Positions 1-64,000 of a stretch of DNA of 64,000 bases are shown here, in pieces. Each line of letters opens with the position of its first letter. The first letter of the stretch is position 1. Below the pieces are notes generated by a model, which worked only from the letters and a program-made list of their open reading frames with translations, did no database searches and was not told the origin of the DNA. Position numbers and translations under genes: made by a program. The DNA comes from an uncultured Gemmatimonadales bacterium (GTDB lineage: Bacteria; Gemmatimonadota; Gemmatimonadetes; Gemmatimonadales; Gemmatimonadaceae). The stretch is taken from the NCBI GenBank assembly GCA_963850905.1, contig CAWKMU010000003.1, positions 896,001-960,000 on the forward strand, written 5' to 3'.

Positions 1-967
1 CGATGGACACATTTGGTTTGAGACGGCCGATGAGGTACAGCCAGTGAGCGTCGGGCGAGTTGACCAGGTTGCGCTGCGGATCCAGCAGCGGTTGGACCGC
101 GATCGGAAGCCAGAATGCCCGGCGGATCCGCTCGCAGCTTCTCGCCGAAGAATCCGGGCGGCGCAACGCCAATGACCGTGACCGCCACGCCGCTCACGTC
201 GAGTGTCGACCCGATCGCGGCGGGGTTGTCGCCGAACACACGCTTCCAGTACTCGAAGCTGATCACCGCGACCGGTGGCGCCAATGCCGAATCGTCCGAT
301 GGAGCAAAGGTCCGGCCGAGTGCGGCAGGGACACCGAGCACGCTGAAATAGTTGCCCGACACGAGCGTCGCTCGAGCCGGCTGGGCCTCCGTCCAATTTG
401 CACGTCGCACGCTCACCCGCGTCTGATCGCCGCTCTGAACGGCCGCCAGGCCATCAAAGAGATCCAGTGCGTCGAGGTGTCGGTAGAGATCGACCGAGTA
501 GACCCAGAAGGACCGCGCTTGCGCCGTCCCGACGCCCTCCCCCCGCGCGTCGCCGAGCAGAAGCAAGCCGGCCGGATCACGAATGGGGAGCGACTTGAGG
601 AGGACGGCGTTGACAAGTGTGAAGATGGCCGTGTTGGCGCCGATACCGAGCGCGAGGCTCAGTACGGCAACCGCGGTGAAGCTTGGCGCCTTGCGCAGCT
701 GTCGGAGCGCGAAGCGAACGTCCTGCACGAAATCCTCGGCCCACCGCCCACTCCACAGCTCTCGACTGATTTCCTTGAGTTGGGTTGCGTTGCCAAACCG
801 CCGCCGAGCGGCCAGCACCGCCCCCTCGTCAGTCAATGCTCGCTCGCACGCAGCTGCTCGGCACGAAGGTCGGTGTGCAGCCGCATCTCCTCATCGAGAT
901 CGGCACTGAACTGGTCGCGGTGGACCCAGAATTGGAGGCGACGCCACAGCTCACCAGGTGACGGCAC
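1..967 (-). CDS. ADOP-family duplicated ABC permease, 5' part, runs off window; two apparent 1-nt frameshifts (~838, ~118)
   Basis: GTG at 967 with AGGAG RBS. Manual translation across frames gives ELWRRL..DLDEEMRLH / ARRRFGN..QDVRFALRQLRKAPSFTAVAVLSLALGIGANTAIF..VSGNYFSVLG / FWLPI..HWLYLIGRLKP, all typical ADOP/MacB motifs. Lies directly downstream of PadR. Confidence 0.85.
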
Positions 968-975
968 TCTCACTC

Positions 976-1308
976 CTAGGCCGGGCGCAGAATGCGCGCG
1001 ATCGCGAACGACACTCGGCGATACGACTCGATTGCATCGGCCAGTTGTTTCTTGCCTGCCGGTGTCAGGCGGTAATACCGCGCGCGCCTGTTGCCAGCCG
1101 TCCTGCTCCATTCTCCAATGATCCATCCCTTAATGAGTATCCGCTGAAGCGCCGGATACAGCGACCCCTCCTCGACCTGAAGCACATCCTGTGATGTCCG
1201 CTGGATGGCGCTGGCGATTTCGAATCCGTGCATCGGACCGCCTCCCGACAGCGTCTTGAGAATGACCATGTCGAGGGTGCCAGGCGGGATCGGCTCATGC
1301 GGCGTCAT
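976..1308 (-). CDS. PadR-family transcriptional regulator (acidobacterial ADOP-associated type)
   Basis: GTLDMVILKTL, HGFEIA, EEGSLYPALQR, RRARYYRLTPAG motifs; ATG at 1308 (ORF track start 1314). Confidence 0.93.
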   Translation of the reverse strand: MTPHEPIPPGTLDMVILKTLSGGGPMHGFEIASAIQRTSQDVLQVEEGSLYPALQRILIKGWIIGEWSRTAGNRRARYYRLTPAGKKQLADAIESYRRVSFAIARILRPA

Positions 1309-1312
1309 CGTC

Positions 1313-1329
1313 ACATAGACAGTCTATGT
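1313..1329. promoter_or_regulatory. Perfect palindrome ACATAGAC-A-GTCTATGT, candidate PadR operator
   Basis: 8-bp perfect inverted repeat with 1-nt spacer immediately 5' of the padR start. Confidence 0.65.
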
Positions 1330-1397
1330 TAGTGTCGCGATCCGGTCAATGTCCTGCCCGTTGGGCGCACGTCGGCGGTCCGAGACGACGTCGCGTC

Positions 1398-3299
1398 TTA
1401 CGGCGCCGCGCGCGCCATTCGCCACGACACCGCGCACAATCCCCCGAACGTCAGCAATGCCCACACGGGCGATTGCAGAACGCCCCACCCGAGGCGTGTA
1501 CCGAGGTCCATTCGATCAAGACCGCCAGTGCTGGCGAGCACGGCGATGGCGATCGCGCAGATCGCGCCGCCGGCGATGAGGCCCGAGCTGTAGAGCACAC
1601 CAGGCCGGAAGGGGTCCTCCAGTCCAGTGGCCGTTTTGGGGCCGGCCCCTGCGGCAATGCCGGCACCCACGAGGAGGGTCGCCGTCGCAGAGAGCGGTAA
1701 GTACATGCCGACCGCAAATGGCAATGACCGCACGCCGGTGAGCTCGAGCACGAAGGCGATCACCACTCCGGCGAGCAACAGCGGCCAGCGCATCCGGTCG
1801 TTGAGCAAGCCGTCCACGAGGATCGACATGACCTGCGCCTGCGGCGCCGGCAGCAGCGCCGACCCGATTCGCTGCGTGTCGTTGAGCCACATCAGCGTAA
1901 AGCCAATGAGCAGTACCGACGTTAGGACGCCCACCAGCAAACCGAGTTGCTGGAGGCGGGGTGACGCCCCGACGAGGTACCCCGTCTTGAGGTCTTGTGC
2001 GGTGGTGCCGGCGTTCGATGCGGCGATGCAGACGACCGCGCCGATGCTGATCGCAATGATTTCGTACGCGTGCCCGGTCCAACCAGCGGCGACGAACAGC
2101 AGGCACGTCAACATCAGGACGGCGATGGTGATGCCCGAGATTGGATTCGCCGACGAGCCCATGATGCCGGTGATGCGCGCAGACACGACGACGAAGAAGA
2201 AGCCAAAGACCGCGACGAGCATCACCGCGACGCCTGCGCTGGCGGCGTGCGCGCCAAGCCTCCACACGAGCAGGGCGCCGAGTACGCCCAACATGGCAAC
2301 GGTCCCTCCCACGACGGTCCGAGCGCCGAGGTCCGCGTCCTGTGAGTTCGTGGTCTCAGTCGCCCCGCCTGCTCCCGGAGGCGCGCCGGACTGGCCCACG
2401 CCGGGTAGGGGCGACACCTGCGTCGCCTTGTGCCGGCGCAGCGATCGCCAGACGGTCGGCAGCGCTTCTACGACGAGTCGGACGCCGCCAGTGATCACGC
2501 CGCCGGCTCCGATGTAGCGAATGTAGCTCGACCAGATGTCGCCGGGGCTCATTTGCGCAATGGGAATGGTCGAGGGATAGATCGGTGTCGAGAGCTGCGC
2601 TCCGAAGAAGTAGATCAACGGAATCAGCACAACCGCCGACATGATCGACCCCGCGAAGATCACGCGCGCGACCGGCAGACCGATCAAGGCGCCAATGCCG
2701 AGCAACTCCGGCGAGAGATCGAGGCTCAGCGCCGCACCTCGCAGGCCGGGGATCGCCCATTCGAGCATCGATCGGGAGAGGTGCAGCGCGCTCACGGCAA
2801 GCTTGTAGAGCGCTCCGACCGCAAGCCCGAGGAACACCGGGCGCGCGAACGTGCCCCCGCGTTCGCCGGCGATCAGGATGTCCGCGCACGCGGTTCCCTC
2901 GGGGTAGGTGAGTCGACCGTGCTCTTCGACGACGAGGTGCCGCCGGAGCGGCACCATGAAGAGCACGCCGAGGATCCCGCCAACGAGCGCCAACCAGAAA
3001 ATGCGCCACAGCTCGAGCTGGTAGCCGAGGAAAAGGAGGGCCGGGAAGGTGTAGACCGCCCCGGCGGCGATGGACTCGCCCGCTGATCCGACGGTTTGGA
3101 CAATGTTCTGCTCGAGCACCGACGGCCGGCCAAGGCGCTTGAACAGCGTGATGGCGATGACGGCAATGGGAATCGACGCGCTGAAGTTGAGACCGACGCG
3201 CAGCGCGATGTAGACGGTAACCAGCCCAAAGACGACGCCGAGAACGGCGCCGAGCGCCACGGCCCGGACGGTGAGCTCCGCGTGGCGCACGCGCGGCAT
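1398..3299 (-). CDS. OPT-family oligopeptide transporter
   Basis: ELTVRAVALG, SASIPIAVI, EQNIVQTVGSAGES, YPEGTACA, QDLKTGYLVG, LPAPQA motifs; many TM segments. Confidence 0.95.
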   Translation of the reverse strand: MPRVRHAELTVRAVALGAVLGVVFGLVTVYIALRVGLNFSASIPIAVIAITLFKRLGRPSVLEQNIVQTVGSAGESIAAGAVYTFPALLFLGYQLELWRIFWLALVGGILGVLFMVPLRRHLVVEEHGRLTYPEGTACADILIAGERGGTFARPVFLGLAVGALYKLAVSALHLSRSMLEWAIPGLRGAALSLDLSPELLGIGALIGLPVARVIFAGSIMSAVVLIPLIYFFGAQLSTPIYPSTIPIAQMSPGDIWSSYIRYIGAGGVITGGVRLVVEALPTVWRSLRRHKATQVSPLPGVGQSGAPPGAGGATETTNSQDADLGARTVVGGTVAMLGVLGALLVWRLGAHAASAGVAVMLVAVFGFFFVVVSARITGIMGSSANPISGITIAVLMLTCLLFVAAGWTGHAYEIIAISIGAVVCIAASNAGTTAQDLKTGYLVGASPRLQQLGLLVGVLTSVLLIGFTLMWLNDTQRIGSALLPAPQAQVMSILVDGLLNDRMRWPLLLAGVVIAFVLELTGVRSLPFAVGMYLPLSATATLLVGAGIAAGAGPKTATGLEDPFRPGVLYSSGLIAGGAICAIAIAVLASTGGLDRMDLGTRLGWGVLQSPVWALLTFGGLCAVSWRMARAAP

Positions 3300-3304
3300 C
3301 TCGC

Positions 3305-4285
3305 CTACAGACGCAGTAGGCGAGACGCGTTGCCGCCGAGGATGGCGGCTCGATCGGGGTCCGGTATCGGCAGCGCCTTCAGACTCTGGAGCATGAGAGG
3401 TATGCTCCCGATCTGGTGCGGATAGTCGCTCCCCGCAAGCACGTGGTCGGCGCCGGCAAAGGCGACCCCGAGCTGGAGCGCACGGACGTCGAAATTCACG
3501 GTGTCGTAGTAAAAATCGCGCAGGTAGTCGCTCGGCGGCCGGTCAATGTGCACGCGGCACTCGCTGAACGCGTGAAAGCCGCGGTCCAACCGCTCGACGA
3601 GATACGGGATGGCGCCACCGAGATGCCCGAGTACCCAGCGGATGCGCGGGAAGCGTTCGGCGACGCCGCTGAACACGAGGCTTGACGCTGCCAGCGTCGT
3701 GTCGAAGAGGAAGCCGACGAGCGGCATCAACCAATACTCGCGCATCTGGTCGACGTTGATCGGATTCGTCGGATGTATGTGCAGAATCGCCTCGCGGTCG
3801 TTGGCGATTTCGTACAGCGGCCAGAACCGTTGGTCGCTCAGCATGACGCCGTTGACGTTGCTGAAGAGCATGGCGCCTCGGAATCCGAGAGCGGTGGTCG
3901 CCCGATCGAACTCCGCCGCCGCGGCCGCCGGATCGTTGAGCGGCAGAGTGGCCAGCGCGGCGAACCGGCCTCGTTTGGTTCGCACGACCTCGGCGAACGC
4001 ATCATTGACCACGCGCGAGAGTCGGAGCGCGACCGGCGGCGTTTCGACGTGGGTGCCAGGGGTGGTCAGGGAGATCACTTGCGTGTCGACGCCGTGCTCG
4101 ATCAGGACCTGCTCGCGATAGTCGATGTCCCGGTGGCCGGGAACCGCGACGTTGTAGTCGCCCGGGTAGTGCAGGCAGGGATTCCCGTGGCTGTCCGTGG
4201 TGATACGCACCACACTTGGGCCCGCGCGCAACGCGTCGAGATAGGCAGGTGGATAGTAGTGGTCGTGGAAGTCGATGATGGGCAT
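3305..4285 (-). CDS. Amidohydrolase_2 family metal-dependent hydrolase/decarboxylase (ACMSD-like)
   Basis: IIDFHDH, HIHP, HLGGAIP, YYDT, GSDYPH motifs; start re-set to MPIIDF at 4285. Confidence 0.9.
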   Translation of the reverse strand: MPIIDFHDHYYPPAYLDALRAGPSVVRITTDSHGNPCLHYPGDYNVAVPGHRDIDYREQVLIEHGVDTQVISLTTPGTHVETPPVALRLSRVVNDAFAEVVRTKRGRFAALATLPLNDPAAAAAEFDRATTALGFRGAMLFSNVNGVMLSDQRFWPLYEIANDREAILHIHPTNPINVDQMREYWLMPLVGFLFDTTLAASSLVFSGVAERFPRIRWVLGHLGGAIPYLVERLDRGFHAFSECRVHIDRPPSDYLRDFYYDTVNFDVRALQLGVAFAGADHVLAGSDYPHQIGSIPLMLQSLKALPIPDPDRAAILGGNASRLLRL

Positions 4286-4350
4286 TGGCGGGAGAGGGGG
4301 AAGGTGTGCACCAGAAGTAGCACAGTGACCCCCCGGGCGCAAAGCGCCGG

Positions 4351-4422
4351 AGAGAGTAGAAGCACAGAAAGTAGACGAGGACCGCCCGGTCTACTTTCTA
4401 CTCTCTAGAGGTCTACTTTCTC
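4351..4422. repeat. Inverted-repeat element with AAAGTAG-type heptamer arms
   Basis: GAGAGTAGAAGCACAGAAAGTAGA..TCTACTTTCTACTCTCTAG..CTACTTTCTC; similar to 25494-25589. Confidence 0.7.
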
Positions 4423-4448
4423 GGGCGCGTTAGCGCCCGCCGCGTGCG

Positions 4449-7400
4449 CTAGCCCGCCCGCCGCATCGGGCCGGGCGTTGCCCTCACCACATCGATCAGT
4501 TCCGCCGGGTAGCCACGTAGCGTTTCCATCCGAATCGCCGTGAACACGCGGATCGCCGCTGGTGTCGGCAGGAGGCCCACACACTGGTTCCGGCCGAAGT
4601 CTTTCGCGAGATACAGCGCGTGATCCGCCAGCTCGATCACGTTCTCCATCGTCAACGGGTCTCCCGCGCCGCTGATCCAGGGGAACGGCGCCCAACCGAC
4701 CGAGCAGGTTTTGTAGAGCCGAATCCCGGCGCCGAGGTCGAACGGCTCCGCGCACACCTCTTCGATGATGCGCTTGGCCAGCAAGACTCCGGAGGAGCGG
4801 TCGGTGCCGCGGCAGATCATCAAAAACTCTTCGCCGCCCCATCGAATGAGCACGTCGGAAGTACGCATCCACCGCGACAGACGATCCGCAAAAGCCTGCA
4901 GTAGGCGATCACCGACCGCGTGCCCGTACACGTCGTTCACGACTTTGAAGGCGTCGATGTCGACCATGAGCAGCAATAATTCGCCGCCATATTCTGGCCG
5001 GACGCCGCCGGGACTCGCGCTCCACGCTCGTCGGACGTGAGCGACTTCGCCTTCGATGATCTCCTGGAAGTACCGCCGATTGCGGAGTCGGGTCAGGGGA
5101 TCGGTGAGCGACATCTCGTGCAGCTCACGATTCTTGTCCACGAGCTCCGCGTTACGCGCGGCGACCGCCTGCTCGAGCTCCCGCCGCCGCATTTCGAGCG
5201 CGCGGGTGCGCAACCGTATCAGACCCCAGATGAGAGCCCACGCGATCGCCCCCTCCGCGAGTCGCGCCATCCAAGTGTCCCACCATGCTGGCGCGATGAC
5301 AAATCGAAAGGAGGCCGGCACCTGCGTCCACCCCGATGACTCCCGCCGGCACATGATGAGAAGCTCGTAGTGCCCCGGAGGCAGCGCCGGATACCGGATG
5401 TCGCGCGCGCTCGCGAGCGTGAAGGCGGTCTCGAATGGCGCGAGTCGGTGCTGGCACTCGACTTGGTCCGGGTTGCTCAGCGTGAGTGGCGTGAACGAGA
5501 CATCGAGTGTACCCGCATCGTGCGCGACTTCGCCGGGTGTGTCGAGGCGTTGCTCGCGGCCCCCGAGCGACGCGCTGGTGATCGCGACACCGGGCGCCGC
5601 CGGATGCGTCAGCTCCGCGTCCGGCGCAAATCGGGCCAGCCCTCGTGACGTCGCGATCATGAAGCTGCCGTCGTCCTCCTCGCGTACACCATCGGGACCG
5701 ACGTCGTCCCAGATGAGCCCGTCCGAGTGATTCAGTGTGCGGAGATCACCATCGGGCGCGACGACCGACAGGCCGTTCCGACCGTTGAACCACACACGCC
5801 CCTTCGAGTCGGCGGCGACGACCGCGAGCTCCCACGGATATTGCTGTGCGCGCACGGCACCCCGCGCGTCCAGCTTCAGGTGTGTGACCTGCGGCACGTC
5901 GTTGTACCCCACCCAGACGTCCCGATCGTCGAGTGCAACGATGCTCGTCACCGCCCTGCCCGCGATGCCATCGACCGCCGTGAACACCCTCCACTTCGCG
6001 CCGTCGAAGCGAGCCACCGTTCCGTTGCCCGTCGCCCAGAGCACGCCGTTGGGCGCAAAGTGCATGTACCAGACCTGAGCCTGCATCGCGTCTGGCAACG
6101 GCACGACAATGGGATGGGGCGCCGCGAATCGAGGATCGAATCGCACGAGCTTGTAGCGCGTCGTCGCCCAGATCGTTCCGTCCGGAGCCACTGCCTCGTA
6201 CAAGTAGGGTTTCTGATCGAAGGCGCGTGAGGTGACCATGTGCAGTGTCACGGGATCAATCCGAATGAGCCCGCCTGTCGGCGACATTGCCCAGATCGAT
6301 CCGTCGTGCGCGACGGCCAGTTGGTCAACCTCCTGATCGGCGTTACCCGCACGGTCACGCGGGCGAAGCCAACGATGATGCGCCGGATCCCACACGCCGA
6401 TCCCCTGCGACGTCCCGACCCAGAGCCGCCCGAAACGATCGCGTACGGTCGACCAGGTCGTGTTCGCCGGTAAACCCTCAGCAGTCGTCCAGGCAGCCCA
6501 ATTGCGCATGCCGACCACGCGATCGAGACCAGTTCCAAACTCGCCCAACCACAAGGCGCCTTCCCGGTCCTCGAGGGCGATTTGGACGCCGTTGCCCGTG
6601 AGACCCTGCGTTTCGGAGATGCACCGCCACCGATCCCGATCGCGCCAGAACAGGCCCGCCACCGACGGGATCAACACATGCCCCTCGCGATCGAGACTCG
6701 GCTTGCCGAACACAGGGTTCGCCGGCGCGACACCAGCATCATCAAATGTGACGGTGTGGTGCGCAACATCAATGCGGGCGACGTGCGGCGCAGTGCGCAG
6801 CCACAGCTCGTGCGCCGTATCGAAGATCAATCCGAGGTACGGACCTTCAGGTAACACGATGGTCGAGTCGATCGTGAACGTGGTTGATCCAGGCTGGAAG
6901 TGACCAAGCCGTCGACCGGCGGTGAACCACACCACGTCGTCGGGACCGAGCACCAGCATCCCTGCTTCGCCCGGCAGTCCGCGTGTAGCATCCAGGACCT
7001 GTACCGGTTGGGCCGGGTCGCGTGGGATGAAGACAATCCCCTGCTCAGACGCGACATACGCGTTGCCGGCCCGGTCGATCGCGAATGCCTGGCTCGATCG
7101 GTTGATACCGTGCACCGAGCGTGGCAGGCGGAGCGGAACGAACCGGCCGCCCGTGTAGTGTGCGATCCCCAGAAACCCCTTGAACCACAGGGAGCTGTCC
7201 GGTCCGACCAGCATGTCATCTACGTAGTGACCGACCAAGGCGTCGGTTCCTGTCATCTGCTGGACCCGCGAACCATCGTACCTGAACACACCAGTCTGCG
7301 TCGCGATCCAGAGCGCGCCCGATCGATCCTGTGCCAGACCGTTGACCGCCGCGACGCCCAGGCCGAAACGATCGCCGAAGTGTTGCACCGTGTAGCGCGC

Positions 7401-7739
7401 CCCATCGGGGAATCCGAGGGACGTACCGTGCGTGGCGGGCTCGCCTGGCGCCAAAGACTGCGGCGTCCTGGGGGAGGGCGGCGCAGCCTGCGGAGCGGGG
7501 GATCGCCCAGCCGGTGTCTGAGGAGTGGCCAAGTGGGGCCAGCCTGACGGCCAGCTCGCCATCGCCAATGCGGCGACGAGCAGTGCCGAACGCCTCGGCC
7601 CGCGCGGCGCAGCGGTGGTGGGCCTCTCGGCGCTCAGGCGACCCCCTGCGGGGCGGCTCCCCACGCGACGCCCCGCGGCGTCGGCTGGGGGGCCCGGTGG
7701 CCCGGCACATCGACCCGGCCAAGAAAGAAAAAATCCCAT
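4449..7739 (-). CDS. Membrane sensor diguanylate cyclase: two-component-regulator beta-propeller + Y_Y_Y domain + TM + GGDEF
   Basis: Repeated DRxGxLWxGT propeller motifs, LPPGHYEL, APAWWDTW then TM, TDPLTRLRNRRYF, DIDAFKVVNDVYGHAVGD, RTSD I-site, GGEEF. Start uncertain. Confidence 0.92.
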   Translation of the reverse strand: MGFFLSWPGRCAGPPGPPADAAGRRVGSRPAGGRLSAERPTTAAPRGPRRSALLVAALAMASWPSGWPHLATPQTPAGRSPAPQAAPPSPRTPQSLAPGEPATHGTSLGFPDGARYTVQHFGDRFGLGVAAVNGLAQDRSGALWIATQTGVFRYDGSRVQQMTGTDALVGHYVDDMLVGPDSSLWFKGFLGIAHYTGGRFVPLRLPRSVHGINRSSQAFAIDRAGNAYVASEQGIVFIPRDPAQPVQVLDATRGLPGEAGMLVLGPDDVVWFTAGRRLGHFQPGSTTFTIDSTIVLPEGPYLGLIFDTAHELWLRTAPHVARIDVAHHTVTFDDAGVAPANPVFGKPSLDREGHVLIPSVAGLFWRDRDRWRCISETQGLTGNGVQIALEDREGALWLGEFGTGLDRVVGMRNWAAWTTAEGLPANTTWSTVRDRFGRLWVGTSQGIGVWDPAHHRWLRPRDRAGNADQEVDQLAVAHDGSIWAMSPTGGLIRIDPVTLHMVTSRAFDQKPYLYEAVAPDGTIWATTRYKLVRFDPRFAAPHPIVVPLPDAMQAQVWYMHFAPNGVLWATGNGTVARFDGAKWRVFTAVDGIAGRAVTSIVALDDRDVWVGYNDVPQVTHLKLDARGAVRAQQYPWELAVVAADSKGRVWFNGRNGLSVVAPDGDLRTLNHSDGLIWDDVGPDGVREEDDGSFMIATSRGLARFAPDAELTHPAAPGVAITSASLGGREQRLDTPGEVAHDAGTLDVSFTPLTLSNPDQVECQHRLAPFETAFTLASARDIRYPALPPGHYELLIMCRRESSGWTQVPASFRFVIAPAWWDTWMARLAEGAIAWALIWGLIRLRTRALEMRRRELEQAVAARNAELVDKNRELHEMSLTDPLTRLRNRRYFQEIIEGEVAHVRRAWSASPGGVRPEYGGELLLLMVDIDAFKVVNDVYGHAVGDRLLQAFADRLSRWMRTSDVLIRWGGEEFLMICRGTDRSSGVLLAKRIIEEVCAEPFDLGAGIRLYKTCSVGWAPFPWISGAGDPLTMENVIELADHALYLAKDFGRNQCVGLLPTPAAIRVFTAIRMETLRGYPAELIDVVRATPGPMRRAG

Positions 7740-7827
7740 TGCCTTAGGAGGACGAGGCAAGGGACACACGAGTGACGAGCCAGAACGGCCCGCGCGCGTT
7801 GCGCGGGCCGTTCTCAACGCGGAGGCG

Positions 7828-8418
7828 CTAGATGGTCATCCCGAAGGTGAACGGCGCGAACGACGTATGGCCGCCAGGTGTTTGCTCAACGCCTGCGAAG
7901 ATGTAGTGGTAGCGCCATTCCGCGAAGAAGCCGAACATGCCAAACCCGGACCGGAGGCCCAGCCCGCCGTTGATGCCAAATCCATTCATCAGGTACTGGA
8001 TCTCCGTGGGATCGCCCGGCGCGGCCTGCGGATTGAAAGCTTGCCCCGTCAGGTGGTAGTAACCCCCTCCACCGATCAGATATGGATGAATGATCGGGAT
8101 CGGAAACGTGTACACAGCGTTTGCCGTTGCGCTGTACACGCGATTCTGATAGACGCTGAGAAGCGTCGAGAACTGGTTGTACATCCCTTCGACCCGAACC
8201 GACACAGGCAGCACCGGCATCGAGACCGAAAATCCGGCGACAATGTTATATCCCAGACCGTTGTAGGCCGTCCCGTCTGGCAAGTTGCCGCGGAACGTGC
8301 CGCCGGCTCCAAACACGAGCCCGACCTGGCCAATGTCCTGAGCGTTGGCAGGTCGAATCGCCGGAATCAGCGCTGCAGCCGTGAACACCGCGCCCCACAC
8401 CATACGCCGTATCCGCAT
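7828..8418 (-). CDS. Outer-membrane beta-barrel protein (OmpA/porin-like, about 8 strands)
   Basis: Signal peptide (..PANAQ), alternating aromatic/Gly strands, PYLIGGGGYY, FFAEWRYHYIF. Confidence 0.75.
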   Translation of the reverse strand: MRIRRMVWGAVFTAAALIPAIRPANAQDIGQVGLVFGAGGTFRGNLPDGTAYNGLGYNIVAGFSVSMPVLPVSVRVEGMYNQFSTLLSVYQNRVYSATANAVYTFPIPIIHPYLIGGGGYYHLTGQAFNPQAAPGDPTEIQYLMNGFGINGGLGLRSGFGMFGFFAEWRYHYIFAGVEQTPGGHTSFAPFTFGMTI

Positions 8419-8543
8419 AGCTGTCCCACCCCCCGTTGGAGTGTTCGCCGTTCGGCCACAGGCGAGCGACCTCAGTCCGTGAGGCCCGGCCCCCGCAGCA
8501 GAACAAGCGGAATCTACGCCGCCTTTGCTACCCGGGACGAGAA

Positions 8544-9134
8544 TCAAGGGTCCTTGGAAACGGGTCCGGGCTCGACCGGCTCGGCGCTGACGGCGCGTGC
8601 GACGAGCTCGGGCAGAACACCGATGTTGGTCACGAGAGCGTCCGGGAGCTGGTGCCGCTCCCGAAGATATTCCGCGTCGTTGTATGCAAGCCAGACCGCG
8701 CCCGCGGCGTCTTCGAAGATCAGGACGCGCAGCGGCAGGTCGAGAGCGACCGTCGGGGCCGCAGCGACGAGCCGCGTCCCCGTCCGGGCGTTCCCAAACA
8801 CGATCTGGCGCATTGGCCGCATAGACAGTCCCGCCCGTCCTGCATCCCCGGCGAAATCAATGTCCCCCAGGATGTCGAAGCCACGTCCTTGCACGAGCGC
8901 CGTGAGTCGCCGTGCCGTTTCTCGCACCGAGTGTTGGCTCGTCTGGCGCACGAGCCCGTAGATCGCCGTCACTGCCGGCGGCAGCGGAATTGCCGACTGC
9001 GATGTGCGACCCAACGGCCCGCTCCAGGGTTCGGCAGGCCGAGGACCGAGCGGCTCGACTGGCGGAGGCGGTGGGTGGCCCTTCACCGCTGGAGGGCTGT
9101 GTGCGCGCTCTTTCGGATCCATGGCGTCGGCCAT
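8544..9134 (-). CDS. DUF302 domain protein with Pro-rich N-terminal extension
   Basis: IDFAGDA..GLSMRP..IVFGNARTGT..ALDLPLRVLIFED. Confidence 0.85.
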   Translation of the reverse strand: MADAMDPKERAHSPPAVKGHPPPPPVEPLGPRPAEPWSGPLGRTSQSAIPLPPAVTAIYGLVRQTSQHSVRETARRLTALVQGRGFDILGDIDFAGDAGRAGLSMRPMRQIVFGNARTGTRLVAAAPTVALDLPLRVLIFEDAAGAVWLAYNDAEYLRERHQLPDALVTNIGVLPELVARAVSAEPVEPGPVSKDP

Positions 9135-9174
9135 TCGCAGGCTCGCAGTGCCGGTGAGATGGATTTATAGGTTA

Positions 9175-9313
9175 TGGACGTTAGACGCCAGACGCTGGAC
9201 GCTGGAGACAAACCTCGACGCCGGCTTGATGCACCGTGGCCGGCTTTGAGGTTTGTCTCTACCGTCCAGCGTCTACCGTCCAGCGTCTAGCGTCCAGCCG
9301 TCCAGCGTCCAGC
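9175..9313. repeat. Heptamer-armed palindromic element (TAGACGC/TGGACGC arms + core hairpin)
   Basis: (T[A/G]GACGC)n-AGACAAACCTCGACGCCGGC-TTGATGCACCGTG-GCCGGCTTTGAGGTTTGTCTCT-(CGTCCAG/CGTCTA)n. Confidence 0.9.
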
Positions 9314-9316
9314 CCC

Positions 9317-11824
9317 TCACATCCTGAACAGGTAACTGAACTTCACGAAGAAGCTGTCGGCCGACCGGGTGAGCGTCAGGAAATGGAAGGAGACGGGCTC
9401 GGTGAGGTTGTTCCCGTACCCGGCAAAGACGACCGTGCCGGGCACCGGCTGGTAGGCGAACAACCCCTGCACCTCGAACGTGTTCGTCGTCGTCCGCACG
9501 GCTGGCGAGAGGATACCGGTGTTGGGGTCCTCGATGTAAATGGGAAGCTCGGTGCGAGAAGCATCCCGCAGATTGTCCACGTACTGCGCGTCGTACTGCC
9601 CCACGAGGCGGAAGAAAATCGGGCGCGAGATCTGGTACTCGATGTCGAGCCGCGGGATCCGTGTTTGTCCGACCACCGAATGGTCGCTGCGCCGCTGATA
9701 GACCTGCGCGTTGTAGAGGAATTGCGCCCGCAGCTGCGGCGTTGGCCGCCAATCGACGGTGAGCCCCACGTCGTAGATGTTTGCGGATGCCCACTCGAAG
9801 AAGTTCTCGTCGCGGCAGGTGACGTAGTTGATCTTGAAGTCGACGTGCGCGAACGCCGGACTCTGTACGGCAACCGAGCAGTCGGTGTTGGGGATTTGCG
9901 ACGTGCCGACGAAATGCGAGAATGTCGTATCGTGGCCAGAGATGTGGGCGAGATAGTAGTACTGGTAGAGCTGTGGGTCGTAGCCGAAATGCTCGAGGAA
10001 GATCCCGGCGGTCAGCTGCCAGCCGCCGAAAAGCGTGGCAAGCCCCGTGAAATGGAACTTGCGATCCTCGGTCGGGCCGCCGTCGGTGAAATTGCGGTAG
10101 GTCCAGATGTTCACGAAGGTGAAATCGGGCGTGAAGGTCTGGAGAAAGAGACCGGGCCGGAAATAGAACGTGTACCGACTGTCGGCAGTCAGATTCACGA
10201 TGCCCGCGCGGCTCACGAACCCGGCGCCTGGCAGCCACTCGGGGTCGATGCCATTGATGTCGTAGTTCAATCCCAGGCTGCGTCCTGCGCGAATGAAGTG
10301 GGCGTCCCACAGCGGGCCCGCACCGTGCGACGTCGCGGCGGGGAGCGTGTCCGCGATAAACGGCGTGTTGGTACGCTCGACGCTCGCCGCACCCTGCAGC
10401 GCCAGCGAGTAGATCTTGTTCCATGTGAATCGCGTGTCGATGCCCGCGACGCGGTTGAAGGAGCCGCCGTCTTCCTTGTCCGTGAAGGTGAAGCCGATCT
10501 GCGATGCTTCACCGAGATCCGTTAGCGCCCGGAGCACGTTGAACAACGGATGGCCGCCACCGCCTGCGAACGGGTTGCCTTCGTCGTCGAGCGCGCCCAG
10601 ATACGCCACATTGAGGTCGCCGATCTTGCCGGTCAGCTTGGCCGCGCCGATCGGCGCGACGACCTGCCGAGTGTAGATCAGGTTGTTCGGCACGCTGAAC
10701 TGGTCGATGCCGTCGAGGAAGAAGGGCCGCTTCTCCGGATACTGGATGGCTTGGCGTGGGTCGTACGACAGCTGCGTCACATCCGACTCGACTTCCGCGA
10801 AGTCGGGACGGAACGTGCCGTCGAGGACCAGGTTGTTGGTGACGCCATAGCGCACGTTGCCACCCACCTGCGGCCGCTCGACGTTGTACTGCCACCCGGG
10901 CGTGGCGGTCACCGGCGGGTTGCCGAGCGTTTTCTCCGTCACGATCGGGTTGAGATCCAGCACGAGGCCCGCCTGCAGGCCCGTCAGTCCGACCAGCGTG
11001 CCCGACTGCGCGAGGAAGGATGCCGACGCAATACGCGTCGGTACCCACGTATCCATCTCCGCCGAATGCTGCACGTTGCGGACGATATTGATCCCCCAAT
11101 CTTGAGGATCCTTCTGCTGGAACTTCAGGCTGCGAAACGGGATCCGCACCTCGATCTCATAGCCGTACGGCGTCAGCTGCCCCTTCGATTCGTAGACATA
11201 GTCCGCGCTGAGATCCACTGGCGGCGGTCCCGTTGCGGCAACGTTGTAGCCCGTGGCGAGGACGCCTTCCGTGATCGTGCCATCCTCCTGGACCCCAAAT
11301 GGATTGACGCCAAAAAGAATCGCATGCCGCCCGTGGACGAACGGCGTGAGGATGATCTCGACATTGTCATCGCCGTCGATCTGATCTCGGTTGGCGAGCG
11401 TCGCATGCACCCGACCGTGGGCCTCGAACGCACGGATCCCGAAGTAGATCGCCGACGGGCTGTACCAGACCAGCACCTCGGTCGAATCGCTGGCTGGCCG
11501 CCCGTCAATCGGGAAGTACTCCGAGAAACCGGTGAGCAGGGCGGCCTGTTGCCACACCGGCGCGGCCAGCGTGCCGTCGACGGGGATGTCGGCGGCCAGC
11601 CGCGGGATCCGGGCAGCGAGGTGGTTGGCGCGACCGTCGTACACCGCTCCGGTCGCCCGCGCAACCCCAACTGCAGCACCCGGCCCTGGCGGCGGTTCTG
11701 AGCCCGAACCACGGACAGATGTGACGACCGTCGCGGTCGTGTCTGCGGGGACACCCGTTTGCTGGGCAGCGGCGACCGAGGCCGTGGCGAGCGCCGCGGC
11801 CGTCAAGAGAATACGAATAGGCAC
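9317..11824 (-). CDS. CBM9-like + DUF5916 outer-membrane protein
   Basis: Signal peptide from GTG 11824; VDGTL..W, FGVNPFGVQED, EVRIPFRSLKF, RPDFAEVESD, YPEKRPFFLDG, C-terminal FFVKFSYLFR. Confidence 0.85.
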   Translation of the reverse strand: MPIRILLTAAALATASVAAAQQTGVPADTTATVVTSVRGSGSEPPPGPGAAVGVARATGAVYDGRANHLAARIPRLAADIPVDGTLAAPVWQQAALLTGFSEYFPIDGRPASDSTEVLVWYSPSAIYFGIRAFEAHGRVHATLANRDQIDGDDNVEIILTPFVHGRHAILFGVNPFGVQEDGTITEGVLATGYNVAATGPPPVDLSADYVYESKGQLTPYGYEIEVRIPFRSLKFQQKDPQDWGINIVRNVQHSAEMDTWVPTRIASASFLAQSGTLVGLTGLQAGLVLDLNPIVTEKTLGNPPVTATPGWQYNVERPQVGGNVRYGVTNNLVLDGTFRPDFAEVESDVTQLSYDPRQAIQYPEKRPFFLDGIDQFSVPNNLIYTRQVVAPIGAAKLTGKIGDLNVAYLGALDDEGNPFAGGGGHPLFNVLRALTDLGEASQIGFTFTDKEDGGSFNRVAGIDTRFTWNKIYSLALQGAASVERTNTPFIADTLPAATSHGAGPLWDAHFIRAGRSLGLNYDINGIDPEWLPGAGFVSRAGIVNLTADSRYTFYFRPGLFLQTFTPDFTFVNIWTYRNFTDGGPTEDRKFHFTGLATLFGGWQLTAGIFLEHFGYDPQLYQYYYLAHISGHDTTFSHFVGTSQIPNTDCSVAVQSPAFAHVDFKINYVTCRDENFFEWASANIYDVGLTVDWRPTPQLRAQFLYNAQVYQRRSDHSVVGQTRIPRLDIEYQISRPIFFRLVGQYDAQYVDNLRDASRTELPIYIEDPNTGILSPAVRTTTNTFEVQGLFAYQPVPGTVVFAGYGNNLTEPVSFHFLTLTRSADSFFVKFSYLFRM

Positions 11825-12193
11825 GTGGTAACGAAAATACGCGACGACGTCCCGGCGCGCGTGGAACCGTGCGGCGGCAACCGGGTCCCAGCGGTGGACG
11901 GACGGCCCACGATCGGCCCGCCCTTCGCCCGGTCGGCGCCACACATCCCGGCTCTGACCGTCTGGCGCTTTGGATCGTCCCCCTTCGCAACCCGCAGCCT
12001 GGCGGTGCAATCTGCAGGCAAGATGCGCTACCATCATGGCGCAGGTCTTCGAGCTCGTCCGTCGCGCTCGCATCAATCGTGCATAGAGGATGGAGGAGTG
12101 AACGCCGTCGGCCGACGCGACAAAGAGGACCGTCGAGGACCGCGAGCCGACGACCAGAGTGACCAACCAATGAGGAACGAGGAGCAGACACCC

Positions 12194-12817
12194 ATGACAT
12201 CGCGCATCGTGAACGCTCTTGTTGTTGCCGTGTGCACACTCGCTATCGCCAGCCCGGCGCTCGCGCAGGGCATACAACCAGCGCCGCCACCACCCAATGG
12301 GCACATCCTGCCAGGGCAGTGGGCCCTTGATGGGTCCCTCGGATTTTCGGTGCCGGTCGGAGATTTTGGCACAGGCCTCAACACCGGCCTCGATGTGATG
12401 GGAGCGGTCGAATACCGACCGGCTTCGACCGGCAAGATTTACTTCCGCGGCGAGATCGGATACTCGGACTTCGGCTACAGCGGGACGAGTGGCAGCTCGA
12501 GCGTGTGGCGATTCGCGGCCAACGGCCTGTACGACTTCGACACGCACTCGGCGCTACAGGTTTATGGCCTGGCCGGCATCGGCCTCTATCACGTCTCCTC
12601 GACCTTCGACCTCTGCGGCCAGGCGCCGTTTTACTCCTGCTCCGAGTCGAGTACCGGATTCGGCCTCAACTTCGGCGCTGGCATCCGCTATCCCGTCAAT
12701 CCCGTCCAGCTCTTCTTCGAGCTGCGCTATCAGATCGCACTGAGCGCTCCGTTCGGCCTAGGCGACGCGCCGTTTTTCCCCTTCCAGTTCGGCGTGCGGT
12801 ATTTGTTGCCCAGGTAG
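12194..12817 (+). CDS. Outer-membrane beta-barrel protein, paralog-like to 7828-8418
   Basis: GAGGAG RBS, signal peptide ..PALAQ, YGLAGIGLY, GLNFGAGIRY, LFFELRY, FPFQFGVRY. Confidence 0.78.
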   Translation: MTSRIVNALVVAVCTLAIASPALAQGIQPAPPPPNGHILPGQWALDGSLGFSVPVGDFGTGLNTGLDVMGAVEYRPASTGKIYFRGEIGYSDFGYSGTSGSSSVWRFAANGLYDFDTHSALQVYGLAGIGLYHVSSTFDLCGQAPFYSCSESSTGFGLNFGAGIRYPVNPVQLFFELRYQIALSAPFGLGDAPFFPFQFGVRYLLPR

Positions 12818-12884
12818 GCAAACCTGCGGGGCCAGAGATCAGGGGTCGGGGGTCGGGAACGACGACGACCTTCCAACAACGACC

Positions 12885-13022
12885 GGGCGGGCTGAAGCCC
12901 GCCCCTACATGTTGCTGCGGACGCCCGCGACAACAATTCGTCGACGCGCGAAGGGAAACATTGGTCGAGCACTCCCGAATCCGACTATGCACCGACATGT
13001 AGGGGCGGCCTTCAGGCCGCCC
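12885..13022. repeat. GTAG-type REP doublet
   Basis: GGGCGGGCTGAAGCCCGCCCCTAC (12885-12908) and GTAGGGGCGGCCTTCAGGCCGCCC (12999-13022), inverted relative to each other. Confidence 0.8.
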
Positions 13023-13079
13023 ACCGTCGGACCCGGTCGTGCGCCGTTGTCGTTCTCTGGCCCCAGGCCTCTGTAGTTG

Positions 13080-13682
13080 ATGCCGCACCTCGTTCTCCTC
13101 GGCGACTCCGTCTTCGACAACGCGAGCTACGTGGTTGCCGGACGTGCCGCCATCCACGCGTTCGAGGCGCATGCTCCGCCAGGCTGGCGCGTCTCGCTGC
13201 TGGCACAGGATGGCAGTACGATCGACGAGATCGGTCGACAGCTGATGCATCTCCCGAGCGATACGACCCACCTTGCGCTGTCCGCCGGTGGCAATGACGC
13301 GCTCCGGGATGCTGGGATCCTCACGGAGCGGGCCGGGACGGTCGCGGAAGCGCTCTGGAAGGTGGCGCACGTCGCCTCGCGATTCGAGCGCCGGTACGTC
13401 GACATGCTGCGCAAAGTCCGCGCGCGCAAGATGCACGCTGTGGTGTGTACGATCTACAACGGCAACTTCGGCGACACACACTTGCAGCAAATCGCTTCGA
13501 CCGCGCTGTGCGTGTTCAATGACGCCATCATTCGCGCCGCCGGGGCCGCGTCCATGCCCATCGTGGAGTTGCGAACGGTCTGCGACGAGCCGGAAGACTA
13601 CGCGAACGAGATCGAGCCGTCCGGCCGTGGGGGAGAGAAGATTGCCAGGGCAGTGCTACAGGCGCTAGACGCTGGACGCTAG
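13080..13682 (+). CDS. SGNH/GDSL-family hydrolase
   Basis: LLGDSVFDN, SAGGNDAL, NEIEPS motifs. Confidence 0.9.
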   Translation: MPHLVLLGDSVFDNASYVVAGRAAIHAFEAHAPPGWRVSLLAQDGSTIDEIGRQLMHLPSDTTHLALSAGGNDALRDAGILTERAGTVAEALWKVAHVASRFERRYVDMLRKVRARKMHAVVCTIYNGNFGDTHLQQIASTALCVFNDAIIRAAGAASMPIVELRTVCDEPEDYANEIEPSGRGGEKIARAVLQALDAGR

Positions 13683-13772
13683 ACGCTGGAGAAGAAACCT
13701 CGGGGGCGACCTAGATGCGCTGCGGCTGGCCCATGAGGTTTGTTTTTATAGCGTCCAGCGTCTAACGTCCAA
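13666..13772. repeat. Heptamer-armed palindromic element between convergent genes
   Basis: TAGACGCTGGACGCTAGACGCTGG-AGAAGAAACCTC..GGCTGGCCCATGAGGTTTG-GCGTCCAGCGTCTAACGTCCAA; both flanking stop codons lie inside the arms. Confidence 0.9.
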
Positions 13773-14520
13773 CATCCCTCCCCACTCTCGCCGTCACCGC
13801 CCACCGCAGCTCGTGACGGGTCCCGCGATCTCCCCACAGGGGCGCCAGGCTCTCCAGGAACGGCGACACGGGATCGGCGCCGTGGCGCTTGAGATACGCG
13901 GCGCACGATGACCAGGAGCGGAGGTATTGCGCGAGCTCATCGAGCGTCCATAGGCGGACGATATCGATCGGCGGAGCCGGCGTCTCCACAAAGGGAAACG
14001 GGAGCTGCCGCATCGCGGCGCCCACGAGTCCGCGGCCGGCGGGCCAGTACGGGCCGAGCGTGACCAGATTGAAGTGCTGGAGTGCGGCATCGACTGCCCT
14101 GTCATCCGGTATCACCGGGTCGCCATAGCTCCAGACTGCGAGCACACCACGGGGCACGAGCACCCGCTTCGCTTCTGCGTAGAAGCGTTCGCGGTCGAAC
14201 CAGTGCAGCGCCTGCGCGACCGTGACCAGATCGACTGTTGCGCCCGGGAGACCACTGGCTTCGGCCGTCGCCACTCGGTACTCGATTCGCGGATGCGCGC
14301 GCGCATGCGCGAGTTGCTCCGCGCTCGCGTCGGTTGCGATGACCCGCTCGAAGAAGGCCGCCAGCGCCAGCGCCGCTTGCCCGTTGCCGGTAGCGCAGTC
14401 CCATGCGAGCCTGCGTCGCTCAACGATCGACGCGAGGAAGTCGAACAGGGCGGGCGGATAGTCGGGACGGATGGCCGCGTACGTCGCGGCCTGCGCGGAG
14501 AAAAGATCCTGAAACCCCAT
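13762..14520 (-). CDS. Class I SAM-dependent methyltransferase
   Basis: FSAQAATYAAIRPDYP, AWDCATGNGQAA, VTVAQALHWFD. Confidence 0.92.
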   Translation of the reverse strand: MGFQDLFSAQAATYAAIRPDYPPALFDFLASIVERRRLAWDCATGNGQAALALAAFFERVIATDASAEQLAHARAHPRIEYRVATAEASGLPGATVDLVTVAQALHWFDRERFYAEAKRVLVPRGVLAVWSYGDPVIPDDRAVDAALQHFNLVTLGPYWPAGRGLVGAAMRQLPFPFVETPAPPIDIVRLWTLDELAQYLRSWSSCAAYLKRHGADPVSPFLESLAPLWGDRGTRHELRWAVTARVGRDVGR

Positions 14521-14591
14521 CGCGTCGATCTCAACGCTCGGCGAACGGACCGTTCATGGTCAGATCGCCGTCGACCGATGCGGGCCGATCG

Positions 14592-14876
14592 CTACCGAAA
14601 TTTCGGGAAGGCACCTGTCGGTGAATACGTCAGGTCGCGCGTTGCCTCTTCGAACACGCGGAGTCGGAGCATGAGCAGCTCGCACAGCTCCTGGGCATCG
14701 TCCGACAACTCGCGATCGTGATCCTCGCGCACGCGGTCCACCACGGACTCGGCCAGGAAACACAAGTGTCGAAGTGCGTCCGCAGGAACGACAGACCCCG
14801 GAGTTCGACGTCCTGGCAGTCGCACGACCGCCATGTTGCGGTCCTGGTTGAAGACCTCGAGCTCGACCCGCTCCAT
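14592..14876 (-). CDS. Small hypothetical protein (resembles DUF6959 family)
   Basis: AGGAGG RBS; NMAVVRLPGRRTPGSVV motif resembles that family from recall only. Confidence 0.6.
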   Translation of the reverse strand: MERVELEVFNQDRNMAVVRLPGRRTPGSVVPADALRHLCFLAESVVDRVREDHDRELSDDAQELCELLMLRLRVFEEATRDLTYSPTGAFPKFR

Positions 14877-14918
14877 GGTTTGGCCCTCCTACGGCGAGGC
14901 TAGGAAAGGTAACGAGGA

Positions 14919-15070
14919 CCAGGGCTCAGGGATCAGGGACCAGACATCAGGGGTCAGGGGTCAGGGGTGAGGGGTCAGGGACCTACAACAAACACCGAGG
15001 GCCAGCCGCTTTACACCGCGACCGGCCCTGAGTGTTTGTTCCGGACCCCTGATCCCCGATCCCTGATCCC
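14919..15070. repeat. Heptamer-armed palindromic element with TCAGGGG arms
   Basis: (TCAGGGG)n-CAACAAACACCGAGGGCCAGCCGC..GCGACCGGCCCTGAGTGTTTGTT-(CCCCTGA)n. Confidence 0.88.
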
Positions 15071-15079
15071 GCCCTCCAG

Positions 15080-15676
15080 TTACTTGTGCTTATCCCGATA
15101 GATCGCGTGGCTCGTCTTGTTCTGCTCGTGGTTGATCTGGCCCTTCTCCACGCCGGTCAACTTGCCACCGTTAGCGGACCGATCCGCATGGATCTGCTGG
15201 TTGATGTGCTGCTCATGTCCTTCGAGATGGGCGGCTTGGCCAGCTGACAGCTTCCCGCTGCGAATGCCGTTCGCGATTCGGTTCTGCTGATTCAGGCGAC
15301 GTTGCCCAACCTCGTTGTTGCCATAGTGCGCGGTCGCTGCATTGTGCTTATCCGTGTAGATCTCTTTGCTCAAATGGTTCTGCTCGCCATTGAGTTGCGA
15401 GCGGTCGGCCGCCGTGAGGTGGCCATCATCCGCGGCTCGGTCGGCGCGTGCCTGCGAGTTGACCGTGGCCTCCTGGCCCTCGAGGGACTTCGTCTCGCCG
15501 GCCGTCAACTGTCCGCTCTGGACGCCGTTCGCGATGCGATCCTGTTGGTTCTGCTCGCGGTCCTGGTAGGTCCCCGGAGGCGGGGCCTGCGGATCCTGGG
15601 CTGCGCCGCTCGATGGCAGAAAGACGAGACCGACGGTGGCGGCGATCGAGGCCGCGTAGAAGGCTTTCCCAAGCAT
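15080..15676 (-). CDS. Secreted hypothetical protein with two internal helical repeats (NQQxRIANG..SGxL..YxDKH)
   Basis: Signal peptide; two clear tandem repeat units in the translation. Confidence 0.85.
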   Translation of the reverse strand: MLGKAFYAASIAATVGLVFLPSSGAAQDPQAPPPGTYQDREQNQQDRIANGVQSGQLTAGETKSLEGQEATVNSQARADRAADDGHLTAADRSQLNGEQNHLSKEIYTDKHNAATAHYGNNEVGQRRLNQQNRIANGIRSGKLSAGQAAHLEGHEQHINQQIHADRSANGGKLTGVEKGQINHEQNKTSHAIYRDKHK

Positions 15677-15781
15677 GGTACCCCCCGAAGCGATGGACGC
15701 TCAAGACCTCTTCGGTAAGGTGGACGACAGAGCGAGCTGAGCGTTAACGGCGAGACCGAAGAAAGGCCGAATGAGATTCGG

Positions 15782-15842
15782 AGAAACACTGAGGGGCCAG
15801 TGTCGGATCACCGCCGCTGGCCCTCAGTGAGGTTGGTTCCCG
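15782..15842. repeat. Core hairpin of the palindromic element family, without heptamer arms
   Basis: GAAACACTGAGGGGCCAG..CACCGCCGCTGGCCCTCAGTG. Confidence 0.6.
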
Positions 15843-15861
15843 AGTCGTAAATCCCCCGCTC

Positions 15862-16488
15862 TTACCCCTTCGGCGCGCCAGGTCCCCGATTGCCGCCCGG
15901 TGGGGCCATGCGCCACATCATGTTGCGGTGCGCGGCACGATCGAAGTTGCCAGCCGTGTTGAGCTGGTCCGCCGTCAGCACGGCGTTGGCGGCAGCGGTT
16001 GCCCGCCACGTGTTCTCGCGCATGGTCTGCATGATGCCCATGACGGAGTCGCGCTGAGCCGCCGATGGCCGCATCGGAGCGCCGCCCGCGCCAGCCTCGC
16101 CCTGCGCACGCGACCCGTTGCGACGCATGCCGGCGCGCATCGCCATCAGGCGCTCGGCGAGTGGCTTGTTATCAGCGTGCAGCTTGTTGTCGATCGCGAT
16201 GATGTTGTTGACCTGGGCGACGCTCAAGTGCAACGCGGTCTGATGCTCGAGCAATCTGCCGACCGGATCGTGCATCCGGTGCATTCCGCGTCGGTGCATA
16301 CGCATGTTGCGCATGCCCCGTCCACGCATCCCAGGGCCGCCTCGTCCGTCGAATTGCCCGCCCCGACCTCCCCCGCCCCATCGACCCGGGGCGTTCGCAC
16401 CAGGCCCGCCGCCATCCTGGGCCAGCGCTACGCCCGCTGAGAGAGTGACAGCCATACAGAGAACCAGCATTGCGCGAATCGCTTTCAT
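15862..16488 (-). CDS. Periplasmic Spy/CpxP-like (LTxxQ) protein
   Basis: Signal peptide ..VALAQ, Gly/Met/His-rich N-terminus, LHLSVAQ and VLTADQ motifs. Confidence 0.7.
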   Translation of the reverse strand: MKAIRAMLVLCMAVTLSAGVALAQDGGGPGANAPGRWGGGGRGGQFDGRGGPGMRGRGMRNMRMHRRGMHRMHDPVGRLLEHQTALHLSVAQVNNIIAIDNKLHADNKPLAERLMAMRAGMRRNGSRAQGEAGAGGAPMRPSAAQRDSVMGIMQTMRENTWRATAAANAVLTADQLNTAGNFDRAAHRNMMWRMAPPGGNRGPGAPKG

Positions 16489-16632
16489 ACACGTACCCCA
16501 CCGGTGATGTCGGGTCGGCTGAAGGCCGCCCGTTGTCGTGAGCCGCAGCCGGGCACTGCGCCCGGCCGCGGATGATTGACGCACTCCTGTCTTCTGCCAG
16601 TACTACTACACGACTGGTTCCGGCGTTTGGTG

Positions 16633-17295
16633 CTATTGCTTTCGAGCCATCAACACGCCGTCCCCGACCGTCAGCAGCACCGACTCCACCCGGGGATCGT
16701 CACGAACCTTCTGATTGATAGCGCGGATCGCATCGGTATCCGCTTCGTGCGCCGACGGATCGACAACCGCGCCATTCTGCAGGGCATTGTCGAGGAGAAT
16801 GAGGCCACCGACGCGAACGAGCGTCAGACAACTCTCATAATACGCGTCGTACGTTGTCTTGTCGGCGTCGATGAAGGCGAAGTCGAACGACCCGCTGGCC
16901 CCGTCCCGAGTGAGCGCCGCGAGTGTGTCGCGGGCCGGCCCGAGCCGCAGCTCGATGCGGTCCGCGACGCCCGCTTTGGCCCAGTACCGGCGAGCGATAC
17001 TCGTCCACTCTTCGCTCACGTCACATGCGATGAGGCGCCCGTCCGGCGGGAGCGCCGCGGCGACCACGAGGGCGCTGTAGCCGGTGAACGTGCCGATCTC
17101 GAGGCACCGCCGAGCGCCGATCAAATGCACGAGCAGCGCCATGAACGCGCCCTGGTCCGCGCCGATCTGCATCCCGCCGCGCGGCAACTTGGATGTTTCG
17201 GCCCGCAGTGCACGCATTACCGGCGATTCGTGCACCATGTCGACGGCGGTATACCGTTCGATGTCGTCCGGGAGCAGCGAGCGTTTCTGCGTCAT
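16633..17295 (-). CDS. O-methyltransferase (caffeoyl-CoA OMT-like, Methyltransf_3)
   Basis: LEIGTFTGYSAL, FDFAFIDADK, GGLILLDN. Confidence 0.95.
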   Translation of the reverse strand: MTQKRSLLPDDIERYTAVDMVHESPVMRALRAETSKLPRGGMQIGADQGAFMALLVHLIGARRCLEIGTFTGYSALVVAAALPPDGRLIACDVSEEWTSIARRYWAKAGVADRIELRLGPARDTLAALTRDGASGSFDFAFIDADKTTYDAYYESCLTLVRVGGLILLDNALQNGAVVDPSAHEADTDAIRAINQKVRDDPRVESVLLTVGDGVLMARKQ

Positions 17296-17333
17296 GCTTC
17301 CATCTCCCCTTGGCGTTTCTCAGATTATCGCGC

Positions 17334-19073
17334 ATGAAACCTACCACTCATCGGCTGCATTCTGTCTTCACTCGCGCCGCGAGCCACGGCGCCTTCGTTG
17401 TCGGTCTCCTCGTCGCGCTGGCGTCCGCGCGCGCGTCGGCACAGGCCAATCAACGATCGACCGGCCTGCGATTCGCCGTAACCGTGCCGGCATCCCTCGA
17501 GGCAAACCCTGTCGACGGACGACTGCTGCTCATCATCGCGCGCACGAACGATCAGGAACCGCGATTCCAGGTCGGGCGCGGGCTGACATCAGAGCCCATG
17601 TTCGGCGTCGACGTCGAGGCGCTTCGGCCCGGTCAGGCGGCGGTCATCGACGCGACGACGCGAGGGTGGCCGGTCGAGAGCGTGCGCGAGATCCCCCCGG
17701 GTACGTATTGGGTGCAGGCCGTGCTCAACGTGTACACCACGTTCCACCGCGCCGATGGCCATGTCATCAAGGCCCATATGGATCAATGGGAAGGCCAGCA
17801 CTGGAACCGGTCGCCCGGCAATCTCATGAGCACACCGCAGCAGGTGACGATCGGCCGGTCAACCGGCACCGTTCGCATCGCGCTGAGTCAGCACATGCCG
17901 CCCATCGTGCCGCCGGAGGACACGAAGTACATCAAGCATATCAAGTTCCGCTCCGACAAGCTGAGCGCGTGGTGGGGACATGATATCTACCTGGGTGCGT
18001 ACGTGCTGCTGCCGGCGGGCTACGATGAGCACCCGGGCGCGCACTACCCGGTTGCCTACTACCAGGATCACTTCCAGCCGACGTTCTCACAGTGGCGGGA
18101 GAATCCTCCGGATCCGTCGGCGACCGGTCGTCTGCGAGCGCGGCAGGAGCAGGCGTACCGGTTTACACAGGATTGGACGAGCGGGAAGCTGCCCAAGTTC
18201 TTGATCGTTGGCTTCCAGCATCCCACGCCGTACTACGACGACTCGTACGCAGTCAATTCGGCGAACAATGGACCGTACGGCGATGCGTTGTGGGGCGAGC
18301 TCGTGCCCCGGGTCGAGAAGCAATTCCGCGCGATTGGACAGCCGTGGGCGCGCGTCACCTTCGGCGGCTCAACTGGCGGATGGGAATCAATTGCCTGGCA
18401 GATCCTGTACCCCGACTCGCTCAACGGCACTTGGACCGCGTGCCCCGACCCGGTCGACTTTCATTACTTCCAGCTCGTGAACATCTACGACGACTCCAAT
18501 GCATTCCGGCCGAACGCCTCGTGGAAGCGCACCGATGTGCGCGGGTGGGAGCGAACGCCTGACAATCAGAGCATCATGAACCAGATGGACGCCAGCCATC
18601 TGGAAGCTGTCTACGGGTCGCGCGGGCGCTCAGGCGATCAGATGGACATCTTCATGGATGTGTTCGGCCCGATGGGCGACGACGGATATCCGCGGCTTTT
18701 GTACGACAAATGGACCGGCCGAATCGACAAAGGCGTCATCGACTACTGGCGCGATCACTTCGACCTCAATCACATCCTGCAGCGCGATTGGTCGACGCTC
18801 GGCCCGAAGCTGCAAGGCAAGCTGCACTTCTATGTCGGCGACGAGGACAGTTACTACCTCGAAGAAGCCGCATTCTTGATGAAGGATTTCCTCGATCAGT
18901 CCACCAACCCGCACTCCGACGCAACCTGGGACATCGGGCGCCGCCAGCCACACTGCTACACCGGCGCGTCGTCCAGCCCCGGCGAGACCTTCTATCATCG
19001 TGTACTCCCCGGGATGTCCGCGCGCGTGCAATCCACCGCGCCCCAGGGCGCGGACATGAGTTGGAAGTACTGA
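17334..19073 (+). CDS. Secreted alpha/beta-fold putative esterase
   Basis: Signal peptide; YDDSYAVNSANNGPYG, GGSTGG nucleophile elbow, VGDED, PHC. Confidence 0.85.
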   Translation: MKPTTHRLHSVFTRAASHGAFVVGLLVALASARASAQANQRSTGLRFAVTVPASLEANPVDGRLLLIIARTNDQEPRFQVGRGLTSEPMFGVDVEALRPGQAAVIDATTRGWPVESVREIPPGTYWVQAVLNVYTTFHRADGHVIKAHMDQWEGQHWNRSPGNLMSTPQQVTIGRSTGTVRIALSQHMPPIVPPEDTKYIKHIKFRSDKLSAWWGHDIYLGAYVLLPAGYDEHPGAHYPVAYYQDHFQPTFSQWRENPPDPSATGRLRARQEQAYRFTQDWTSGKLPKFLIVGFQHPTPYYDDSYAVNSANNGPYGDALWGELVPRVEKQFRAIGQPWARVTFGGSTGGWESIAWQILYPDSLNGTWTACPDPVDFHYFQLVNIYDDSNAFRPNASWKRTDVRGWERTPDNQSIMNQMDASHLEAVYGSRGRSGDQMDIFMDVFGPMGDDGYPRLLYDKWTGRIDKGVIDYWRDHFDLNHILQRDWSTLGPKLQGKLHFYVGDEDSYYLEEAAFLMKDFLDQSTNPHSDATWDIGRRQPHCYTGASSSPGETFYHRVLPGMSARVQSTAPQGADMSWKY

Positions 19074-19085
19074 AGGGCGAACGGC

Positions 19086-19193
19086 GGGGTCAGGAATCAG
19101 GGGTCAGGGGTCAGTGAACAAACCGAGAGACCGGTCACGGTGCACCGGAACTGGCCCTCTATGTTTGTTCCCCGGCCCCTGGCCCCTGACCCC
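19086..19193. repeat. Heptamer-armed palindromic element with TCAGGGG arms, between convergent genes
   Basis: GGGGTCAGGAATCAGGGGTCAGGGGTCAG-GAACAAACC..CACGGTGCACC..CTGGCCCTC..TGTTTGTTCC-CCCCTGGCCCCTGACCCC. Confidence 0.88.
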
Positions 19194-19210
19194 GCAGTTC
19201 TAGCCTTCCC

Positions 19211-19588
19211 CTACTTTTTTTGCGAGCCGGGCCCGCCACTGCGTCCGCGATCTTGATCGCTGATATCCTCGTCATCGAGGTCGGGATCGCGGTCCTGCAT
19301 CGAACCCGATCCGCCTTGCGTTCCGCCGCGAGAACCAGCTTGCGATCCGCCGCCCGTTCCACTCATCCCGCCGCTCGACCCACCGGAGCGTCCGCCGCCA
19401 CCGCCAGGCGCCCCACTGCCACCTGAGGATCCACCACTCGACCCACCGGACCCACTCGACCCGCCAGCGCCACCGCTGCGTCCCGGTGTGCCGCCCTGCT
19501 GCCCTGGCTTGGATGCGCCCATTCGGTTCTGTTCGTCCTCGCGCTCACCTTTCCCGCCGGAACCTTGTCCGCTGCGATTGTCAGCCAT
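19211..19588 (-). CDS. Gly/Ser-rich low-complexity small protein (hydrophilin/stress-like)
   Basis: GAGGGAGGGAG RBS before ATG; composition. Confidence 0.7.
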   Translation of the reverse strand: MADNRSGQGSGGKGEREDEQNRMGASKPGQQGGTPGRSGGAGGSSGSGGSSGGSSGGSGAPGGGGGRSGGSSGGMSGTGGGSQAGSRGGTQGGSGSMQDRDPDLDDEDISDQDRGRSGGPGSQKK

Positions 19589-19808
19589 AACTCCCTCCCT
19601 CTCGTCTGCGTCTCATTGATCACGAGTGCCGATGCTCGCCCAGCCCTGCGCTCGCGAGCTGCGCGCGCTGAGAGGTACGCACGCGGTGTGCCCGCCGCGG
19701 CCGCGAGCGCGCGGATCGATTGCGTTGTTTCGCGTACGGTAGCGTGCACGCGACCATGCACGGTCCAGATCCGTTCGCTTGAGCGACTGTGACGCAGCAC
19801 GGCGGGCC

Positions 19809-21250
19809 TTACTCCCCGAGCACCTCCGATGGATCACGCGCGACCGCAGGGTCGCGTCCAGCCGCTCGGTGGCGGAACGCGAGATACGCGGGCACGCCAC
19901 ACGCGAGCAGGCTGAGCGCGAGCCATGCCACGAGAGGGCTTGTTTGTATCATGTTGATCACGAGCCACGCGCTCGTCACGGCAAACGCGAGCGGCACCCA
20001 CGGGTATCCGAATGTGCGGTAGGGTCGAACCGCATTCGGCATCGTGCGGCGAAGCACAAAGAGTCCCACCGCAGTGAGCACGAAGAAGATGGCGTACGCG
20101 AAGACGGCGAAGTCCGTCAGCTGATCGTAGGTCCCGCTCAGGGCAAGGAAGGCGGCGAAGATGACCACCGCCGCGATTCCGTACACGGGCACGTGTGATC
20201 GGCGGCCAAGCACGCCAAAGATTGCGAAGAACTGCCCGTCGCGAGCCATGGCAAACGACACCCGGGGCGTGTAGAGCATCGAGGCGTTGAGCGTGCCCAA
20301 GGCGGAGATCATGAATATCACGGTCACGGCCTTGCCGGCGTTACCACCGAGAAACGTCGCCACCGCCTTGGTTGCGACTGCGGGTGCCGCTGGATAGGCC
20401 GTCGAGTTGGCCGTGATGATCGCACTCGGGGACAGAGCGTAGAAGTAGGCGGCGTTGACGCCGATGTAGAGCGTCATCACCACGAGCGTCCCGCCGATGA
20501 TCGCCCTGGGCAGATTGCGCTGCGGGTTTTGAATCTCGCCCGCGCTGATGGGCAGGTAGCTCCATCCGGTGTAGGCCCACATGGCGCCAACAACGGCGGC
20601 GCCGAACGCCGCGGGTTTGCTGAGACCGGATGCCACCGCGGGGAGTCGGGGCGCGGTCTCTCGAAAATGAGTCCAGTCGCCGGTCGTCGACATCGTGAAC
20701 ACTCCCACGATGATGAGCGCGACGGCCGATACCTTGATCAGCGCGAGCACGGTTTGCGTCCGACCGCTCGCCTTGACGCCGATGCTGTTGAGGATGGCAA
20801 CGGCCCCGATCACGGACAAGGCGACGAGCTGCCGGACGCCGATGGCCCAGTGGATCGCGTGACCCGTCAGCTGCCGATCGACTGCGAGCCAATCTCCTCC
20901 GAGGTCCACCAACGATCCGGAGAACGTCGCGAACGATGTCGCGACCGCCGCGAGCGTGCTGCCGCCGACGATCACGCGCATCCAGCCGTACTGGAATGCG
21001 ACGGCGCGCCCGTAGGCGGCGCGCAGAAACACGTACTCGCCGCCCGTCTCGGGCAGCATGGCGCCGAGCTCCGCGTAGGTGAGCGCGCCGGTCAGCGACA
21101 GGAGCCCAGCGACGATCCACGCGGCCAACACCAGCGTCGGCGTACCGACCAGCTGTGTGATGATCGCGCCTTTGAGAAACACGCCGGTGCCGATGACGAC
21201 CCCGACCACCAGCCCCGTCGCGTCGACGGCGCTGAGACCGCGGACCAGCT
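19809..21250 (-). CDS. APC-family amino acid permease (start codon not identifiable)
   Basis: QLVRGLS..GVVIGTG, ALTYAELGAMLP.TGGEY, WAYTGW, RPYRTFGYPWVP; homology extends upstream of the ORF-track start 21209. Confidence 0.92.
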
Positions 21251-21280
21251 GGGAGGAACGGGTGACGGGAGGGGTAGGCG

Positions 21281-21513
21281 TTGGACGGTAGACGTTGACG
21301 TTAGACGCTGGACGTTAGACGCTGGACGCTGGACGAGCAAATTCCGAGGGCCACTTGCGGTGCACCGAGTCTCGTGCTCGAGTTTTTCGCCAGCGTCCAG
21401 CGTCCAGCGTCCAGCGTCCAGCGTCCAGCGTCCAGCGTCCAGCGTCCAGCGTCCAGCGTCCAGCGTCCAGCGTCCAGCGTCCAGCGTCCAGCGTCCAGCG
21501 TCTAACGTCTAGC
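21281..21513. repeat. Heptamer-armed palindromic element with expanded right arm, (CCAGCGT)x16 at 21390-21501
   Basis: 16 perfect units counted; left arm TAGACGC/TGGACGC; degenerate core with GCGGTGCACC loop. Confidence 0.95.
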
Positions 21514-23298
21514 CTCTCGGCTCGCTGCCCGCGCCGCGGCCGTGTCCCCGATCGCCGTCAGCATGGTCACATAGCTGCGCCGTAGTAACCGGTCACGCGG
21601 GTGATCACTCAGCGCCAACCGATAGGCCGCGTCGGCGTCGTGGACGTCGTCGACGCGCTGCGCCGCCTGGGTCAATACCATGATCGCCTCGACGGAGTCG
21701 CGGTCGAGCAGGTAGGCCCGGCGCGCCAGCGCTATCGTCCCGCGATAGTCGCCCGCGGCGTACTGCAGCCAGGCGTGCCGCATGAGATCCGGGTATGCAC
21801 CCGGCTCGATCAATCGCGCGCTGTCCAGCAGGCGCTCCGCTGCACGAGCGCCGGAGTCGCCCCGCCTCACCAGCATCCACGCCGCCGCTTGATACAGGTA
21901 CGGGTCTTGGTTGTACAGCGCTCGGGCGATCTGGTACTCGCGCAGCGCGGTCGTCGTGTCGCCCTCGCGCTCGAACACGTCGGCGACGCGCTCGTGCGCC
22001 CGATACGACTCGGGCTCGTCGTGCAGCGACGCGACAATCGCCGTCTTGTTATCTCGCCAGATCGGCGTTCGTGTCCAGCTGCGGGCGGCGCATGCCGCGA
22101 TGAGGGCGGCCGCCAGGGCCGGCCAGGCCGCGCGCGCCCGCGTCATCGGTCGGCGCTCCCACAGCCACCCCACGGCAATGGCGACGGCCAGACTGGGCAG
22201 GTACAACGTACGCTCGGCGACCACGATGCCCGACGGGAAAAACACGTTCGCGACCGGAGCCACCGCGATCACGAACGCCGCGACTGCGAAAGCGATGGCC
22301 GGCGCAGTGCGCCGCGCCCGTACGGCGAGCACAGTCGATGCAGCGATGATCACAAGACCCAGCAAGACCCGAACGGTCAATCCGTGCGCGATCGTGATCA
22401 CCTGTGGCATGTAGTCGACGTGCAGGCGAGCCGGGACCACCATCAGACGGAGATACTCGGTGGCGTCGCCGATTGCGGTCAACCAGCGCGCCCCCAGTGA
22501 GCTGTGCGTCCAGGGCGCGGCGATCCGCACCATCGGCCTGCCGCTGAAGACGAGTAGAAGGATCGCTCCGTACAGCGCCGTGACGGTAGCGTACGCGGCG
22601 TACAGTGCTCGTCGTGGGAGCGGTCGCGCGGTGGACGCTGTCATGTCGGCCGCGTGGGTCGCCGGGTCGACGCCGCCCCACCCCAGCACCAGATCGGCGG
22701 CGGCGGCGAGCCCCAAGAACGTGATCCCCGTTTCCTTGGACGCGAGGGCAGCGGCGTACAGCAGGATCGCCACCCAGCGACCGCGGCGGTGCGCGAGCAG
22801 CGCCGCGAGCACGAAGGCCGTGCACATCAACTCGCTCCGGCCCACCAGATTGGCGACCGCTTCGACGTGCACGGGGTGGACCGCGAACACCAGTGCGCCG
22901 ACGATCGCAGCGCCGGGCGCGAGCATTGTCGCCAACAGCCGCCAGATGAGCAGGCACACGAGGACGTGCCAGCCAACATTGACAGCATGCAGCCATACGG
23001 GGGAACCGTGCGAGAGCGACCAATCGACCGCAAACGACGCGATCGTGAGCGGGCGGTATTGCCCGGCCTTGGTGGCCTCTGGCCAGTAGCTGTGTGCGAA
23101 CGATCGCACAACGCCTGACAGCGAGTGGACGAGAGGATTGCGGGCGATCACATCATTGTCGTCCAGCGCGAATCCGTTCCCAAGTGCATTCGCGTAGCCC
23201 AGTGCCGCGGTCGCGGCGACGATGCTGGCCGCGACCGATCGTCTGGTTCGCCAATGTGCTTCCGATCCGTCAGGGGCCTGCTCGAGGATCGCCCGCAT
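21502..23298 (-). CDS. TMTC/DUF1736-like membrane glycosyltransferase with C-terminal TPR-like helices
   Basis: FALDD..I..NP, YRPLT, HPVHVEAVA..VGRSEL, SKE, AERTLYLPS, RTPIWRDN. Confidence 0.85.
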   Translation of the reverse strand: MRAILEQAPDGSEAHWRTRRSVAASIVAATAALGYANALGNGFALDDNDVIARNPLVHSLSGVVRSFAHSYWPEATKAGQYRPLTIASFAVDWSLSHGSPVWLHAVNVGWHVLVCLLIWRLLATMLAPGAAIVGALVFAVHPVHVEAVANLVGRSELMCTAFVLAALLAHRRGRWVAILLYAAALASKETGITFLGLAAAADLVLGWGGVDPATHAADMTASTARPLPRRALYAAYATVTALYGAILLLVFSGRPMVRIAAPWTHSSLGARWLTAIGDATEYLRLMVVPARLHVDYMPQVITIAHGLTVRVLLGLVIIAASTVLAVRARRTAPAIAFAVAAFVIAVAPVANVFFPSGIVVAERTLYLPSLAVAIAVGWLWERRPMTRARAAWPALAAALIAACAARSWTRTPIWRDNKTAIVASLHDEPESYRAHERVADVFEREGDTTTALREYQIARALYNQDPYLYQAAAWMLVRRGDSGARAAERLLDSARLIEPGAYPDLMRHAWLQYAAGDYRGTIALARRAYLLDRDSVEAIMVLTQAAQRVDDVHDADAAYRLALSDHPRDRLLRRSYVTMLTAIGDTAAARAASREARR

Positions 23299-23303
23299 GC
23301 CGC

Positions 23304-24440
23304 TTACGCCGCGCGTGACTGGCTGGGGAGACGCGGCGGAATGATGGGCACCGCCACCGCCGAAGCAATCGATGTCTGGCGTCGCTGCCAGCGCACACTA
23401 GCCGAGACGATGGCGGCGAACGCCAGCGGGATGATGACGAAGACGAGCGGAGTCCCGCTGAACGCATTCACGAGGTACGCCTTACTGGGGTTGCCGGGAT
23501 CGACGTACGCGGTCACACGCTGACCGGGTCGAAAACGATGCGAGATGTCAGAGGCCCAGGTCCAGCTCCGCGACTCGGGAATGATCGTGACCGATGCAGA
23601 CGTGTAGCTGATGCCTTCGACCCGATACGTGTACGCCACCGCGGGTCTGTAGCTCGTTCCGCCTTTGGATCCCCGGACCGCATCGATGTGCGATTCCAGG
23701 ACGACGGCGGGCACGGCCCGCCATGTCGCGAGGCGCTCGAGCTCCACGACGACGCCTGCGGCGCCTGCGGCCGCGAAAAGGCCCAGAATGGCCATCACAC
23801 ATCCCAGATTCTGTAGAGCGGGCGAGCGAGTTGGTGGAACCACGTTTGTCACGCCGCGTGGCGTGGCACGGATCGGCACAACGCCGGGAGCAGGTGTCGG
23901 GCGAGCGATCTCGGTGGGCGCCGCGCCACTGCGCGCGGCGGCTGCGTCCCATCCCCCGAAAGCCCGCGCGGCGGCCGCGCAAGCGGCCTGGGTGCCGACG
24001 TCACTGGTCAACATCGTCGTCCATGGGAGACGGGATCCGTCGCGCAAGACGAAGACGATTCGGTATGCGGAGCCTCCCCGACTGGGTCCGTCGATGATGG
24101 AATTCGATTCGAGCGCAATGTCACGGACCTCAGAGAACTGCAATTCGGTTGCTTTGGAGGCGGTGACAGCACCCATTCGAATCAACTGGACGACCTTCCG
24201 AGTGCGGTCAAAAACGATCTGCCGACTGGACGCGGTCACGGCGATGGCCGTCCCCACGATTGTGAAGCTCCCACAGACCACCCACGCGACCCAGATGCCG
24301 TGGTCCTTCGAGTGCCCGCCCCAGATCAACCCGGCGAGCACGACTGCTCCGAACACGCCGAACGCCATGCCGAACAGGCGCGCGCTCCACGCGCCTTGGC
24401 GGAGGACGAGATGATCCGATGACTGGTCGACGATCTGCAT
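23304..24440 (-). CDS. Membrane protein with C-terminal DUF3592 domain
   Basis: W..VPAVVLES..YRPAVAYTYRVEG.SY..GQRVTAYVDPGNPSKAYL. Confidence 0.8.
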   Translation of the reverse strand: MQIVDQSSDHLVLRQGAWSARLFGMAFGVFGAVVLAGLIWGGHSKDHGIWVAWVVCGSFTIVGTAIAVTASSRQIVFDRTRKVVQLIRMGAVTASKATELQFSEVRDIALESNSIIDGPSRGGSAYRIVFVLRDGSRLPWTTMLTSDVGTQAACAAAARAFGGWDAAAARSGAAPTEIARPTPAPGVVPIRATPRGVTNVVPPTRSPALQNLGCVMAILGLFAAAGAAGVVVELERLATWRAVPAVVLESHIDAVRGSKGGTSYRPAVAYTYRVEGISYTSASVTIIPESRSWTWASDISHRFRPGQRVTAYVDPGNPSKAYLVNAFSGTPLVFVIIPLAFAAIVSASVRWQRRQTSIASAVAVPIIPPRLPSQSRAA

Positions 24441-24690
24441 CGTGGGATCCGTAGCGAGCTGTTGGCCGAACAACGTCACCCTGCTGCCATACAGGACAGA
24501 CGAATTGGCAGGCACACCGCTACGGGCGCCGGGCACCCGACCGCGTCAACGGGCCGAAGCCCATCACTCGACGAGTCGCCAACGACGCGCCGGCTACATC
24601 TGCGCGCGCCTCCTGCGTAGCGCCACGCTACGACGCAGCGACGCGCGAAATGGCGTGTTACGCGGGAGCACGTTCGTGCGTCGGCCGCTC

Positions 24691-25503
24691 ATGCAGTGTT
24701 TGGCGCCGTTCGAGCCCCGCGAAGCCGGCCCCCGTGGGGCTGCCGCGACGAGGCTTTCCTGGTTTGTCATCGCCGTCGCGGTCAGCGTCGGGCTCGGACT
24801 CCTTCTCATCATGAATTGGCGAGAGGTCATCGCCACGCTCCATTGCCACACCGTCCTCCAAGCCGAGCTCGCGATCTGCGCGGGGACGCTCGCTGGATTG
24901 CTTCTCAGCCGGATGGAAGTCAACCCGATCACGCAACGGCGCATCGCCGCGCTTGACCAACTCTATGAGCGCGCGGCCTCGGCTCCTGCACGCGTAGAGC
25001 CTGGCTACACCCACTATCTGCCCTGCGTCGTCCTGTTGACCAATGATCCGTCGGCGAACGTCGTGGCGGAAGTCCGCGCGCGGTCGGAGGGAACCCTGTT
25101 GAAGACTGCCGCCGGTGCGGTCCTCTACTTCGGGCCCAAGGGCGTGCTGCTGTCGAGTCCCCATGACCACCCCGATCCGAGCGGGATCGCCGGCGTCGTC
25201 GAGTCGATTCCTGCCTCGACGCGGTCGCGCCAGCGGACCTGGCTCCGGGCTCGGCCGGTGCCACCCCGTCTTGCGACCACCGATTTGGGGACCGTGCGGG
25301 AGGTGACCGCGGTGTCCGTCGCGCTGCCGCAAGGCCAACTCGCGCGGGTCGCCCGCATGCAGCCCAAGAATGCCATGCTGCTGCGATGGCCCCGGGGTCA
25401 GGCACTCATTGCCGTCCCGTCCATCGGCGACACCCTGCCACGACTGCACCGCTGCTTGGATGAGCTGCGGTGGGCCGCGGACGCTGCGCGTCCGAGAAAG
25501 TAG
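24691..25503 (+). CDS. Hypothetical membrane protein (2 TM)
   Basis: Long ORF filling the gap between called genes, two hydrophobic segments; start uncertain. Confidence 0.6.
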   Translation: MQCLAPFEPREAGPRGAAATRLSWFVIAVAVSVGLGLLLIMNWREVIATLHCHTVLQAELAICAGTLAGLLLSRMEVNPITQRRIAALDQLYERAASAPARVEPGYTHYLPCVVLLTNDPSANVVAEVRARSEGTLLKTAAGAVLYFGPKGVLLSSPHDHPDPSGIAGVVESIPASTRSRQRTWLRARPVPPRLATTDLGTVREVTAVSVALPQGQLARVARMQPKNAMLLRWPRGQALIAVPSIGDTLPRLHRCLDELRWAADAARPRK

Positions 25504-25589
25504 AACCACAGAAAGTAGAAAGTGGACAAACTGCGCTTCGAGACTCGAGGTCCGCCGCTGGTGTTCACCTTCTACTCTCTGTAGGTCTC
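25494..25589. repeat. Palindromic element with AAAGTAG arms and ACAAAC core start
   Basis: GAGAAAGTAGAACCACAGAAAGTAGAAAGTGG-ACAAAC..-CACCTTCTACTCTCTGTAG; the upstream gene stop TAG is in the arm. Confidence 0.7.
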
Positions 25590-25694
25590 GTCCCTCCAGC
25601 GCGAAGCGCCGGCCACGTTGCGGTTCCCTTGCCGACACCGTCCTCAGAGTCGAACGCGATTCGCAGGTCCACTTTTCCGCCCATTGGAGGCCCA

Positions 25695-26051
25695 GTGGCC
25701 GACCCTGTATCGAAGCCCGCCAACCCGGCCGGCGCGACCGCTGGCAAATCTGCGCCCTCGTCGCCCACCCCCGCGCCAACTGGCGGAGCGGCCCCAAAAT
25801 CGGTACCCGCGCCCACCGCGGCACCCAAGCCAATCGCCTCGATCGATGACTTGATCGAGCGCGCCGAGGACCGGCTCATCCCGAAGGGATCGACAGTTCG
25901 CGTGTCGCCCGACAACCCGGATGTCGCCTCAAAGGCCCGCCAGGAAGAGCTCGAAGACAGTCTCCAAGCGTGCGGTATCAAGGTCATCTGGGATAAATCG
26001 CTCGGGACGACGGAGATAGTGGTGGAGGCAGCAAAGGGCGGGAAGAAGTAG
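25695..26051 (+). CDS. Hypothetical protein, Pro/Ala-rich N-terminus
   Basis: GGAGG RBS before GTG; globular-looking C-terminal half. Confidence 0.7.
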   Translation: MADPVSKPANPAGATAGKSAPSSPTPAPTGGAAPKSVPAPTAAPKPIASIDDLIERAEDRLIPKGSTVRVSPDNPDVASKARQEELEDSLQACGIKVIWDKSLGTTEIVVEAAKGGKK

Positions 26052-26059
26052 GTAGGAGA

Positions 26060-26167
26060 TAGACGCTAGACGCTCGACGCTGGACGCTAGAAAAAACCTC
26101 GAGGGCCAGCCCAATGCACTGCGGCTGGCCCTCGAGGTTTGTTCCAGCGTCTAACGTCTAACGTCTA
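26060..26167. repeat. Heptamer-armed palindromic element (best-conserved core)
   Basis: TAGACGCTAGACGC..-AAACCTCGAGGGCCAGCC-CAATGCACTGC-GGCTGGCCCTCGAGGTTT-..GCGTCTAACGTCTAACGTCTA. Confidence 0.92.
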
Positions 26168-26671
26168 TTTCCTGTCATACACCGCGATGAAATGCACTGG
26201 AATGCCGCCGCCCATGCTCAACTGCAGGTTGACGTCGCGGACGTACGACCTCTTGTCCGGCGTGAGATACTCGCGGCTCGCCTGCGTCGCCACCTTCTGA
26301 CCTGCGACGGTGATCTCTCCGGTGCTGGTGGTCGTATCCCCATGCATCGTGAAGACCGCGTGGATGGAGCTTGCCGGTTGTCCGTTTTGCGGCGCCACGC
26401 TGTTCGTGACTTCGCCGTCGCCGACCGGGAACTCGAACGTCATATGTGAAGGGCCTTCGGGCGAGATCGTGTTTTCATCCACATGATACATCCCGCCAGA
26501 CCGCGTGATGATTAGTGAGTCCATCGTCGGCGCAGGCGAATTCCCGAAGGAGCTTTTCGAGAGGTTGAGCACCCACCGGCCTGAGAGGTCGCTCGGCTGG
26601 GCCGCGATCTCGCCAATCGGGAGGAGGAGCAGAACGAGGATGCGAAGTACCGTCATTCGGCCCATGGTCAC
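26165..26671 (-). CDS. Secreted lipocalin-like hypothetical protein
   Basis: Signal peptide; DLSGRWVLNLSKSSFG; C-terminal VYDRK. Confidence 0.75.
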   Translation of the reverse strand: MTMGRMTVLRILVLLLLPIGEIAAQPSDLSGRWVLNLSKSSFGNSPAPTMDSLIITRSGGMYHVDENTISPEGPSHMTFEFPVGDGEVTNSVAPQNGQPASSIHAVFTMHGDTTTSTGEITVAGQKVATQASREYLTPDKRSYVRDVNLQLSMGGGIPVHFIAVYDRK

Positions 26672-27204
26672 TGCCGCCTGAAAACCGCCACCACGTGCTG
26701 CAAATCTTCGTCCGGGTTCACCAGACTTTGCAGGTCATATTCACGAGTGCGGACCTTCCCGTCGGGCGAGAGATACTCGCGGCCGGACTCGATCTCGATG
26801 GCCTTTCCGGCGTGTTTGAGCTGCGAAACGAACATCGCCGTGTCACCGTGTAGCGTGACACGCGTTTGCATGCTGGCCTCCAAATCGGGAAGATCGGCCG
26901 TGGCCTCTCCCGAGCCCACCGGCCACGAGTAGGTGATGTGCGAAGCCCCCGTGTCCGTCGCATTGACTTCCACGATCTGATAAACACTTCCGACTCGTGT
27001 GTAGGTCGAGGTGTCCGAGGTCGGCGTTGGCAACAGCCCGAAGTCGCTCTTCTGCTTGTCAAGCACCCAGGTGCCGGCCAAATCCGGCACGCTCGCGCGT
27101 TGATCGGGGTTCGGACCCGAAGGGCGATTGGCCAATTGCGCGCCCGCAACCCACGCCACCGAGGGCAGTGCGCACAGACTAGCGACAACGACGAGGCGGC
27201 GCAC
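26668..27204 (-). CDS. Secreted lipocalin-like hypothetical protein (tandem paralog)
   Basis: GAGGAG RBS; PDLAGTWVLDKQKSDFG; REYLSPDGK vs REYLTPDKR in the neighbour. Confidence 0.75.
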   Translation of the reverse strand: MRRLVVVASLCALPSVAWVAGAQLANRPSGPNPDQRASVPDLAGTWVLDKQKSDFGLLPTPTSDTSTYTRVGSVYQIVEVNATDTGASHITYSWPVGSGEATADLPDLEASMQTRVTLHGDTAMFVSQLKHAGKAIEIESGREYLSPDGKVRTREYDLQSLVNPDEDLQHVVAVFRRQ

Positions 27205-27205
27205 G

Positions 27206-27841
27206 CTAGCTCCTCGCACCGGCAGTGGCCTTCGTCGCCTCGGACTCGAGCGCGACGACCACTTCGCCCAGCTCATCCATGATCGCCGCATCGAAGCCGA
27301 CCGCCTGCAACCGATTCAACACGCGCCGATACCAGCCGGCCATCACGTCAGGGCCACGGGCAAACCGTCCCCAAACGGTCTCCGGAAACGCGGTCCGGTT
27401 GAGATCAGCGAGGATCGCGCTCGCGTTGTGCAACTTGTCGGCTGCACAAATCCAGTGGGCTGACTCGCTGGCCTCTCCCAATCGGTCGAGATAGTCGTCC
27501 TTGCGCTCCTCCCACGAAAGGTCGACGCCGTCGTCGTCGACCTTTCGCTCCGTCACCGACAGCACAGCTGAGAGCACGTCGTTCCCGAACTTCGAGCCGA
27601 TTCGCTCCATCAAGTCCTCCCGTGTATAGCCATCGCGGACGCTGTCCTCGACGACATCATGGAGGATCCCTCCAAGCACCGTGGCCTCGCTGCAGCCGTA
27701 GCGCGTGAGGATGACCGCGACGTTCGCCGGATGGGTGAGGTACGGGAGCGCTGTGCCCTTGCGCACCTGGCGGTCGTGGTGCTTCGCCGCAAACGCGAAC
27801 GCATGATTCACCCGATCCGAATACCCCACGATTCGCGGCAT
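27206..27841 (-). CDS. HD-domain protein, Mesh1/small alarmone hydrolase-like
   Basis: AFAFAAKHH.RQVRKG..PYLTHP, LHDVVED, ADKLHN. Confidence 0.88.
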   Translation of the reverse strand: MPRIVGYSDRVNHAFAFAAKHHDRQVRKGTALPYLTHPANVAVILTRYGCSEATVLGGILHDVVEDSVRDGYTREDLMERIGSKFGNDVLSAVLSVTERKVDDDGVDLSWEERKDDYLDRLGEASESAHWICAADKLHNASAILADLNRTAFPETVWGRFARGPDVMAGWYRRVLNRLQAVGFDAAIMDELGEVVVALESEATKATAGARS

Positions 27842-27884
27842 GGAAGGAAGGATGAGGGGACGGAGGGTTCGGGGGCAACTAGGG

Positions 27885-27981
27885 GCTGGACGCTGGACAG
27901 AAACTCAAGGCCAGCCACGGTGCATCTAGCTGGCCCCTCGAGGTTTGTCTCTAGCGTCTAGCGTCTAGCGTCCAGCGTCCA
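27885..27981. repeat. Heptamer-armed palindromic element
   Basis: GCTGGACGCTGG-ACAGAAACTCAAGGCCAGCCACGGTGCATCTAGCTGGCCCCTCGAGGTTTGTCTC-(TAGCGTC)x3.. Confidence 0.9.
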
Positions 27982-27987
27982 GGCCCT

Positions 27988-28416
27988 TTACACCTGCAGC
28001 GCCACCATCAATCGCGCGTGAATCGCGAACAAGGCCGTCCCCTGCACAATCACCGCGAGGGCGGCCCCCAGAAGACCCTGTCGGGGACCGAGCTTCAGTG
28101 CGGTGAACGACAGCGCGACACCCATCACCACGACGCCGGCAGCAAGACCGGCATCGAACCAGAGAAATCGATCGAGGCGCGTCGCGGCAGCCAGGTCGCG
28201 CAGCGGGATCGCCCGCCAACGAACCGCCCCAACCAGGAGCGCGCCGCATCCCCACAGCATCGTCTGCCACGCGAAGTACGAGAGCATCACAGAGCGGGCG
28301 CGCCACACGGCGAGTGCAGCGAGCACGGCCGTGCCAGCGACGATACTGGCGGCACCCCAAAGCATCAGTCGCTCGAGGTAGACTCGCTCGAGCTGCAGCA
28401 CAGTGTCGGCAAACAT
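27988..28416 (-). CDS. 4-TM hypothetical membrane protein (DUF6992-like)
   Basis: RLMLWGAASIVAG, FAWQT..WG, FLWFDAGL, VIVQG. Confidence 0.7.
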   Translation of the reverse strand: MFADTVLQLERVYLERLMLWGAASIVAGTAVLAALAVWRARSVMLSYFAWQTMLWGCGALLVGAVRWRAIPLRDLAAATRLDRFLWFDAGLAAGVVVMGVALSFTALKLGPRQGLLGAALAVIVQGTALFAIHARLMVALQV

Positions 28417-28436
28417 GGGGAAAATAGAAGAGTGGT

Positions 28437-30152
28437 CTAGCTCTCGGTCAGGCGTGGCGGCACATCGGCATCCCAGAGCACGATTCCCCGCACCCGCAGC
28501 CGTGATTCCCGCAAGGTCGCGACGGCGGCGGCGAGACGGGCGAGCGGTGTATATGCAACGCGCGCACAGACCAGCGCGTCGCGAACTGGCAAGATGCTGT
28601 CGGGACCGACTTGCGCGGCCCCCGCCGGCGCAGCGACCACCACGAGGTCGTATCGACGACCGAGCCGAATGAGCTCAGCACGCAGCTCCTCTGCCTCCGC
28701 GGTCCAGGGAACCGCCTCTTGGTCTGTCCCATCTTCGACCAGCACGGCCGGCCGAAGCTCGTCGCCGGCGCCACGCACGTCCTTGGATGAGTCCTGCACA
28801 GTGCCCGCCGGCATGACGTTGAGCGTTTGGTCGCGACCGACCACCGCGGTCACCACGATGCCACTCCAGTCCGCGACTCCCCCCAGGACGTCCGCCACTC
28901 CCGGCGCTCGACGTACCCCCAGAATGCCGGCAACGACCGACGCGTCGGTATCCGCATCGATCAGCAATGTGGTCCGCGAATCGTGCGCGCTCGCGACCGC
29001 AATGTTCGTCGCGACCGTCCCGACCACCTCGGCCTCATCGCCCGTCACCGCGACCAACGGAAATCCGAGCGCGGAGGCTGCGTCGTGGCCAGTAACGCTC
29101 AGATACACGTATCGGTAGCTCTCCGAATTGACATCGACCAATGTCGAGACGTCGCGATCCGTCCGTCGCCGCATGCGTTGCGGGTCAGGGACGCGAGGCA
29201 CGACCGTCGCCAACGTCGACACCCCCGCCACTCGGCTGGCCTCACGCGCATCGGATACCCGCGGCGTGGACAACTCTCCGCCGAATGTGACGGCAAAGCC
29301 GACGGCCAGCCCCAACACGAGCGCGGCCGCCATCAACGCGAGCGGGGGTGCGTTCCCCGCTGCGAGTGATCGCGCGCGGTCAGCTTGCGCGTCCAGTGTC
29401 ACATCCAGCCGACGCGCTCCGGCGAGCGCCAGGGCGGCGCGGGCCGCCACCCGCCGCACCGAATCGACGCGCATCCGGGCTGGCATCGTGTCGACCCCGA
29501 CTCGTGACGGCGGGGGAGGTGGCAGCTTCGCGACATCGGCATCGAGTGTGGCGAGGCGGGCCGCCGCGATGGTCTCCATCGCTCGGCCAATCGAGGTCAA
29601 GCGCGCCGTGAGAGCGAGGTAGACCGGGTCCGACCGTCCACCCGACGAGATCGCGTCGCGGGCACGACTGAGAACAGCCAGCGAGTCGAGGAGCGAGCGG
29701 ACGTGGACGTTCTTCTCGAGCGCGCGGGCGGCGCCCAATCCACGATACGAAGTCGGCAGCGGTGATCGGGTGGCGCGCGCGAGGAGCGATGCGAGCTCGA
29801 CGCGGTCCGAGACGAGCGAGTCGCGGCGGGTGGCTCCTTCGGGGTATCCGTGCCACGCCAGCAATGATTCGCGCACAGCCTGTTCATGCGCCTGCCTGCG
29901 GGCTCGGTCTCGCCCGAGCGCTCGTTCGGCGTCGGTGGTCTCGAGGCGCAACTGGTCGATCCGCCGCAGCATCGCGGCGGTGTCCGGCCTCGTGCGTGTC
30001 TGGTCGAGCATCCGCTCCGCTCGGCGCGTGGCCTCGTGGGGAATCAGGATCAGCGTCAACAGCGCAGCGATGAAGGCCGTCGAACTCACCCCGATGATCC
30101 GCAGCGGACGACGGAGCGCATTGCGCGCGCGCGCCGCCAGCCACTGCGTCAC
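28437..30152 (-). CDS. Wzc/GumC-like chain-length determinant with degenerate BY-kinase domain
   Basis: TM - coiled coil - TM - SESYR..TNIAVA..TLLIDAD..GVADVL..YDLVVV architecture. Confidence 0.75.
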   Translation of the reverse strand: MTQWLAARARNALRRPLRIIGVSSTAFIAALLTLILIPHEATRRAERMLDQTRTRPDTAAMLRRIDQLRLETTDAERALGRDRARRQAHEQAVRESLLAWHGYPEGATRRDSLVSDRVELASLLARATRSPLPTSYRGLGAARALEKNVHVRSLLDSLAVLSRARDAISSGGRSDPVYLALTARLTSIGRAMETIAAARLATLDADVAKLPPPPPSRVGVDTMPARMRVDSVRRVAARAALALAGARRLDVTLDAQADRARSLAAGNAPPLALMAAALVLGLAVGFAVTFGGELSTPRVSDAREASRVAGVSTLATVVPRVPDPQRMRRRTDRDVSTLVDVNSESYRYVYLSVTGHDAASALGFPLVAVTGDEAEVVGTVATNIAVASAHDSRTTLLIDADTDASVVAGILGVRRAPGVADVLGGVADWSGIVVTAVVGRDQTLNVMPAGTVQDSSKDVRGAGDELRPAVLVEDGTDQEAVPWTAEAEELRAELIRLGRRYDLVVVAAPAGAAQVGPDSILPVRDALVCARVAYTPLARLAAAVATLRESRLRVRGIVLWDADVPPRLTES

Positions 30153-30277
30153 CGTCGCCGTCGTCGGGGCCGACGGTTCGAGGTCGGGTAGGAGTGTCGG
30201 AGCTACAGTCAGAGTTCAGCTAGCAGCCGCTGCACACCGCACGCGGCCCGCCAACCGGATATCGCGCCCGCTACGTC

Positions 30278-30844
30278 CTATTGGACGGTCACCTGGCCCT
30301 GCATGCCAAGCGCCAGGTGGGGCGTGCAGTTGAAATCGTAGACGCCAGGCTTCACACCCGCGAACGATACCGTGTAGCGCTCGTTCGGCGTCATGAGGAG
30401 CGGACCATCGAGTGGAGCCATCTTCGCAGCGGGCCCTGTGCTCGTCTGCGCCGGCATGTTCGCGTCGAGTTGTGCCTTTGACGGGTCCGGCACCGCGCCG
30501 AATGCGACGTTGTGCGGGCCCTGGCTCACGTTGACGAACCTGATGCCGTCACCGACCTTGATGGTGAGGTTTGCCGGCTCGAAGCGGTACCCTTTCTCGT
30601 CACCGATCATCTTCACGACCACCGTCTTGCCTGTGATGGGCAGTGGCGATGCCACGCTGGTCGCTGCGGGCGCAGGAGCGGCTGTCGGGGCAACCGCGGC
30701 AGAGTTGGCCGGCGCGGCTGTGCCGGGCGCGGGCCTCGCGGCAGCGCCGCCGGACGTTTTGTCACCGCCGCCGCACGCGGCAAGCGCCGTCACACCGGCC
30801 GCCAGCATCGCCCACGAACACCGCATCCTGGACAACCCCCGCAT
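30278..30844 (-). CDS. Plastocyanin/azurin-family blue copper lipoprotein
   Basis: Lipobox LAAC, FEPANLTIKVGD, PHNVAF, CTPHLALGM type-1 Cu ligands. Confidence 0.92.
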   Translation of the reverse strand: MRGLSRMRCSWAMLAAGVTALAACGGGDKTSGGAAARPAPGTAAPANSAAVAPTAAPAPAATSVASPLPITGKTVVVKMIGDEKGYRFEPANLTIKVGDGIRFVNVSQGPHNVAFGAVPDPSKAQLDANMPAQTSTGPAAKMAPLDGPLLMTPNERYTVSFAGVKPGVYDFNCTPHLALGMQGQVTVQ

Positions 30845-30941
30845 CGGTCACAATGTACCGTCGATGATGGCACGCACCCACCTCGCGCACGGATCGCTCA
30901 AACTACCGACCTGCGATATGGAGGGCAATCACAGAACGACA

Positions 30942-30970
30942 TGGACGTTCGACGTTGGACGTTGGACGCT
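30942..30970. repeat. Isolated TGGACGT heptamer arm
   Basis: TGGACGTTCGACGTTGGACGTTGGACGCT. Confidence 0.6.
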
Positions 30971-31057
30971 CGCTTCCTGCCGAGACAGACCCGTGAGTGA
31001 CAACAATGGTTTGTGCGCTACAATGCGCGACGGCACCAACGCTGTGGGGCAGCGCAC

Positions 31058-31771
31058 GTGATCGTCGTTCCTTCGCTGCCGCTGCTCGGCGGCGCGTGCG
31101 CGCTGCAGGTCCGCGGCGACCCGGGAGAGGAGCGCGTCCGGATCGCTGATCCCCCTACAGTCGCCCGCGAGTGGGAGCAAGCCGGTTTTCGACGATTGCA
31201 CATCGTCGATCTCGACGCCGTCGCCGGTCACGGGTCGAACGATCGCGTCATCCAGCAGATACTGGCGACGACACACATGGACGTTCAGATCGGCGGAGGC
31301 GTTCGCACTGAAGAACGGATCGAATGGCTGCTCGAGAGTGGCGCGAGCAGTGTGGTCATTGGCACGCGGGCGCTCGAGGACCCGTCGTGGCTCGAAGAGG
31401 TCGCGACACATCTCCCCAATGAGTTGCTCGTCGCGGCGGACGTGCGAGATCGCCGTGTGGTGACGCGTGGCTGGCAGCACACGCCCGGAAGCGACATCTT
31501 CGACGCCTTACGAGAGCTCGCATCGTTACCCCTCGCGGGCCTCATTGTCACGGCCGTTCACCGTCAGGGCACGCTCACAGGATCGGACTTGCCGCTCATG
31601 GAAGACGTGGTCGAGGCTACACCGTTCCCGGTCTATGCGGCTGGCGGGATTGCATCCCTCCCCGAGCTTCGAGCCCTGGCTGAGCGGGGACTCGCCGGGG
31701 CGATCGTGGGGATGGCGCTCTACACCGGAGCGATCGACGCACGGATTGCCGCTACCGAGTTCGAGGAATGA
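31058..31771 (+). CDS. HisA/HisF-type TIM-barrel protein (HisA-like, catalytic Asp residues appear substituted)
   Basis: LHIVDLDA, QIGGGVR, VVIGTRA, YAAGGI, IVGMALY. Confidence 0.85.
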   Translation: MIVVPSLPLLGGACALQVRGDPGEERVRIADPPTVAREWEQAGFRRLHIVDLDAVAGHGSNDRVIQQILATTHMDVQIGGGVRTEERIEWLLESGASSVVIGTRALEDPSWLEEVATHLPNELLVAADVRDRRVVTRGWQHTPGSDIFDALRELASLPLAGLIVTAVHRQGTLTGSDLPLMEDVVEATPFPVYAAGGIASLPELRALAERGLAGAIVGMALYTGAIDARIAATEFEE

Positions 31772-32736
31772 AACGACGCCAGGGCCAGGCGGCACCGCTA
31801 GAGGCCGATAGTCCGGATGCATTGCTGAGCGCGGTCGCGGAGGTGGCGCGCGCCGCAGGCGATGTCGCCCTGTCCTACTTCGATCAGGCCCGCCGATCGG
31901 CGCTGGCCATCGAGGTCAAGCCCGATGGCTCGCCCGTGACCGCGGCTGATCGTGCGGCGGAATCGACGGCACGAGAGTGGATCGAGCACCGGTTCCCGGA
32001 TGACGGCATCGTCGGCGAGGAGCTTGGGGTCGTGCGGCCAGCCGCGGCCCGTCGGTGGTTTATTGATCCGATTGATGGTACCAAGAGCTTCGTGCGCGGC
32101 GTCCCGTTGTGGGGCACCCTCATCGCGGTGGCGGAGGGTGAGAGGGTTCTCGCCGGGGCCATCTACTGCGCTGCGGCGGGTGAGCTGGTGGCTGCCGCGA
32201 CAGGATGCGGTACCTGGTGGAACGGCGCACGTTGCCGTGTCTCTCAGGAAGCGCGGCTCGAGCACGCGACCGTCCTGGCAACCGAGGCCGTGGCGAGCGC
32301 CGGCTCGCCGACCGCGATCCGGCACCATTCGACTTCGGGACGCTCCTCGGGATCGACCCGCACCCGCACACCCGCCGGCGGAGCCGCGCCATCCAAGGTA
32401 TCCCCTCGTCTCCAGGCCTGGCGCCGACTGGCCGAGCGCGCCGGTGTGGCCCGGACGTGGGGCGACGCCTACGGCTATCTGCTCGTGGCCACCGGCCGCG
32501 CGGAGGCAATGGTCGACGCGATCATGCATCCCTGGGACACCGCGGCGCTCGCCCCCGTGATCACCGAGGCCGGCGGCGCATTTACCGACTGGGACGGCGC
32601 CCCGACCGCTCTAGGGGGCAGCAGCGTCGCCACGAATGCCACGCTGGCAGAGCAGGTCCGCGAGGTACTGAGAAAAGCGGGAACAGGGAGAGCCGGGGCG
32701 CGCCCGCGGACCCGCACTTCGGTGTCAAACACGTAA
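31768..32736 (+). CDS. hisN: Inositol monophosphatase family, histidinol-phosphatase HisN-like
   Basis: K.DGSPVTAADR, GEE, IDPIDGTKSFVRGVP.WGTLIA, WGDAYGY, WDTAA; ATGA overlap with the hisA-like gene. Confidence 0.8.
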   Translation: MKRRQGQAAPLEADSPDALLSAVAEVARAAGDVALSYFDQARRSALAIEVKPDGSPVTAADRAAESTAREWIEHRFPDDGIVGEELGVVRPAAARRWFIDPIDGTKSFVRGVPLWGTLIAVAEGERVLAGAIYCAAAGELVAAATGCGTWWNGARCRVSQEARLEHATVLATEAVASAGSPTAIRHHSTSGRSSGSTRTRTPAGGAAPSKVSPRLQAWRRLAERAGVARTWGDAYGYLLVATGRAEAMVDAIMHPWDTAALAPVITEAGGAFTDWDGAPTALGGSSVATNATLAEQVREVLRKAGTGRAGARPRTRTSVSNT

Positions 32737-32757
32737 CCTCACCCATAGGCTCATAGC

Positions 32758-33659
32758 GTGCCACACCAATTCATCATCGCCGACGTGTTCACATCGACCG
32801 CCTTTGGTGGCAATCAGCTGGCGGTTTTTCTCGATGGGCAGGGCTTGTCGACTCGCGCAATGCAAGCGCTCGCCCGCGAAATCAACTTCTCCGAGTCGAC
32901 GTTTCTGTTGCCGCCTGAAGATCCGGCGCACACCCGGCGGGTGCGCATCTTCACACCGCACCGAGAGGTACCGTTCGCCGGCCATCCGACGGTCGGGACC
33001 GCAGCAGTGATCGCTCATCGGGGACTGGTCCAGATGCGGGACGGCCAAACGACCATCATCCTCGGCGAAGGCATCGGGCCGGTTCCGGTCAATGTTGCCA
33101 CACGGGGTGGCGTGCTCTCCTGCCGATTCACGCTGGAACGGGGCCTCGAGCGTCCCGCAGGGGCGCCGTCGCTGACCGCGGCGGCCGCTGCATTATCGCT
33201 CCCGAACGAGGCGGTCGTGGACGCGTGGTTCGCAAGCGTGGGGCTACCCTTTTGCTTCGTTCGCCTCGGCAACCGCGACGCCGTCGATCGCGCGACGCTC
33301 GCGCGTGGCCCATGGGCAGCCCACTTCGCCCGCTCGTGGGCATCGGACATCTTCATCTTCGCTGGCGGGGGGGACTGGGGGAGCGCGTCTACGCCCGCAT
33401 GTTCGGCCCATCAGTCGGCGTCGAAGAGGATCCGGCCACGGGGTCCGCCGCCGCCGCGCTCGCGGCGTCCCTGGCCGATGCCGCCCCCGCTCGCGACGGC
33501 ACGTTCAACTGGCAGGTCGACCAGGGCGTGGCGATGGGTCGGCCGAGCATCATCGACATCTCGGCCGACAAACGGGACGGCCGCACCATCCGCGTCCGCG
33601 TCGGAGGCAATACTGTGATGACCGGCGAGGGGAGCATCAGTGTGCCGGCGGGATACTAG
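32758..33659 (+). CDS. PhzF-family isomerase, frameshifted at G-runs ~33367-33381
   Basis: DVFT..FGGNQLAV, EVPFAGHPTVG in one frame; YARMF..EDPATGSA, QGVAMGRPS in another frame. Confidence 0.88.
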
Positions 33660-33682
33660 TAGGGGCGACGCCATGCGTCGCC
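33659..33682. repeat. GTAG-type REP
   Basis: GTAGGGGCGACGCCATGCGTCGCC directly after the phzF stop. Confidence 0.8.
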
Positions 33683-33741
33683 TTTACCGCCGGATCACAA
33701 ACGCCGTTGTAATCCCTGACCCCTGGCCACCTTTCAGCTCC

Positions 33742-34848
33742 TCACTTCTTTTCCGCCACCAACACCACGAAGCTGCCCGGCACGGGCTGAGGGCGCTGGT
33801 TGCCCTGCGCGGGCTGAAACTGCGCGGTGACCAGATAGATCGTATGCGTCTTGGTATCGAGCGCCATGGTGCGCGCGCCCAGCTCGGTCTTGAGGGTGCC
33901 CAACACGGTGTATTTGTCGGCCGCGTCTTCGTGAACGACGGTGAGCGTCCCATCACCGTTGGAGCTGAACGCCAGCCCTGTGCCGGCGTCGAAGCGATTG
34001 GCATCGACGCGGGCACCGATCGGGACCGTCGTGATGACCTTGCCAGCCTCCGCGTCGGAGATTGCCATCACCTGATTGTGGCACCCGCTGAACAAGCGAT
34101 GGTGCTCACGATCGATCGCGAGTCCGGATGGGCTCTCACAGGGAGCCAGGGACCACTGGCGAACGATCTTGAGCGTTTTCAGGTCGATCGCGACGAGCAG
34201 GCTCTTGTCCTCGATGTTCGCATACACCGTCCCGTGATTGTCTGACACGCCGAATTCCGGCCCGCCCGGAAGGGCGACGCGCCCCACGAGTTTGCCCGTG
34301 CGCCCGTCGACGACCGACGCCGAGTGTGCGTCGCCGTTCATGCTCACGGCGTAGTGGGTGGCAGGATCGTACAGCATCGCATCGTCGTCGGGGTCAGCTC
34401 GAACGGTGCCGATGGGCTGTAACGTCTTGAGATCGAAGATGTGGATGGCCGTATCCCCTGCGGCCGTGATGAATCCACGCCCAAGGTCGTAGGCCAGCGC
34501 GACGCCGTGTACGTGCGGTGTGTTCGGAATGTCGCCGATCACCGCCCCGTTGTCGGGATTCACGACCAGCACGTGGGTTCCGCGAGTAATGAACAGCCGG
34601 TGCGCCGCGGTATCGAACGCGAGATAGTCCCAGCCGCCATCCCCGCCGATCTGATACCGTTTCGTCACCGAGTACCCGGGGTCCTGCGCGAGCGCCGTCC
34701 GCGTGAGCGGCCCCGCGATCAGGCACGCCACGCCCGCGGCCAGCAGCACGAGGCGGCCCTGACGCGTGATCGTTGGTGTCACGGAGGAGTGGACGCAGCG
34801 CAGCAGCGCTTTGGACGTGAGGGCGAGGCGAGACGGTCGCGAGCGCAT
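33742..34848 (-). CDS. YncE-family beta-propeller protein (secreted)
   Basis: GGDGGWDYL, HGVALA, GGPEF, APCESPSGLAID, GARTMALD; start uncertain. Confidence 0.88.
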   Translation of the reverse strand: MRSRPSRLALTSKALLRCVHSSVTPTITRQGRLVLLAAGVACLIAGPLTRTALAQDPGYSVTKRYQIGGDGGWDYLAFDTAAHRLFITRGTHVLVVNPDNGAVIGDIPNTPHVHGVALAYDLGRGFITAAGDTAIHIFDLKTLQPIGTVRADPDDDAMLYDPATHYAVSMNGDAHSASVVDGRTGKLVGRVALPGGPEFGVSDNHGTVYANIEDKSLLVAIDLKTLKIVRQWSLAPCESPSGLAIDREHHRLFSGCHNQVMAISDAEAGKVITTVPIGARVDANRFDAGTGLAFSSNGDGTLTVVHEDAADKYTVLGTLKTELGARTMALDTKTHTIYLVTAQFQPAQGNQRPQPVPGSFVVLVAEKK

Positions 34849-34929
34849 TGACATACCCGGGCTTGAGGGAGGACGGAAACCCACGCCCCAGCCAAGATAG
34901 GGGGCCGACCTGACGGGGGGATTACAACC

Positions 34930-36246
34930 TCAAAACACCTCCACCGCCGTCTTCGACACTCGCGTCGTATCCCCGACGTACGCGAAGGCCACGTCCCGCA
35001 TGTACGTCTGCGCGACACGTTGGATGTCGGCCGGGGTGACGCGGCGAAGCTCGTCGACAAACCGATCGGCCTGGCGGTAGTCGCCCTGATAGAGCTCGGC
35101 ACGCGCCAGAAAATTGGCCTGATCGGCGTCGGTCTCGTTGTCGAGGAAGTACTCCGTGATGAACTGCTGGACGAGGTGATCCAGCGCCGCAGGATCGACG
35201 AGGTTCGCTTGGAGCAGAATGATGTTGCTCCGCATGAGATTCAGGACGGTGTCTGGCTCCGTCGTCGTGACGTACAAGCCGCCCGCGGACACCGCGCGGT
35301 CGAGAAATGGCGCGTTGACTGCGTAAGACAGATTCCGTCGAGTGCGGATCTCCGCGAAGAGCTGTCCTGAAAGCGCGGAAGTCGCCAGCCGCAACGCCTG
35401 GTAGTCCGCACTCGTCGCGGGCGGACCGTGAAAGTAGCCGAGGATGTAGTTCGTCGGCAGCGCGCGTGCGCGGACCACGAGGCTGGTTGCGATGGGCGGC
35501 AGCGCGGCAGGGATCGTCCAGTGATATGTGCCTGCTGGGAGTCGCGCGAGAGAGGCATGTACCAGTCGCTGGACGTGCGGCGCATCGATGTTGCCCACGA
35601 TCACGATCAGCATGCGCGAGCGCACCATCTGGGTCGCCAGATACTGCCGGAGACTCGATCGCGAGATCGCGTCGATCGAGCGCTCGGTACCGACGAGCGA
35701 CCGACCATAGGGGCTGCCCACGAAGGCCGAGCTGTCCGCGAGCCACTCGACGAGTGCATCGGCGTTGTCGTCGCGCTGTCGCACGGCGGACAGATACTGT
35801 TCTCGGATGATCTCGACGTCGGCCGAGTCGAGTCGCGGCGCCGTGAGGCGATCGGCCAGGATTGCCCAGGTGGAGTCGAAGGTGGCCGACGTGGCCCGGA
35901 CACCGACGACCGTCCAGTCGAGCTGCGGCTCGACCACGATGGTTGTGCCGAGGCGCGCCATCGTCCGCCGCAACACAGACCGCGGGTAGTGCACCGTTCC
36001 GCGCTCGGACACGTCCAGCAGGAAGGGCTCGATTCCCGCTGTCTCGTCCGTCACCTGGCGTGCACCGCCAAGCAGATAGACGTTGGCGGACACCACATCG
36101 TTGGTCACGACACGGCGGAGGATGACCGGGATGCCATCGACGACAAAGCGTGTCGTGTCCACGACCTCCCGCTGCGGTGTGCGCCCGGCGGACGGCCAGC
36201 CGATGAGCGCCGCCATGACAGTTCCCATGCGCCACGCCCGAGTCAT
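34930..36246 (-). CDS. M16 peptidase family, non-catalytic subunit
   Basis: LFAEIRTRRNLSY motif, lacks HxxEH (IEPFLLD at that position); ATGA-coupled to the upstream gene. Confidence 0.88.
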   Translation of the reverse strand: MTRAWRMGTVMAALIGWPSAGRTPQREVVDTTRFVVDGIPVILRRVVTNDVVSANVYLLGGARQVTDETAGIEPFLLDVSERGTVHYPRSVLRRTMARLGTTIVVEPQLDWTVVGVRATSATFDSTWAILADRLTAPRLDSADVEIIREQYLSAVRQRDDNADALVEWLADSSAFVGSPYGRSLVGTERSIDAISRSSLRQYLATQMVRSRMLIVIVGNIDAPHVQRLVHASLARLPAGTYHWTIPAALPPIATSLVVRARALPTNYILGYFHGPPATSADYQALRLATSALSGQLFAEIRTRRNLSYAVNAPFLDRAVSAGGLYVTTTEPDTVLNLMRSNIILLQANLVDPAALDHLVQQFITEYFLDNETDADQANFLARAELYQGDYRQADRFVDELRRVTPADIQRVAQTYMRDVAFAYVGDTTRVSKTAVEVF

Positions 36247-37826
36247 TGGATCGCGCCTTTGAGCTCGGCTTCCGTGAGGCCGACCGCCGCTCGGTCGGCG
36301 GGCGCGATCAACACACCGGTCACGTGGGGCTGCCCCACGATGTACCGGCGAGCATACGCCGCGAGATCTTGTGGCGTGCGCGCCGCCATGTTGTCCACGT
36401 ATCCGAAGTAGTACTCAAGGTTCGCGACGCTCCACCAGAATCCGACGGTATGCGCATAGCCCGACCCCCGTTCACGCCCAAAGGCGGAGTTGACCGCACG
36501 CCTCGCCTTGACCTCCGCCAGTTCCTCTGTCGACACATACCCGACGCTGTCGAATCGCGCGATCTCGTGATCGAGGCCGGCGAGCGCGGCGCGCAGCTTG
36601 TCCGCGGTCGTCTGGCCGCTGATGGTGATGGGCCCCGTGTGGTTCAGCGTGTAGTAGTTGACGTCGATGGATTGGAACAACCCTGCATCGACGAGGCGCT
36701 GCTGAAACGTGGAGCCCGGCTGATTGAGTGCGTCGGAGAACACGTCCGCGGCATACGTTGCGCCCGGGTCAGCAGCGACGCTCGGGCCCTGCCACTGCAC
36801 GACGACGCTCACAGCGCCCACCGGGGACTCGATGATCACGGCGTCGTTGCCCGTGAGTGCCGGGATCGGCGGGATCGGGTGCGCGACGAACGGGTCTGGC
36901 GCACGCGGCCAATCGCCGTAGAGCTGCTGCGCCAGGGCGAACACCCGGGCTGTATCGACGTCGCCGGTCACGATCAACGCGGCGTTGTTCGGGACATAGT
37001 AGCGATGCTGGATCTCCCGCATCTGCTCGGGCGTGACGCGATGGACGACGTCGCGGTCGCCGATCACATTCTTCCGGCTCCAATTGCCTGGCCACAGCTT
37101 CTGGCCCATCGTTTGGATCAATGCGAAGAAGGGGTTCGCTTCCTGTCGATCGTACTCCCCGATCACCACTTCCTTCTCGCGCGCGAGCTCATCGGAGCGA
37201 AAGAGCGGCGTACGCAGGGCGGCCGCGATGAACCGCAGGCCCCCCGCGAGACTGTCAGACGGCAGGGTGAGGTAGTAGCTGACACTCTCTTCCTCGGTCC
37301 GTCCGTTGAAGACGGCTCCGAGCTCTGCGGTCCGATCGAGAAACGCCTCGGGCTGCGGGTAGCTCTCGTTAGCCTGGAAGAACATGTGCTCGTACATGTG
37401 TGCCAGGCCGGCGTAATCGGGCGTCTGCGTAAAGGATCCGTTCCGCACATCGATCTCGATCGTTGCCAGCGGCACACCACGGTTCTGGACCACGACCACC
37501 TCCAACCCGTTCCCTAGCTGGCGGCTGTGCGTCGCCCGCTCGAGCAGCGCCCGCTCCGTGGGCGGCGCCCCCGCCCCGCTGGCGCGCGTCGAGGCGGCGC
37601 CCGTGCCGTGCGGCGCGTGCGTCACGGTTGGTGCACCGCCGGAGGCCGGAGACAGCGTTCCTTGTGCGCGCAGTCCGTCAGCCATGAACGAGATGACGGC
37701 GACCGCCACGACGGCGGCGACGCCCGTGACCGCGACATACGCCCGCGCGTCGGCGCTTAGGCGGTCGAGCCGTACCCTCCAGTGTCCAGCCCGGCGCGTT
37801 GTGGGGGACTCGACGCCGCGGCACAT
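36243..37826 (-). CDS. M16 zinc peptidase, catalytic subunit
   Basis: LGNGLEVVV, GLAHMYEHMFF (HxxEH), FNGRT, EKEVVIGE, YYVPNNA; start uncertain. Confidence 0.9.
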   Translation of the reverse strand: MCRGVESPTTRRAGHWRVRLDRLSADARAYVAVTGVAAVVAVAVISFMADGLRAQGTLSPASGGAPTVTHAPHGTGAASTRASGAGAPPTERALLERATHSRQLGNGLEVVVVQNRGVPLATIEIDVRNGSFTQTPDYAGLAHMYEHMFFQANESYPQPEAFLDRTAELGAVFNGRTEEESVSYYLTLPSDSLAGGLRFIAAALRTPLFRSDELAREKEVVIGEYDRQEANPFFALIQTMGQKLWPGNWSRKNVIGDRDVVHRVTPEQMREIQHRYYVPNNAALIVTGDVDTARVFALAQQLYGDWPRAPDPFVAHPIPPIPALTGNDAVIIESPVGAVSVVVQWQGPSVAADPGATYAADVFSDALNQPGSTFQQRLVDAGLFQSIDVNYYTLNHTGPITISGQTTADKLRAALAGLDHEIARFDSVGYVSTEELAEVKARRAVNSAFGRERGSGYAHTVGFWWSVANLEYYFGYVDNMAARTPQDLAAYARRYIVGQPHVTGVLIAPADRAAVGLTEAELKGAIQ

Positions 37827-37839
37827 TCCCTTGCAGATC

Positions 37840-38790
37840 ATGGCGACAACTCTCTCGGAAGACGCGCTCGAAGCCCTGGCGGCGCGGTTGGGCCCCGGCC
37901 GGCTGCGGCGCGACGAGCCATTAGCGCCGTACACGACGTTCAAGATCGGTGGGCCGGCGGACCTCCTGTACGATGCCACATCGGCCGATGCGCTCGCAAA
38001 TGCGGTCGCCGCGGCGCGCGCGCTCGGCGTGCCCTTCTTCGTGCTCGGGCTCGGCGCGAACATCCTCGTCGGCGACCGCGGCGTCCGCGGGCTCGTCATA
38101 CGAAACACCGCAGGTCACTTCACGTTCCACGATGATGGACGATTGTGGGTCGAGAGCGGCGCGGTCGTGGCGCACCTCATCCGGGAAGCGGTGGCCCGTG
38201 GTTGGTCCGGGCTCGAGCATTACGTCGGCATTCCGAGCACAGTGGGAGGGGCCATTTGGCAGAATCTGCACTTCCTCTCCCCCGCACCCGCGCGCGAGCG
38301 TACGGTCTTCATCGAGGAAGTCTTTCATTCCTGCGTGCTGCTGACCGAATTCGGCTCACAGATCATTGCGGATCGGGCGGCCATGGCGTTCGCCTACGAT
38401 AGCAGCGCGTTGCACACGCGACCCGATATCGTGCTGAGCGTCGTTTTCCAGCTGACGCACGGTGACCCCGGCGAGATGCACCGCATCATGCAAGAGAACC
38501 TGAGTTGGCGCGGCGCCAAGCACCCATGGCTCGAGTACTACCCGAGCGCAGGCTCGATCTTCAAGAAGATCGCAGGGGTCGGCGCCGGCCGGCTGATCGA
38601 GCAAGCAGGTTTGAAGGGGCATCAACACGGCGGCGCGCAGATCTCACCGATCCACGCCAACATCATGGTCAACCTCGGCTTCGCCACCGCAGCCGACGTC
38701 CGCGCGCTCATCGGCATCGCGCAGGAAGCCGTCGCACAGAAGTTCGGGCAACAGCTCGAACCGGAGATCGGGTTCGTGGGAGAGTTCTAG
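37840..38790 (+). CDS. murB: UDP-N-acetylmuramate dehydrogenase (atypical)
   Basis: LAPYTTFKIGGPAD, GLGANILVGD.G, GIPSTVGGA, PSAGSIFK, HANIMVN, LEPEI. Confidence 0.88.
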   Translation: MATTLSEDALEALAARLGPGRLRRDEPLAPYTTFKIGGPADLLYDATSADALANAVAAARALGVPFFVLGLGANILVGDRGVRGLVIRNTAGHFTFHDDGRLWVESGAVVAHLIREAVARGWSGLEHYVGIPSTVGGAIWQNLHFLSPAPARERTVFIEEVFHSCVLLTEFGSQIIADRAAMAFAYDSSALHTRPDIVLSVVFQLTHGDPGEMHRIMQENLSWRGAKHPWLEYYPSAGSIFKKIAGVGAGRLIEQAGLKGHQHGGAQISPIHANIMVNLGFATAADVRALIGIAQEAVAQKFGQQLEPEIGFVGEF

Positions 38791-38842
38791 AGAGAGCTAA
38801 CCGGCAGGTGTCCGGTATGACCACGACGCTGGTTCGCGGCGG

Positions 38843-38867
38843 GTAGGGGCGACGCAATGCGTCGCCC
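38843..38867. repeat. GTAG-type REP
   Basis: GTAGGGGCGACGCAATGCGTCGCCC, identical to 57547-57571. Confidence 0.85.
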
Positions 38868-38898
38868 GTTGTTCGGCGAAACCGCACCGCGCCCGCGC

Positions 38899-41232
38899 CT
38901 ACAACGCTGCCCCCAACCGAAATACGGGCTCAAAACGGGCCCCCGGCGCCAGCGACCGGGTAATCCCGACCCCGGCGGCCCCGCCGAAGAAGCGGACCAG
39001 CACATTCAGCGAGGTCGGGATCCCCACTGTCGGTGACGAGACCGGGATCGTCATCCCGAATGGATTGACGAGGACGACGTCAGTCTTGGGATCGACGCGA
39101 TCGCCAAGCGCCACCAAAGCTCGCCGCGCCGCGAGTGTCGTCACATCTGTCCACCCGCTCTGCAGTCCGAGGGCCAACGCCGGCGACGGGCTCGGGAAGA
39201 AGAATCCGCCCACGCGAAGCGGGGCGTGCCAGAAGGGGAGCGCGAACTGGCCCTCGCCCTGCCAGATCGCTGCTTCGTTGCCGGCGAACTGTTTGTAGTC
39301 GTACGCAAGCAGCCCTTCGACCGAGCCGATCTCCAACAACTGCTGCGGCGGAATGACGGCCCCCTCCACGACGGCGGCATCGACGCGCCCGAGGAGGGTG
39401 AATGGCCCCCACGTGCGCCGGGCGGAGACCCGCGCTTCGCCACGATCCCAGGCGAGCTGGCCGACTGCGGCCTGAACGCGCAAGCGGGCGCCGATCCCTT
39501 CTCCGACGAAGCCGGCATCGATGCCCGGATTGAAGTCGAGGGTCACGGCACTCTGGAAATACGACCCGGGCAACACATTGCGATTCGGACGGAAGAGCGA
39601 ATCGCTCATGAAGACGGAAGGTGCAAAGATCCCGTGAGTCAGCAGCGCCCGCACGCCTGCGTCGTTACCCGGGCCCGCCTCGAGATGCACGAGGAACCGG
39701 CTGCCCCCGGCGGGCGTCAGCCACTCGCGCAGTGCATAGATGGTGGCGCTTCTCCGGTCGACGTAGTCGTAGTTGTCCTGCAGGAAGAGCGCTTCCAGGA
39801 ACGGGCCGCTCGTAAAGACGGTGGTGAAATCGTTTGTGATGTCCAGATACCGCGATGCCTGCACACCAACCAACCACGGCGAATGCTGCCACTCCGCGCT
39901 CGCGCCCCCGCGGGCCGTCCCCTCGGTCCACGCCCACCCCGCGTTGGCGCGGACCGTGAGTCCGGGGGCGGCATCCCGAAAGTGGATGCTCGCCCCAACG
40001 CCGGTAAACAGCCCTTCGACACGGTCGAAATGCACGAACTCGCCCAGTCGCTGGGTGCCGAATTCGACCTGTGGTGGCCCGCTCGTCCGCCACTGATTCG
40101 GCGCCACGTCGTTGAAGTCGGAGTCCTGTACGGCGCGAGTGGCGAGCCCAATGGGTCGTTGCCAGTCTGAGAAGCCGAGCAAACTGTCGCTCGGGGCGAT
40201 CGACAGGACATGGGGGAGCGCGCGCAGTGTGTCGGTCGCCAGCGCCGTATCGCTTGCCACACTGTCGATGCGCTGCCTCGATCCGGCTCCCGGATTCCCT
40301 GTGGCAGGCTGCCCACCACCGACCAACGCGGTGGCCGCCGTCGTATCGTTCAGGGTGTAGGGGCGGAAGTGGGTGACGATCCGGAAAATGGACCGCGCAT
40401 CGCCAAGGAACGGCGACGACACCTCACCCTCGATGCGCTGGACATCGGGCAGCCAGTAGTGGCCCGCGACCTGGCGATTCGTCAAGTCGATGAACGCCGC
40501 GGTGCGGTACGCGACACTCTGCAGGCTGGCGGAGAGACGTCGATGCCCACCGACCGTCTCGAAAGCACCACGCAATCGCACGATCGCGGCACCCTCCATG
40601 TCCACGTACACATCGCCGCGAAACACAACGGTGCGAGCAGGCAGTCCGGGGCGCGGCGTCACGTGTACCACGGCCACCGGGATTGTGCGTCCGAGGACGG
40701 ACAGTTTGAGCGCCGTGTCGCCACCCGCAAACCGGTACACCGAGTCCCGATCCACGGCAAACGGATGCACCACGCGGACCGCCGTGTCGCGCGCGATGGC
40801 CCGCCGAGCCGTGCGGGTGGAATCACGCCCAAGAAACAAACCGAGGCGATTGCCGTAGAGTACAGGGACGATCCACGCCTGCTTGATGAACGCGAGGGCC
40901 GAGATGTTGAGCCCGGAGAGTTGCGAGCGGTAGCCGATGAGGTGCTGCGCGAAGGCGCCCGTCCGCGCCCACCGGGCCCGACTCTCGATCTCCTCGACCT
41001 GCGTTGCCCCCTCGGTGCCATCAGGCTGGCGGACGACTAGTGACAGCTCGCTCTCGGCGATCACTTGATACGACTCGAGACCCGGCGGAACGACGGTATT
41101 TCGACGTGATGCTCGCTCAACCAATGCCTTCAGCGCGGGTGATGCATACGTCGGCACGGAATCGCGAGGCACCTGGCAGATGACTTGCCCCTGCACCGCG
41201 CAGATGAGCGGCAAGAGATACCGGAGACACAC
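38899..41232 (-). CDS. Large hypothetical outer-membrane protein (DUF5686-like C-terminal barrel)
   Basis: Long ORF; HFDRVEGLFTG, DNYDYVDRR, PPQQLLEIG, YDYKQFAG motifs. Confidence 0.75.
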   Translation of the reverse strand: MCLRYLLPLICAVQGQVICQVPRDSVPTYASPALKALVERASRRNTVVPPGLESYQVIAESELSLVVRQPDGTEGATQVEEIESRARWARTGAFAQHLIGYRSQLSGLNISALAFIKQAWIVPVLYGNRLGLFLGRDSTRTARRAIARDTAVRVVHPFAVDRDSVYRFAGGDTALKLSVLGRTIPVAVVHVTPRPGLPARTVVFRGDVYVDMEGAAIVRLRGAFETVGGHRRLSASLQSVAYRTAAFIDLTNRQVAGHYWLPDVQRIEGEVSSPFLGDARSIFRIVTHFRPYTLNDTTAATALVGGGQPATGNPGAGSRQRIDSVASDTALATDTLRALPHVLSIAPSDSLLGFSDWQRPIGLATRAVQDSDFNDVAPNQWRTSGPPQVEFGTQRLGEFVHFDRVEGLFTGVGASIHFRDAAPGLTVRANAGWAWTEGTARGGASAEWQHSPWLVGVQASRYLDITNDFTTVFTSGPFLEALFLQDNYDYVDRRSATIYALREWLTPAGGSRFLVHLEAGPGNDAGVRALLTHGIFAPSVFMSDSLFRPNRNVLPGSYFQSAVTLDFNPGIDAGFVGEGIGARLRVQAAVGQLAWDRGEARVSARRTWGPFTLLGRVDAAVVEGAVIPPQQLLEIGSVEGLLAYDYKQFAGNEAAIWQGEGQFALPFWHAPLRVGGFFFPSPSPALALGLQSGWTDVTTLAARRALVALGDRVDPKTDVVLVNPFGMTIPVSSPTVGIPTSLNVLVRFFGGAAGVGITRSLAPGARFEPVFRLGAAL

Positions 41233-41273
41233 GTCTGGTCAGAGTTGAGCGAGGCACATCATCTTTATCAAAT

Positions 41274-42140
41274 ATGGCTCGATCAGCCCGCCGGGTCTCA
41301 ACGCCCTCACAATTGACGACGTATTGGGAGGCGAGCCGAGCACCCCGGTATAGCGTTCTGATCGCGATCCCCCTCCTCATTGCGTACGAGGCGCTCGCGG
41401 CTTTTCTGTCAACGGGGCGGACGGCGGAGCTCCGAAACGGAGCCGACGTCCTCCTCCGCGAACTGTTCCTGACCGTCGCGGGTCGGACCTATGCCCCGCT
41501 GATCTTCGGGGTGAGCGTGATCGGCCTGAGTGCATGGTACATCGCGCGCGACCTTCGCGCCGCCCGGACGCCGCTCCGGGGTTGGGTGTTTGCCGCGATG
41601 TTGCTCGAGGCCGGCTTGCTTGCGCTCTGCTTCGGTACGGTGATTGGTTCGCTCGTGTCGCATTTGCTCGGCGTAGTCGCGTCCAGGAGCGCCGCAGATC
41701 TCATCGTCGGATACGCGAGCGGTGGACCGCTTTCGTGGGTCGTACCATGGGTGACCCATCACTTGGGCCCTGGCGGAGCGATACCACCCGGCGGATCGAT
41801 CGAGACTGCGCCAACCGCGACCAAAGTCATGCTCGCGCTCGGGGCCGGTGTGTACGAAGAGCTGGTCTTTCGAGTCTTGCTGGTCTCCCTGATCGCGGTC
41901 ATCGCCCGTCGCATCTTCAGTCTCCGTCCGGTCCTCTCTGCGACCGTCGCGGTCGTGTGCTCAGCCCTGATCTTCGCGACATTTCACTACGTTGGACCCT
42001 ACGGCGATCCGCTTCGGCTCGACTCGTTCATGTTTCGTTTCATCGGGGGCCTGGCTTTCAGCGCGCTCTATGTTACGCGTGGCTTCGGTATCACGGCGTG
42101 GACGCACGCGTTGTACGATTTGCTGACGCTTGTGGCGTGA
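41274..42140 (+). CDS. CPBP-family glutamic intramembrane protease
   Basis: AGVYEELVFR, FATFHY, WTHALYD. Confidence 0.9.
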   Translation: MARSARRVSTPSQLTTYWEASRAPRYSVLIAIPLLIAYEALAAFLSTGRTAELRNGADVLLRELFLTVAGRTYAPLIFGVSVIGLSAWYIARDLRAARTPLRGWVFAAMLLEAGLLALCFGTVIGSLVSHLLGVVASRSAADLIVGYASGGPLSWVVPWVTHHLGPGGAIPPGGSIETAPTATKVMLALGAGVYEELVFRVLLVSLIAVIARRIFSLRPVLSATVAVVCSALIFATFHYVGPYGDPLRLDSFMFRFIGGLAFSALYVTRGFGITAWTHALYDLLTLVA

Positions 42141-42194
42141 CGGCGGGGGGGCACCCGCGACCGCACCGTTGACCCCTGGCCCGGGACCCGCCAG

Positions 42195-44134
<1,940 letters not shown>

Positions 44135-44138
<4 letters not shown>

Positions 44139-44503
44139 GGCCGCTCGCTCGCCTGATCAGTCGTGATCCAATCCTTCCAGGCAGACTCATCGAGACCGAG
44201 GGTCAAACGTTGCTGCCACCGCACCATGGGCGCACGCAACAACGCCGGTTCCTCGGCCAAGCGTGCCAACCAGCGCTCGTCGGACTGGCGCGCTGCGCCG
44301 AGCCCCAGCTCGGCGAATCGCTTGCCCTCCCGATCGATGAGCGCGCCCACCCCGAACTTCTGTGCGAAGCGTTTCAACTCCCCGAGCGATGCGGCCCGTT
44401 CGGCCAGGTCGACGAAATGCACCCGCACCCGGCGCTCGGCAAAGAACCGCAATGCTTTGCGCGTGTCCGCGCTCCGCTTCGTCCCGAAGATCTGCACTTC
44501 CAT
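44135..44503 (-). CDS. ArsC/Spx/MgsR-family protein lacking cysteine
   Basis: QIFG...DTRKALRFF, LLRAPMVR..LTLG. Confidence 0.85.
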
Positions 44504-44513
44504 GCAGGGAAAA

Positions 44514-44541
44514 TAGACGCTAGACGCTAGACGTTGGACGC
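44514..44541. repeat. Isolated TAGACGC heptamer arm overlapping a stop codon
   Basis: TAGACGCTAGACGCTAGACGTTGGACGC. Confidence 0.75.
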
Positions 44542-45405
44542 CCGTGCTGGGGCCGACGTGCCCGTCAGCTCCTTGCTCATGACCTCGAGGTCATAGCCGT
44601 CCCGGCGAATCCGCAAATCGTAGTACAACAGCGTCACGAACACGGTGTAGACCGGATACACGAACACGTTAATGGTGCCGGTGAGGATGGTGTACGCGGT
44701 CATGAGACCGGGATACTGCACCGTCAGCGCGGCGCCCAGTCCCAACAGCAGGGCGAAGAGCGCGGCGAAGATAAAGAACACCAGTACGAACACCCCCATG
44801 ATGCGCCAGACCGCCCCCTCGGTCAGCGCCATCGACCGCGAGAAGGCATTACCTACGGTCGTGCCCTCCAACACAATCACCATGGGAACGGCGAAAATGC
44901 GCGCATATGTCGAGAGGAACCCCAGGACAACGCCCGCGAGCCCTACGGCGCCTCCCGCGATCGTAGCGGCCCCGCCAACGCGTCCGCCCATCGTCGCGGT
45001 CATACCGGTAGCGAGGAACGCGAACACCATGACCAGGACCAGCATGACGGCGAAAACGGTGATGATCGTGGCGAACGTGCCGCCGAGAATCGGCAGCAGG
45101 CGCGCGAGGACCCGCCGTATCGCGTACAGCACATCGACCCGGTCGTGCACATAGCTGTCCGACACGCCAACCGTTACAGCCGCCGTGCTGAGGAGAGCAA
45201 GAATGGCGACGACGAAGAAGGCAGCGAAGTAGCCGGGCGACGGCATGGTCGCGCGTTGCGGCGCCATCGCCGTTACCTCGAGGACGATCACGGGAATCAG
45301 AAACACGGCCGCGATCGACACGAATTGGAGGTAGTGCCGGCGCAGCAACTGAAACGCCGCATCGACGAGCTCCGTTGCCGTGCGGGGTCGAAGGACAGTC
45401 GGCAT
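44527..45405 (-). CDS. Integral membrane protein (glycerophosphodiester phosphodiesterase membrane-domain-like)
   Basis: LRPR...ELVDAAF.LLR, AFSRSMALT.G, LLYYDLRIRRDGYDLE. Confidence 0.82.
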   Translation of the reverse strand: MPTVLRPRTATELVDAAFQLLRRHYLQFVSIAAVFLIPVIVLEVTAMAPQRATMPSPGYFAAFFVVAILALLSTAAVTVGVSDSYVHDRVDVLYAIRRVLARLLPILGGTFATIITVFAVMLVLVMVFAFLATGMTATMGGRVGGAATIAGGAVGLAGVVLGFLSTYARIFAVPMVIVLEGTTVGNAFSRSMALTEGAVWRIMGVFVLVFFIFAALFALLLGLGAALTVQYPGLMTAYTILTGTINVFVYPVYTVFVTLLYYDLRIRRDGYDLEVMSKELTGTSAPARASNV

Positions 45406-45549
45406 GACTCTCGTATCCCATCTGTGAAAGGCCGGCGCTAATACTAGCAGACTCGCGCGTGAGCGTGCGGGAACGGCAAGAAGCCGTCTGTTATCTAACT
45501 TCCCCTATCCCCCTGGTGACGCACTCCGTCTTCCTTCGTCTCGAGCCCC

Positions 45550-46539
45550 TTGCCGCCCTACCGCCCTTCCTGGTGGCTTCCCAATCGACATGCCCGCACG
45601 CTCTGGCCGCGGTTCGTCCGGCGCATCCCCGCAGTGGCTACGCGGACCGAGCAATGGGACACGCCGGACGGCGATGTGGTGGAAGTCCATCGGCTGACCG
45701 CGCACTCGCCCGAGGCGCCGCAGCTAGTCGTGCTCCACGGTCTTGAAGGGACTGCGCGGTCGCACTATGCCAGGGGTGCACTGGCTGAGGCGCGCCGACG
45801 TGGTTGGGGCGCGTACTTGCTGTTGTTCCGCTCGTGTGGCGATGCGCCGAACCGAACGCGCCAATTCTACCACTCGGGTGAGACGGGAGACCTGGGGTTC
45901 GTCGTCGAACGTGTCTTGGCAAATCATCCCCGGGCGCCGATAGTGCTGGTGGGCTACTCACTCGGCGGCAATGTCCTCCTCAAGTGGCTCGGCGAGCAGG
46001 GAGATGCCGCATCACCGCGCATTCGTGGAGCCGCTGCCGTGTCGGTGCCGTTCGATCTGGCGCGCGGATCCCGACACATCCAGCGCGGGTTCGCGCGGGT
46101 CTACCAAGCGCATTTTCTCCGCTCGCTGAAGCGGAAAACCTTCGAGAAGTTGTCGCGGTTTCCCGACATTGCCGACCCCGCACGCGTCGCCGGCGTGCGG
46201 ACATTGTACGATTTCGATGACCTGGTGACCGGGCCGTTGCATGGGTTCGCTGGAGCGGACGACTACTACGCGCGATCGAGCGCGCTGAGATTCCTGTCGC
46301 GAATTCGCGTGCCGACGCTGCTCCTGAGTGCCTTCGACGATCCCTTTCTCCCTGCGGCGGTGCTTGATGAAGTCCGCGCCATTGCAGAGCGGACACCAGC
46401 CCTCATGGTGGAATTCGTCTCGCGGGGCGGCCACGTGGGATTCATCAGCGGTCCGCCGTGGCGGCCGTTCTACTGGGGGGAGTGGGTGGTTGGCGAGTTT
46501 CTGGAGGAGAGTGTGAGAACGATAGACGCTGGACGCTGA
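45550..46539 (+). CDS. YheT-family alpha/beta hydrolase
   Basis: HGLEG, YHSGETGD, GYSLGGN, DDPF, GGHVGF. Confidence 0.92.
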   Translation: MPPYRPSWWLPNRHARTLWPRFVRRIPAVATRTEQWDTPDGDVVEVHRLTAHSPEAPQLVVLHGLEGTARSHYARGALAEARRRGWGAYLLLFRSCGDAPNRTRQFYHSGETGDLGFVVERVLANHPRAPIVLVGYSLGGNVLLKWLGEQGDAASPRIRGAAAVSVPFDLARGSRHIQRGFARVYQAHFLRSLKRKTFEKLSRFPDIADPARVAGVRTLYDFDDLVTGPLHGFAGADDYYARSSALRFLSRIRVPTLLLSAFDDPFLPAAVLDEVRAIAERTPALMVEFVSRGGHVGFISGPPWRPFYWGEWVVGEFLEESVRTIDAGR

Positions 46540-46617
46540 CGCTGGAGACAAACCTTGAGTGCAGGCTAGTGCACAGTGGCAGGACCTGGAGGGTTGTTCT
46601 CCAGCGTCTAGCGTCTA
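46523..46617. repeat. Heptamer-armed palindromic element between convergent genes
   Basis: TAGACGCTGGACGCTGACGCTGG-AGACAAACC..AGTGCACAGTGG..GGTTGTTCT-CCAGCGTCTAGCGTCTA; both stop codons lie in the arms. Confidence 0.88.
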
Positions 46618-47961
46618 GCCCCTAATCCTCACCACCGCCACGCACCCTCGCGCACCCCGCCTGTCCGCGAGCGTCAGTGTGCCGCCATGCGCCTCGGCGA
46701 TCTGGCGGCACAGGACGAGACCGATACCCGAGCCGTGCGGCTTGGTCGTGTAGAACGGCACGAACAGGTTCGCGGTCCCGGCGAGCCCCGGACCGTCGTC
46801 GACCACGCGGACCTCAGCGCCGTCATCGATTGCGGACCACGAGAGGGTGACGCCGCCACTAGTCTCCAGCGCAGCGTCGGCTGCATTGCGGACGAGGTTG
46901 ATGAGGAGCTGGTCGAGTTGATCGGCGTCCGCCGAGATGGTCAGCGGCGGACCCGGCGACAGGGCAACGCTCAGACGTGTCTCGAGTGTCGCGGTTCGGC
47001 GGACCCACGCCTCGACCTCGACTGGCGCGCGGTTTGGCGGCGGCAGCTTTGCGAGCCGCGCGTACGACGACATGAGTCGCCCCAGTGCCTCAGAGCGTGC
47101 CGCGATGACGCCGAGACCACGAGAGACATCGGCGCCCAGATCGGGCGGCGCGGGATCGCGCGCCACCAACGCACGCAGGGTTTGGGCGATGGATTGGATC
47201 GGCGCCATCGAGTTGTTGATCTCGTGGCTCAGCACACGCACGATGCGCTGCCACGCGACGAGTTGCTCCTCGCGTAGCGTTCGACTGAGATCCGTGAGGA
47301 CCAGGAGCGTGTGAGAGCGGCCGCCTTGTCGGACACGTGTGCGTCGCACGCCCCACCGGCCGCCGCCGCCAGGCCAGGTCACGTCCTCGACACGCGGCAC
47401 CTCGCCGGTCAGGACTGGCGCCAACTGCAGCGCGGCAGCCTCGCGCCCCAGAAGGCGTTCTCCCGGGAGTGCTAGCAGCCGTTCCCCCGCGCGGTTGATC
47501 AGGCGGAGCCGATCCTCCTCGTCGAAGACGAAGATCGCCACGTCGATTTCCGCCATCACCGTCCGCAAGAGAGCCGTCGCTTCCATCTCACCGAGGCGAT
47601 TGACCCGCAAGAGCTCACTGAGCATGTTCGTTTCGAGCAGTGCGAGTCCCAGTGGATCGTCCGGGCGAGCGCCAAAGACGCGAATCGTGTAGTCGCCCTC
47701 CCGCAGCGACGCGACAGCGTTGGCGAGAGTCTGGAGCGGGCGCACGACCGTCGACCGCACGAGCCACGCGCCGCCGATCCAGCATGCGCCGAGCGCCCCG
47801 AGTGTCACCCAGCGTACCGCGGGCGCGACCCCCGCTCGCTGTAATGCGATTGCCACGACGACCATGCTCGGCAGCGCGGGCACGAGCGCCAGTGCGACGA
47901 CGCGCTGCTCATGGCGCACCCGATCCCAGAGCCGCAGGCGTGGGCTGTCCGTCTCGTTCAT
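46615..47961 (-). CDS. Sensor histidine kinase (2 TM, HAMP, PAS, HATPase)
   Basis: LSHEINNS, NLVRNA, DDGPG, FYTTK..GSGIGL. Confidence 0.95.
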   Translation of the reverse strand: MNETDSPRLRLWDRVRHEQRVVALALVPALPSMVVVAIALQRAGVAPAVRWVTLGALGACWIGGAWLVRSTVVRPLQTLANAVASLREGDYTIRVFGARPDDPLGLALLETNMLSELLRVNRLGEMEATALLRTVMAEIDVAIFVFDEEDRLRLINRAGERLLALPGERLLGREAAALQLAPVLTGEVPRVEDVTWPGGGGRWGVRRTRVRQGGRSHTLLVLTDLSRTLREEQLVAWQRIVRVLSHEINNSMAPIQSIAQTLRALVARDPAPPDLGADVSRGLGVIAARSEALGRLMSSYARLAKLPPPNRAPVEVEAWVRRTATLETRLSVALSPGPPLTISADADQLDQLLINLVRNAADAALETSGGVTLSWSAIDDGAEVRVVDDGPGLAGTANLFVPFYTTKPHGSGIGLVLCRQIAEAHGGTLTLADRRGARGCVAVVRIRG

Positions 47962-48041
47962 GACGCCCGATCGCTATTGGTCACAAAGGAGAAGGTAGTG
48001 CGGAGCAGGAACGGCGGGGTCACCCCCGCCGTTCGGCCCGT

Positions 48042-49417
48042 TCAAGTCTGATTGGTACCCTCGAGACGGCGATACAGCGCGCTGCGACTCAGACCGAGGG
48101 CCTTGGCAGCCTGACTGACGTTGCCGCCAAACCGCGCCAGCGCGCGCTCGATGATCGCACGCTCGGCTTCAGCGAGCGTGAGGTCTTCGAGACGGGCTGG
48201 AGGCCCCGGAGGCCGGAGACCCAAGTCACCCGCTCGCACGGTTGCGCCCTGCGCCAACAACACGCCGCGCTCCACTGCGTGATCGAGCTCCCGGACGTTG
48301 CCGGGCCAGCTGTGGGTGAGCAGGGCCTGTGCGGCGCCTGCCTCGAGGGTGAGGCCTCGCCGTCCGTAGCGCAACGCATGCCGCTCGAGGAAGTGGCGGG
48401 CGAGGGGCAGAATGTCCTCGCGCCGATCCCGCAGCGGCGGCAGTGGGATCTCGATGGTGTTGATGCGGAAGAGCAGATCTTCGCGGAACCGACCGCCGAC
48501 GACTTCGTCGCGGAGGTCGGCGTTAGTGGCCGCAAGGATGCGCACGTCCACACGCTTCATGCGCGACGATCCGACGCGTTCGACCTCGCGCGTCTGCAGC
48601 ACGCGCAGCAGCTTCGCTTGTTGCGAGAGCGAGATGTTGGCGATCTCGTCCAGGAAGAGCGAGCCGCCATCGGCCAGCTCGAAACGTCCGGCGCGGTCGG
48701 TCTTGGCGTCGGTGAATGCGCCGCGCACGTGGCCGAAGAGCTCACTCTCGAAGAGGCCTTCCGAAAGTCCGCCGAGGTTGACTGCGGTGAACGGCTTGGG
48801 CGCCCGTACGGACGCGGCGTGCAGCCACTGCGCGACCAGCTCCTTGCCAGTCCCGTGCTCGCCGGTGATCAGGACGTTGGCGTCCGACGGGCCGATGCGG
48901 GCCATGAGATCGAGCACCGGCCGCATGCGCGGCGACTCCGCGATCAGGAGCGGCCGGCCGGACGTCCCTTGCAAGCGTATCGATCTCGGTCTGCAGCTGC
49001 CGGCCCAGCACGCAGCGCCCGGCCCATCTCGATCTGCCGGCGCAGGGTGAGCAACAGTCGCGTGTTGTCCCACGGCTTCTCGACATAGTCGTACGCCCCA
49101 CGCCGCATCGCCTCGACGGCGCCGTCGACGCTGCCCCACGCCGTCATGACCGAAACGGGCAAGGTCGCATCGATCGCCCGAATCCGGGCGAGCAGGTCGA
49201 GCCCCTCCTGACCCGAGGTCGTGTCGCGCGCGTAGTTCAGATCGATGAGCGCGGCGTCGAAATCATGGTGCTGCACGGCGAGCAGGATTCCGGCCGGCGA
49301 GAGCGCCGTCTCGACGTCGTAGCCCTCGCCTTTGAGCAGGAGCTGCAGCGCCTCGAGGATGTCGGGCTGATCGTCCGCGACGAGAATCCGCGCTAGCCGC
49401 GTCATCGTCGTCGTCAT
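48042..49417 (-). CDS. Sigma54-dependent (NtrC-family) response regulator, apparent frameshifts near 49005 and 48970
   Basis: REC domain (ILVADD, DLNY, TAWG, KPW) in ORF 48944-49417; AAA+ (GEHGTGKE, GAFTDA, LFLDEI, WPGNVREL) and Fis HTH in ORF 48042-49139. Confidence 0.92.
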
Positions 49418-49598
49418 GGCGTTGGCGTCATTGGAAGTGTCGCGGTCATAGTCTGTCTACCTGTGCTGCTGTATGTCTACGTCTACGCCTGCTTCGCACT
49501 GTCTCGGGCGCGGCAGCGCGCGCGGCGCCATGCGTCGCCCGGCGTTGGCGTCGCCAAAATGTTCGACTTCGCGCCGCCGTTGCGTCGCGCGCACATGA

Positions 49599-52089
49599 TC
49601 ATTGGCCCCGTAGCGCGATGACGGGATCCACGCTGCCAGCGCGCCGCGCGGGGAGATAGCTGGCGAGCGCTGCCACCGTGCCTAGCAATAACGTGACTGC
49701 CGATGAACGTGACGGGGTCCAGCGGCGCTATGCCAAAGAGCAACGAGCGCATCGCCCTGGCGAGAATGACGGCTCCGGCGACGCCAATCACCACTCCAAT
49801 CGTCGCGAGTCCCAGCGCGTTCTGGACGATGAGGTGTACGATCTGGCGACGCTGTGCCCCGAGCGCCACGCGGATCCCAATTTCAGGCACGCGCTGTGAG
49901 ACCATGTATGCCAGGACGCCATACAGTCCAATGGAAGCAAGGAGCAGCGCCACCATCGAAAAGCTCCCCAGCACCGAGGTGGTGAATCGCTGGCGCGCAG
50001 TCTGGTCAGCCAGATCCTGCTGGGCAGTGACCATACCGGTGACCGTGACGTCGGGGTCGGCCGCTGCCACCGCTCGACGAATCGCCGGGATGAGAGCGGC
50101 TGGAGGCCCTGCGGTGCGGAGGATCACGTCTGCGGCGCCCCAAACCGGTCGTGTGTACGGCATGTAGATGAGCGGATCGGGTTGGTCGCTGGTCAGATTG
50201 CGTCTCACGTCGCCGACGATGCCAATGACCCTCACCGCGATTGGCTTTTGAAAATCGGGGTCGTATACGGAGCCGTTCAACACGGTGAGCGGATGGTCGA
50301 TCGGATCGGTGCCATCCGGCCAATAGCGGCGCGCCATGGCGCGCGTGATGACCGCGACTGCGGCGTCCGGGGTCATGTCCGCATCGGTGAAATCCCGTCC
50401 GCGTAGCAGCGGGATGTGCATCGTGGCGAAGTACCGCGGCGTGACCGTGACATACCCAACGCCCACGGTATCAGCGGCCGGATCCCTGCCATCGACCCCA
50501 ACCGAGGAGGGGACACCTGCGGGGCCGATCGGCGCGTGGTTCACCAACGCGCCGCCCACCACCCCAGGAACTCTCGCAGCAGCCAGTTCGCGCTTGAACC
50601 GCTCAAAGCGCTTGACCGGGTCCGCCATCTCGGGCGTTCGAGCGCCGCCCATACGCCAAACAACGAGATGGCCCGGATCGAATCCGACGTCGACGTGTCG
50701 GAGATTGCTGAAGCTCCGAACCAGCAGCCCGGCACCGACGATCAAGACCATCGAGATGGCCAGCTGACCTACGACGATGCCGCCTCGCAGACGAAGTCCC
50801 CGTGTCGTGCCGCTCGTCCCCCGACCCCCACTCTTGAGCGTGCCGACGAGTTGGGTCGGCCGCAGTGTCAGGAGAGGCACGAGGCCGCAAAGAATGACAG
50901 ACGTGACTGCGGCGACGACCGCGACCATGATGGCTGGATTGTCGACGGTTATTTCGTCCAAGCGAGGTATGTCACCGGGCGAGGTCGCGATGAACAGCCG
51001 AACGGCGGCGAACGCGACGGCGATACCGATGCCGGTTGCGACTGTCGCGATAATCACGCTCTCGGCGAGCAGGTAACGCATCAATCGCCCGTAGCCCGCC
51101 CCCATCGCGGTCCGGACTCCAAGCTCACGCGACCGCGCCAGCCCGCGTACGAGCGACAAGTTCGCGACGTCACTCGTGGCGAGGAGGAATATCAGCAATA
51201 CCGCACCGGCGAGTACGCCGAGCGCTGGTCGGACGTCGCCGACCACTGCATCGCGCATCGACGTCACGTTCCCCACAAGTCCCGAATCGGATGCGGGGTA
51301 CGCCGCCGCTAAACGAGCGGCGACCACGGTGAGACGGCGTCGTGCCTCCTCGATCGTCACGCCGGGGGGCAACCGCGCGATCGTGCGGGAATCAGCATGG
51401 TTCCCGCGTTTTTGGAGCGCACCCTGCATGTGCGCCACGGTGTTGAGCGGCAGATACACGTCCGAGCGTAGCCCTGGCAGCCACTCCGGGTATGCTTGCC
51501 CGCGATCGAGAACGCCCACTATGGAATAACTGCCAACATCGGAGTCGAGGCTGCGCCCTATGACATGCGTGTCGCTTCCGAAATTCGATGTCCACTCGCC
51601 ATAGCTCAGGACAGCGACCGGCTCAGCGCCCGGAACGAAGTCTCCCGCGACAAGCGTGCGCCCGAGAACCGGTCGCGCTCGCAACAGCGGGAAGAAATCC
51701 TCAGTGACCATCGCCGCAAGCAGTTGGAACGCACCATCGTGACGGCGCACCATCACCGGGCCACCGGTCTCGAAGGCCATGCCGGCGAAGGCACCGCTTT
51801 GCTCACGAAAGTCGACAAAGTCGGGGTACGACGGTGGGATCTTGTCGAATTGCGGCGCCGCGGACCATACGTTCACGAGCTGTGCGGGTCCGGCGTACGG
51901 CAGTGGCTTGAGCAATACGTTCCCGACGACGCTGTACGCGGCCGTAGTCGCCCCAATGCCCAGGGCGAGCGTCAGGATTGCCGTGACCGTATAGATCGGC
52001 GCGCGCGCCAGCGCCCGCACGGCGTGACGAAGGTCTGCCCCAATGCCGTCGCCCAGGCGACGCGCGGACCTTCGCGCGCCGGACACCAT
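49599..52089 (-). CDS. ADOP-family duplicated ABC permease; frameshift ~49700 hides the true C-terminus
   Basis: DLRHAVRAL..LALGIGATTA, SYPDF.DFR, RELGVRTAMGA, EIGIRVALGA; alternate frame ends ASYLPARRAGSVDPVIALRGQ* at 49599. Confidence 0.92.
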
Positions 52090-52841
52090 CAGGTCATCCA
52101 CCCGTCACGCAGCTGTACGATGCGCTTGCCCACCGCGGCGTTTTCTTCCGAGTGAGTCACCTGGACGATGGTCGTCCCCTTGGCGTTGAGATCGCGGAAC
52201 ATGGTCATGATCTCGCGCCCCTGACTCGAGTGCAGATTGCCCGTCGGCTCATCGGCCAGAATCACGGCGGGTCGCGCAATCACAGCGCGCGCGATGCCGA
52301 CGAGTTGCTGTTGCCCACCCGAGAGCTGTCGAGGATACAGGTCTTTCTTCCCGACGATGCCAAATCGATCGAGCGCGTCCGCGACCAGTGCCTGGCGCTC
52401 CGCCTTGGGGACATCGCGATACGACAGCGGCACCTCGAGGTTCTCTGCCACCGTGAGCTCGTCCAGCAGATGGTACTGCTGGAAGACGAAGCCAATGTGC
52501 CGGCGACCGAGTGCGATCCGGCCCTTGTGGGGCAGGCGATGCACTGCCTGGCCGGCGAGTGTGTATTCACCGGTCCAGCCGCTGTCGAGCATGCCGAGCA
52601 CGTTGAGCAGCGTGGACTTCCCCGCGCCCGACGGACCCATGATCGAGACGAAGTCGCCGAGCGCAATGTCGAGCGTGATGTTGCGGAGTACGTACGTCCG
52701 CGTGCCCCCGGCTTCGTAAAACCGCTCGAGGTTCCGCATCGAGACGAGCGGACCATCGGTGACGAGCGGCGCGGCAGCCGGGCCGACGCCGACGGCGCCC
52801 TCCGGCACCTCGCGGGTTGCAGTTCGGCGGGAAAAAATCAT
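52089..52841 (-). CDS. ABC transporter ATP-binding protein (MacB/LolD-like)
   Basis: [23 protein letters not shown]. Confidence 0.95.
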
Positions 52842-55309
52842 TCGGTCCTCAGCGTCGTGACAGGATCGACGCGGGCCGCGCGCCGGGCGGGAACGTAGCA
52901 GGCAACCACAGACACCAGGGTCAGGAGGACCGCGACGCTCGCGAAGGTGAGCGGGTCGGTGGGACTCACGCCAAACAGCTGGCTCGCAACGAACCGTGTG
53001 ACGATGAATGCGCCCGCCAATCCCACTACCCCGCCAGCGACCGCGGGCATCACGCCCTGTTTGAGCATGAGGGCGATCACATCAGTGGCGTGTGCACCAA
53101 GCGCCAGTCGAATCCCGGCCTCGCGGCTGCGCTGCGCCACGACGTAGGAAACCACGCCGTACAGGCCAACCGCCGCGAGCGCCAGCGCGACGATCCCGAA
53201 GAGCGTGAACAGCACGGCCCCGATGCGATACGGCTTGAACTGCGGATCGAGCACATCGGCGAGCGCATGCACATCAATGTACGGAAGGTTTGGCGCGAGC
53301 TCGGCCAGCGTCCTCCGTACCTGCGGAATGACCTGGTGGGGATCGCCCGACGTACGAACGATGAGTGTCGGCGGCATACCGGGATTGCGCTGCGCGTACG
53401 GCACCACGAAGTACGCGGTCGGCGGTTCCGCGAGCTCCTCATACTTACCGTCGGCCATGATGCCCACCACGTACCTGCACGACGGCCGCCCCGATCCTCC
53501 CGGCCCAGAGATGAGGAAGCACTGGCCGATGGCGTTCTGTGTTGGCCACAGCCGTCGCGCCATGGTCTCGTTGACAACGGCGACCGGGAGCGTCCCCGCG
53601 CGATCTGCTGCCGAGAGGTCGCGGCCCTGCAGGAGACGGGCGCCATCGACGCGGACGATGTCCGGCGCCGCGAAGTTTATCATGAAGGGCCGACCGTCCT
53701 GGTGAGTCGTGTCTTGTCCCGGCAGGGATACATGCAATCCCATCATGCCCTGGAACGGCGGGAGGCCGACGTAGCTGGCGCCGACCACTCCCGGCAGCGC
53801 GGACAGACGCTCGACGGCCCGGTTGTAGAACTCCGCGCGAGCCGCCGAGTCGTAACCCGCCTGGTCCAGACCAATCGTCGTTACGACGATGTGCGTGGCA
53901 TCAATCCCCAGGTCGACTGCGCGCGCGTTGCGAAGCGAACGAACGAACAACCCCGCGCCGGCGAGCACCACGAGTGACAACGCCGCTTGCAACGCGAGCA
54001 GTCCGGCCTGGAGAATCGCCGGGCGCCGGCTCAGTCGACCAGTCGCACTGGCGAGTGAACCGAGGACGCTCGCGCGAGTTGTGAGCAATGCCGGTGCGAG
54101 ACCAGCCGCCAGAGCCGTGACAAGAGCGATCGCGCCTGTAAACGCGAGTGCGAAAAGATCGAGGCCGGCTGCCGGCAATGAAAGCAGCTTGACACTTCCC
54201 GCTCCCAACACGCTGAGCACCGCCCCCAGCACGGCGCCGACCGATGCGAGCAGGAAGCTCTCGATCAGGAGTTGCCGAACGAGCTGCGATCGGCGCGCGC
54301 CGAGCGACAGACGGACGGCGAACTCGCGCTCGCGGCTCGCGCCACGAGCGAGCAGGAGGTTTGCGACGTTCGCGCACGCAATGAGAAGAACAAAGGCAAC
54401 CGCACCAGAGACCCAGAGTGCAATGGTCGCAGACGGACCGCGCTGCGGTCCCAACGCAGCCAGCAACGGCGCCGCGATCACACGCACATTCGGGTCGAGA
54501 TCGCGAGCAGCGACCGCGTCCACCCGGCGTTTGATCCCGGTTGCCTCGAGCTCCGCGTCATGAGCCGCGACGCCCGGTGCCAGCCGAGCCACGAAGCTCA
54601 GCCAGATCGCGTGGCGCTCCGGCAAGATCTCCGGGCCGAAAAAGCCGTGTATCTGGGCGAACGGTAACCACACCTCGACCGGGTTGAGGTCGAAGCCCGA
54701 AAAGCCCCGCTGCGTTACGCCGACGATAGTGTAGGGACGCGCATCGAGCTGGATGGCTCGGCCGATAACCCGCGGGTCGCCGCCAAAATCGCGCTGCCAG
54801 CACCCGTAACTGATGACAGCGACCGGGTGTGCACCGGCGATGCTGTCCTCGTCGGCCAGGAAGAAGCGCCCGAGCTCCGGACGAGTACCGAGGATGCCGA
54901 AGTACCCCGCGGTGACGTACTGGCCGTCCCACTGGCGCGCCGTGGGCCCGACACCAAAACTGAACTCACCGGCGGTGTACGCCGCGACGTCCTTGAGCGT
55001 GCGCTTGGTCGCACCGCGGAGGTCCGTGTAGTCCGGGTATGATCCCGGCGCCGCCACCGGAGACGGAGCGCCAGGCATGCGCCGCTCCAGATACAATCGG
55101 ACGACGCGACCCGGGTCCTGAATGCCCGCTGGCGGCTTGAGAAAGAGATGCTCGGCCACGCCGAACATCGTTGTGTTCGCACCGATGCCGATCGCCAGAC
55201 ACAAAAGGGCGATCGTGGTGAACGCCGGCGCGTTGCGCAACGACCGCACTGCATACCGTACGTCGCCCCAGGCACCATCCCAGAGCGTCGACCGGTCCTT
55301 CCGGATCAT
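52838..55309 (-). CDS. ADOP-family duplicated ABC permease
   Basis: GIGANTTMF, IACANVANLLLAR, REFAVRLSLGA, PARRAARVDP..LRTE. Confidence 0.95.
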   Translation of the reverse strand: MIRKDRSTLWDGAWGDVRYAVRSLRNAPAFTTIALLCLAIGIGANTTMFGVAEHLFLKPPAGIQDPGRVVRLYLERRMPGAPSPVAAPGSYPDYTDLRGATKRTLKDVAAYTAGEFSFGVGPTARQWDGQYVTAGYFGILGTRPELGRFFLADEDSIAGAHPVAVISYGCWQRDFGGDPRVIGRAIQLDARPYTIVGVTQRGFSGFDLNPVEVWLPFAQIHGFFGPEILPERHAIWLSFVARLAPGVAAHDAELEATGIKRRVDAVAARDLDPNVRVIAAPLLAALGPQRGPSATIALWVSGAVAFVLLIACANVANLLLARGASREREFAVRLSLGARRSQLVRQLLIESFLLASVGAVLGAVLSVLGAGSVKLLSLPAAGLDLFALAFTGAIALVTALAAGLAPALLTTRASVLGSLASATGRLSRRPAILQAGLLALQAALSLVVLAGAGLFVRSLRNARAVDLGIDATHIVVTTIGLDQAGYDSAARAEFYNRAVERLSALPGVVGASYVGLPPFQGMMGLHVSLPGQDTTHQDGRPFMINFAAPDIVRVDGARLLQGRDLSAADRAGTLPVAVVNETMARRLWPTQNAIGQCFLISGPGGSGRPSCRYVVGIMADGKYEELAEPPTAYFVVPYAQRNPGMPPTLIVRTSGDPHQVIPQVRRTLAELAPNLPYIDVHALADVLDPQFKPYRIGAVLFTLFGIVALALAAVGLYGVVSYVVAQRSREAGIRLALGAHATDVIALMLKQGVMPAVAGGVVGLAGAFIVTRFVASQLFGVSPTDPLTFASVAVLLTLVSVVACYVPARRAARVDPVTTLRTE

Positions 55310-56094
55310 GCGACCCCGAATCCGCTCTGTCCCAGTGTGGCGGAATCAGCTGCGCGCCGCGCGCCTTCCTCCTCCTCGACGACGCGGCCGTCGAAGAGAT
55401 GGATCGTGCGTTCCGCATGGCGGGCGAAACGCGGATCGTGCGTCACCATGCAGATCGTCGCACCGCCCTCGTGCAACTCACGGAGGAGGCCCATGACCGC
55501 CTCTCCGTTCTGCGAGTCGAGGTTTCCAGTGGGCTCGTCTGCGAGGAGGATCAACGGATCACCGGCCACGGCCCTCGCCACTGCGACGCGCTGCTGCTGA
55601 CCACCCGAGAGCTGGGCCGGGTAGTGTTTCGTGCGGTGCGCCATCCCGACACGCTCGAGCGCTTTTTGCACACGCTCCCGACGCTCTGCCGATGGCATGC
55701 CGCGATAGGTCAGCGGCAACTCGACGTTCTCGTAGACCGTGAGGTCGCCGATCAGATTGAACGCTTGAAAGATGAAACCGATCTGTCGATTGCGAACGCG
55801 CGCACGATCGGCCGCCGACAGCGTCCCGACGCCCTGACCCGCGAGTGTATACACCCCGCCGGTCGGCGTGTCGAGCAACCCGAGAATCGACAGCAGCGTC
55901 GTCTTGCCACATCCCGACGGACCGCCGATGGCGACGTATTCGCCTTCGCGGATCTCGAGATGCACCTCGTCCAATGCATGTGTCTCCATCTCGTCGGTGT
56001 AGAACACCTTGGTAATTCCGTCGAGGCGGATGAGGGGAGCGGCGCCGCTGCTCGGTGTGAGCGGCGACGGAGTCCGTGATGTTGCGGTCGTCAT
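55306..56094 (-). CDS. ABC transporter ATP-binding protein (MacB/LolD-like)
   Basis: [35 protein letters not shown] overlap. Confidence 0.95.
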   Translation of the reverse strand: MTTATSRTPSPLTPSSGAAPLIRLDGITKVFYTDEMETHALDEVHLEIREGEYVAIGGPSGCGKTTLLSILGLLDTPTGGVYTLAGQGVGTLSAADRARVRNRQIGFIFQAFNLIGDLTVYENVELPLTYRGMPSAERRERVQKALERVGMAHRTKHYPAQLSGGQQQRVAVARAVAGDPLILLADEPTGNLDSQNGEAVMGLLRELHEGGATICMVTHDPRFARHAERTIHLFDGRVVEEEEGARRAADSATLGQSGFGVA

Positions 56095-57335
56095 TCGATA
56101 CGCACCTTGTTGACGTTGTCCCACGCAGACATGTCTGAGATGATCACCTTGTCTCCAACCTTCAACCCGCCGCGGACCTCGATCGTCGTGACCGATGCGC
56201 GGCCAAAGTTCACAGGCTGGCGGACAGCGGTGTGACCATCCGCCTCTACCTTAAACAACCCGACGGTCGCATCGGTTTGCGCGAACGCAGGTCGTCCTAC
56301 ATAGAGGACATCGTCCAGGCGCTCAATCTGGATCGTTCCGTCGACACTCAGGTCGGGCCGAGCCCCTGGTGGGAGCGCGGCCGGTAGGGTCACATCGACG
56401 TTCACGGTACCATTGAGCACCACCGGGTCGATGCGCATCACCTTCCCCGTCACCACCCCGTTCCGGGTGTCTACGTCGACCGACTGCCCAATCGTCACGT
56501 CCTTTGCCTGGGTCTCAGGCACCTTGAGCACCGCCTTGAGGTGCCCTGGCTGCGCGACCTTGGCCAGCACCTGACCTGGCGTCACCCACTGCCCGAGCTC
56601 CCACGGCAGCTCTTGAAGTATTCCGCTGTCGCCCGCGACCACGTGCATTGAAGCGACGCGCTGGTTCTGAAACTCGACAATCGCCTTCAGACGGTCGATT
56701 TGCCGTTTCTGCACCTCGACCTGCTGGTCGATGCCATTCGTGAGCATCTTGACTTGGTCGCGTGCCGCGGCGACACGCGCATTCGCCTCGCGAATGCGGT
56801 CCGCCGAGCTGTCGACTTCCATCCGCGACGAAAATCCCTTCTTGTCGAGCGCCGCCAGTGCCACTGACTGGCGAGCCGCATTCGCCGAGTCTCGCACTGC
56901 CGTGGCGAGTGTGCTTTGCGCAGTCAGCTGCTCGTTGGAGAGCTGGGTCCCATTCGTGATCAGCTGCGATTGCGCGGCCGCGAGCTGCTGCTGTGCGGTC
57001 AGCGCCTCGAGCTGCACGTCGGGATTGCTCAGCACCAACAGCTCGGTGCTAGGCATGACCCTCGCACCAGGCCTGAGCGGCAACGCCTCGATGCGCCCCG
57101 CCGTCAGGGCAGAGATGAATCGGACCTGCTCCGGCTCGAGAGTGCCCGGTGCGCGCACCTGTCGCAGCATCGTGCCGCGGCGCACCGTGTCGACCATAAG
57201 CGTGCCTGCTTCGACGGAGGGCGGCCGCGACTCGAGTCGGCTGACGGCGATCGTGACGAAGACGAGCGCCACGAGGCCCGCTCCGGCGAGCACGTAGCGC
57301 TTCGTGCGTTTGGGTCGTTCTCTGGCAATGTCCAC
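56091..57335 (-). CDS. HlyD/MacA-family periplasmic adaptor (efflux MFP)
   Basis: N-terminal TM, VRRG.MLRQVRAPGTL, coiled coil, GARPDLSVDG.I, GLKVGDKVIISD. Confidence 0.93.
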   Translation of the reverse strand: MDIARERPKRTKRYVLAGAGLVALVFVTIAVSRLESRPPSVEAGTLMVDTVRRGTMLRQVRAPGTLEPEQVRFISALTAGRIEALPLRPGARVMPSTELLVLSNPDVQLEALTAQQQLAAAQSQLITNGTQLSNEQLTAQSTLATAVRDSANAARQSVALAALDKKGFSSRMEVDSSADRIREANARVAAARDQVKMLTNGIDQQVEVQKRQIDRLKAIVEFQNQRVASMHVVAGDSGILQELPWELGQWVTPGQVLAKVAQPGHLKAVLKVPETQAKDVTIGQSVDVDTRNGVVTGKVMRIDPVVLNGTVNVDVTLPAALPPGARPDLSVDGTIQIERLDDVLYVGRPAFAQTDATVGLFKVEADGHTAVRQPVNFGRASVTTIEVRGGLKVGDKVIISDMSAWDNVNKVRIE

Positions 57336-57348
57336 GACTGTAGTATAG

Positions 57349-57474
57349 GGAAAAGGCAGGCCAGCCCGATACTGCTTTGCAAGCGTTTGCCGCCGAAGGC
57401 TTTATGCAACGGCAGCGGCCGCTCCAGCGGGTCGATTTTGTGCGTGACCGGGACCCCTCGTCCCAAAATCGGAC
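57349..57474 (-). promoter_or_regulatory. Candidate sigma54-type promoter (imperfect) and upstream enhancer palindrome GTCC-N7-GGAC
   Basis: Minus-strand TGGCCTGCCTTTTCC at 57363-57349 (-12 element imperfect); GTCCCAAAATCGGAC at 57460-57474; a sigma54 activator is encoded downstream of the operon. Confidence 0.35.
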
Positions 57475-57546
57475 AGGGTGGGCTGGGACGTTGGAGGGGC
57501 GGGTGACGCATGACGGGCGACGGCAACTACGCCTGCCATTCGGCGG

Positions 57547-57676
57547 GTAGGGGCGACGCAATGCGTCGCCCGTCGTTGGCGAACGGCGAACGCCGCCCGC
57601 GCGTGCATTTTGGGGCGTCCGACGGATTGTGGGTCGCATCGCCGCACCGTAGGGCGACGCACTGCGTCGCCCCTAC
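57547..57676. repeat. GTAG-type REP doublet (inverted pair)
   Basis: GTAGGGGCGACGCAATGCGTCGCCC ... GGGCGACGCACTGCGTCGCCCCTAC. Confidence 0.85.
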
Positions 57677-57782
57677 CCGCCGTTGTTAAGGGTCGTGGCC
57701 GTTTCCACCCGGCCCTATCTAGCGGCTGGGGCCGGGCTGGGGAATCTTTCGCTTCTCACGACAAACACTGGAGCATGAGACC

Positions 57783-58208
57783 ATGCCGACGCGTCGCGCG
57801 ACTGCCGTATGGGAAGGGGGGCTACAGCAGGGCAAGGGGACGGTGAAAACGGAGAGTGGGGCGCTCGACGTGCCATACTCCTTCAGCACGCGCTTTGGAA
57901 CGGTGAAGGGATCGAATCCAGAGGAACTGCTCGCCGCCGCAGAGGCCGCGTGCTACGCAATGGCGTTGAGCGCTGGCCTGGAGCGGGCAGGGACACCGGC
58001 AACGCGCATCGAGGCGGCCAGCTCGTGTACGATTGACAAGGTCGGTGATGCGTTCAAGATCACGACCTTGAAGCTGACGGTGCGCGCGTCCGTACCGGGC
58101 ATTGCGGCAGACGCGTTCCAGAAAGCTGCCCAGACCACGAAGGAGACCTGTCCAGTGTCAGGCGCACTCAAGAGCGTTCCGATCGAATTGGACGCGGCAC
58201 TCGTCTGA
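57783..58208 (+). CDS. osmC: OsmC peroxiredoxin
   Basis: A.WEGGL..GKG, YSFSTRF, NPEELLAAA..ACY.MALS, CPVS.AL. Confidence 0.93.
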   Translation: MPTRRATAVWEGGLQQGKGTVKTESGALDVPYSFSTRFGTVKGSNPEELLAAAEAACYAMALSAGLERAGTPATRIEAASSCTIDKVGDAFKITTLKLTVRASVPGIAADAFQKAAQTTKETCPVSGALKSVPIELDAALV

Positions 58209-58268
58209 GCACACGCGTCGCGGGTCGTCAGTCGCTTTCGCCTTCCCAACATCTCATCGAGGGTCCGA

Positions 58269-58763
58269 ATGAGTCGTCGCATCGTCGGTAGCGTCGTGCT
58301 GTCGCTCGTCGTTGGAGTCGGGTCAGCCCGCGCGCAAACTCCATCGGGCGCGACGCCCGATCAGCAGCTTCTGCAGGGTGTGGCCAATCTCAATCAGGGC
58401 GTCGCGCTCCTCGCACACGAGACGATGCATCGGCCGGGGACGTTCCCGTCCAAGACCGACGCGCAGGGCGTCGATAAGCTGCACGACGATCAAATGGACC
58501 ACATCCACGCCGCACTCGGCATGCTCAACGACGCGTACACGCCGAAGGCGTCGCACGCCGACTCGGCCCGCGCGGCGGCGCTCGGCAAGCAATCAGGTGC
58601 GGCCTACGACAGCGCCTTCCGCGCCAATGTGGTGCAGCTCGATGACCAGGCGATTCAGATGATCGACAAGTACATGTCGCAGCTCACAAACGCCCAGATC
58701 AAGACGATGGCCCAGCGGCTGCGCGACGCGGACGCCGCGGAGGTGAAGAAGCTGGGCGGCTAG
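58269..58763 (+). CDS. Secreted helical ferritin-like protein (DUF305/DUF4142-like)
   Basis: Signal peptide; DQQLLQ.., GAAYDSAF..NVV, IKTMAQRL. Confidence 0.7.
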   Translation: MSRRIVGSVVLSLVVGVGSARAQTPSGATPDQQLLQGVANLNQGVALLAHETMHRPGTFPSKTDAQGVDKLHDDQMDHIHAALGMLNDAYTPKASHADSARAAALGKQSGAAYDSAFRANVVQLDDQAIQMIDKYMSQLTNAQIKTMAQRLRDADAAEVKKLGG

Positions 58764-59356
58764 TCGCCGAGCCCGTGTTGCAGCGTCGCCGCCTTGCTCC
58801 GCATCACTAGCGCCAACCCTGCGATCACGCACACCAGGATCACTCCCCAAATCACGACCCACTCGGCCGCCGTGGTGGTATGCGCGATCGACATAGCGGC
58901 GGGATTCGCACGCTCGTCTGAGCCGCCACCCATGCCCGGCATACCGGCCATGCCGGTGTCCTTCGCGGAACCCCCGGCGGTGGTAGCCGCCGTCGTGACA
59001 GCGCCCACGACGAGATCGGCACGCGCGGTGACGTCACCGTCCGACGCGATCACGACGAGTGTGTAGGGACCGGCTGGCACGTTCTTCGGCACCATCAGCG
59101 ACATCTGGAACGCGCCCGCAGTGTCCGTATGCACGGCGCCCACGGGGAAGTTGTCCAGTACCCCCCGCAACTCGAGGTTGAGCGCAGAGCTCTTGGGCAG
59201 TTTTTCGCCGCGCACATCGACGGAACCGCCGATGGCCACCTGATGACTCGATACGTGAATAGCTCCCGTTTCGTGCGCCGACGCGGGAGACGTGGGCGAG
59301 AGAACTAGTCCAACGCCGGCTGCGGCGACAGCGGCAACGAGATGGGGAAGGCGCAT
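58760..59356 (-). CDS. Exported membrane-anchored protein with N-terminal His after the signal peptide and a Met-rich linker
   Basis: ..PASA|HETG, Ig-like beta domain (VP..VPAGPYTLVV), GMAGMPGMGG, C-terminal TM; start 59356 or 59398. Confidence 0.75.
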   Translation of the reverse strand: MRLPHLVAAVAAAGVGLVLSPTSPASAHETGAIHVSSHQVAIGGSVDVRGEKLPKSSALNLELRGVLDNFPVGAVHTDTAGAFQMSLMVPKNVPAGPYTLVVIASDGDVTARADLVVGAVTTAATTAGGSAKDTGMAGMPGMGGGSDERANPAAMSIAHTTTAAEWVVIWGVILVCVIAGLALVMRSKAATLQHGLGD

Positions 59357-59404
59357 AGAAGGGCGAGCTGGAGTCGAGGATCGGGAGATGTGAGACATTG
59401 GAGG

Positions 59405-59487
59405 TTAGACGCTGGATAACAAACCTCGGGGCGAGCTAAACGCGCCGTGGCTGGCCTTTTGTCTCCAGCGTCCAACGTCTAACGTCT
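59405..59487. repeat. Heptamer-armed palindromic element
   Basis: TTAGACGCTGG-ATAACAAACCTC..GGCTGGCC..TTTGTCT-CCAGCGTCCAACGTCTAACGTCT. Confidence 0.85.
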
Positions 59488-59499
59488 CATCCGTTGCAC

Positions 59500-60558
59500 T
59501 CACATTTTCATTCCAAGATGGGACATCTGCGGGGCGAAGAATCCGTAGATGATGCCGCCGACATAGAAGACGAGAATGAGCAGCGCGAAGGCCGTGACGA
59601 GGCGGGGGCGGGGTCGACCCTCTCGAGGCCGGTCGATGAGCGGCACGAGAAAGAGAAAACCGAATATCACGATGGGAGCGAAGATCATGCCCGTCATCCC
59701 CATGGTGTTTTCGACGACATAGATCCAGAGGAACGGCCAGTACGGTTTGGTGACTTCGTAGCCCGCCACTGCCGGATACCCGATGTGCGGAGGGAACACG
59801 ACCGCGAGGATGCCGGCGAGTCCCACGAGGAGCAGTGCATAGCCCGTGAGTTTGGGCAAGTGCTCGGAGAAGCGGCTCGTCTTCGGCTGCGGCGAATTGA
59901 TGCCGATCATGCGGATGAGCCAGAAGTGCAGCGCGACGAGCGCGAGCAGCAGGATCGGCAACAAGCTCACGTGCGCGCTGTGCATCCGGCTGATGAGGTT
60001 CGTGCTCTGGGCAAAGTCGGGACTCATGGGTGCGCCGAGCGGCCCCGAGATCTTCGCACCCGCCACAGCGTGCGCCAACGCCTCAGCCCCCTCCTCATCC
60101 CCTCGCAGCACGGTGCCGGTGAAAGCCATGGCGAACAGCACAATCGCGAGGGCGACCCCGGCCCACCAAGTCATCTCGCGCGGTTTGACGTAGCTGCGAC
60201 GCCAGAACACCCAGCACAGGTGAAAGAACACAGTCACCAACACAATGCTGGCGCCCCAGTAGTGGAGACCGCGGATCCAGTACCCCAGCGGCACCTTCGT
60301 CATGATGTACACGACGCTGTCGTGCGCAGCGACCGGATCGGGGTTGTAGAACTGGTCCAGCACGATCCCGGTGGCGATGAGCAGCAGGATACCGGCAAGC
60401 GTGAGCCCGCCCAGCATGTAGGCGAGCCGGTTCGCCTCGGGCGCGATCGGGTAGTCGAGCCCCTCGAGCGCGAGACGCTCCCGCGCTACACTGGAGACCG
60501 CATTGGCCGGCGGCGTGCCGGATGTGCGCGTGCCGACGGGCAGCTCGGCGATGGACAA
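59500..60558 (-). CDS. Cytochrome b/b6-family protein (stand-alone)
   Basis: YMLGGL, IRGLHYWGAS...FHL, KPREMTWWAG, HVSLLP..LH: four heme-ligating His present. Confidence 0.9.
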   Translation of the reverse strand: MSIAELPVGTRTSGTPPANAVSSVARERLALEGLDYPIAPEANRLAYMLGGLTLAGILLLIATGIVLDQFYNPDPVAAHDSVVYIMTKVPLGYWIRGLHYWGASIVLVTVFFHLCWVFWRRSYVKPREMTWWAGVALAIVLFAMAFTGTVLRGDEEGAEALAHAVAGAKISGPLGAPMSPDFAQSTNLISRMHSAHVSLLPILLLALVALHFWLIRMIGINSPQPKTSRFSEHLPKLTGYALLLVGLAGILAVVFPPHIGYPAVAGYEVTKPYWPFLWIYVVENTMGMTGMIFAPIVIFGFLFLVPLIDRPREGRPRPRLVTAFALLILVFYVGGIIYGFFAPQMSHLGMKM

Positions 60559-60629
60559 GGTCGCTCCGGATGAAACGGTGGAGCGGAAAAATCTAGTGTC
60601 GGGCGCTTCTCACACGAGAGGTGGAAACG

Positions 60630-60736
60630 ACCGGGTTCCGGGTTCCGGGTTCCGGGTGGCACAAACCGCTAAGGCCAGTCGCAGCGGTGTGACTGGCCTT
60701 TCGATTTTGTTCCGGAACCCGAGACCCGGAACCCGG
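60630..60736. repeat. Heptamer-armed palindromic element with CCGGGTT arms
   Basis: (CCGGGTT)x3-4-ACAAACC..GGCCAGTCGCAGCGGTGTGACTGGCC..TTTTGTT-CCGGAACCCGAGACCCGGAACCCGG. Confidence 0.88.
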
Positions 60737-60740
60737 CCGT

Positions 60741-61361
60741 TCAGACCTTCGTCTCTCCCCCCACCTTCTCCACCTCACTGGCCGCTTTTTCGAGTATCTC
60801 CCGGATGCGGTGCAGCTGCACCGGATCTTTTAGCCGCGTCGCGGTGGCGTAGGTCGCACGAGCAACCGACTTGAACGCCTGATGGACCTCGACCATCTGC
60901 GGTCCGAAAAAGCTCGTCGCAAAGCCGGCAATGCGGTCGAAGATCTCGTCGACGGCACCCTTGTTTGCCTCGAGGTAGGCTCGGCCCTCCGCTGTGATCT
61001 CGTAGATCTTCTTCCCACCCTCCTCCGCGGTCCCATGGGCGTAGCCTAGATCCTCCAGCATCGTGAGCGTCGGATACACCGCGCCCGGGCTGGGCGAGTA
61101 GGCGCCGCCCAACCGATCTTCGAGTGCCTTGATGATCTCATAGCCGTGGCGCGGCTTCTCGCTGAGGAGCTGCAGAATCACGTACTTGAGATCGCCCTGC
61201 TCGAACATGCGCGAGCGGAACCCGCCCCACCGTCCGCCCCCTTTCCCACCAGGTCCGCCCCAGAATCCGGCGCCCCACGGGCCGCCTCCTCCAAAGCCCC
61301 AACCCCACGAGTCCCGACTCCCGCGCGGTGAGCATCCTTGCCGTTCCCAGTCTCTGAACAT
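60741..61361 (-). CDS. PadR-family regulator (YqjI-like) with Gly/Trp-rich N-terminus
   Basis: GGAGGGG RBS; FEQGDLKYVIL.LL.EKPRHGYEIIKALE, YSPSPGAVYPTL. Confidence 0.93.
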   Translation of the reverse strand: MFRDWERQGCSPRGSRDSWGWGFGGGGPWGAGFWGGPGGKGGGRWGGFRSRMFEQGDLKYVILQLLSEKPRHGYEIIKALEDRLGGAYSPSPGAVYPTLTMLEDLGYAHGTAEEGGKKIYEITAEGRAYLEANKGAVDEIFDRIAGFATSFFGPQMVEVHQAFKSVARATYATATRLKDPVQLHRIREILEKAASEVEKVGGETKV

Positions 61362-61391
61362 CGCCCGTCCCCTCCGTAAAGTAATTACGTG

Positions 61392-61437
61392 CGATATATC
61401 TTCGATATATCTTAGGGCCGGCGAAGAGGCATTGCAA
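61392..61437 (-). promoter_or_regulatory. Sigma70 promoter TTGCAA-N17-TAAGAT overlapped by tandem GATATATC operator boxes
   Basis: -35 at 61437-61432, -10 at 61414-61409; GATATATC at 61393-61400 and 61404-61411. Confidence 0.75.
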
Positions 61438-61508
61438 GGGTTGGACGCGTCTAACTTCTCACCCCCGCTTTTGGCTATCCTTACTGCCCAACCCCTTACC
61501 CGTACACT

Positions 61509-62438
61509 ATGCGCACCACGCTCGCGGTCATCCTTGCTGTTGTGGCGGGCGGAGCCGTCGCTCGACGCCACGTGCTCGTCACCGAACTCGACGCCGTCCG
61601 ACATGTCGGACCAGCCGCCACGAGCTCGAGTGGCATCGGGACCGTTGCCGCGCTTCCACCATCGGCGGCCAGCGCAGCTGAGCAACTCGCCAAATCACCG
61701 CGGCATCGCGAGTACGTGATGATTCCGACACCCGGCGTGCCGGGCGACAGCATCCGGGCGTGGGTGTTCTATCCACAAGTAAACCACAAGGTGCCCGTGG
61801 TCGTGGTTATCCACGAGATTTTCGGGATGAGTACATGGATCAAAGCGGTCGGTGATCAGATCGCGGCAGATGGCTATATCGCGATCGTCCCCGACCTCAT
61901 TCACCGCAACCTGCCGCCACAGGCCCCGGACACGATGATTCCCGATGAGGGGGTGCGCGCGGTGCGCGCGCTTCAAGCGGCCGACGTCCAACGCGATCTC
62001 GATGCCGCCGCCGCCTACGCCACGCGCCTGCCGAGTGCGCTCCCCGTCTACGCAACGGTCGGATTCTGCTGGGGCGGGGGCACCTCCTTCGCCCACGCCG
62101 TCCACCAGCCCGCGGTCGCCGGCGGTCCCGCACTCAAGGCCACGGTCGTCTACTACGGACCGACTCCGGACTCGACGCAGTTGGGCAGTGCGCGTGATCC
62201 CGTGCTCGGCCTGTATGGCGGCAACGACGCCCGCATCTCATCAACGGTCCCCGGCACGGATTCGGCCATGGAGCGCCTGCACAAGACGTACGCGTTCAAG
62301 ATCTACGACGGCGCCGGTCACGGCTTCCTCCGCGCGCAGGACGACGCCCACGACACGCAGGGGACGGCAAACGCCGACGCCGCGCGCGACGCATGGCCGC
62401 GTACGTTGCAGTGGTTCCACCAATACCTGGGCGCCTGA
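61509..62438 (+). CDS. Dienelactone hydrolase family protein (exported)
   Basis: VIHEIFG, GFCWGG, YYG, GNDARI, AGHGFLR. Confidence 0.93.
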   Translation: MRTTLAVILAVVAGGAVARRHVLVTELDAVRHVGPAATSSSGIGTVAALPPSAASAAEQLAKSPRHREYVMIPTPGVPGDSIRAWVFYPQVNHKVPVVVVIHEIFGMSTWIKAVGDQIAADGYIAIVPDLIHRNLPPQAPDTMIPDEGVRAVRALQAADVQRDLDAAAAYATRLPSALPVYATVGFCWGGGTSFAHAVHQPAVAGGPALKATVVYYGPTPDSTQLGSARDPVLGLYGGNDARISSTVPGTDSAMERLHKTYAFKIYDGAGHGFLRAQDDAHDTQGTANADAARDAWPRTLQWFHQYLGA

Positions 62439-62986
62439 TGCGATACGCCTATGCTGCCTCGTTCTTGCTCGGGTTGTTGCTTGGCGTCCGCGCCATGCTG
62501 CACGGCGTGGAACGCCCGGCGAAGTCGCGCTCTCCGCTCGATCCGAACGCGACCTCCGGGCGGCGCTTCGCCCTCAATCTCCCGACCGCCGCCGGGTTCG
62601 CCACAGCGTTTGGATTGACCGGCTACCTCCTCGCGCGACTCACCGGGCTGGGCGTGGCGGTCGATCTGGTGATCGCCTCCGTCGCCGGGGCGGCCGGGGC
62701 CGTCGGGATCCTGCTGCTGATTGCGGCGTGGGCAATTCCCGCAGCGAAGGCAGAGGTGACCGATGAACGGTATCTCATGCAGGGTGCACTCGCCCGCGTG
62801 ATCGGCGTCACCGATCGGGGCGCGTCTGGCACGGTAACCTATGCGTCGGGTGGCGTCTCGTTCACGACCGGCGCGACTGCCCTGGACGGGACTCGTCTGG
62901 AAGTCGGCAGCGAGGTCGTCATCGAACGCATTGAGAATGGGGTGGCGTTCGTCGAGCCATGGGCTCACGTGGAAGCGCGCCTATAG
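62438..62986 (+). CDS. NfeD-like membrane protein (TM helices + C-terminal OB fold)
   Basis: TGATG overlap; AGFATAFGLTGY, GSEVVIERIENGVAFVE. Confidence 0.75.
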   Translation: MRYAYAASFLLGLLLGVRAMLHGVERPAKSRSPLDPNATSGRRFALNLPTAAGFATAFGLTGYLLARLTGLGVAVDLVIASVAGAAGAVGILLLIAAWAIPAAKAEVTDERYLMQGALARVIGVTDRGASGTVTYASGGVSFTTGATALDGTRLEVGSEVVIERIENGVAFVEPWAHVEARL

Positions 62987-63130
62987 ATTGATTGGTGTGC
63001 GGCCGCACCAGCGCGGCACGGCACATGCCGGTGCAGGTGCAGGGCGGCTTGTAGGAGCGAGGCATGTCTCGCCCTCTGCCGCCCGCGTCGTCGGGGGGTG
63101 TTGGATCGGTCGATGCCCCGGGAGGAGCAG

Positions 63131-63427
63131 ATGTCCGACGCTACCATCTTCATCCTGGTGTTCGGCGGGCTGTTCCTGCTCCGCGCCCTCGCCGCGACGG
63201 TTGTGTTTTTCTACATCATCCCCCGCGGCGACCGTTGCCCCAATTGCGACGCCGCTACGGCGCGGGTGCAGACCGGACGCTGGAATCGCCTCATCCCATC
63301 ACTTCGCTCGAGCTGGTGCATGGAGTGCGGCTGGAGCGGAATGCTGCGCCATGGCCCACTCACGCCGAGGGATGAGGGCCTGCTGGCCGAGACCGCGCGG
63401 ACGAAGGGCCTGGGTGTGAGGGAGTGA
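63131..63427 (+). CDS. Small membrane-anchored zinc-ribbon protein
   Basis: GGAGGAG RBS; N-terminal TM; CPNC...CMEC. Confidence 0.75.
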   Translation: MSDATIFILVFGGLFLLRALAATVVFFYIIPRGDRCPNCDAATARVQTGRWNRLIPSLRSSWCMECGWSGMLRHGPLTPRDEGLLAETARTKGLGVRE

Positions 63428-63435
63428 AAGAGATC

Positions 63436-63497
63436 GGGTGACGGGCGGCGGGCGCTAAAGCGTCCGCCGCCCGCCACACCGTAACCCGTAACCCGGC
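63436..63497. repeat. GC hairpin with GGGTGAC/GTAACCC heptamer flanks
   Basis: GGGTGAC-GGGCGGCGGGCGC-TAAA-GCGTCCGCCGCCC..CCGTAACCCGTAACCCGG. Confidence 0.55.
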
Positions 63498-63514
63498 TCT
63501 TTAGTCCCTCCAGT

Positions 63515-64000
63515 GTGCGCACCAGCCCAACCCGCATTCGCCAACTCGACGTGCTGCGAGGCGTAGCCGTTGTGCTCGTGCTCGGCCGCCACATGGGCGG
63601 AGTGCCGCTCGACGTTCCCTTTGTGGCACAGAGTGCGCTCGTTCTCTGGCTTCGAACAGGCTGGATCGGCGTCGATCTCTTTTTCGTCTTGAGCGGCTTT
63701 CTCGTCTCGGGCCTGTTATTCCGCGAGTACGGCCGCCTGGGCGAGGTCCACGCGGGGCGGTTCCTCGTCCGACGGGGACTTCGGATTTACCCCGCCTTTT
63801 ACATCTTCCTGATCTCGACCTCGATCGCGACTGGTACGGTTGGCACCCGCCAGTTCCTCGCTGACGCCTCGTTCGTGCAGAACTACATCCCCGGGTTGTG
63901 GGACCACACCTGGACGCTGGCGGTGGAAGAGCACTTCTATCTCCTCCTCGCGCTGCTCGTTGCGGTCCTCGTGCGGCGCGACGCCGCCCGCTCGACCCGG
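63515..64000 (+). CDS. Acyltransferase-3 (OafA-like), partial
   Basis: Manual translation: RIRQLDVLRGVA, GWIGVDLFFVLSGFLV, RGLRIYPAFY, HTWTLAVEEHFY. Confidence 0.9.
   Translation, partial: MRTSPTRIRQLDVLRGVAVVLVLGRHMGGVPLDVPFVAQSALVLWLRTGWIGVDLFFVLSGFLVSGLLFREYGRLGEVHAGRFLVRRGLRIYPAFYIFLISTSIATGTVGTRQFLADASFVQNYIPGLWDHTWTLAVEEHFYLLLALLVAVLVRRDAARSTR

Follow-up and report, generated by a model that had tools for sequence, protein, structure and literature searches.

Heptamer-armed palindromic elements with a shared core turn over at gene ends in a genus of Gemmatimonadaceae

Background

Eleven intergenic elements in a 64,000-nt stretch of DNA from an uncultured Gemmatimonadales bacterium (the window; contig CAWKMU010000003.1, positions 896,001 to 960,000) appear to combine one palindromic core with flanking inverted arrays of heptamers that differ between copies. 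This raises the question of what kind of repeat keeps its centre and changes its ends. A preliminary description of the window proposed a non-autonomous mobile or REP-like system in which the core is the recognised site and the arms are written by a templated mechanism. Here we analyse the core, the arms and their orthologous sites in the source genome (G000) and in its relatives.

Results

A core profile was seeded with the 11 window elements and then iterated. In the 4.49-Mb source assembly it found 182 copies (E ≤ 0.05), and the reversed genome gave no match even with the limit set to E ≤ 1. All 11 elements are present where they had been placed and match the profile with E values of 1.8e-11 to 0.03, scores that are circular for these members of the seed alignment; the 171 further copies are independent. 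The shared core is therefore real, but the consensus first written for it is loose, as none of the 11 window elements carries all four of its hexamers exactly. The consensus of the profile reads almost as a perfect palindrome. The loop motif, described as asymmetric, proved to be a weak feature: allowing ≤ 1 mismatch, a single strand carries it in 62 of the 182 cores, both strands in 38 and neither in 82, and its orientation shows no overall bias relative to transcription (15 versus 20; 3 versus 10 in the A class, too few to use). Ten of the 11 window elements (21281 was left out) and both AAAGTAG elements folded much better than shuffled sequences (z -3.4 to -14). No described family in Rfam 15 matched within the window at gathering score.

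The build of arms plus core holds for most of the 11 elements, but 15782 is armless and the core of 59405 is truncated (Table 1). The AAAGTAG elements (4351, 25494) and the GTAACCC element (63436), thought to carry divergent cores, gave no core match and have other interiors instead.

Table 1. Elements and related features of the window, with their counterparts in related genomes
Positions	Feature	Strand	Core	Remarks and orthologous gap
4335..4445	AAAGTAG-armed hairpin, small GGGCGC..GCGCCC palindromes on flanks	.	none	G004: only one small palindrome left
9175..9311	A-class element, T(A/G)GACG(C/T) arms	.	9206-9259	right arm ends 5 nt from stop of minus-strand gene at 9317; G004 and G001: A-class with other core; G002: empty
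13666..13771	A-class element	.	13691-13745	G004: different A-class copy, IS-like insertion inside left arm
14919..15070	TCAGGGG-class element	.	14986-15041	inherited in G004 (core identity 0.96); G001: REP-bearing interior
15781..15839	armless diverged core	.		no arms; related hairpin also in G004, G001, G002
19086..19195	TCAGGGG-class element between convergent genes	.	19116-19170	G001: small hairpin with short arms instead
21281..21511	A-class element	.	21335-21390	right arm of ~17 units, grown by pure tandem repetition
25494..25590	AAAGTAG-armed hairpin	.	none	inherited in G004 and G001
26060..26167	A-class element	.	26090-26144	G004, G001: A-class copies, each with own genome's arm spelling
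27885..27981	A-class element	.	27895-27950	G001: one-unit scar; G002: empty
30941..30972	solitary A-class arm	+		missed by preliminary description
44513..44544	solitary A-class arm	+		missed by preliminary description
46523..46617	A-class element between convergent genes	.	46546-46599 (decayed)	absent in G004, present in G001
57541..57682	GTAG REP doublet	.		same REP family, single copies at 33659 and 38843; G001: A-class core element
59405..59481	A-class element	.	59418-59464 (truncated)	G002: empty
60630..60736	CCGGGTT-armed element	.	60659-60712	G004: TCAGGGG arms and another core
63436..63490	TRACGGG-class arms round small GGGCGC palindrome	.	none	

Copies are diverse. Nearest-neighbour core identity had a median of 0.87 in G000 (≥ 0.95 in 0 of 52) and of 0.90 in a G004 sample (≥ 0.95 in 5 of 48), and no identical pair was found in either comparison, which is odd for recent faithful copying. 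RNAalifold applied to 69 cores gave seven pairs, three with about 20 double changes, and a covariation term of only -0.32; this was not counted for RNA structure because orientation mixing in a near-palindrome can create such double changes. Nor was selection on the hairpins at the RNA level seen, in that the sense strand showed no bias of G-U over A-C (38 versus 28 in cores, 21 versus 26 in arms).

The core is restricted to the genus, being present in 9/9 congeners and in 0/21 other genomes searched. The matches listed number at least about 150 each in G000, G001, G002 and G004 and 3-22 in the other six genus genomes. A matched heptamer arm pair was absent by eye from all ten distant-congener loci viewed, and several distant-congener cores lie 3' of cold-shock-like genes (gene identity by eye, from shared sequence). 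The core is thus armless and low-copy in distant congeners, and abundant and armed in one subclade.

Within G000, gene calls from a simple codon model built for this analysis place 74 of the 182 cores in convergent, 96 in co-directional and 8 in divergent gaps and 4 inside genes (gaps overall 339/1537/523). The outer end of an A-class arm lies -31 to +6 nt from a stop codon in 54 of 70 cases, 23 of which use the arm's own TAG. The window copies lie between protein genes, not in rRNA. This position just after gene 3' ends is that of intrinsic terminators; a terminator scan of positions 9000-28500 flagged only two of eight cores (11 sites versus 9.9 by chance), and in the fold the T-rich GTTTGTT end is paired within the long hairpin. 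Within the genus, the core is an ancient hairpin of gene ends.

The two arms of a copy had been described as reverse complements that change as matched pairs. By class this is so: left and right agree in 80 of the 82 copies typed as a heptamer class on both sides, and among 105 copies periodic on both sides the unit distance is ≤ 1 in 86 (33 with shuffled partners, maximum 48). Letter by letter it is not, since unit-by-unit variant letters agree between the arms at the null rate only, both at position 2 (47/104; null 0.47-0.50) and at position 7 (65/104; within-arm null 0.65). Spelling is specific to the genome: GACGC accounts for 66% of 406 units in G000, GACGT for 93% of 410 in G004 and TCGACGT for 53% of 242 in G001, on genome-wide backgrounds that are alike. 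The A/G letters at position 2 alternate in order (adjacent identity 0.36 and 0.29 versus 0.49 and 0.51), and this alternation in G000 and G004 rejects random per-unit misincorporation; in G001 the sign is reversed, owing to a mixture of arms in two spellings. At two of three clearly inherited A-class sites, one arm was re-spelled round a retained core. Genome-specific spelling, ordered alternation and one-sided re-spelling together support the proposal that arms are copied from shared templates.

Arms are also interchangeable, as had been claimed: one young core-plus-REP interior was found with TCAGGGG, TYTGGGG and TRACGGG arms and once with TAGACG-type arms, and one A/TCAGGGG hybrid element was found. 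From the core sequence the arm class was predicted correctly in 79 of 89 copies (45 when shuffled), and the same arm classes enclose many interiors without a core. Outward A-class remnants adjoin 6 of 94 non-A elements, and remnants in the wrong orientation adjoin one; G-rich remnants outside A arms (1/52, 3/47 and 3/36) were not above control (108/1381).

Sixty-six orthologous sites were resolved in G004, of which 41 hold a core, 13 another element and 12 none (about six of them clean). These empty sites, together with refilled ones, bear out a non-autonomous, mobile-like family. In A-to-A pairs the core is clearly inherited in only 3 of 14. Where the arm class has switched, the core has a median background rank of 0.53 and 0.41 and falls in the top 5% at 3/11 and 0/11 sites; the three are in G004 and fit a retained core, one having a core identity of 0.80 (site 767415). 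The cores of class-switch sites are thus mostly no closer than random, and with the core-free interiors this speaks against the core as a fixed recognised site. At 8 of 46 three-way sites, G004 and G001 are both A-class and G000 is G-rich-armed. Gaps behave as hot spots, with a G004 core in 38 of the 62 that have a G000 core versus 5 of the 328 that have nothing in G000, and REPs and cores occupy the same gaps. Fixation across relatives, named beforehand as a sign against mobility, is true of a minority only: armless and many G-rich-armed cores are inherited (8/13 at identity ≥ 0.82). Elements are lost by deletion, as scars and empty gaps attest, and the same gaps are refilled with other versions within about 10% genome divergence. 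Inspection by eye of 24 filled/short pairs showed no target-site duplication; the ends are variable, and the stop codon changes together with the element.

GTAG REPs are separate from the elements within the window, as first described, but genome-wide 38 of the 182 cores are fused to one, and 144 have no REP within 45 nt. The composite uses the GGACCG-flanked REP that also surrounds a RAYT-like gene at C3:704.4k, and 36 of 94 GGACCG-REPs touch a core. The window was said to hold no cognate enzyme gene; this RAYT-like gene lies 191 kb away and goes with the REP that is fused to those 38 cores. G000 has two RAYT-like genes with REP flanks, whose proteins score 67 and 76 bits, below the NF047646 cut-off of 80. 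The REP variant tracks the local REPtron (92/264 in G000, 5/84 in the G004 sample). Cores were found at none of 27 RAYT-type loci, with one match ~1 kb from the G004 gene. Flanking of a cognate RAYT-like gene was seen for the fused REP (C3:704.4k) and not for core or arms, and the arms are tandem heptamers, not the GTAG-tagged short palindromes of REPs and REPINs.

Genes for a four-helix-bundle protein, which we take to be Avd-like, do lie between such arms. Matching inverted heptamer arrays flank 16 of 50 loci (1.6 in a cross-paired control), including loci in genomes without a PF01797 match (family f3). At locus L073 of G001, A-class arms in G001 spelling, two inverted degenerate 7-mer arrays, form the ends round an intact PF05635/TIGR02436 gene without a core; in G000 the orthologous gap (C3:2817429) also has A-class arms, spelled as in the rest of G000, but they enclose an 87-nt spacer and no gene. 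The suggestion that the same arms enclose an ORF thus holds in G001 but not in G000, where the search for small ORFs between arms found no facing arm pair with an interior of 250-700 nt and longer interiors read as ordinary genes by eye. None of the four-helix-bundle genes found in G000 (82% complete) or G004 (93% complete) is arm-enclosed, and G004 has many young A-class copies despite this. The four PF05635 matches of G000, three of them partial, lie behind, not inside, AAAG(T/G)AG hairpins. Searches gave no GxxExxY gene in 10 genus genomes, no DUF559 in G000 and no PF00078 reverse transcriptase in five genomes (two > 90% complete, three 67-82%). In other genera, visual inspection showed that several GxxExxY genes carry inverted repeats of their own, 9-10 bases long (11 of 12 loci inspected).

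Discussion

We lean, with slightly better than even confidence, towards gene-less heptamer-armed cassettes that have captured a terminator-like hairpin and are replaced mostly as whole units, sometimes by one arm. The two inverted 7-base arrays would be the ends. Their cargo would be whatever lies between them, be it this core, GTAG REPs, an unrelated spacer or a PF05635 gene. A long hairpin 3' of a stop codon would be unstable and would break or be deleted; a different copy from that genome would then be copied over it at the DNA level, usually as a whole unit and sometimes outwards from core or arm on one side only. The gap may stay filled since a 3'-end hairpin would be useful, as a putative terminator or mRNA-stabiliser, and since 7-base units place a stop codon in all frames. 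Among possible catalysts, the RAYT-like HUH protein encoded in the genome is the strongest candidate for the REP-fused subfamily. For plain copies, to which no enzyme was tied in this analysis, we favour host break-repair or recombination, perhaps with help from the four-helix-bundle protein; a simultaneous switch of both arms is not accounted for by homologous repair.

A RAYT (HUH tyrosine transposase) could instead cut and paste the hairpins as single-stranded DNA, as for REPINs, with arms and core as passengers or relaxed substrates. The REP-flanked RAYT-like genes, the fused cores, the GGACCG-REPs that touch cores, the REP variant that follows its REPtron and the gaps common to REPs and cores all suit this, and the available text on REPINs has them inserting in or next to REPINs (PMC3116915). 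We nevertheless judge it rather unlikely, as most cores have no REP nearby, the 27 RAYT-type loci have no core, no GTAG-hairpin tag marks the arm class that is most active in G004, and heptamer arms flank four-helix-bundle genes in genomes where PF01797 is unmatched. The model of the preliminary description, a fixed core with dedicated arm writing (telomerase-like or Avd/RT-like), draws on one-sided re-spelling, the interior with four arm classes, site 767415, genome-specific spelling and the lack of identical copies. It appears improbable, given that cores are mostly exchanged together with arms and predict their class, that arms occur without cores, that PF00078 is absent from the five genomes searched and that position-2 letters alternate and are not random.

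Ordinary bidirectional terminators, with slippage-born repeats and quasi-palindrome correction but no copying between loci, would account for the strong 3'-end bias, the armless inherited cores and the pure 17-unit expansion at 21281; a copy's own core halves are also slightly more complementary than cross-copy halves (0.725 versus 0.673, G-rich-armed). This account is highly improbable and already largely refuted by the filled/empty pairs: arms are not mirrored, orthologous gaps hold different elements or are cleanly empty, spelling shifts in parallel at dozens of loci, and new full elements stand in gaps empty here. We also entertain, as a doubtful extension of the cassette reading, a dedicated overwriting system in which the four-helix-bundle protein and a host or HUH enzyme would recognise hairpins just 3' of stop codons and swap them for fresh but imprecise copies of a master arm-plus-cargo template.

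Work on STRR/SDR repeats of Nostoc reportedly exists, and our literature search returned nothing on it. The 23S rRNA intervening sequence with an ORF (S23p/PF05635/TIGR02436), an insert of the 23S rRNA gene that RNase III removes, is alike in that terminal inverted repeats enclose its four-helix-bundle gene (structure 2gsc, XCC0516) and that, in Coxiella, tandem heptamers precede it; the available part of that paper (PMC4990558) treats a single element and no dispersed family. Copies here are, in contrast, gene-less, intergenic, in hundreds and outside rRNA, although in G001 one such gene does lie between A arms. Intergenic arrays of degenerate heptamers, 2-6 units long and near stop codons, partly in inverted pairs, are described in accessible sections for Xanthomonas (GGGAATC) and Nostoc (GGGGAYT) (PMC4692102) and for Beggiatoaceae (TAACTGA, with stops noted in all frames; PMC4679880). 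Those repeats are described as stable, 83% being kept between two Xanthomonas species, and read as G-quadruplex or regulatory motifs, whereas here one core is common to several unit classes that have nothing to do with each other, and replacement is quick. REPs and REPINs with RAYT, as far as the available text goes, share the inverted doublet as a long hairpin, the place downstream of genes, excision as a unit and nesting in palindromes, and REP-plus-hairpin fusions are described in Pseudomonas (PMC3116915, PMC3733652); our copies differ in their tandem-heptamer arms, far greater diversity and plain copies that do not flank a RAYT gene. MITEs, in the part of PMC3733652 that defines them, are likewise short and non-coding, with terminal inverted repeats and filled and empty sites, but the elements here have imprecise ends and, by eye, no target duplication; no transposase shares their ends, and no copies are identical. 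Literature searches found no paper on the modular family or its turnover; supplements such as the repeat tables of PMC3733652 could hold related repeats.

Conclusions

The turnover data are what is added here, and turnover at gene-end gaps speaks against reading the repeats as purely structural (G-quadruplex) or as static regulatory features. Two old loose ends are addressed, the 'IVS protein' family and the heptamer repeats of intergenic DNA. The genus offers close genomes in which other arm classes are seen to refill the same gaps within about 10% divergence, arm spelling changes across the whole genome, and one site carries a four-helix-bundle gene in one species where the sister species has a spacer with no gene. 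A descriptive puzzle thereby becomes testable questions: which enzyme acts, whether copying is by whole unit or by arm, and why at stop codons. If the overwriting system were true, each lineage would re-spell gene ends by the hundred in its own manner, and bacterial repeats would have a way to spread that differs from both IS/MITE transposition and REPIN movement and that would explain the intergenic heptamer repeats as well as the IVS-protein family.

An abundant core hairpin with interchangeable heptamer arms

All 11 core hairpins (~55 nt) that the preliminary description had placed in the window were recovered there. A profile built from these 11 and refined over three iterations was used to search the 4.49-Mb, 82%-complete source assembly (G000), where it identified 182 cores at E ≤ 0.05 and 203 at E ≤ 1; the reversed genome, used as a control with the same profile, yielded none. 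Twelve window hairpins folded with z-scores of -3.4 to -14 relative to shuffles, and the suggested Rfam search gave no match in the window.

The arms, inverted tandem heptamer arrays that flank the core or another interior, belong to the classes T(A/G)GACG(C/T) (A class), TCAGGGG/TYTGGGG (G-rich), TRACGGG, CCGGGTT and AAAG(T/G)AG. Both arms could be typed in 82 of the 182 cores, with left and right classes agreeing in 80; a GTAG REP lies on one side of 38 cores, and the others have one typed arm or none. The arms had been thought to mirror each other letter by letter, but their variant positions agreed only at the null level (47/104 and 65/104). The asymmetric loop motif was borne out as one-sided in 62 of the 182 cores and not in the remainder, and three elements regarded as divergent-core relatives turned out to have no core (table). 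Facing arm pairs enclose cores, REP doublets, small palindromes or unique spacers, and none in G000 encloses 250-700 nt. The REP-fused interior was found with four arm classes, and 16 of the 20 strongly typed cases have matching arms. For 79 of 89 copies, against a mean of 45 after shuffling, arm class could be predicted from the core sequence, so that arms and core mostly move as one.

Based on in-house gene calls, 74 cores are located in convergent, 96 in co-directional and 8 in divergent gaps, and 4 inside genes, against a background of 339, 1537 and 523 such gaps of at least 60 nt. A-class arms start -31 to +6 nt from a stop codon in 54 of 70 cases, and the arm's own TAG serves as the gene's stop in 23. 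Core density in G000 peaks at 0.5-1.0 Mb (56/164). On the + strand of contigs C3 and C4, arm arrays are more common in right-arm than in left-arm orientation (on C3, 176 vs 127, 139 vs 109 and 129 vs 77).

A covariance model of the core matched nine of nine congeners and none of 21 genomes from elsewhere in the family and order, including the unpublished G016. Among the matches listed, four genomes had at least ~150 (both strands counted) and six had 3-22 weak ones. Ten loci from these six, inspected by eye, lacked a matched heptamer arm pair; several follow cold-shock-like genes, a position shared by an armless core in G000. We infer that the core began as an old hairpin at gene ends, later captured and amplified in one subclade; alternatively, the weak matches in distant congeners may be relics of an older wave.

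Positions of individual elements and loci in the window or on contig C3 of G000
Feature	Position	Observation
Proposed divergent-core relatives	window 4351, 25494, 63436	no core
Elements with small palindromes	window 4335-4445, 63436-63490	AAAGTAG element at 4335-4445, like many orthologues, bracketed by a small GGGCGC..GCGCCC palindrome; at 63436-63490, one small GGGCGC palindrome inside TRACGGG-class arms
Expanded arm	window 21390-21511	one arm expanded purely to ~17 units; not seen in G004
Core element	window 13666	G004 orthologue: 1.2-kb IS-like element with transposase-like ORF inside A-class arms; apparent TTAG duplication
Core element	C3:1023630	G004 orthologue: 1.2-kb IS-like element with transposase-like ORF inside A-class arms
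Gap orthologous to G004 locus L022	C3:1086227	empty
tRNA-Ile region (L001-L004)	C3:13,000-73,000	seven copies of tRNA-Ile 3' half before intact gene at 72745
RAYT-like gene L219	C3:704.4k (704,400-705,000)	
RAYT-like gene L005	C3:875k	

Turnover at orthologous gaps

The elements turn over between related genomes, as was observed by comparing G000 with three relatives over 800 kb (G004, 89% identity), 640 kb (G001, 81%) and 160 kb (G002, 74%). Of the G000 core sites, 66 could be resolved in G004: a core is present at 41 of them, an AAAGTAG element at 6, a REP at 3 and arms lacking a core at 4; 12 scored as empty, which by eye comprised about six clean sites, one diverged core and about four truncated extractions. 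The core was clearly inherited in 3 of 14 A-to-A pairs and more often, at 8 of 13 sites, among non-A cores. Where the class had switched to A, the core ranked like a random copy (median background rank 0.53 in G004 and 0.41 in G001) and fell within the top 5% of the background at 3 of 11 such sites in G004. Of 46 three-way sites, 8 carry the A class in both relatives but a G-rich class in G000. At several sites, a fused one-unit scar marks where an element was lost. At G004 locus L022, a full A-class element precedes the remaining right half, with its arm, of an older core: insertion into an old element caught midway. Collapse between two GGGCGC..GCGCCC palindromes was seen to leave a single small hairpin within older arms, and one-sided arm expansions like that in the window occur at other G004 sites.

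Gaps with a G000 core held one in 38 of 62 cases in G004, vs 5 of 328 gaps with nothing in G000, and in 25 of 51 vs 5 of 226 in G001, many of the empty gaps being tight operon junctions. For convergent gaps alone the contrast holds in G004 (13/23 vs 1/32) and is weaker in G001 (11/19 vs 4/15).

The spelling of A-class arms differs by genome, with GACGC in 66% of 406 units in G000, GACGT in 93% of 410 in G004 and TCGACGT in 53% of 242 in G001; word frequencies across the whole sequence are similar between the genomes. In two of the three cases where an A-class core was inherited, the spelling of one arm changed and the core was kept. No identical core pairs were found.

Associated genes

Matching inverted heptamer arrays occur at 16 of 50 PF05635 loci examined among 104 listed (cross-paired control 1.6, maximum 7). 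These genes encode four-helix-bundle proteins, a family that we take to be Avd-like. G001 has an intact TIGR02436 gene (related to structure 2gsc) that lies, without a core, between A-class arms in the G001 spelling, and the orthologous G000 gap has A-class arms in its own spelling around an 87-nt spacer. The four PF05635 matches of G000 are outside arms and partly truncated. In the tRNA-Ile region, an AAAG(T/G)AG hairpin follows five of the seven partial copies, succeeded in three of the five by a four-helix-bundle gene, whole or truncated; the region resembles a series of stacked islands, all integrated at tRNA-Ile and each with a hairpin and a gene start.

Two RAYT-like genes in G000, both scoring just below the NF047646 cut-off, each have their own, different GTAG REP (~264 and ~102 copies). 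In G001, G002, G004 and G009, related genes occupy other sites and have lineage-specific REP flanks. GxxExxY genes were not found in the genus; in other genera (L191-L202) they often have their own inverted 9-10-base repeat arrays, which by eye resemble a packaging parallel to the heptamer cassettes.

Discussion

No description of this modular family was found in the literature searched. Heptamer arms are common to the G000 elements, the Coxiella IVS (PMC4990558) and repeats of Xanthomonas, Nostoc and Beggiatoaceae, the last three reported as stable (PMC4692102, PMC4679880). REPINs are partly alike in working (PMC3116915, PMC3733652), but the arms of the G000 elements are not of the GTAG type. 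The core-fused REP variant is that around the L219 gene, with 36 of 94 copies touching a core; that RAYT moves all the elements is nevertheless unlikely.

Position 2 of neighbouring units alternates A/G in G000 and G004, which suggests an ordered template rather than random errors or single-unit slippage. That a templated process writes the arms around a fixed core is rather improbable; cores and arms mostly move together, and no reverse transcriptase was found in five genomes. Terminators with local slippage are a very improbable explanation.

On balance, we lean slightly towards heptamer-armed cassettes with the core as cargo, lost, overwritten by DNA-level copying and kept by the usefulness of a 3' hairpin. 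Against this reading stand the absence, from both of the most active genomes, of a four-helix-bundle gene enclosed by arms, the lack of identical donors and of G-U bias, the weak terminator signal, and two-sided class switches that plain recombination does not explain. Under the cassette reading, the arms would be the ends of a cassette class, and long hairpins behind stop codons would be lost and then overwritten, other copies serving as the source of either the entire unit or a single side. The gap would stay filled because a 3' hairpin is useful there.
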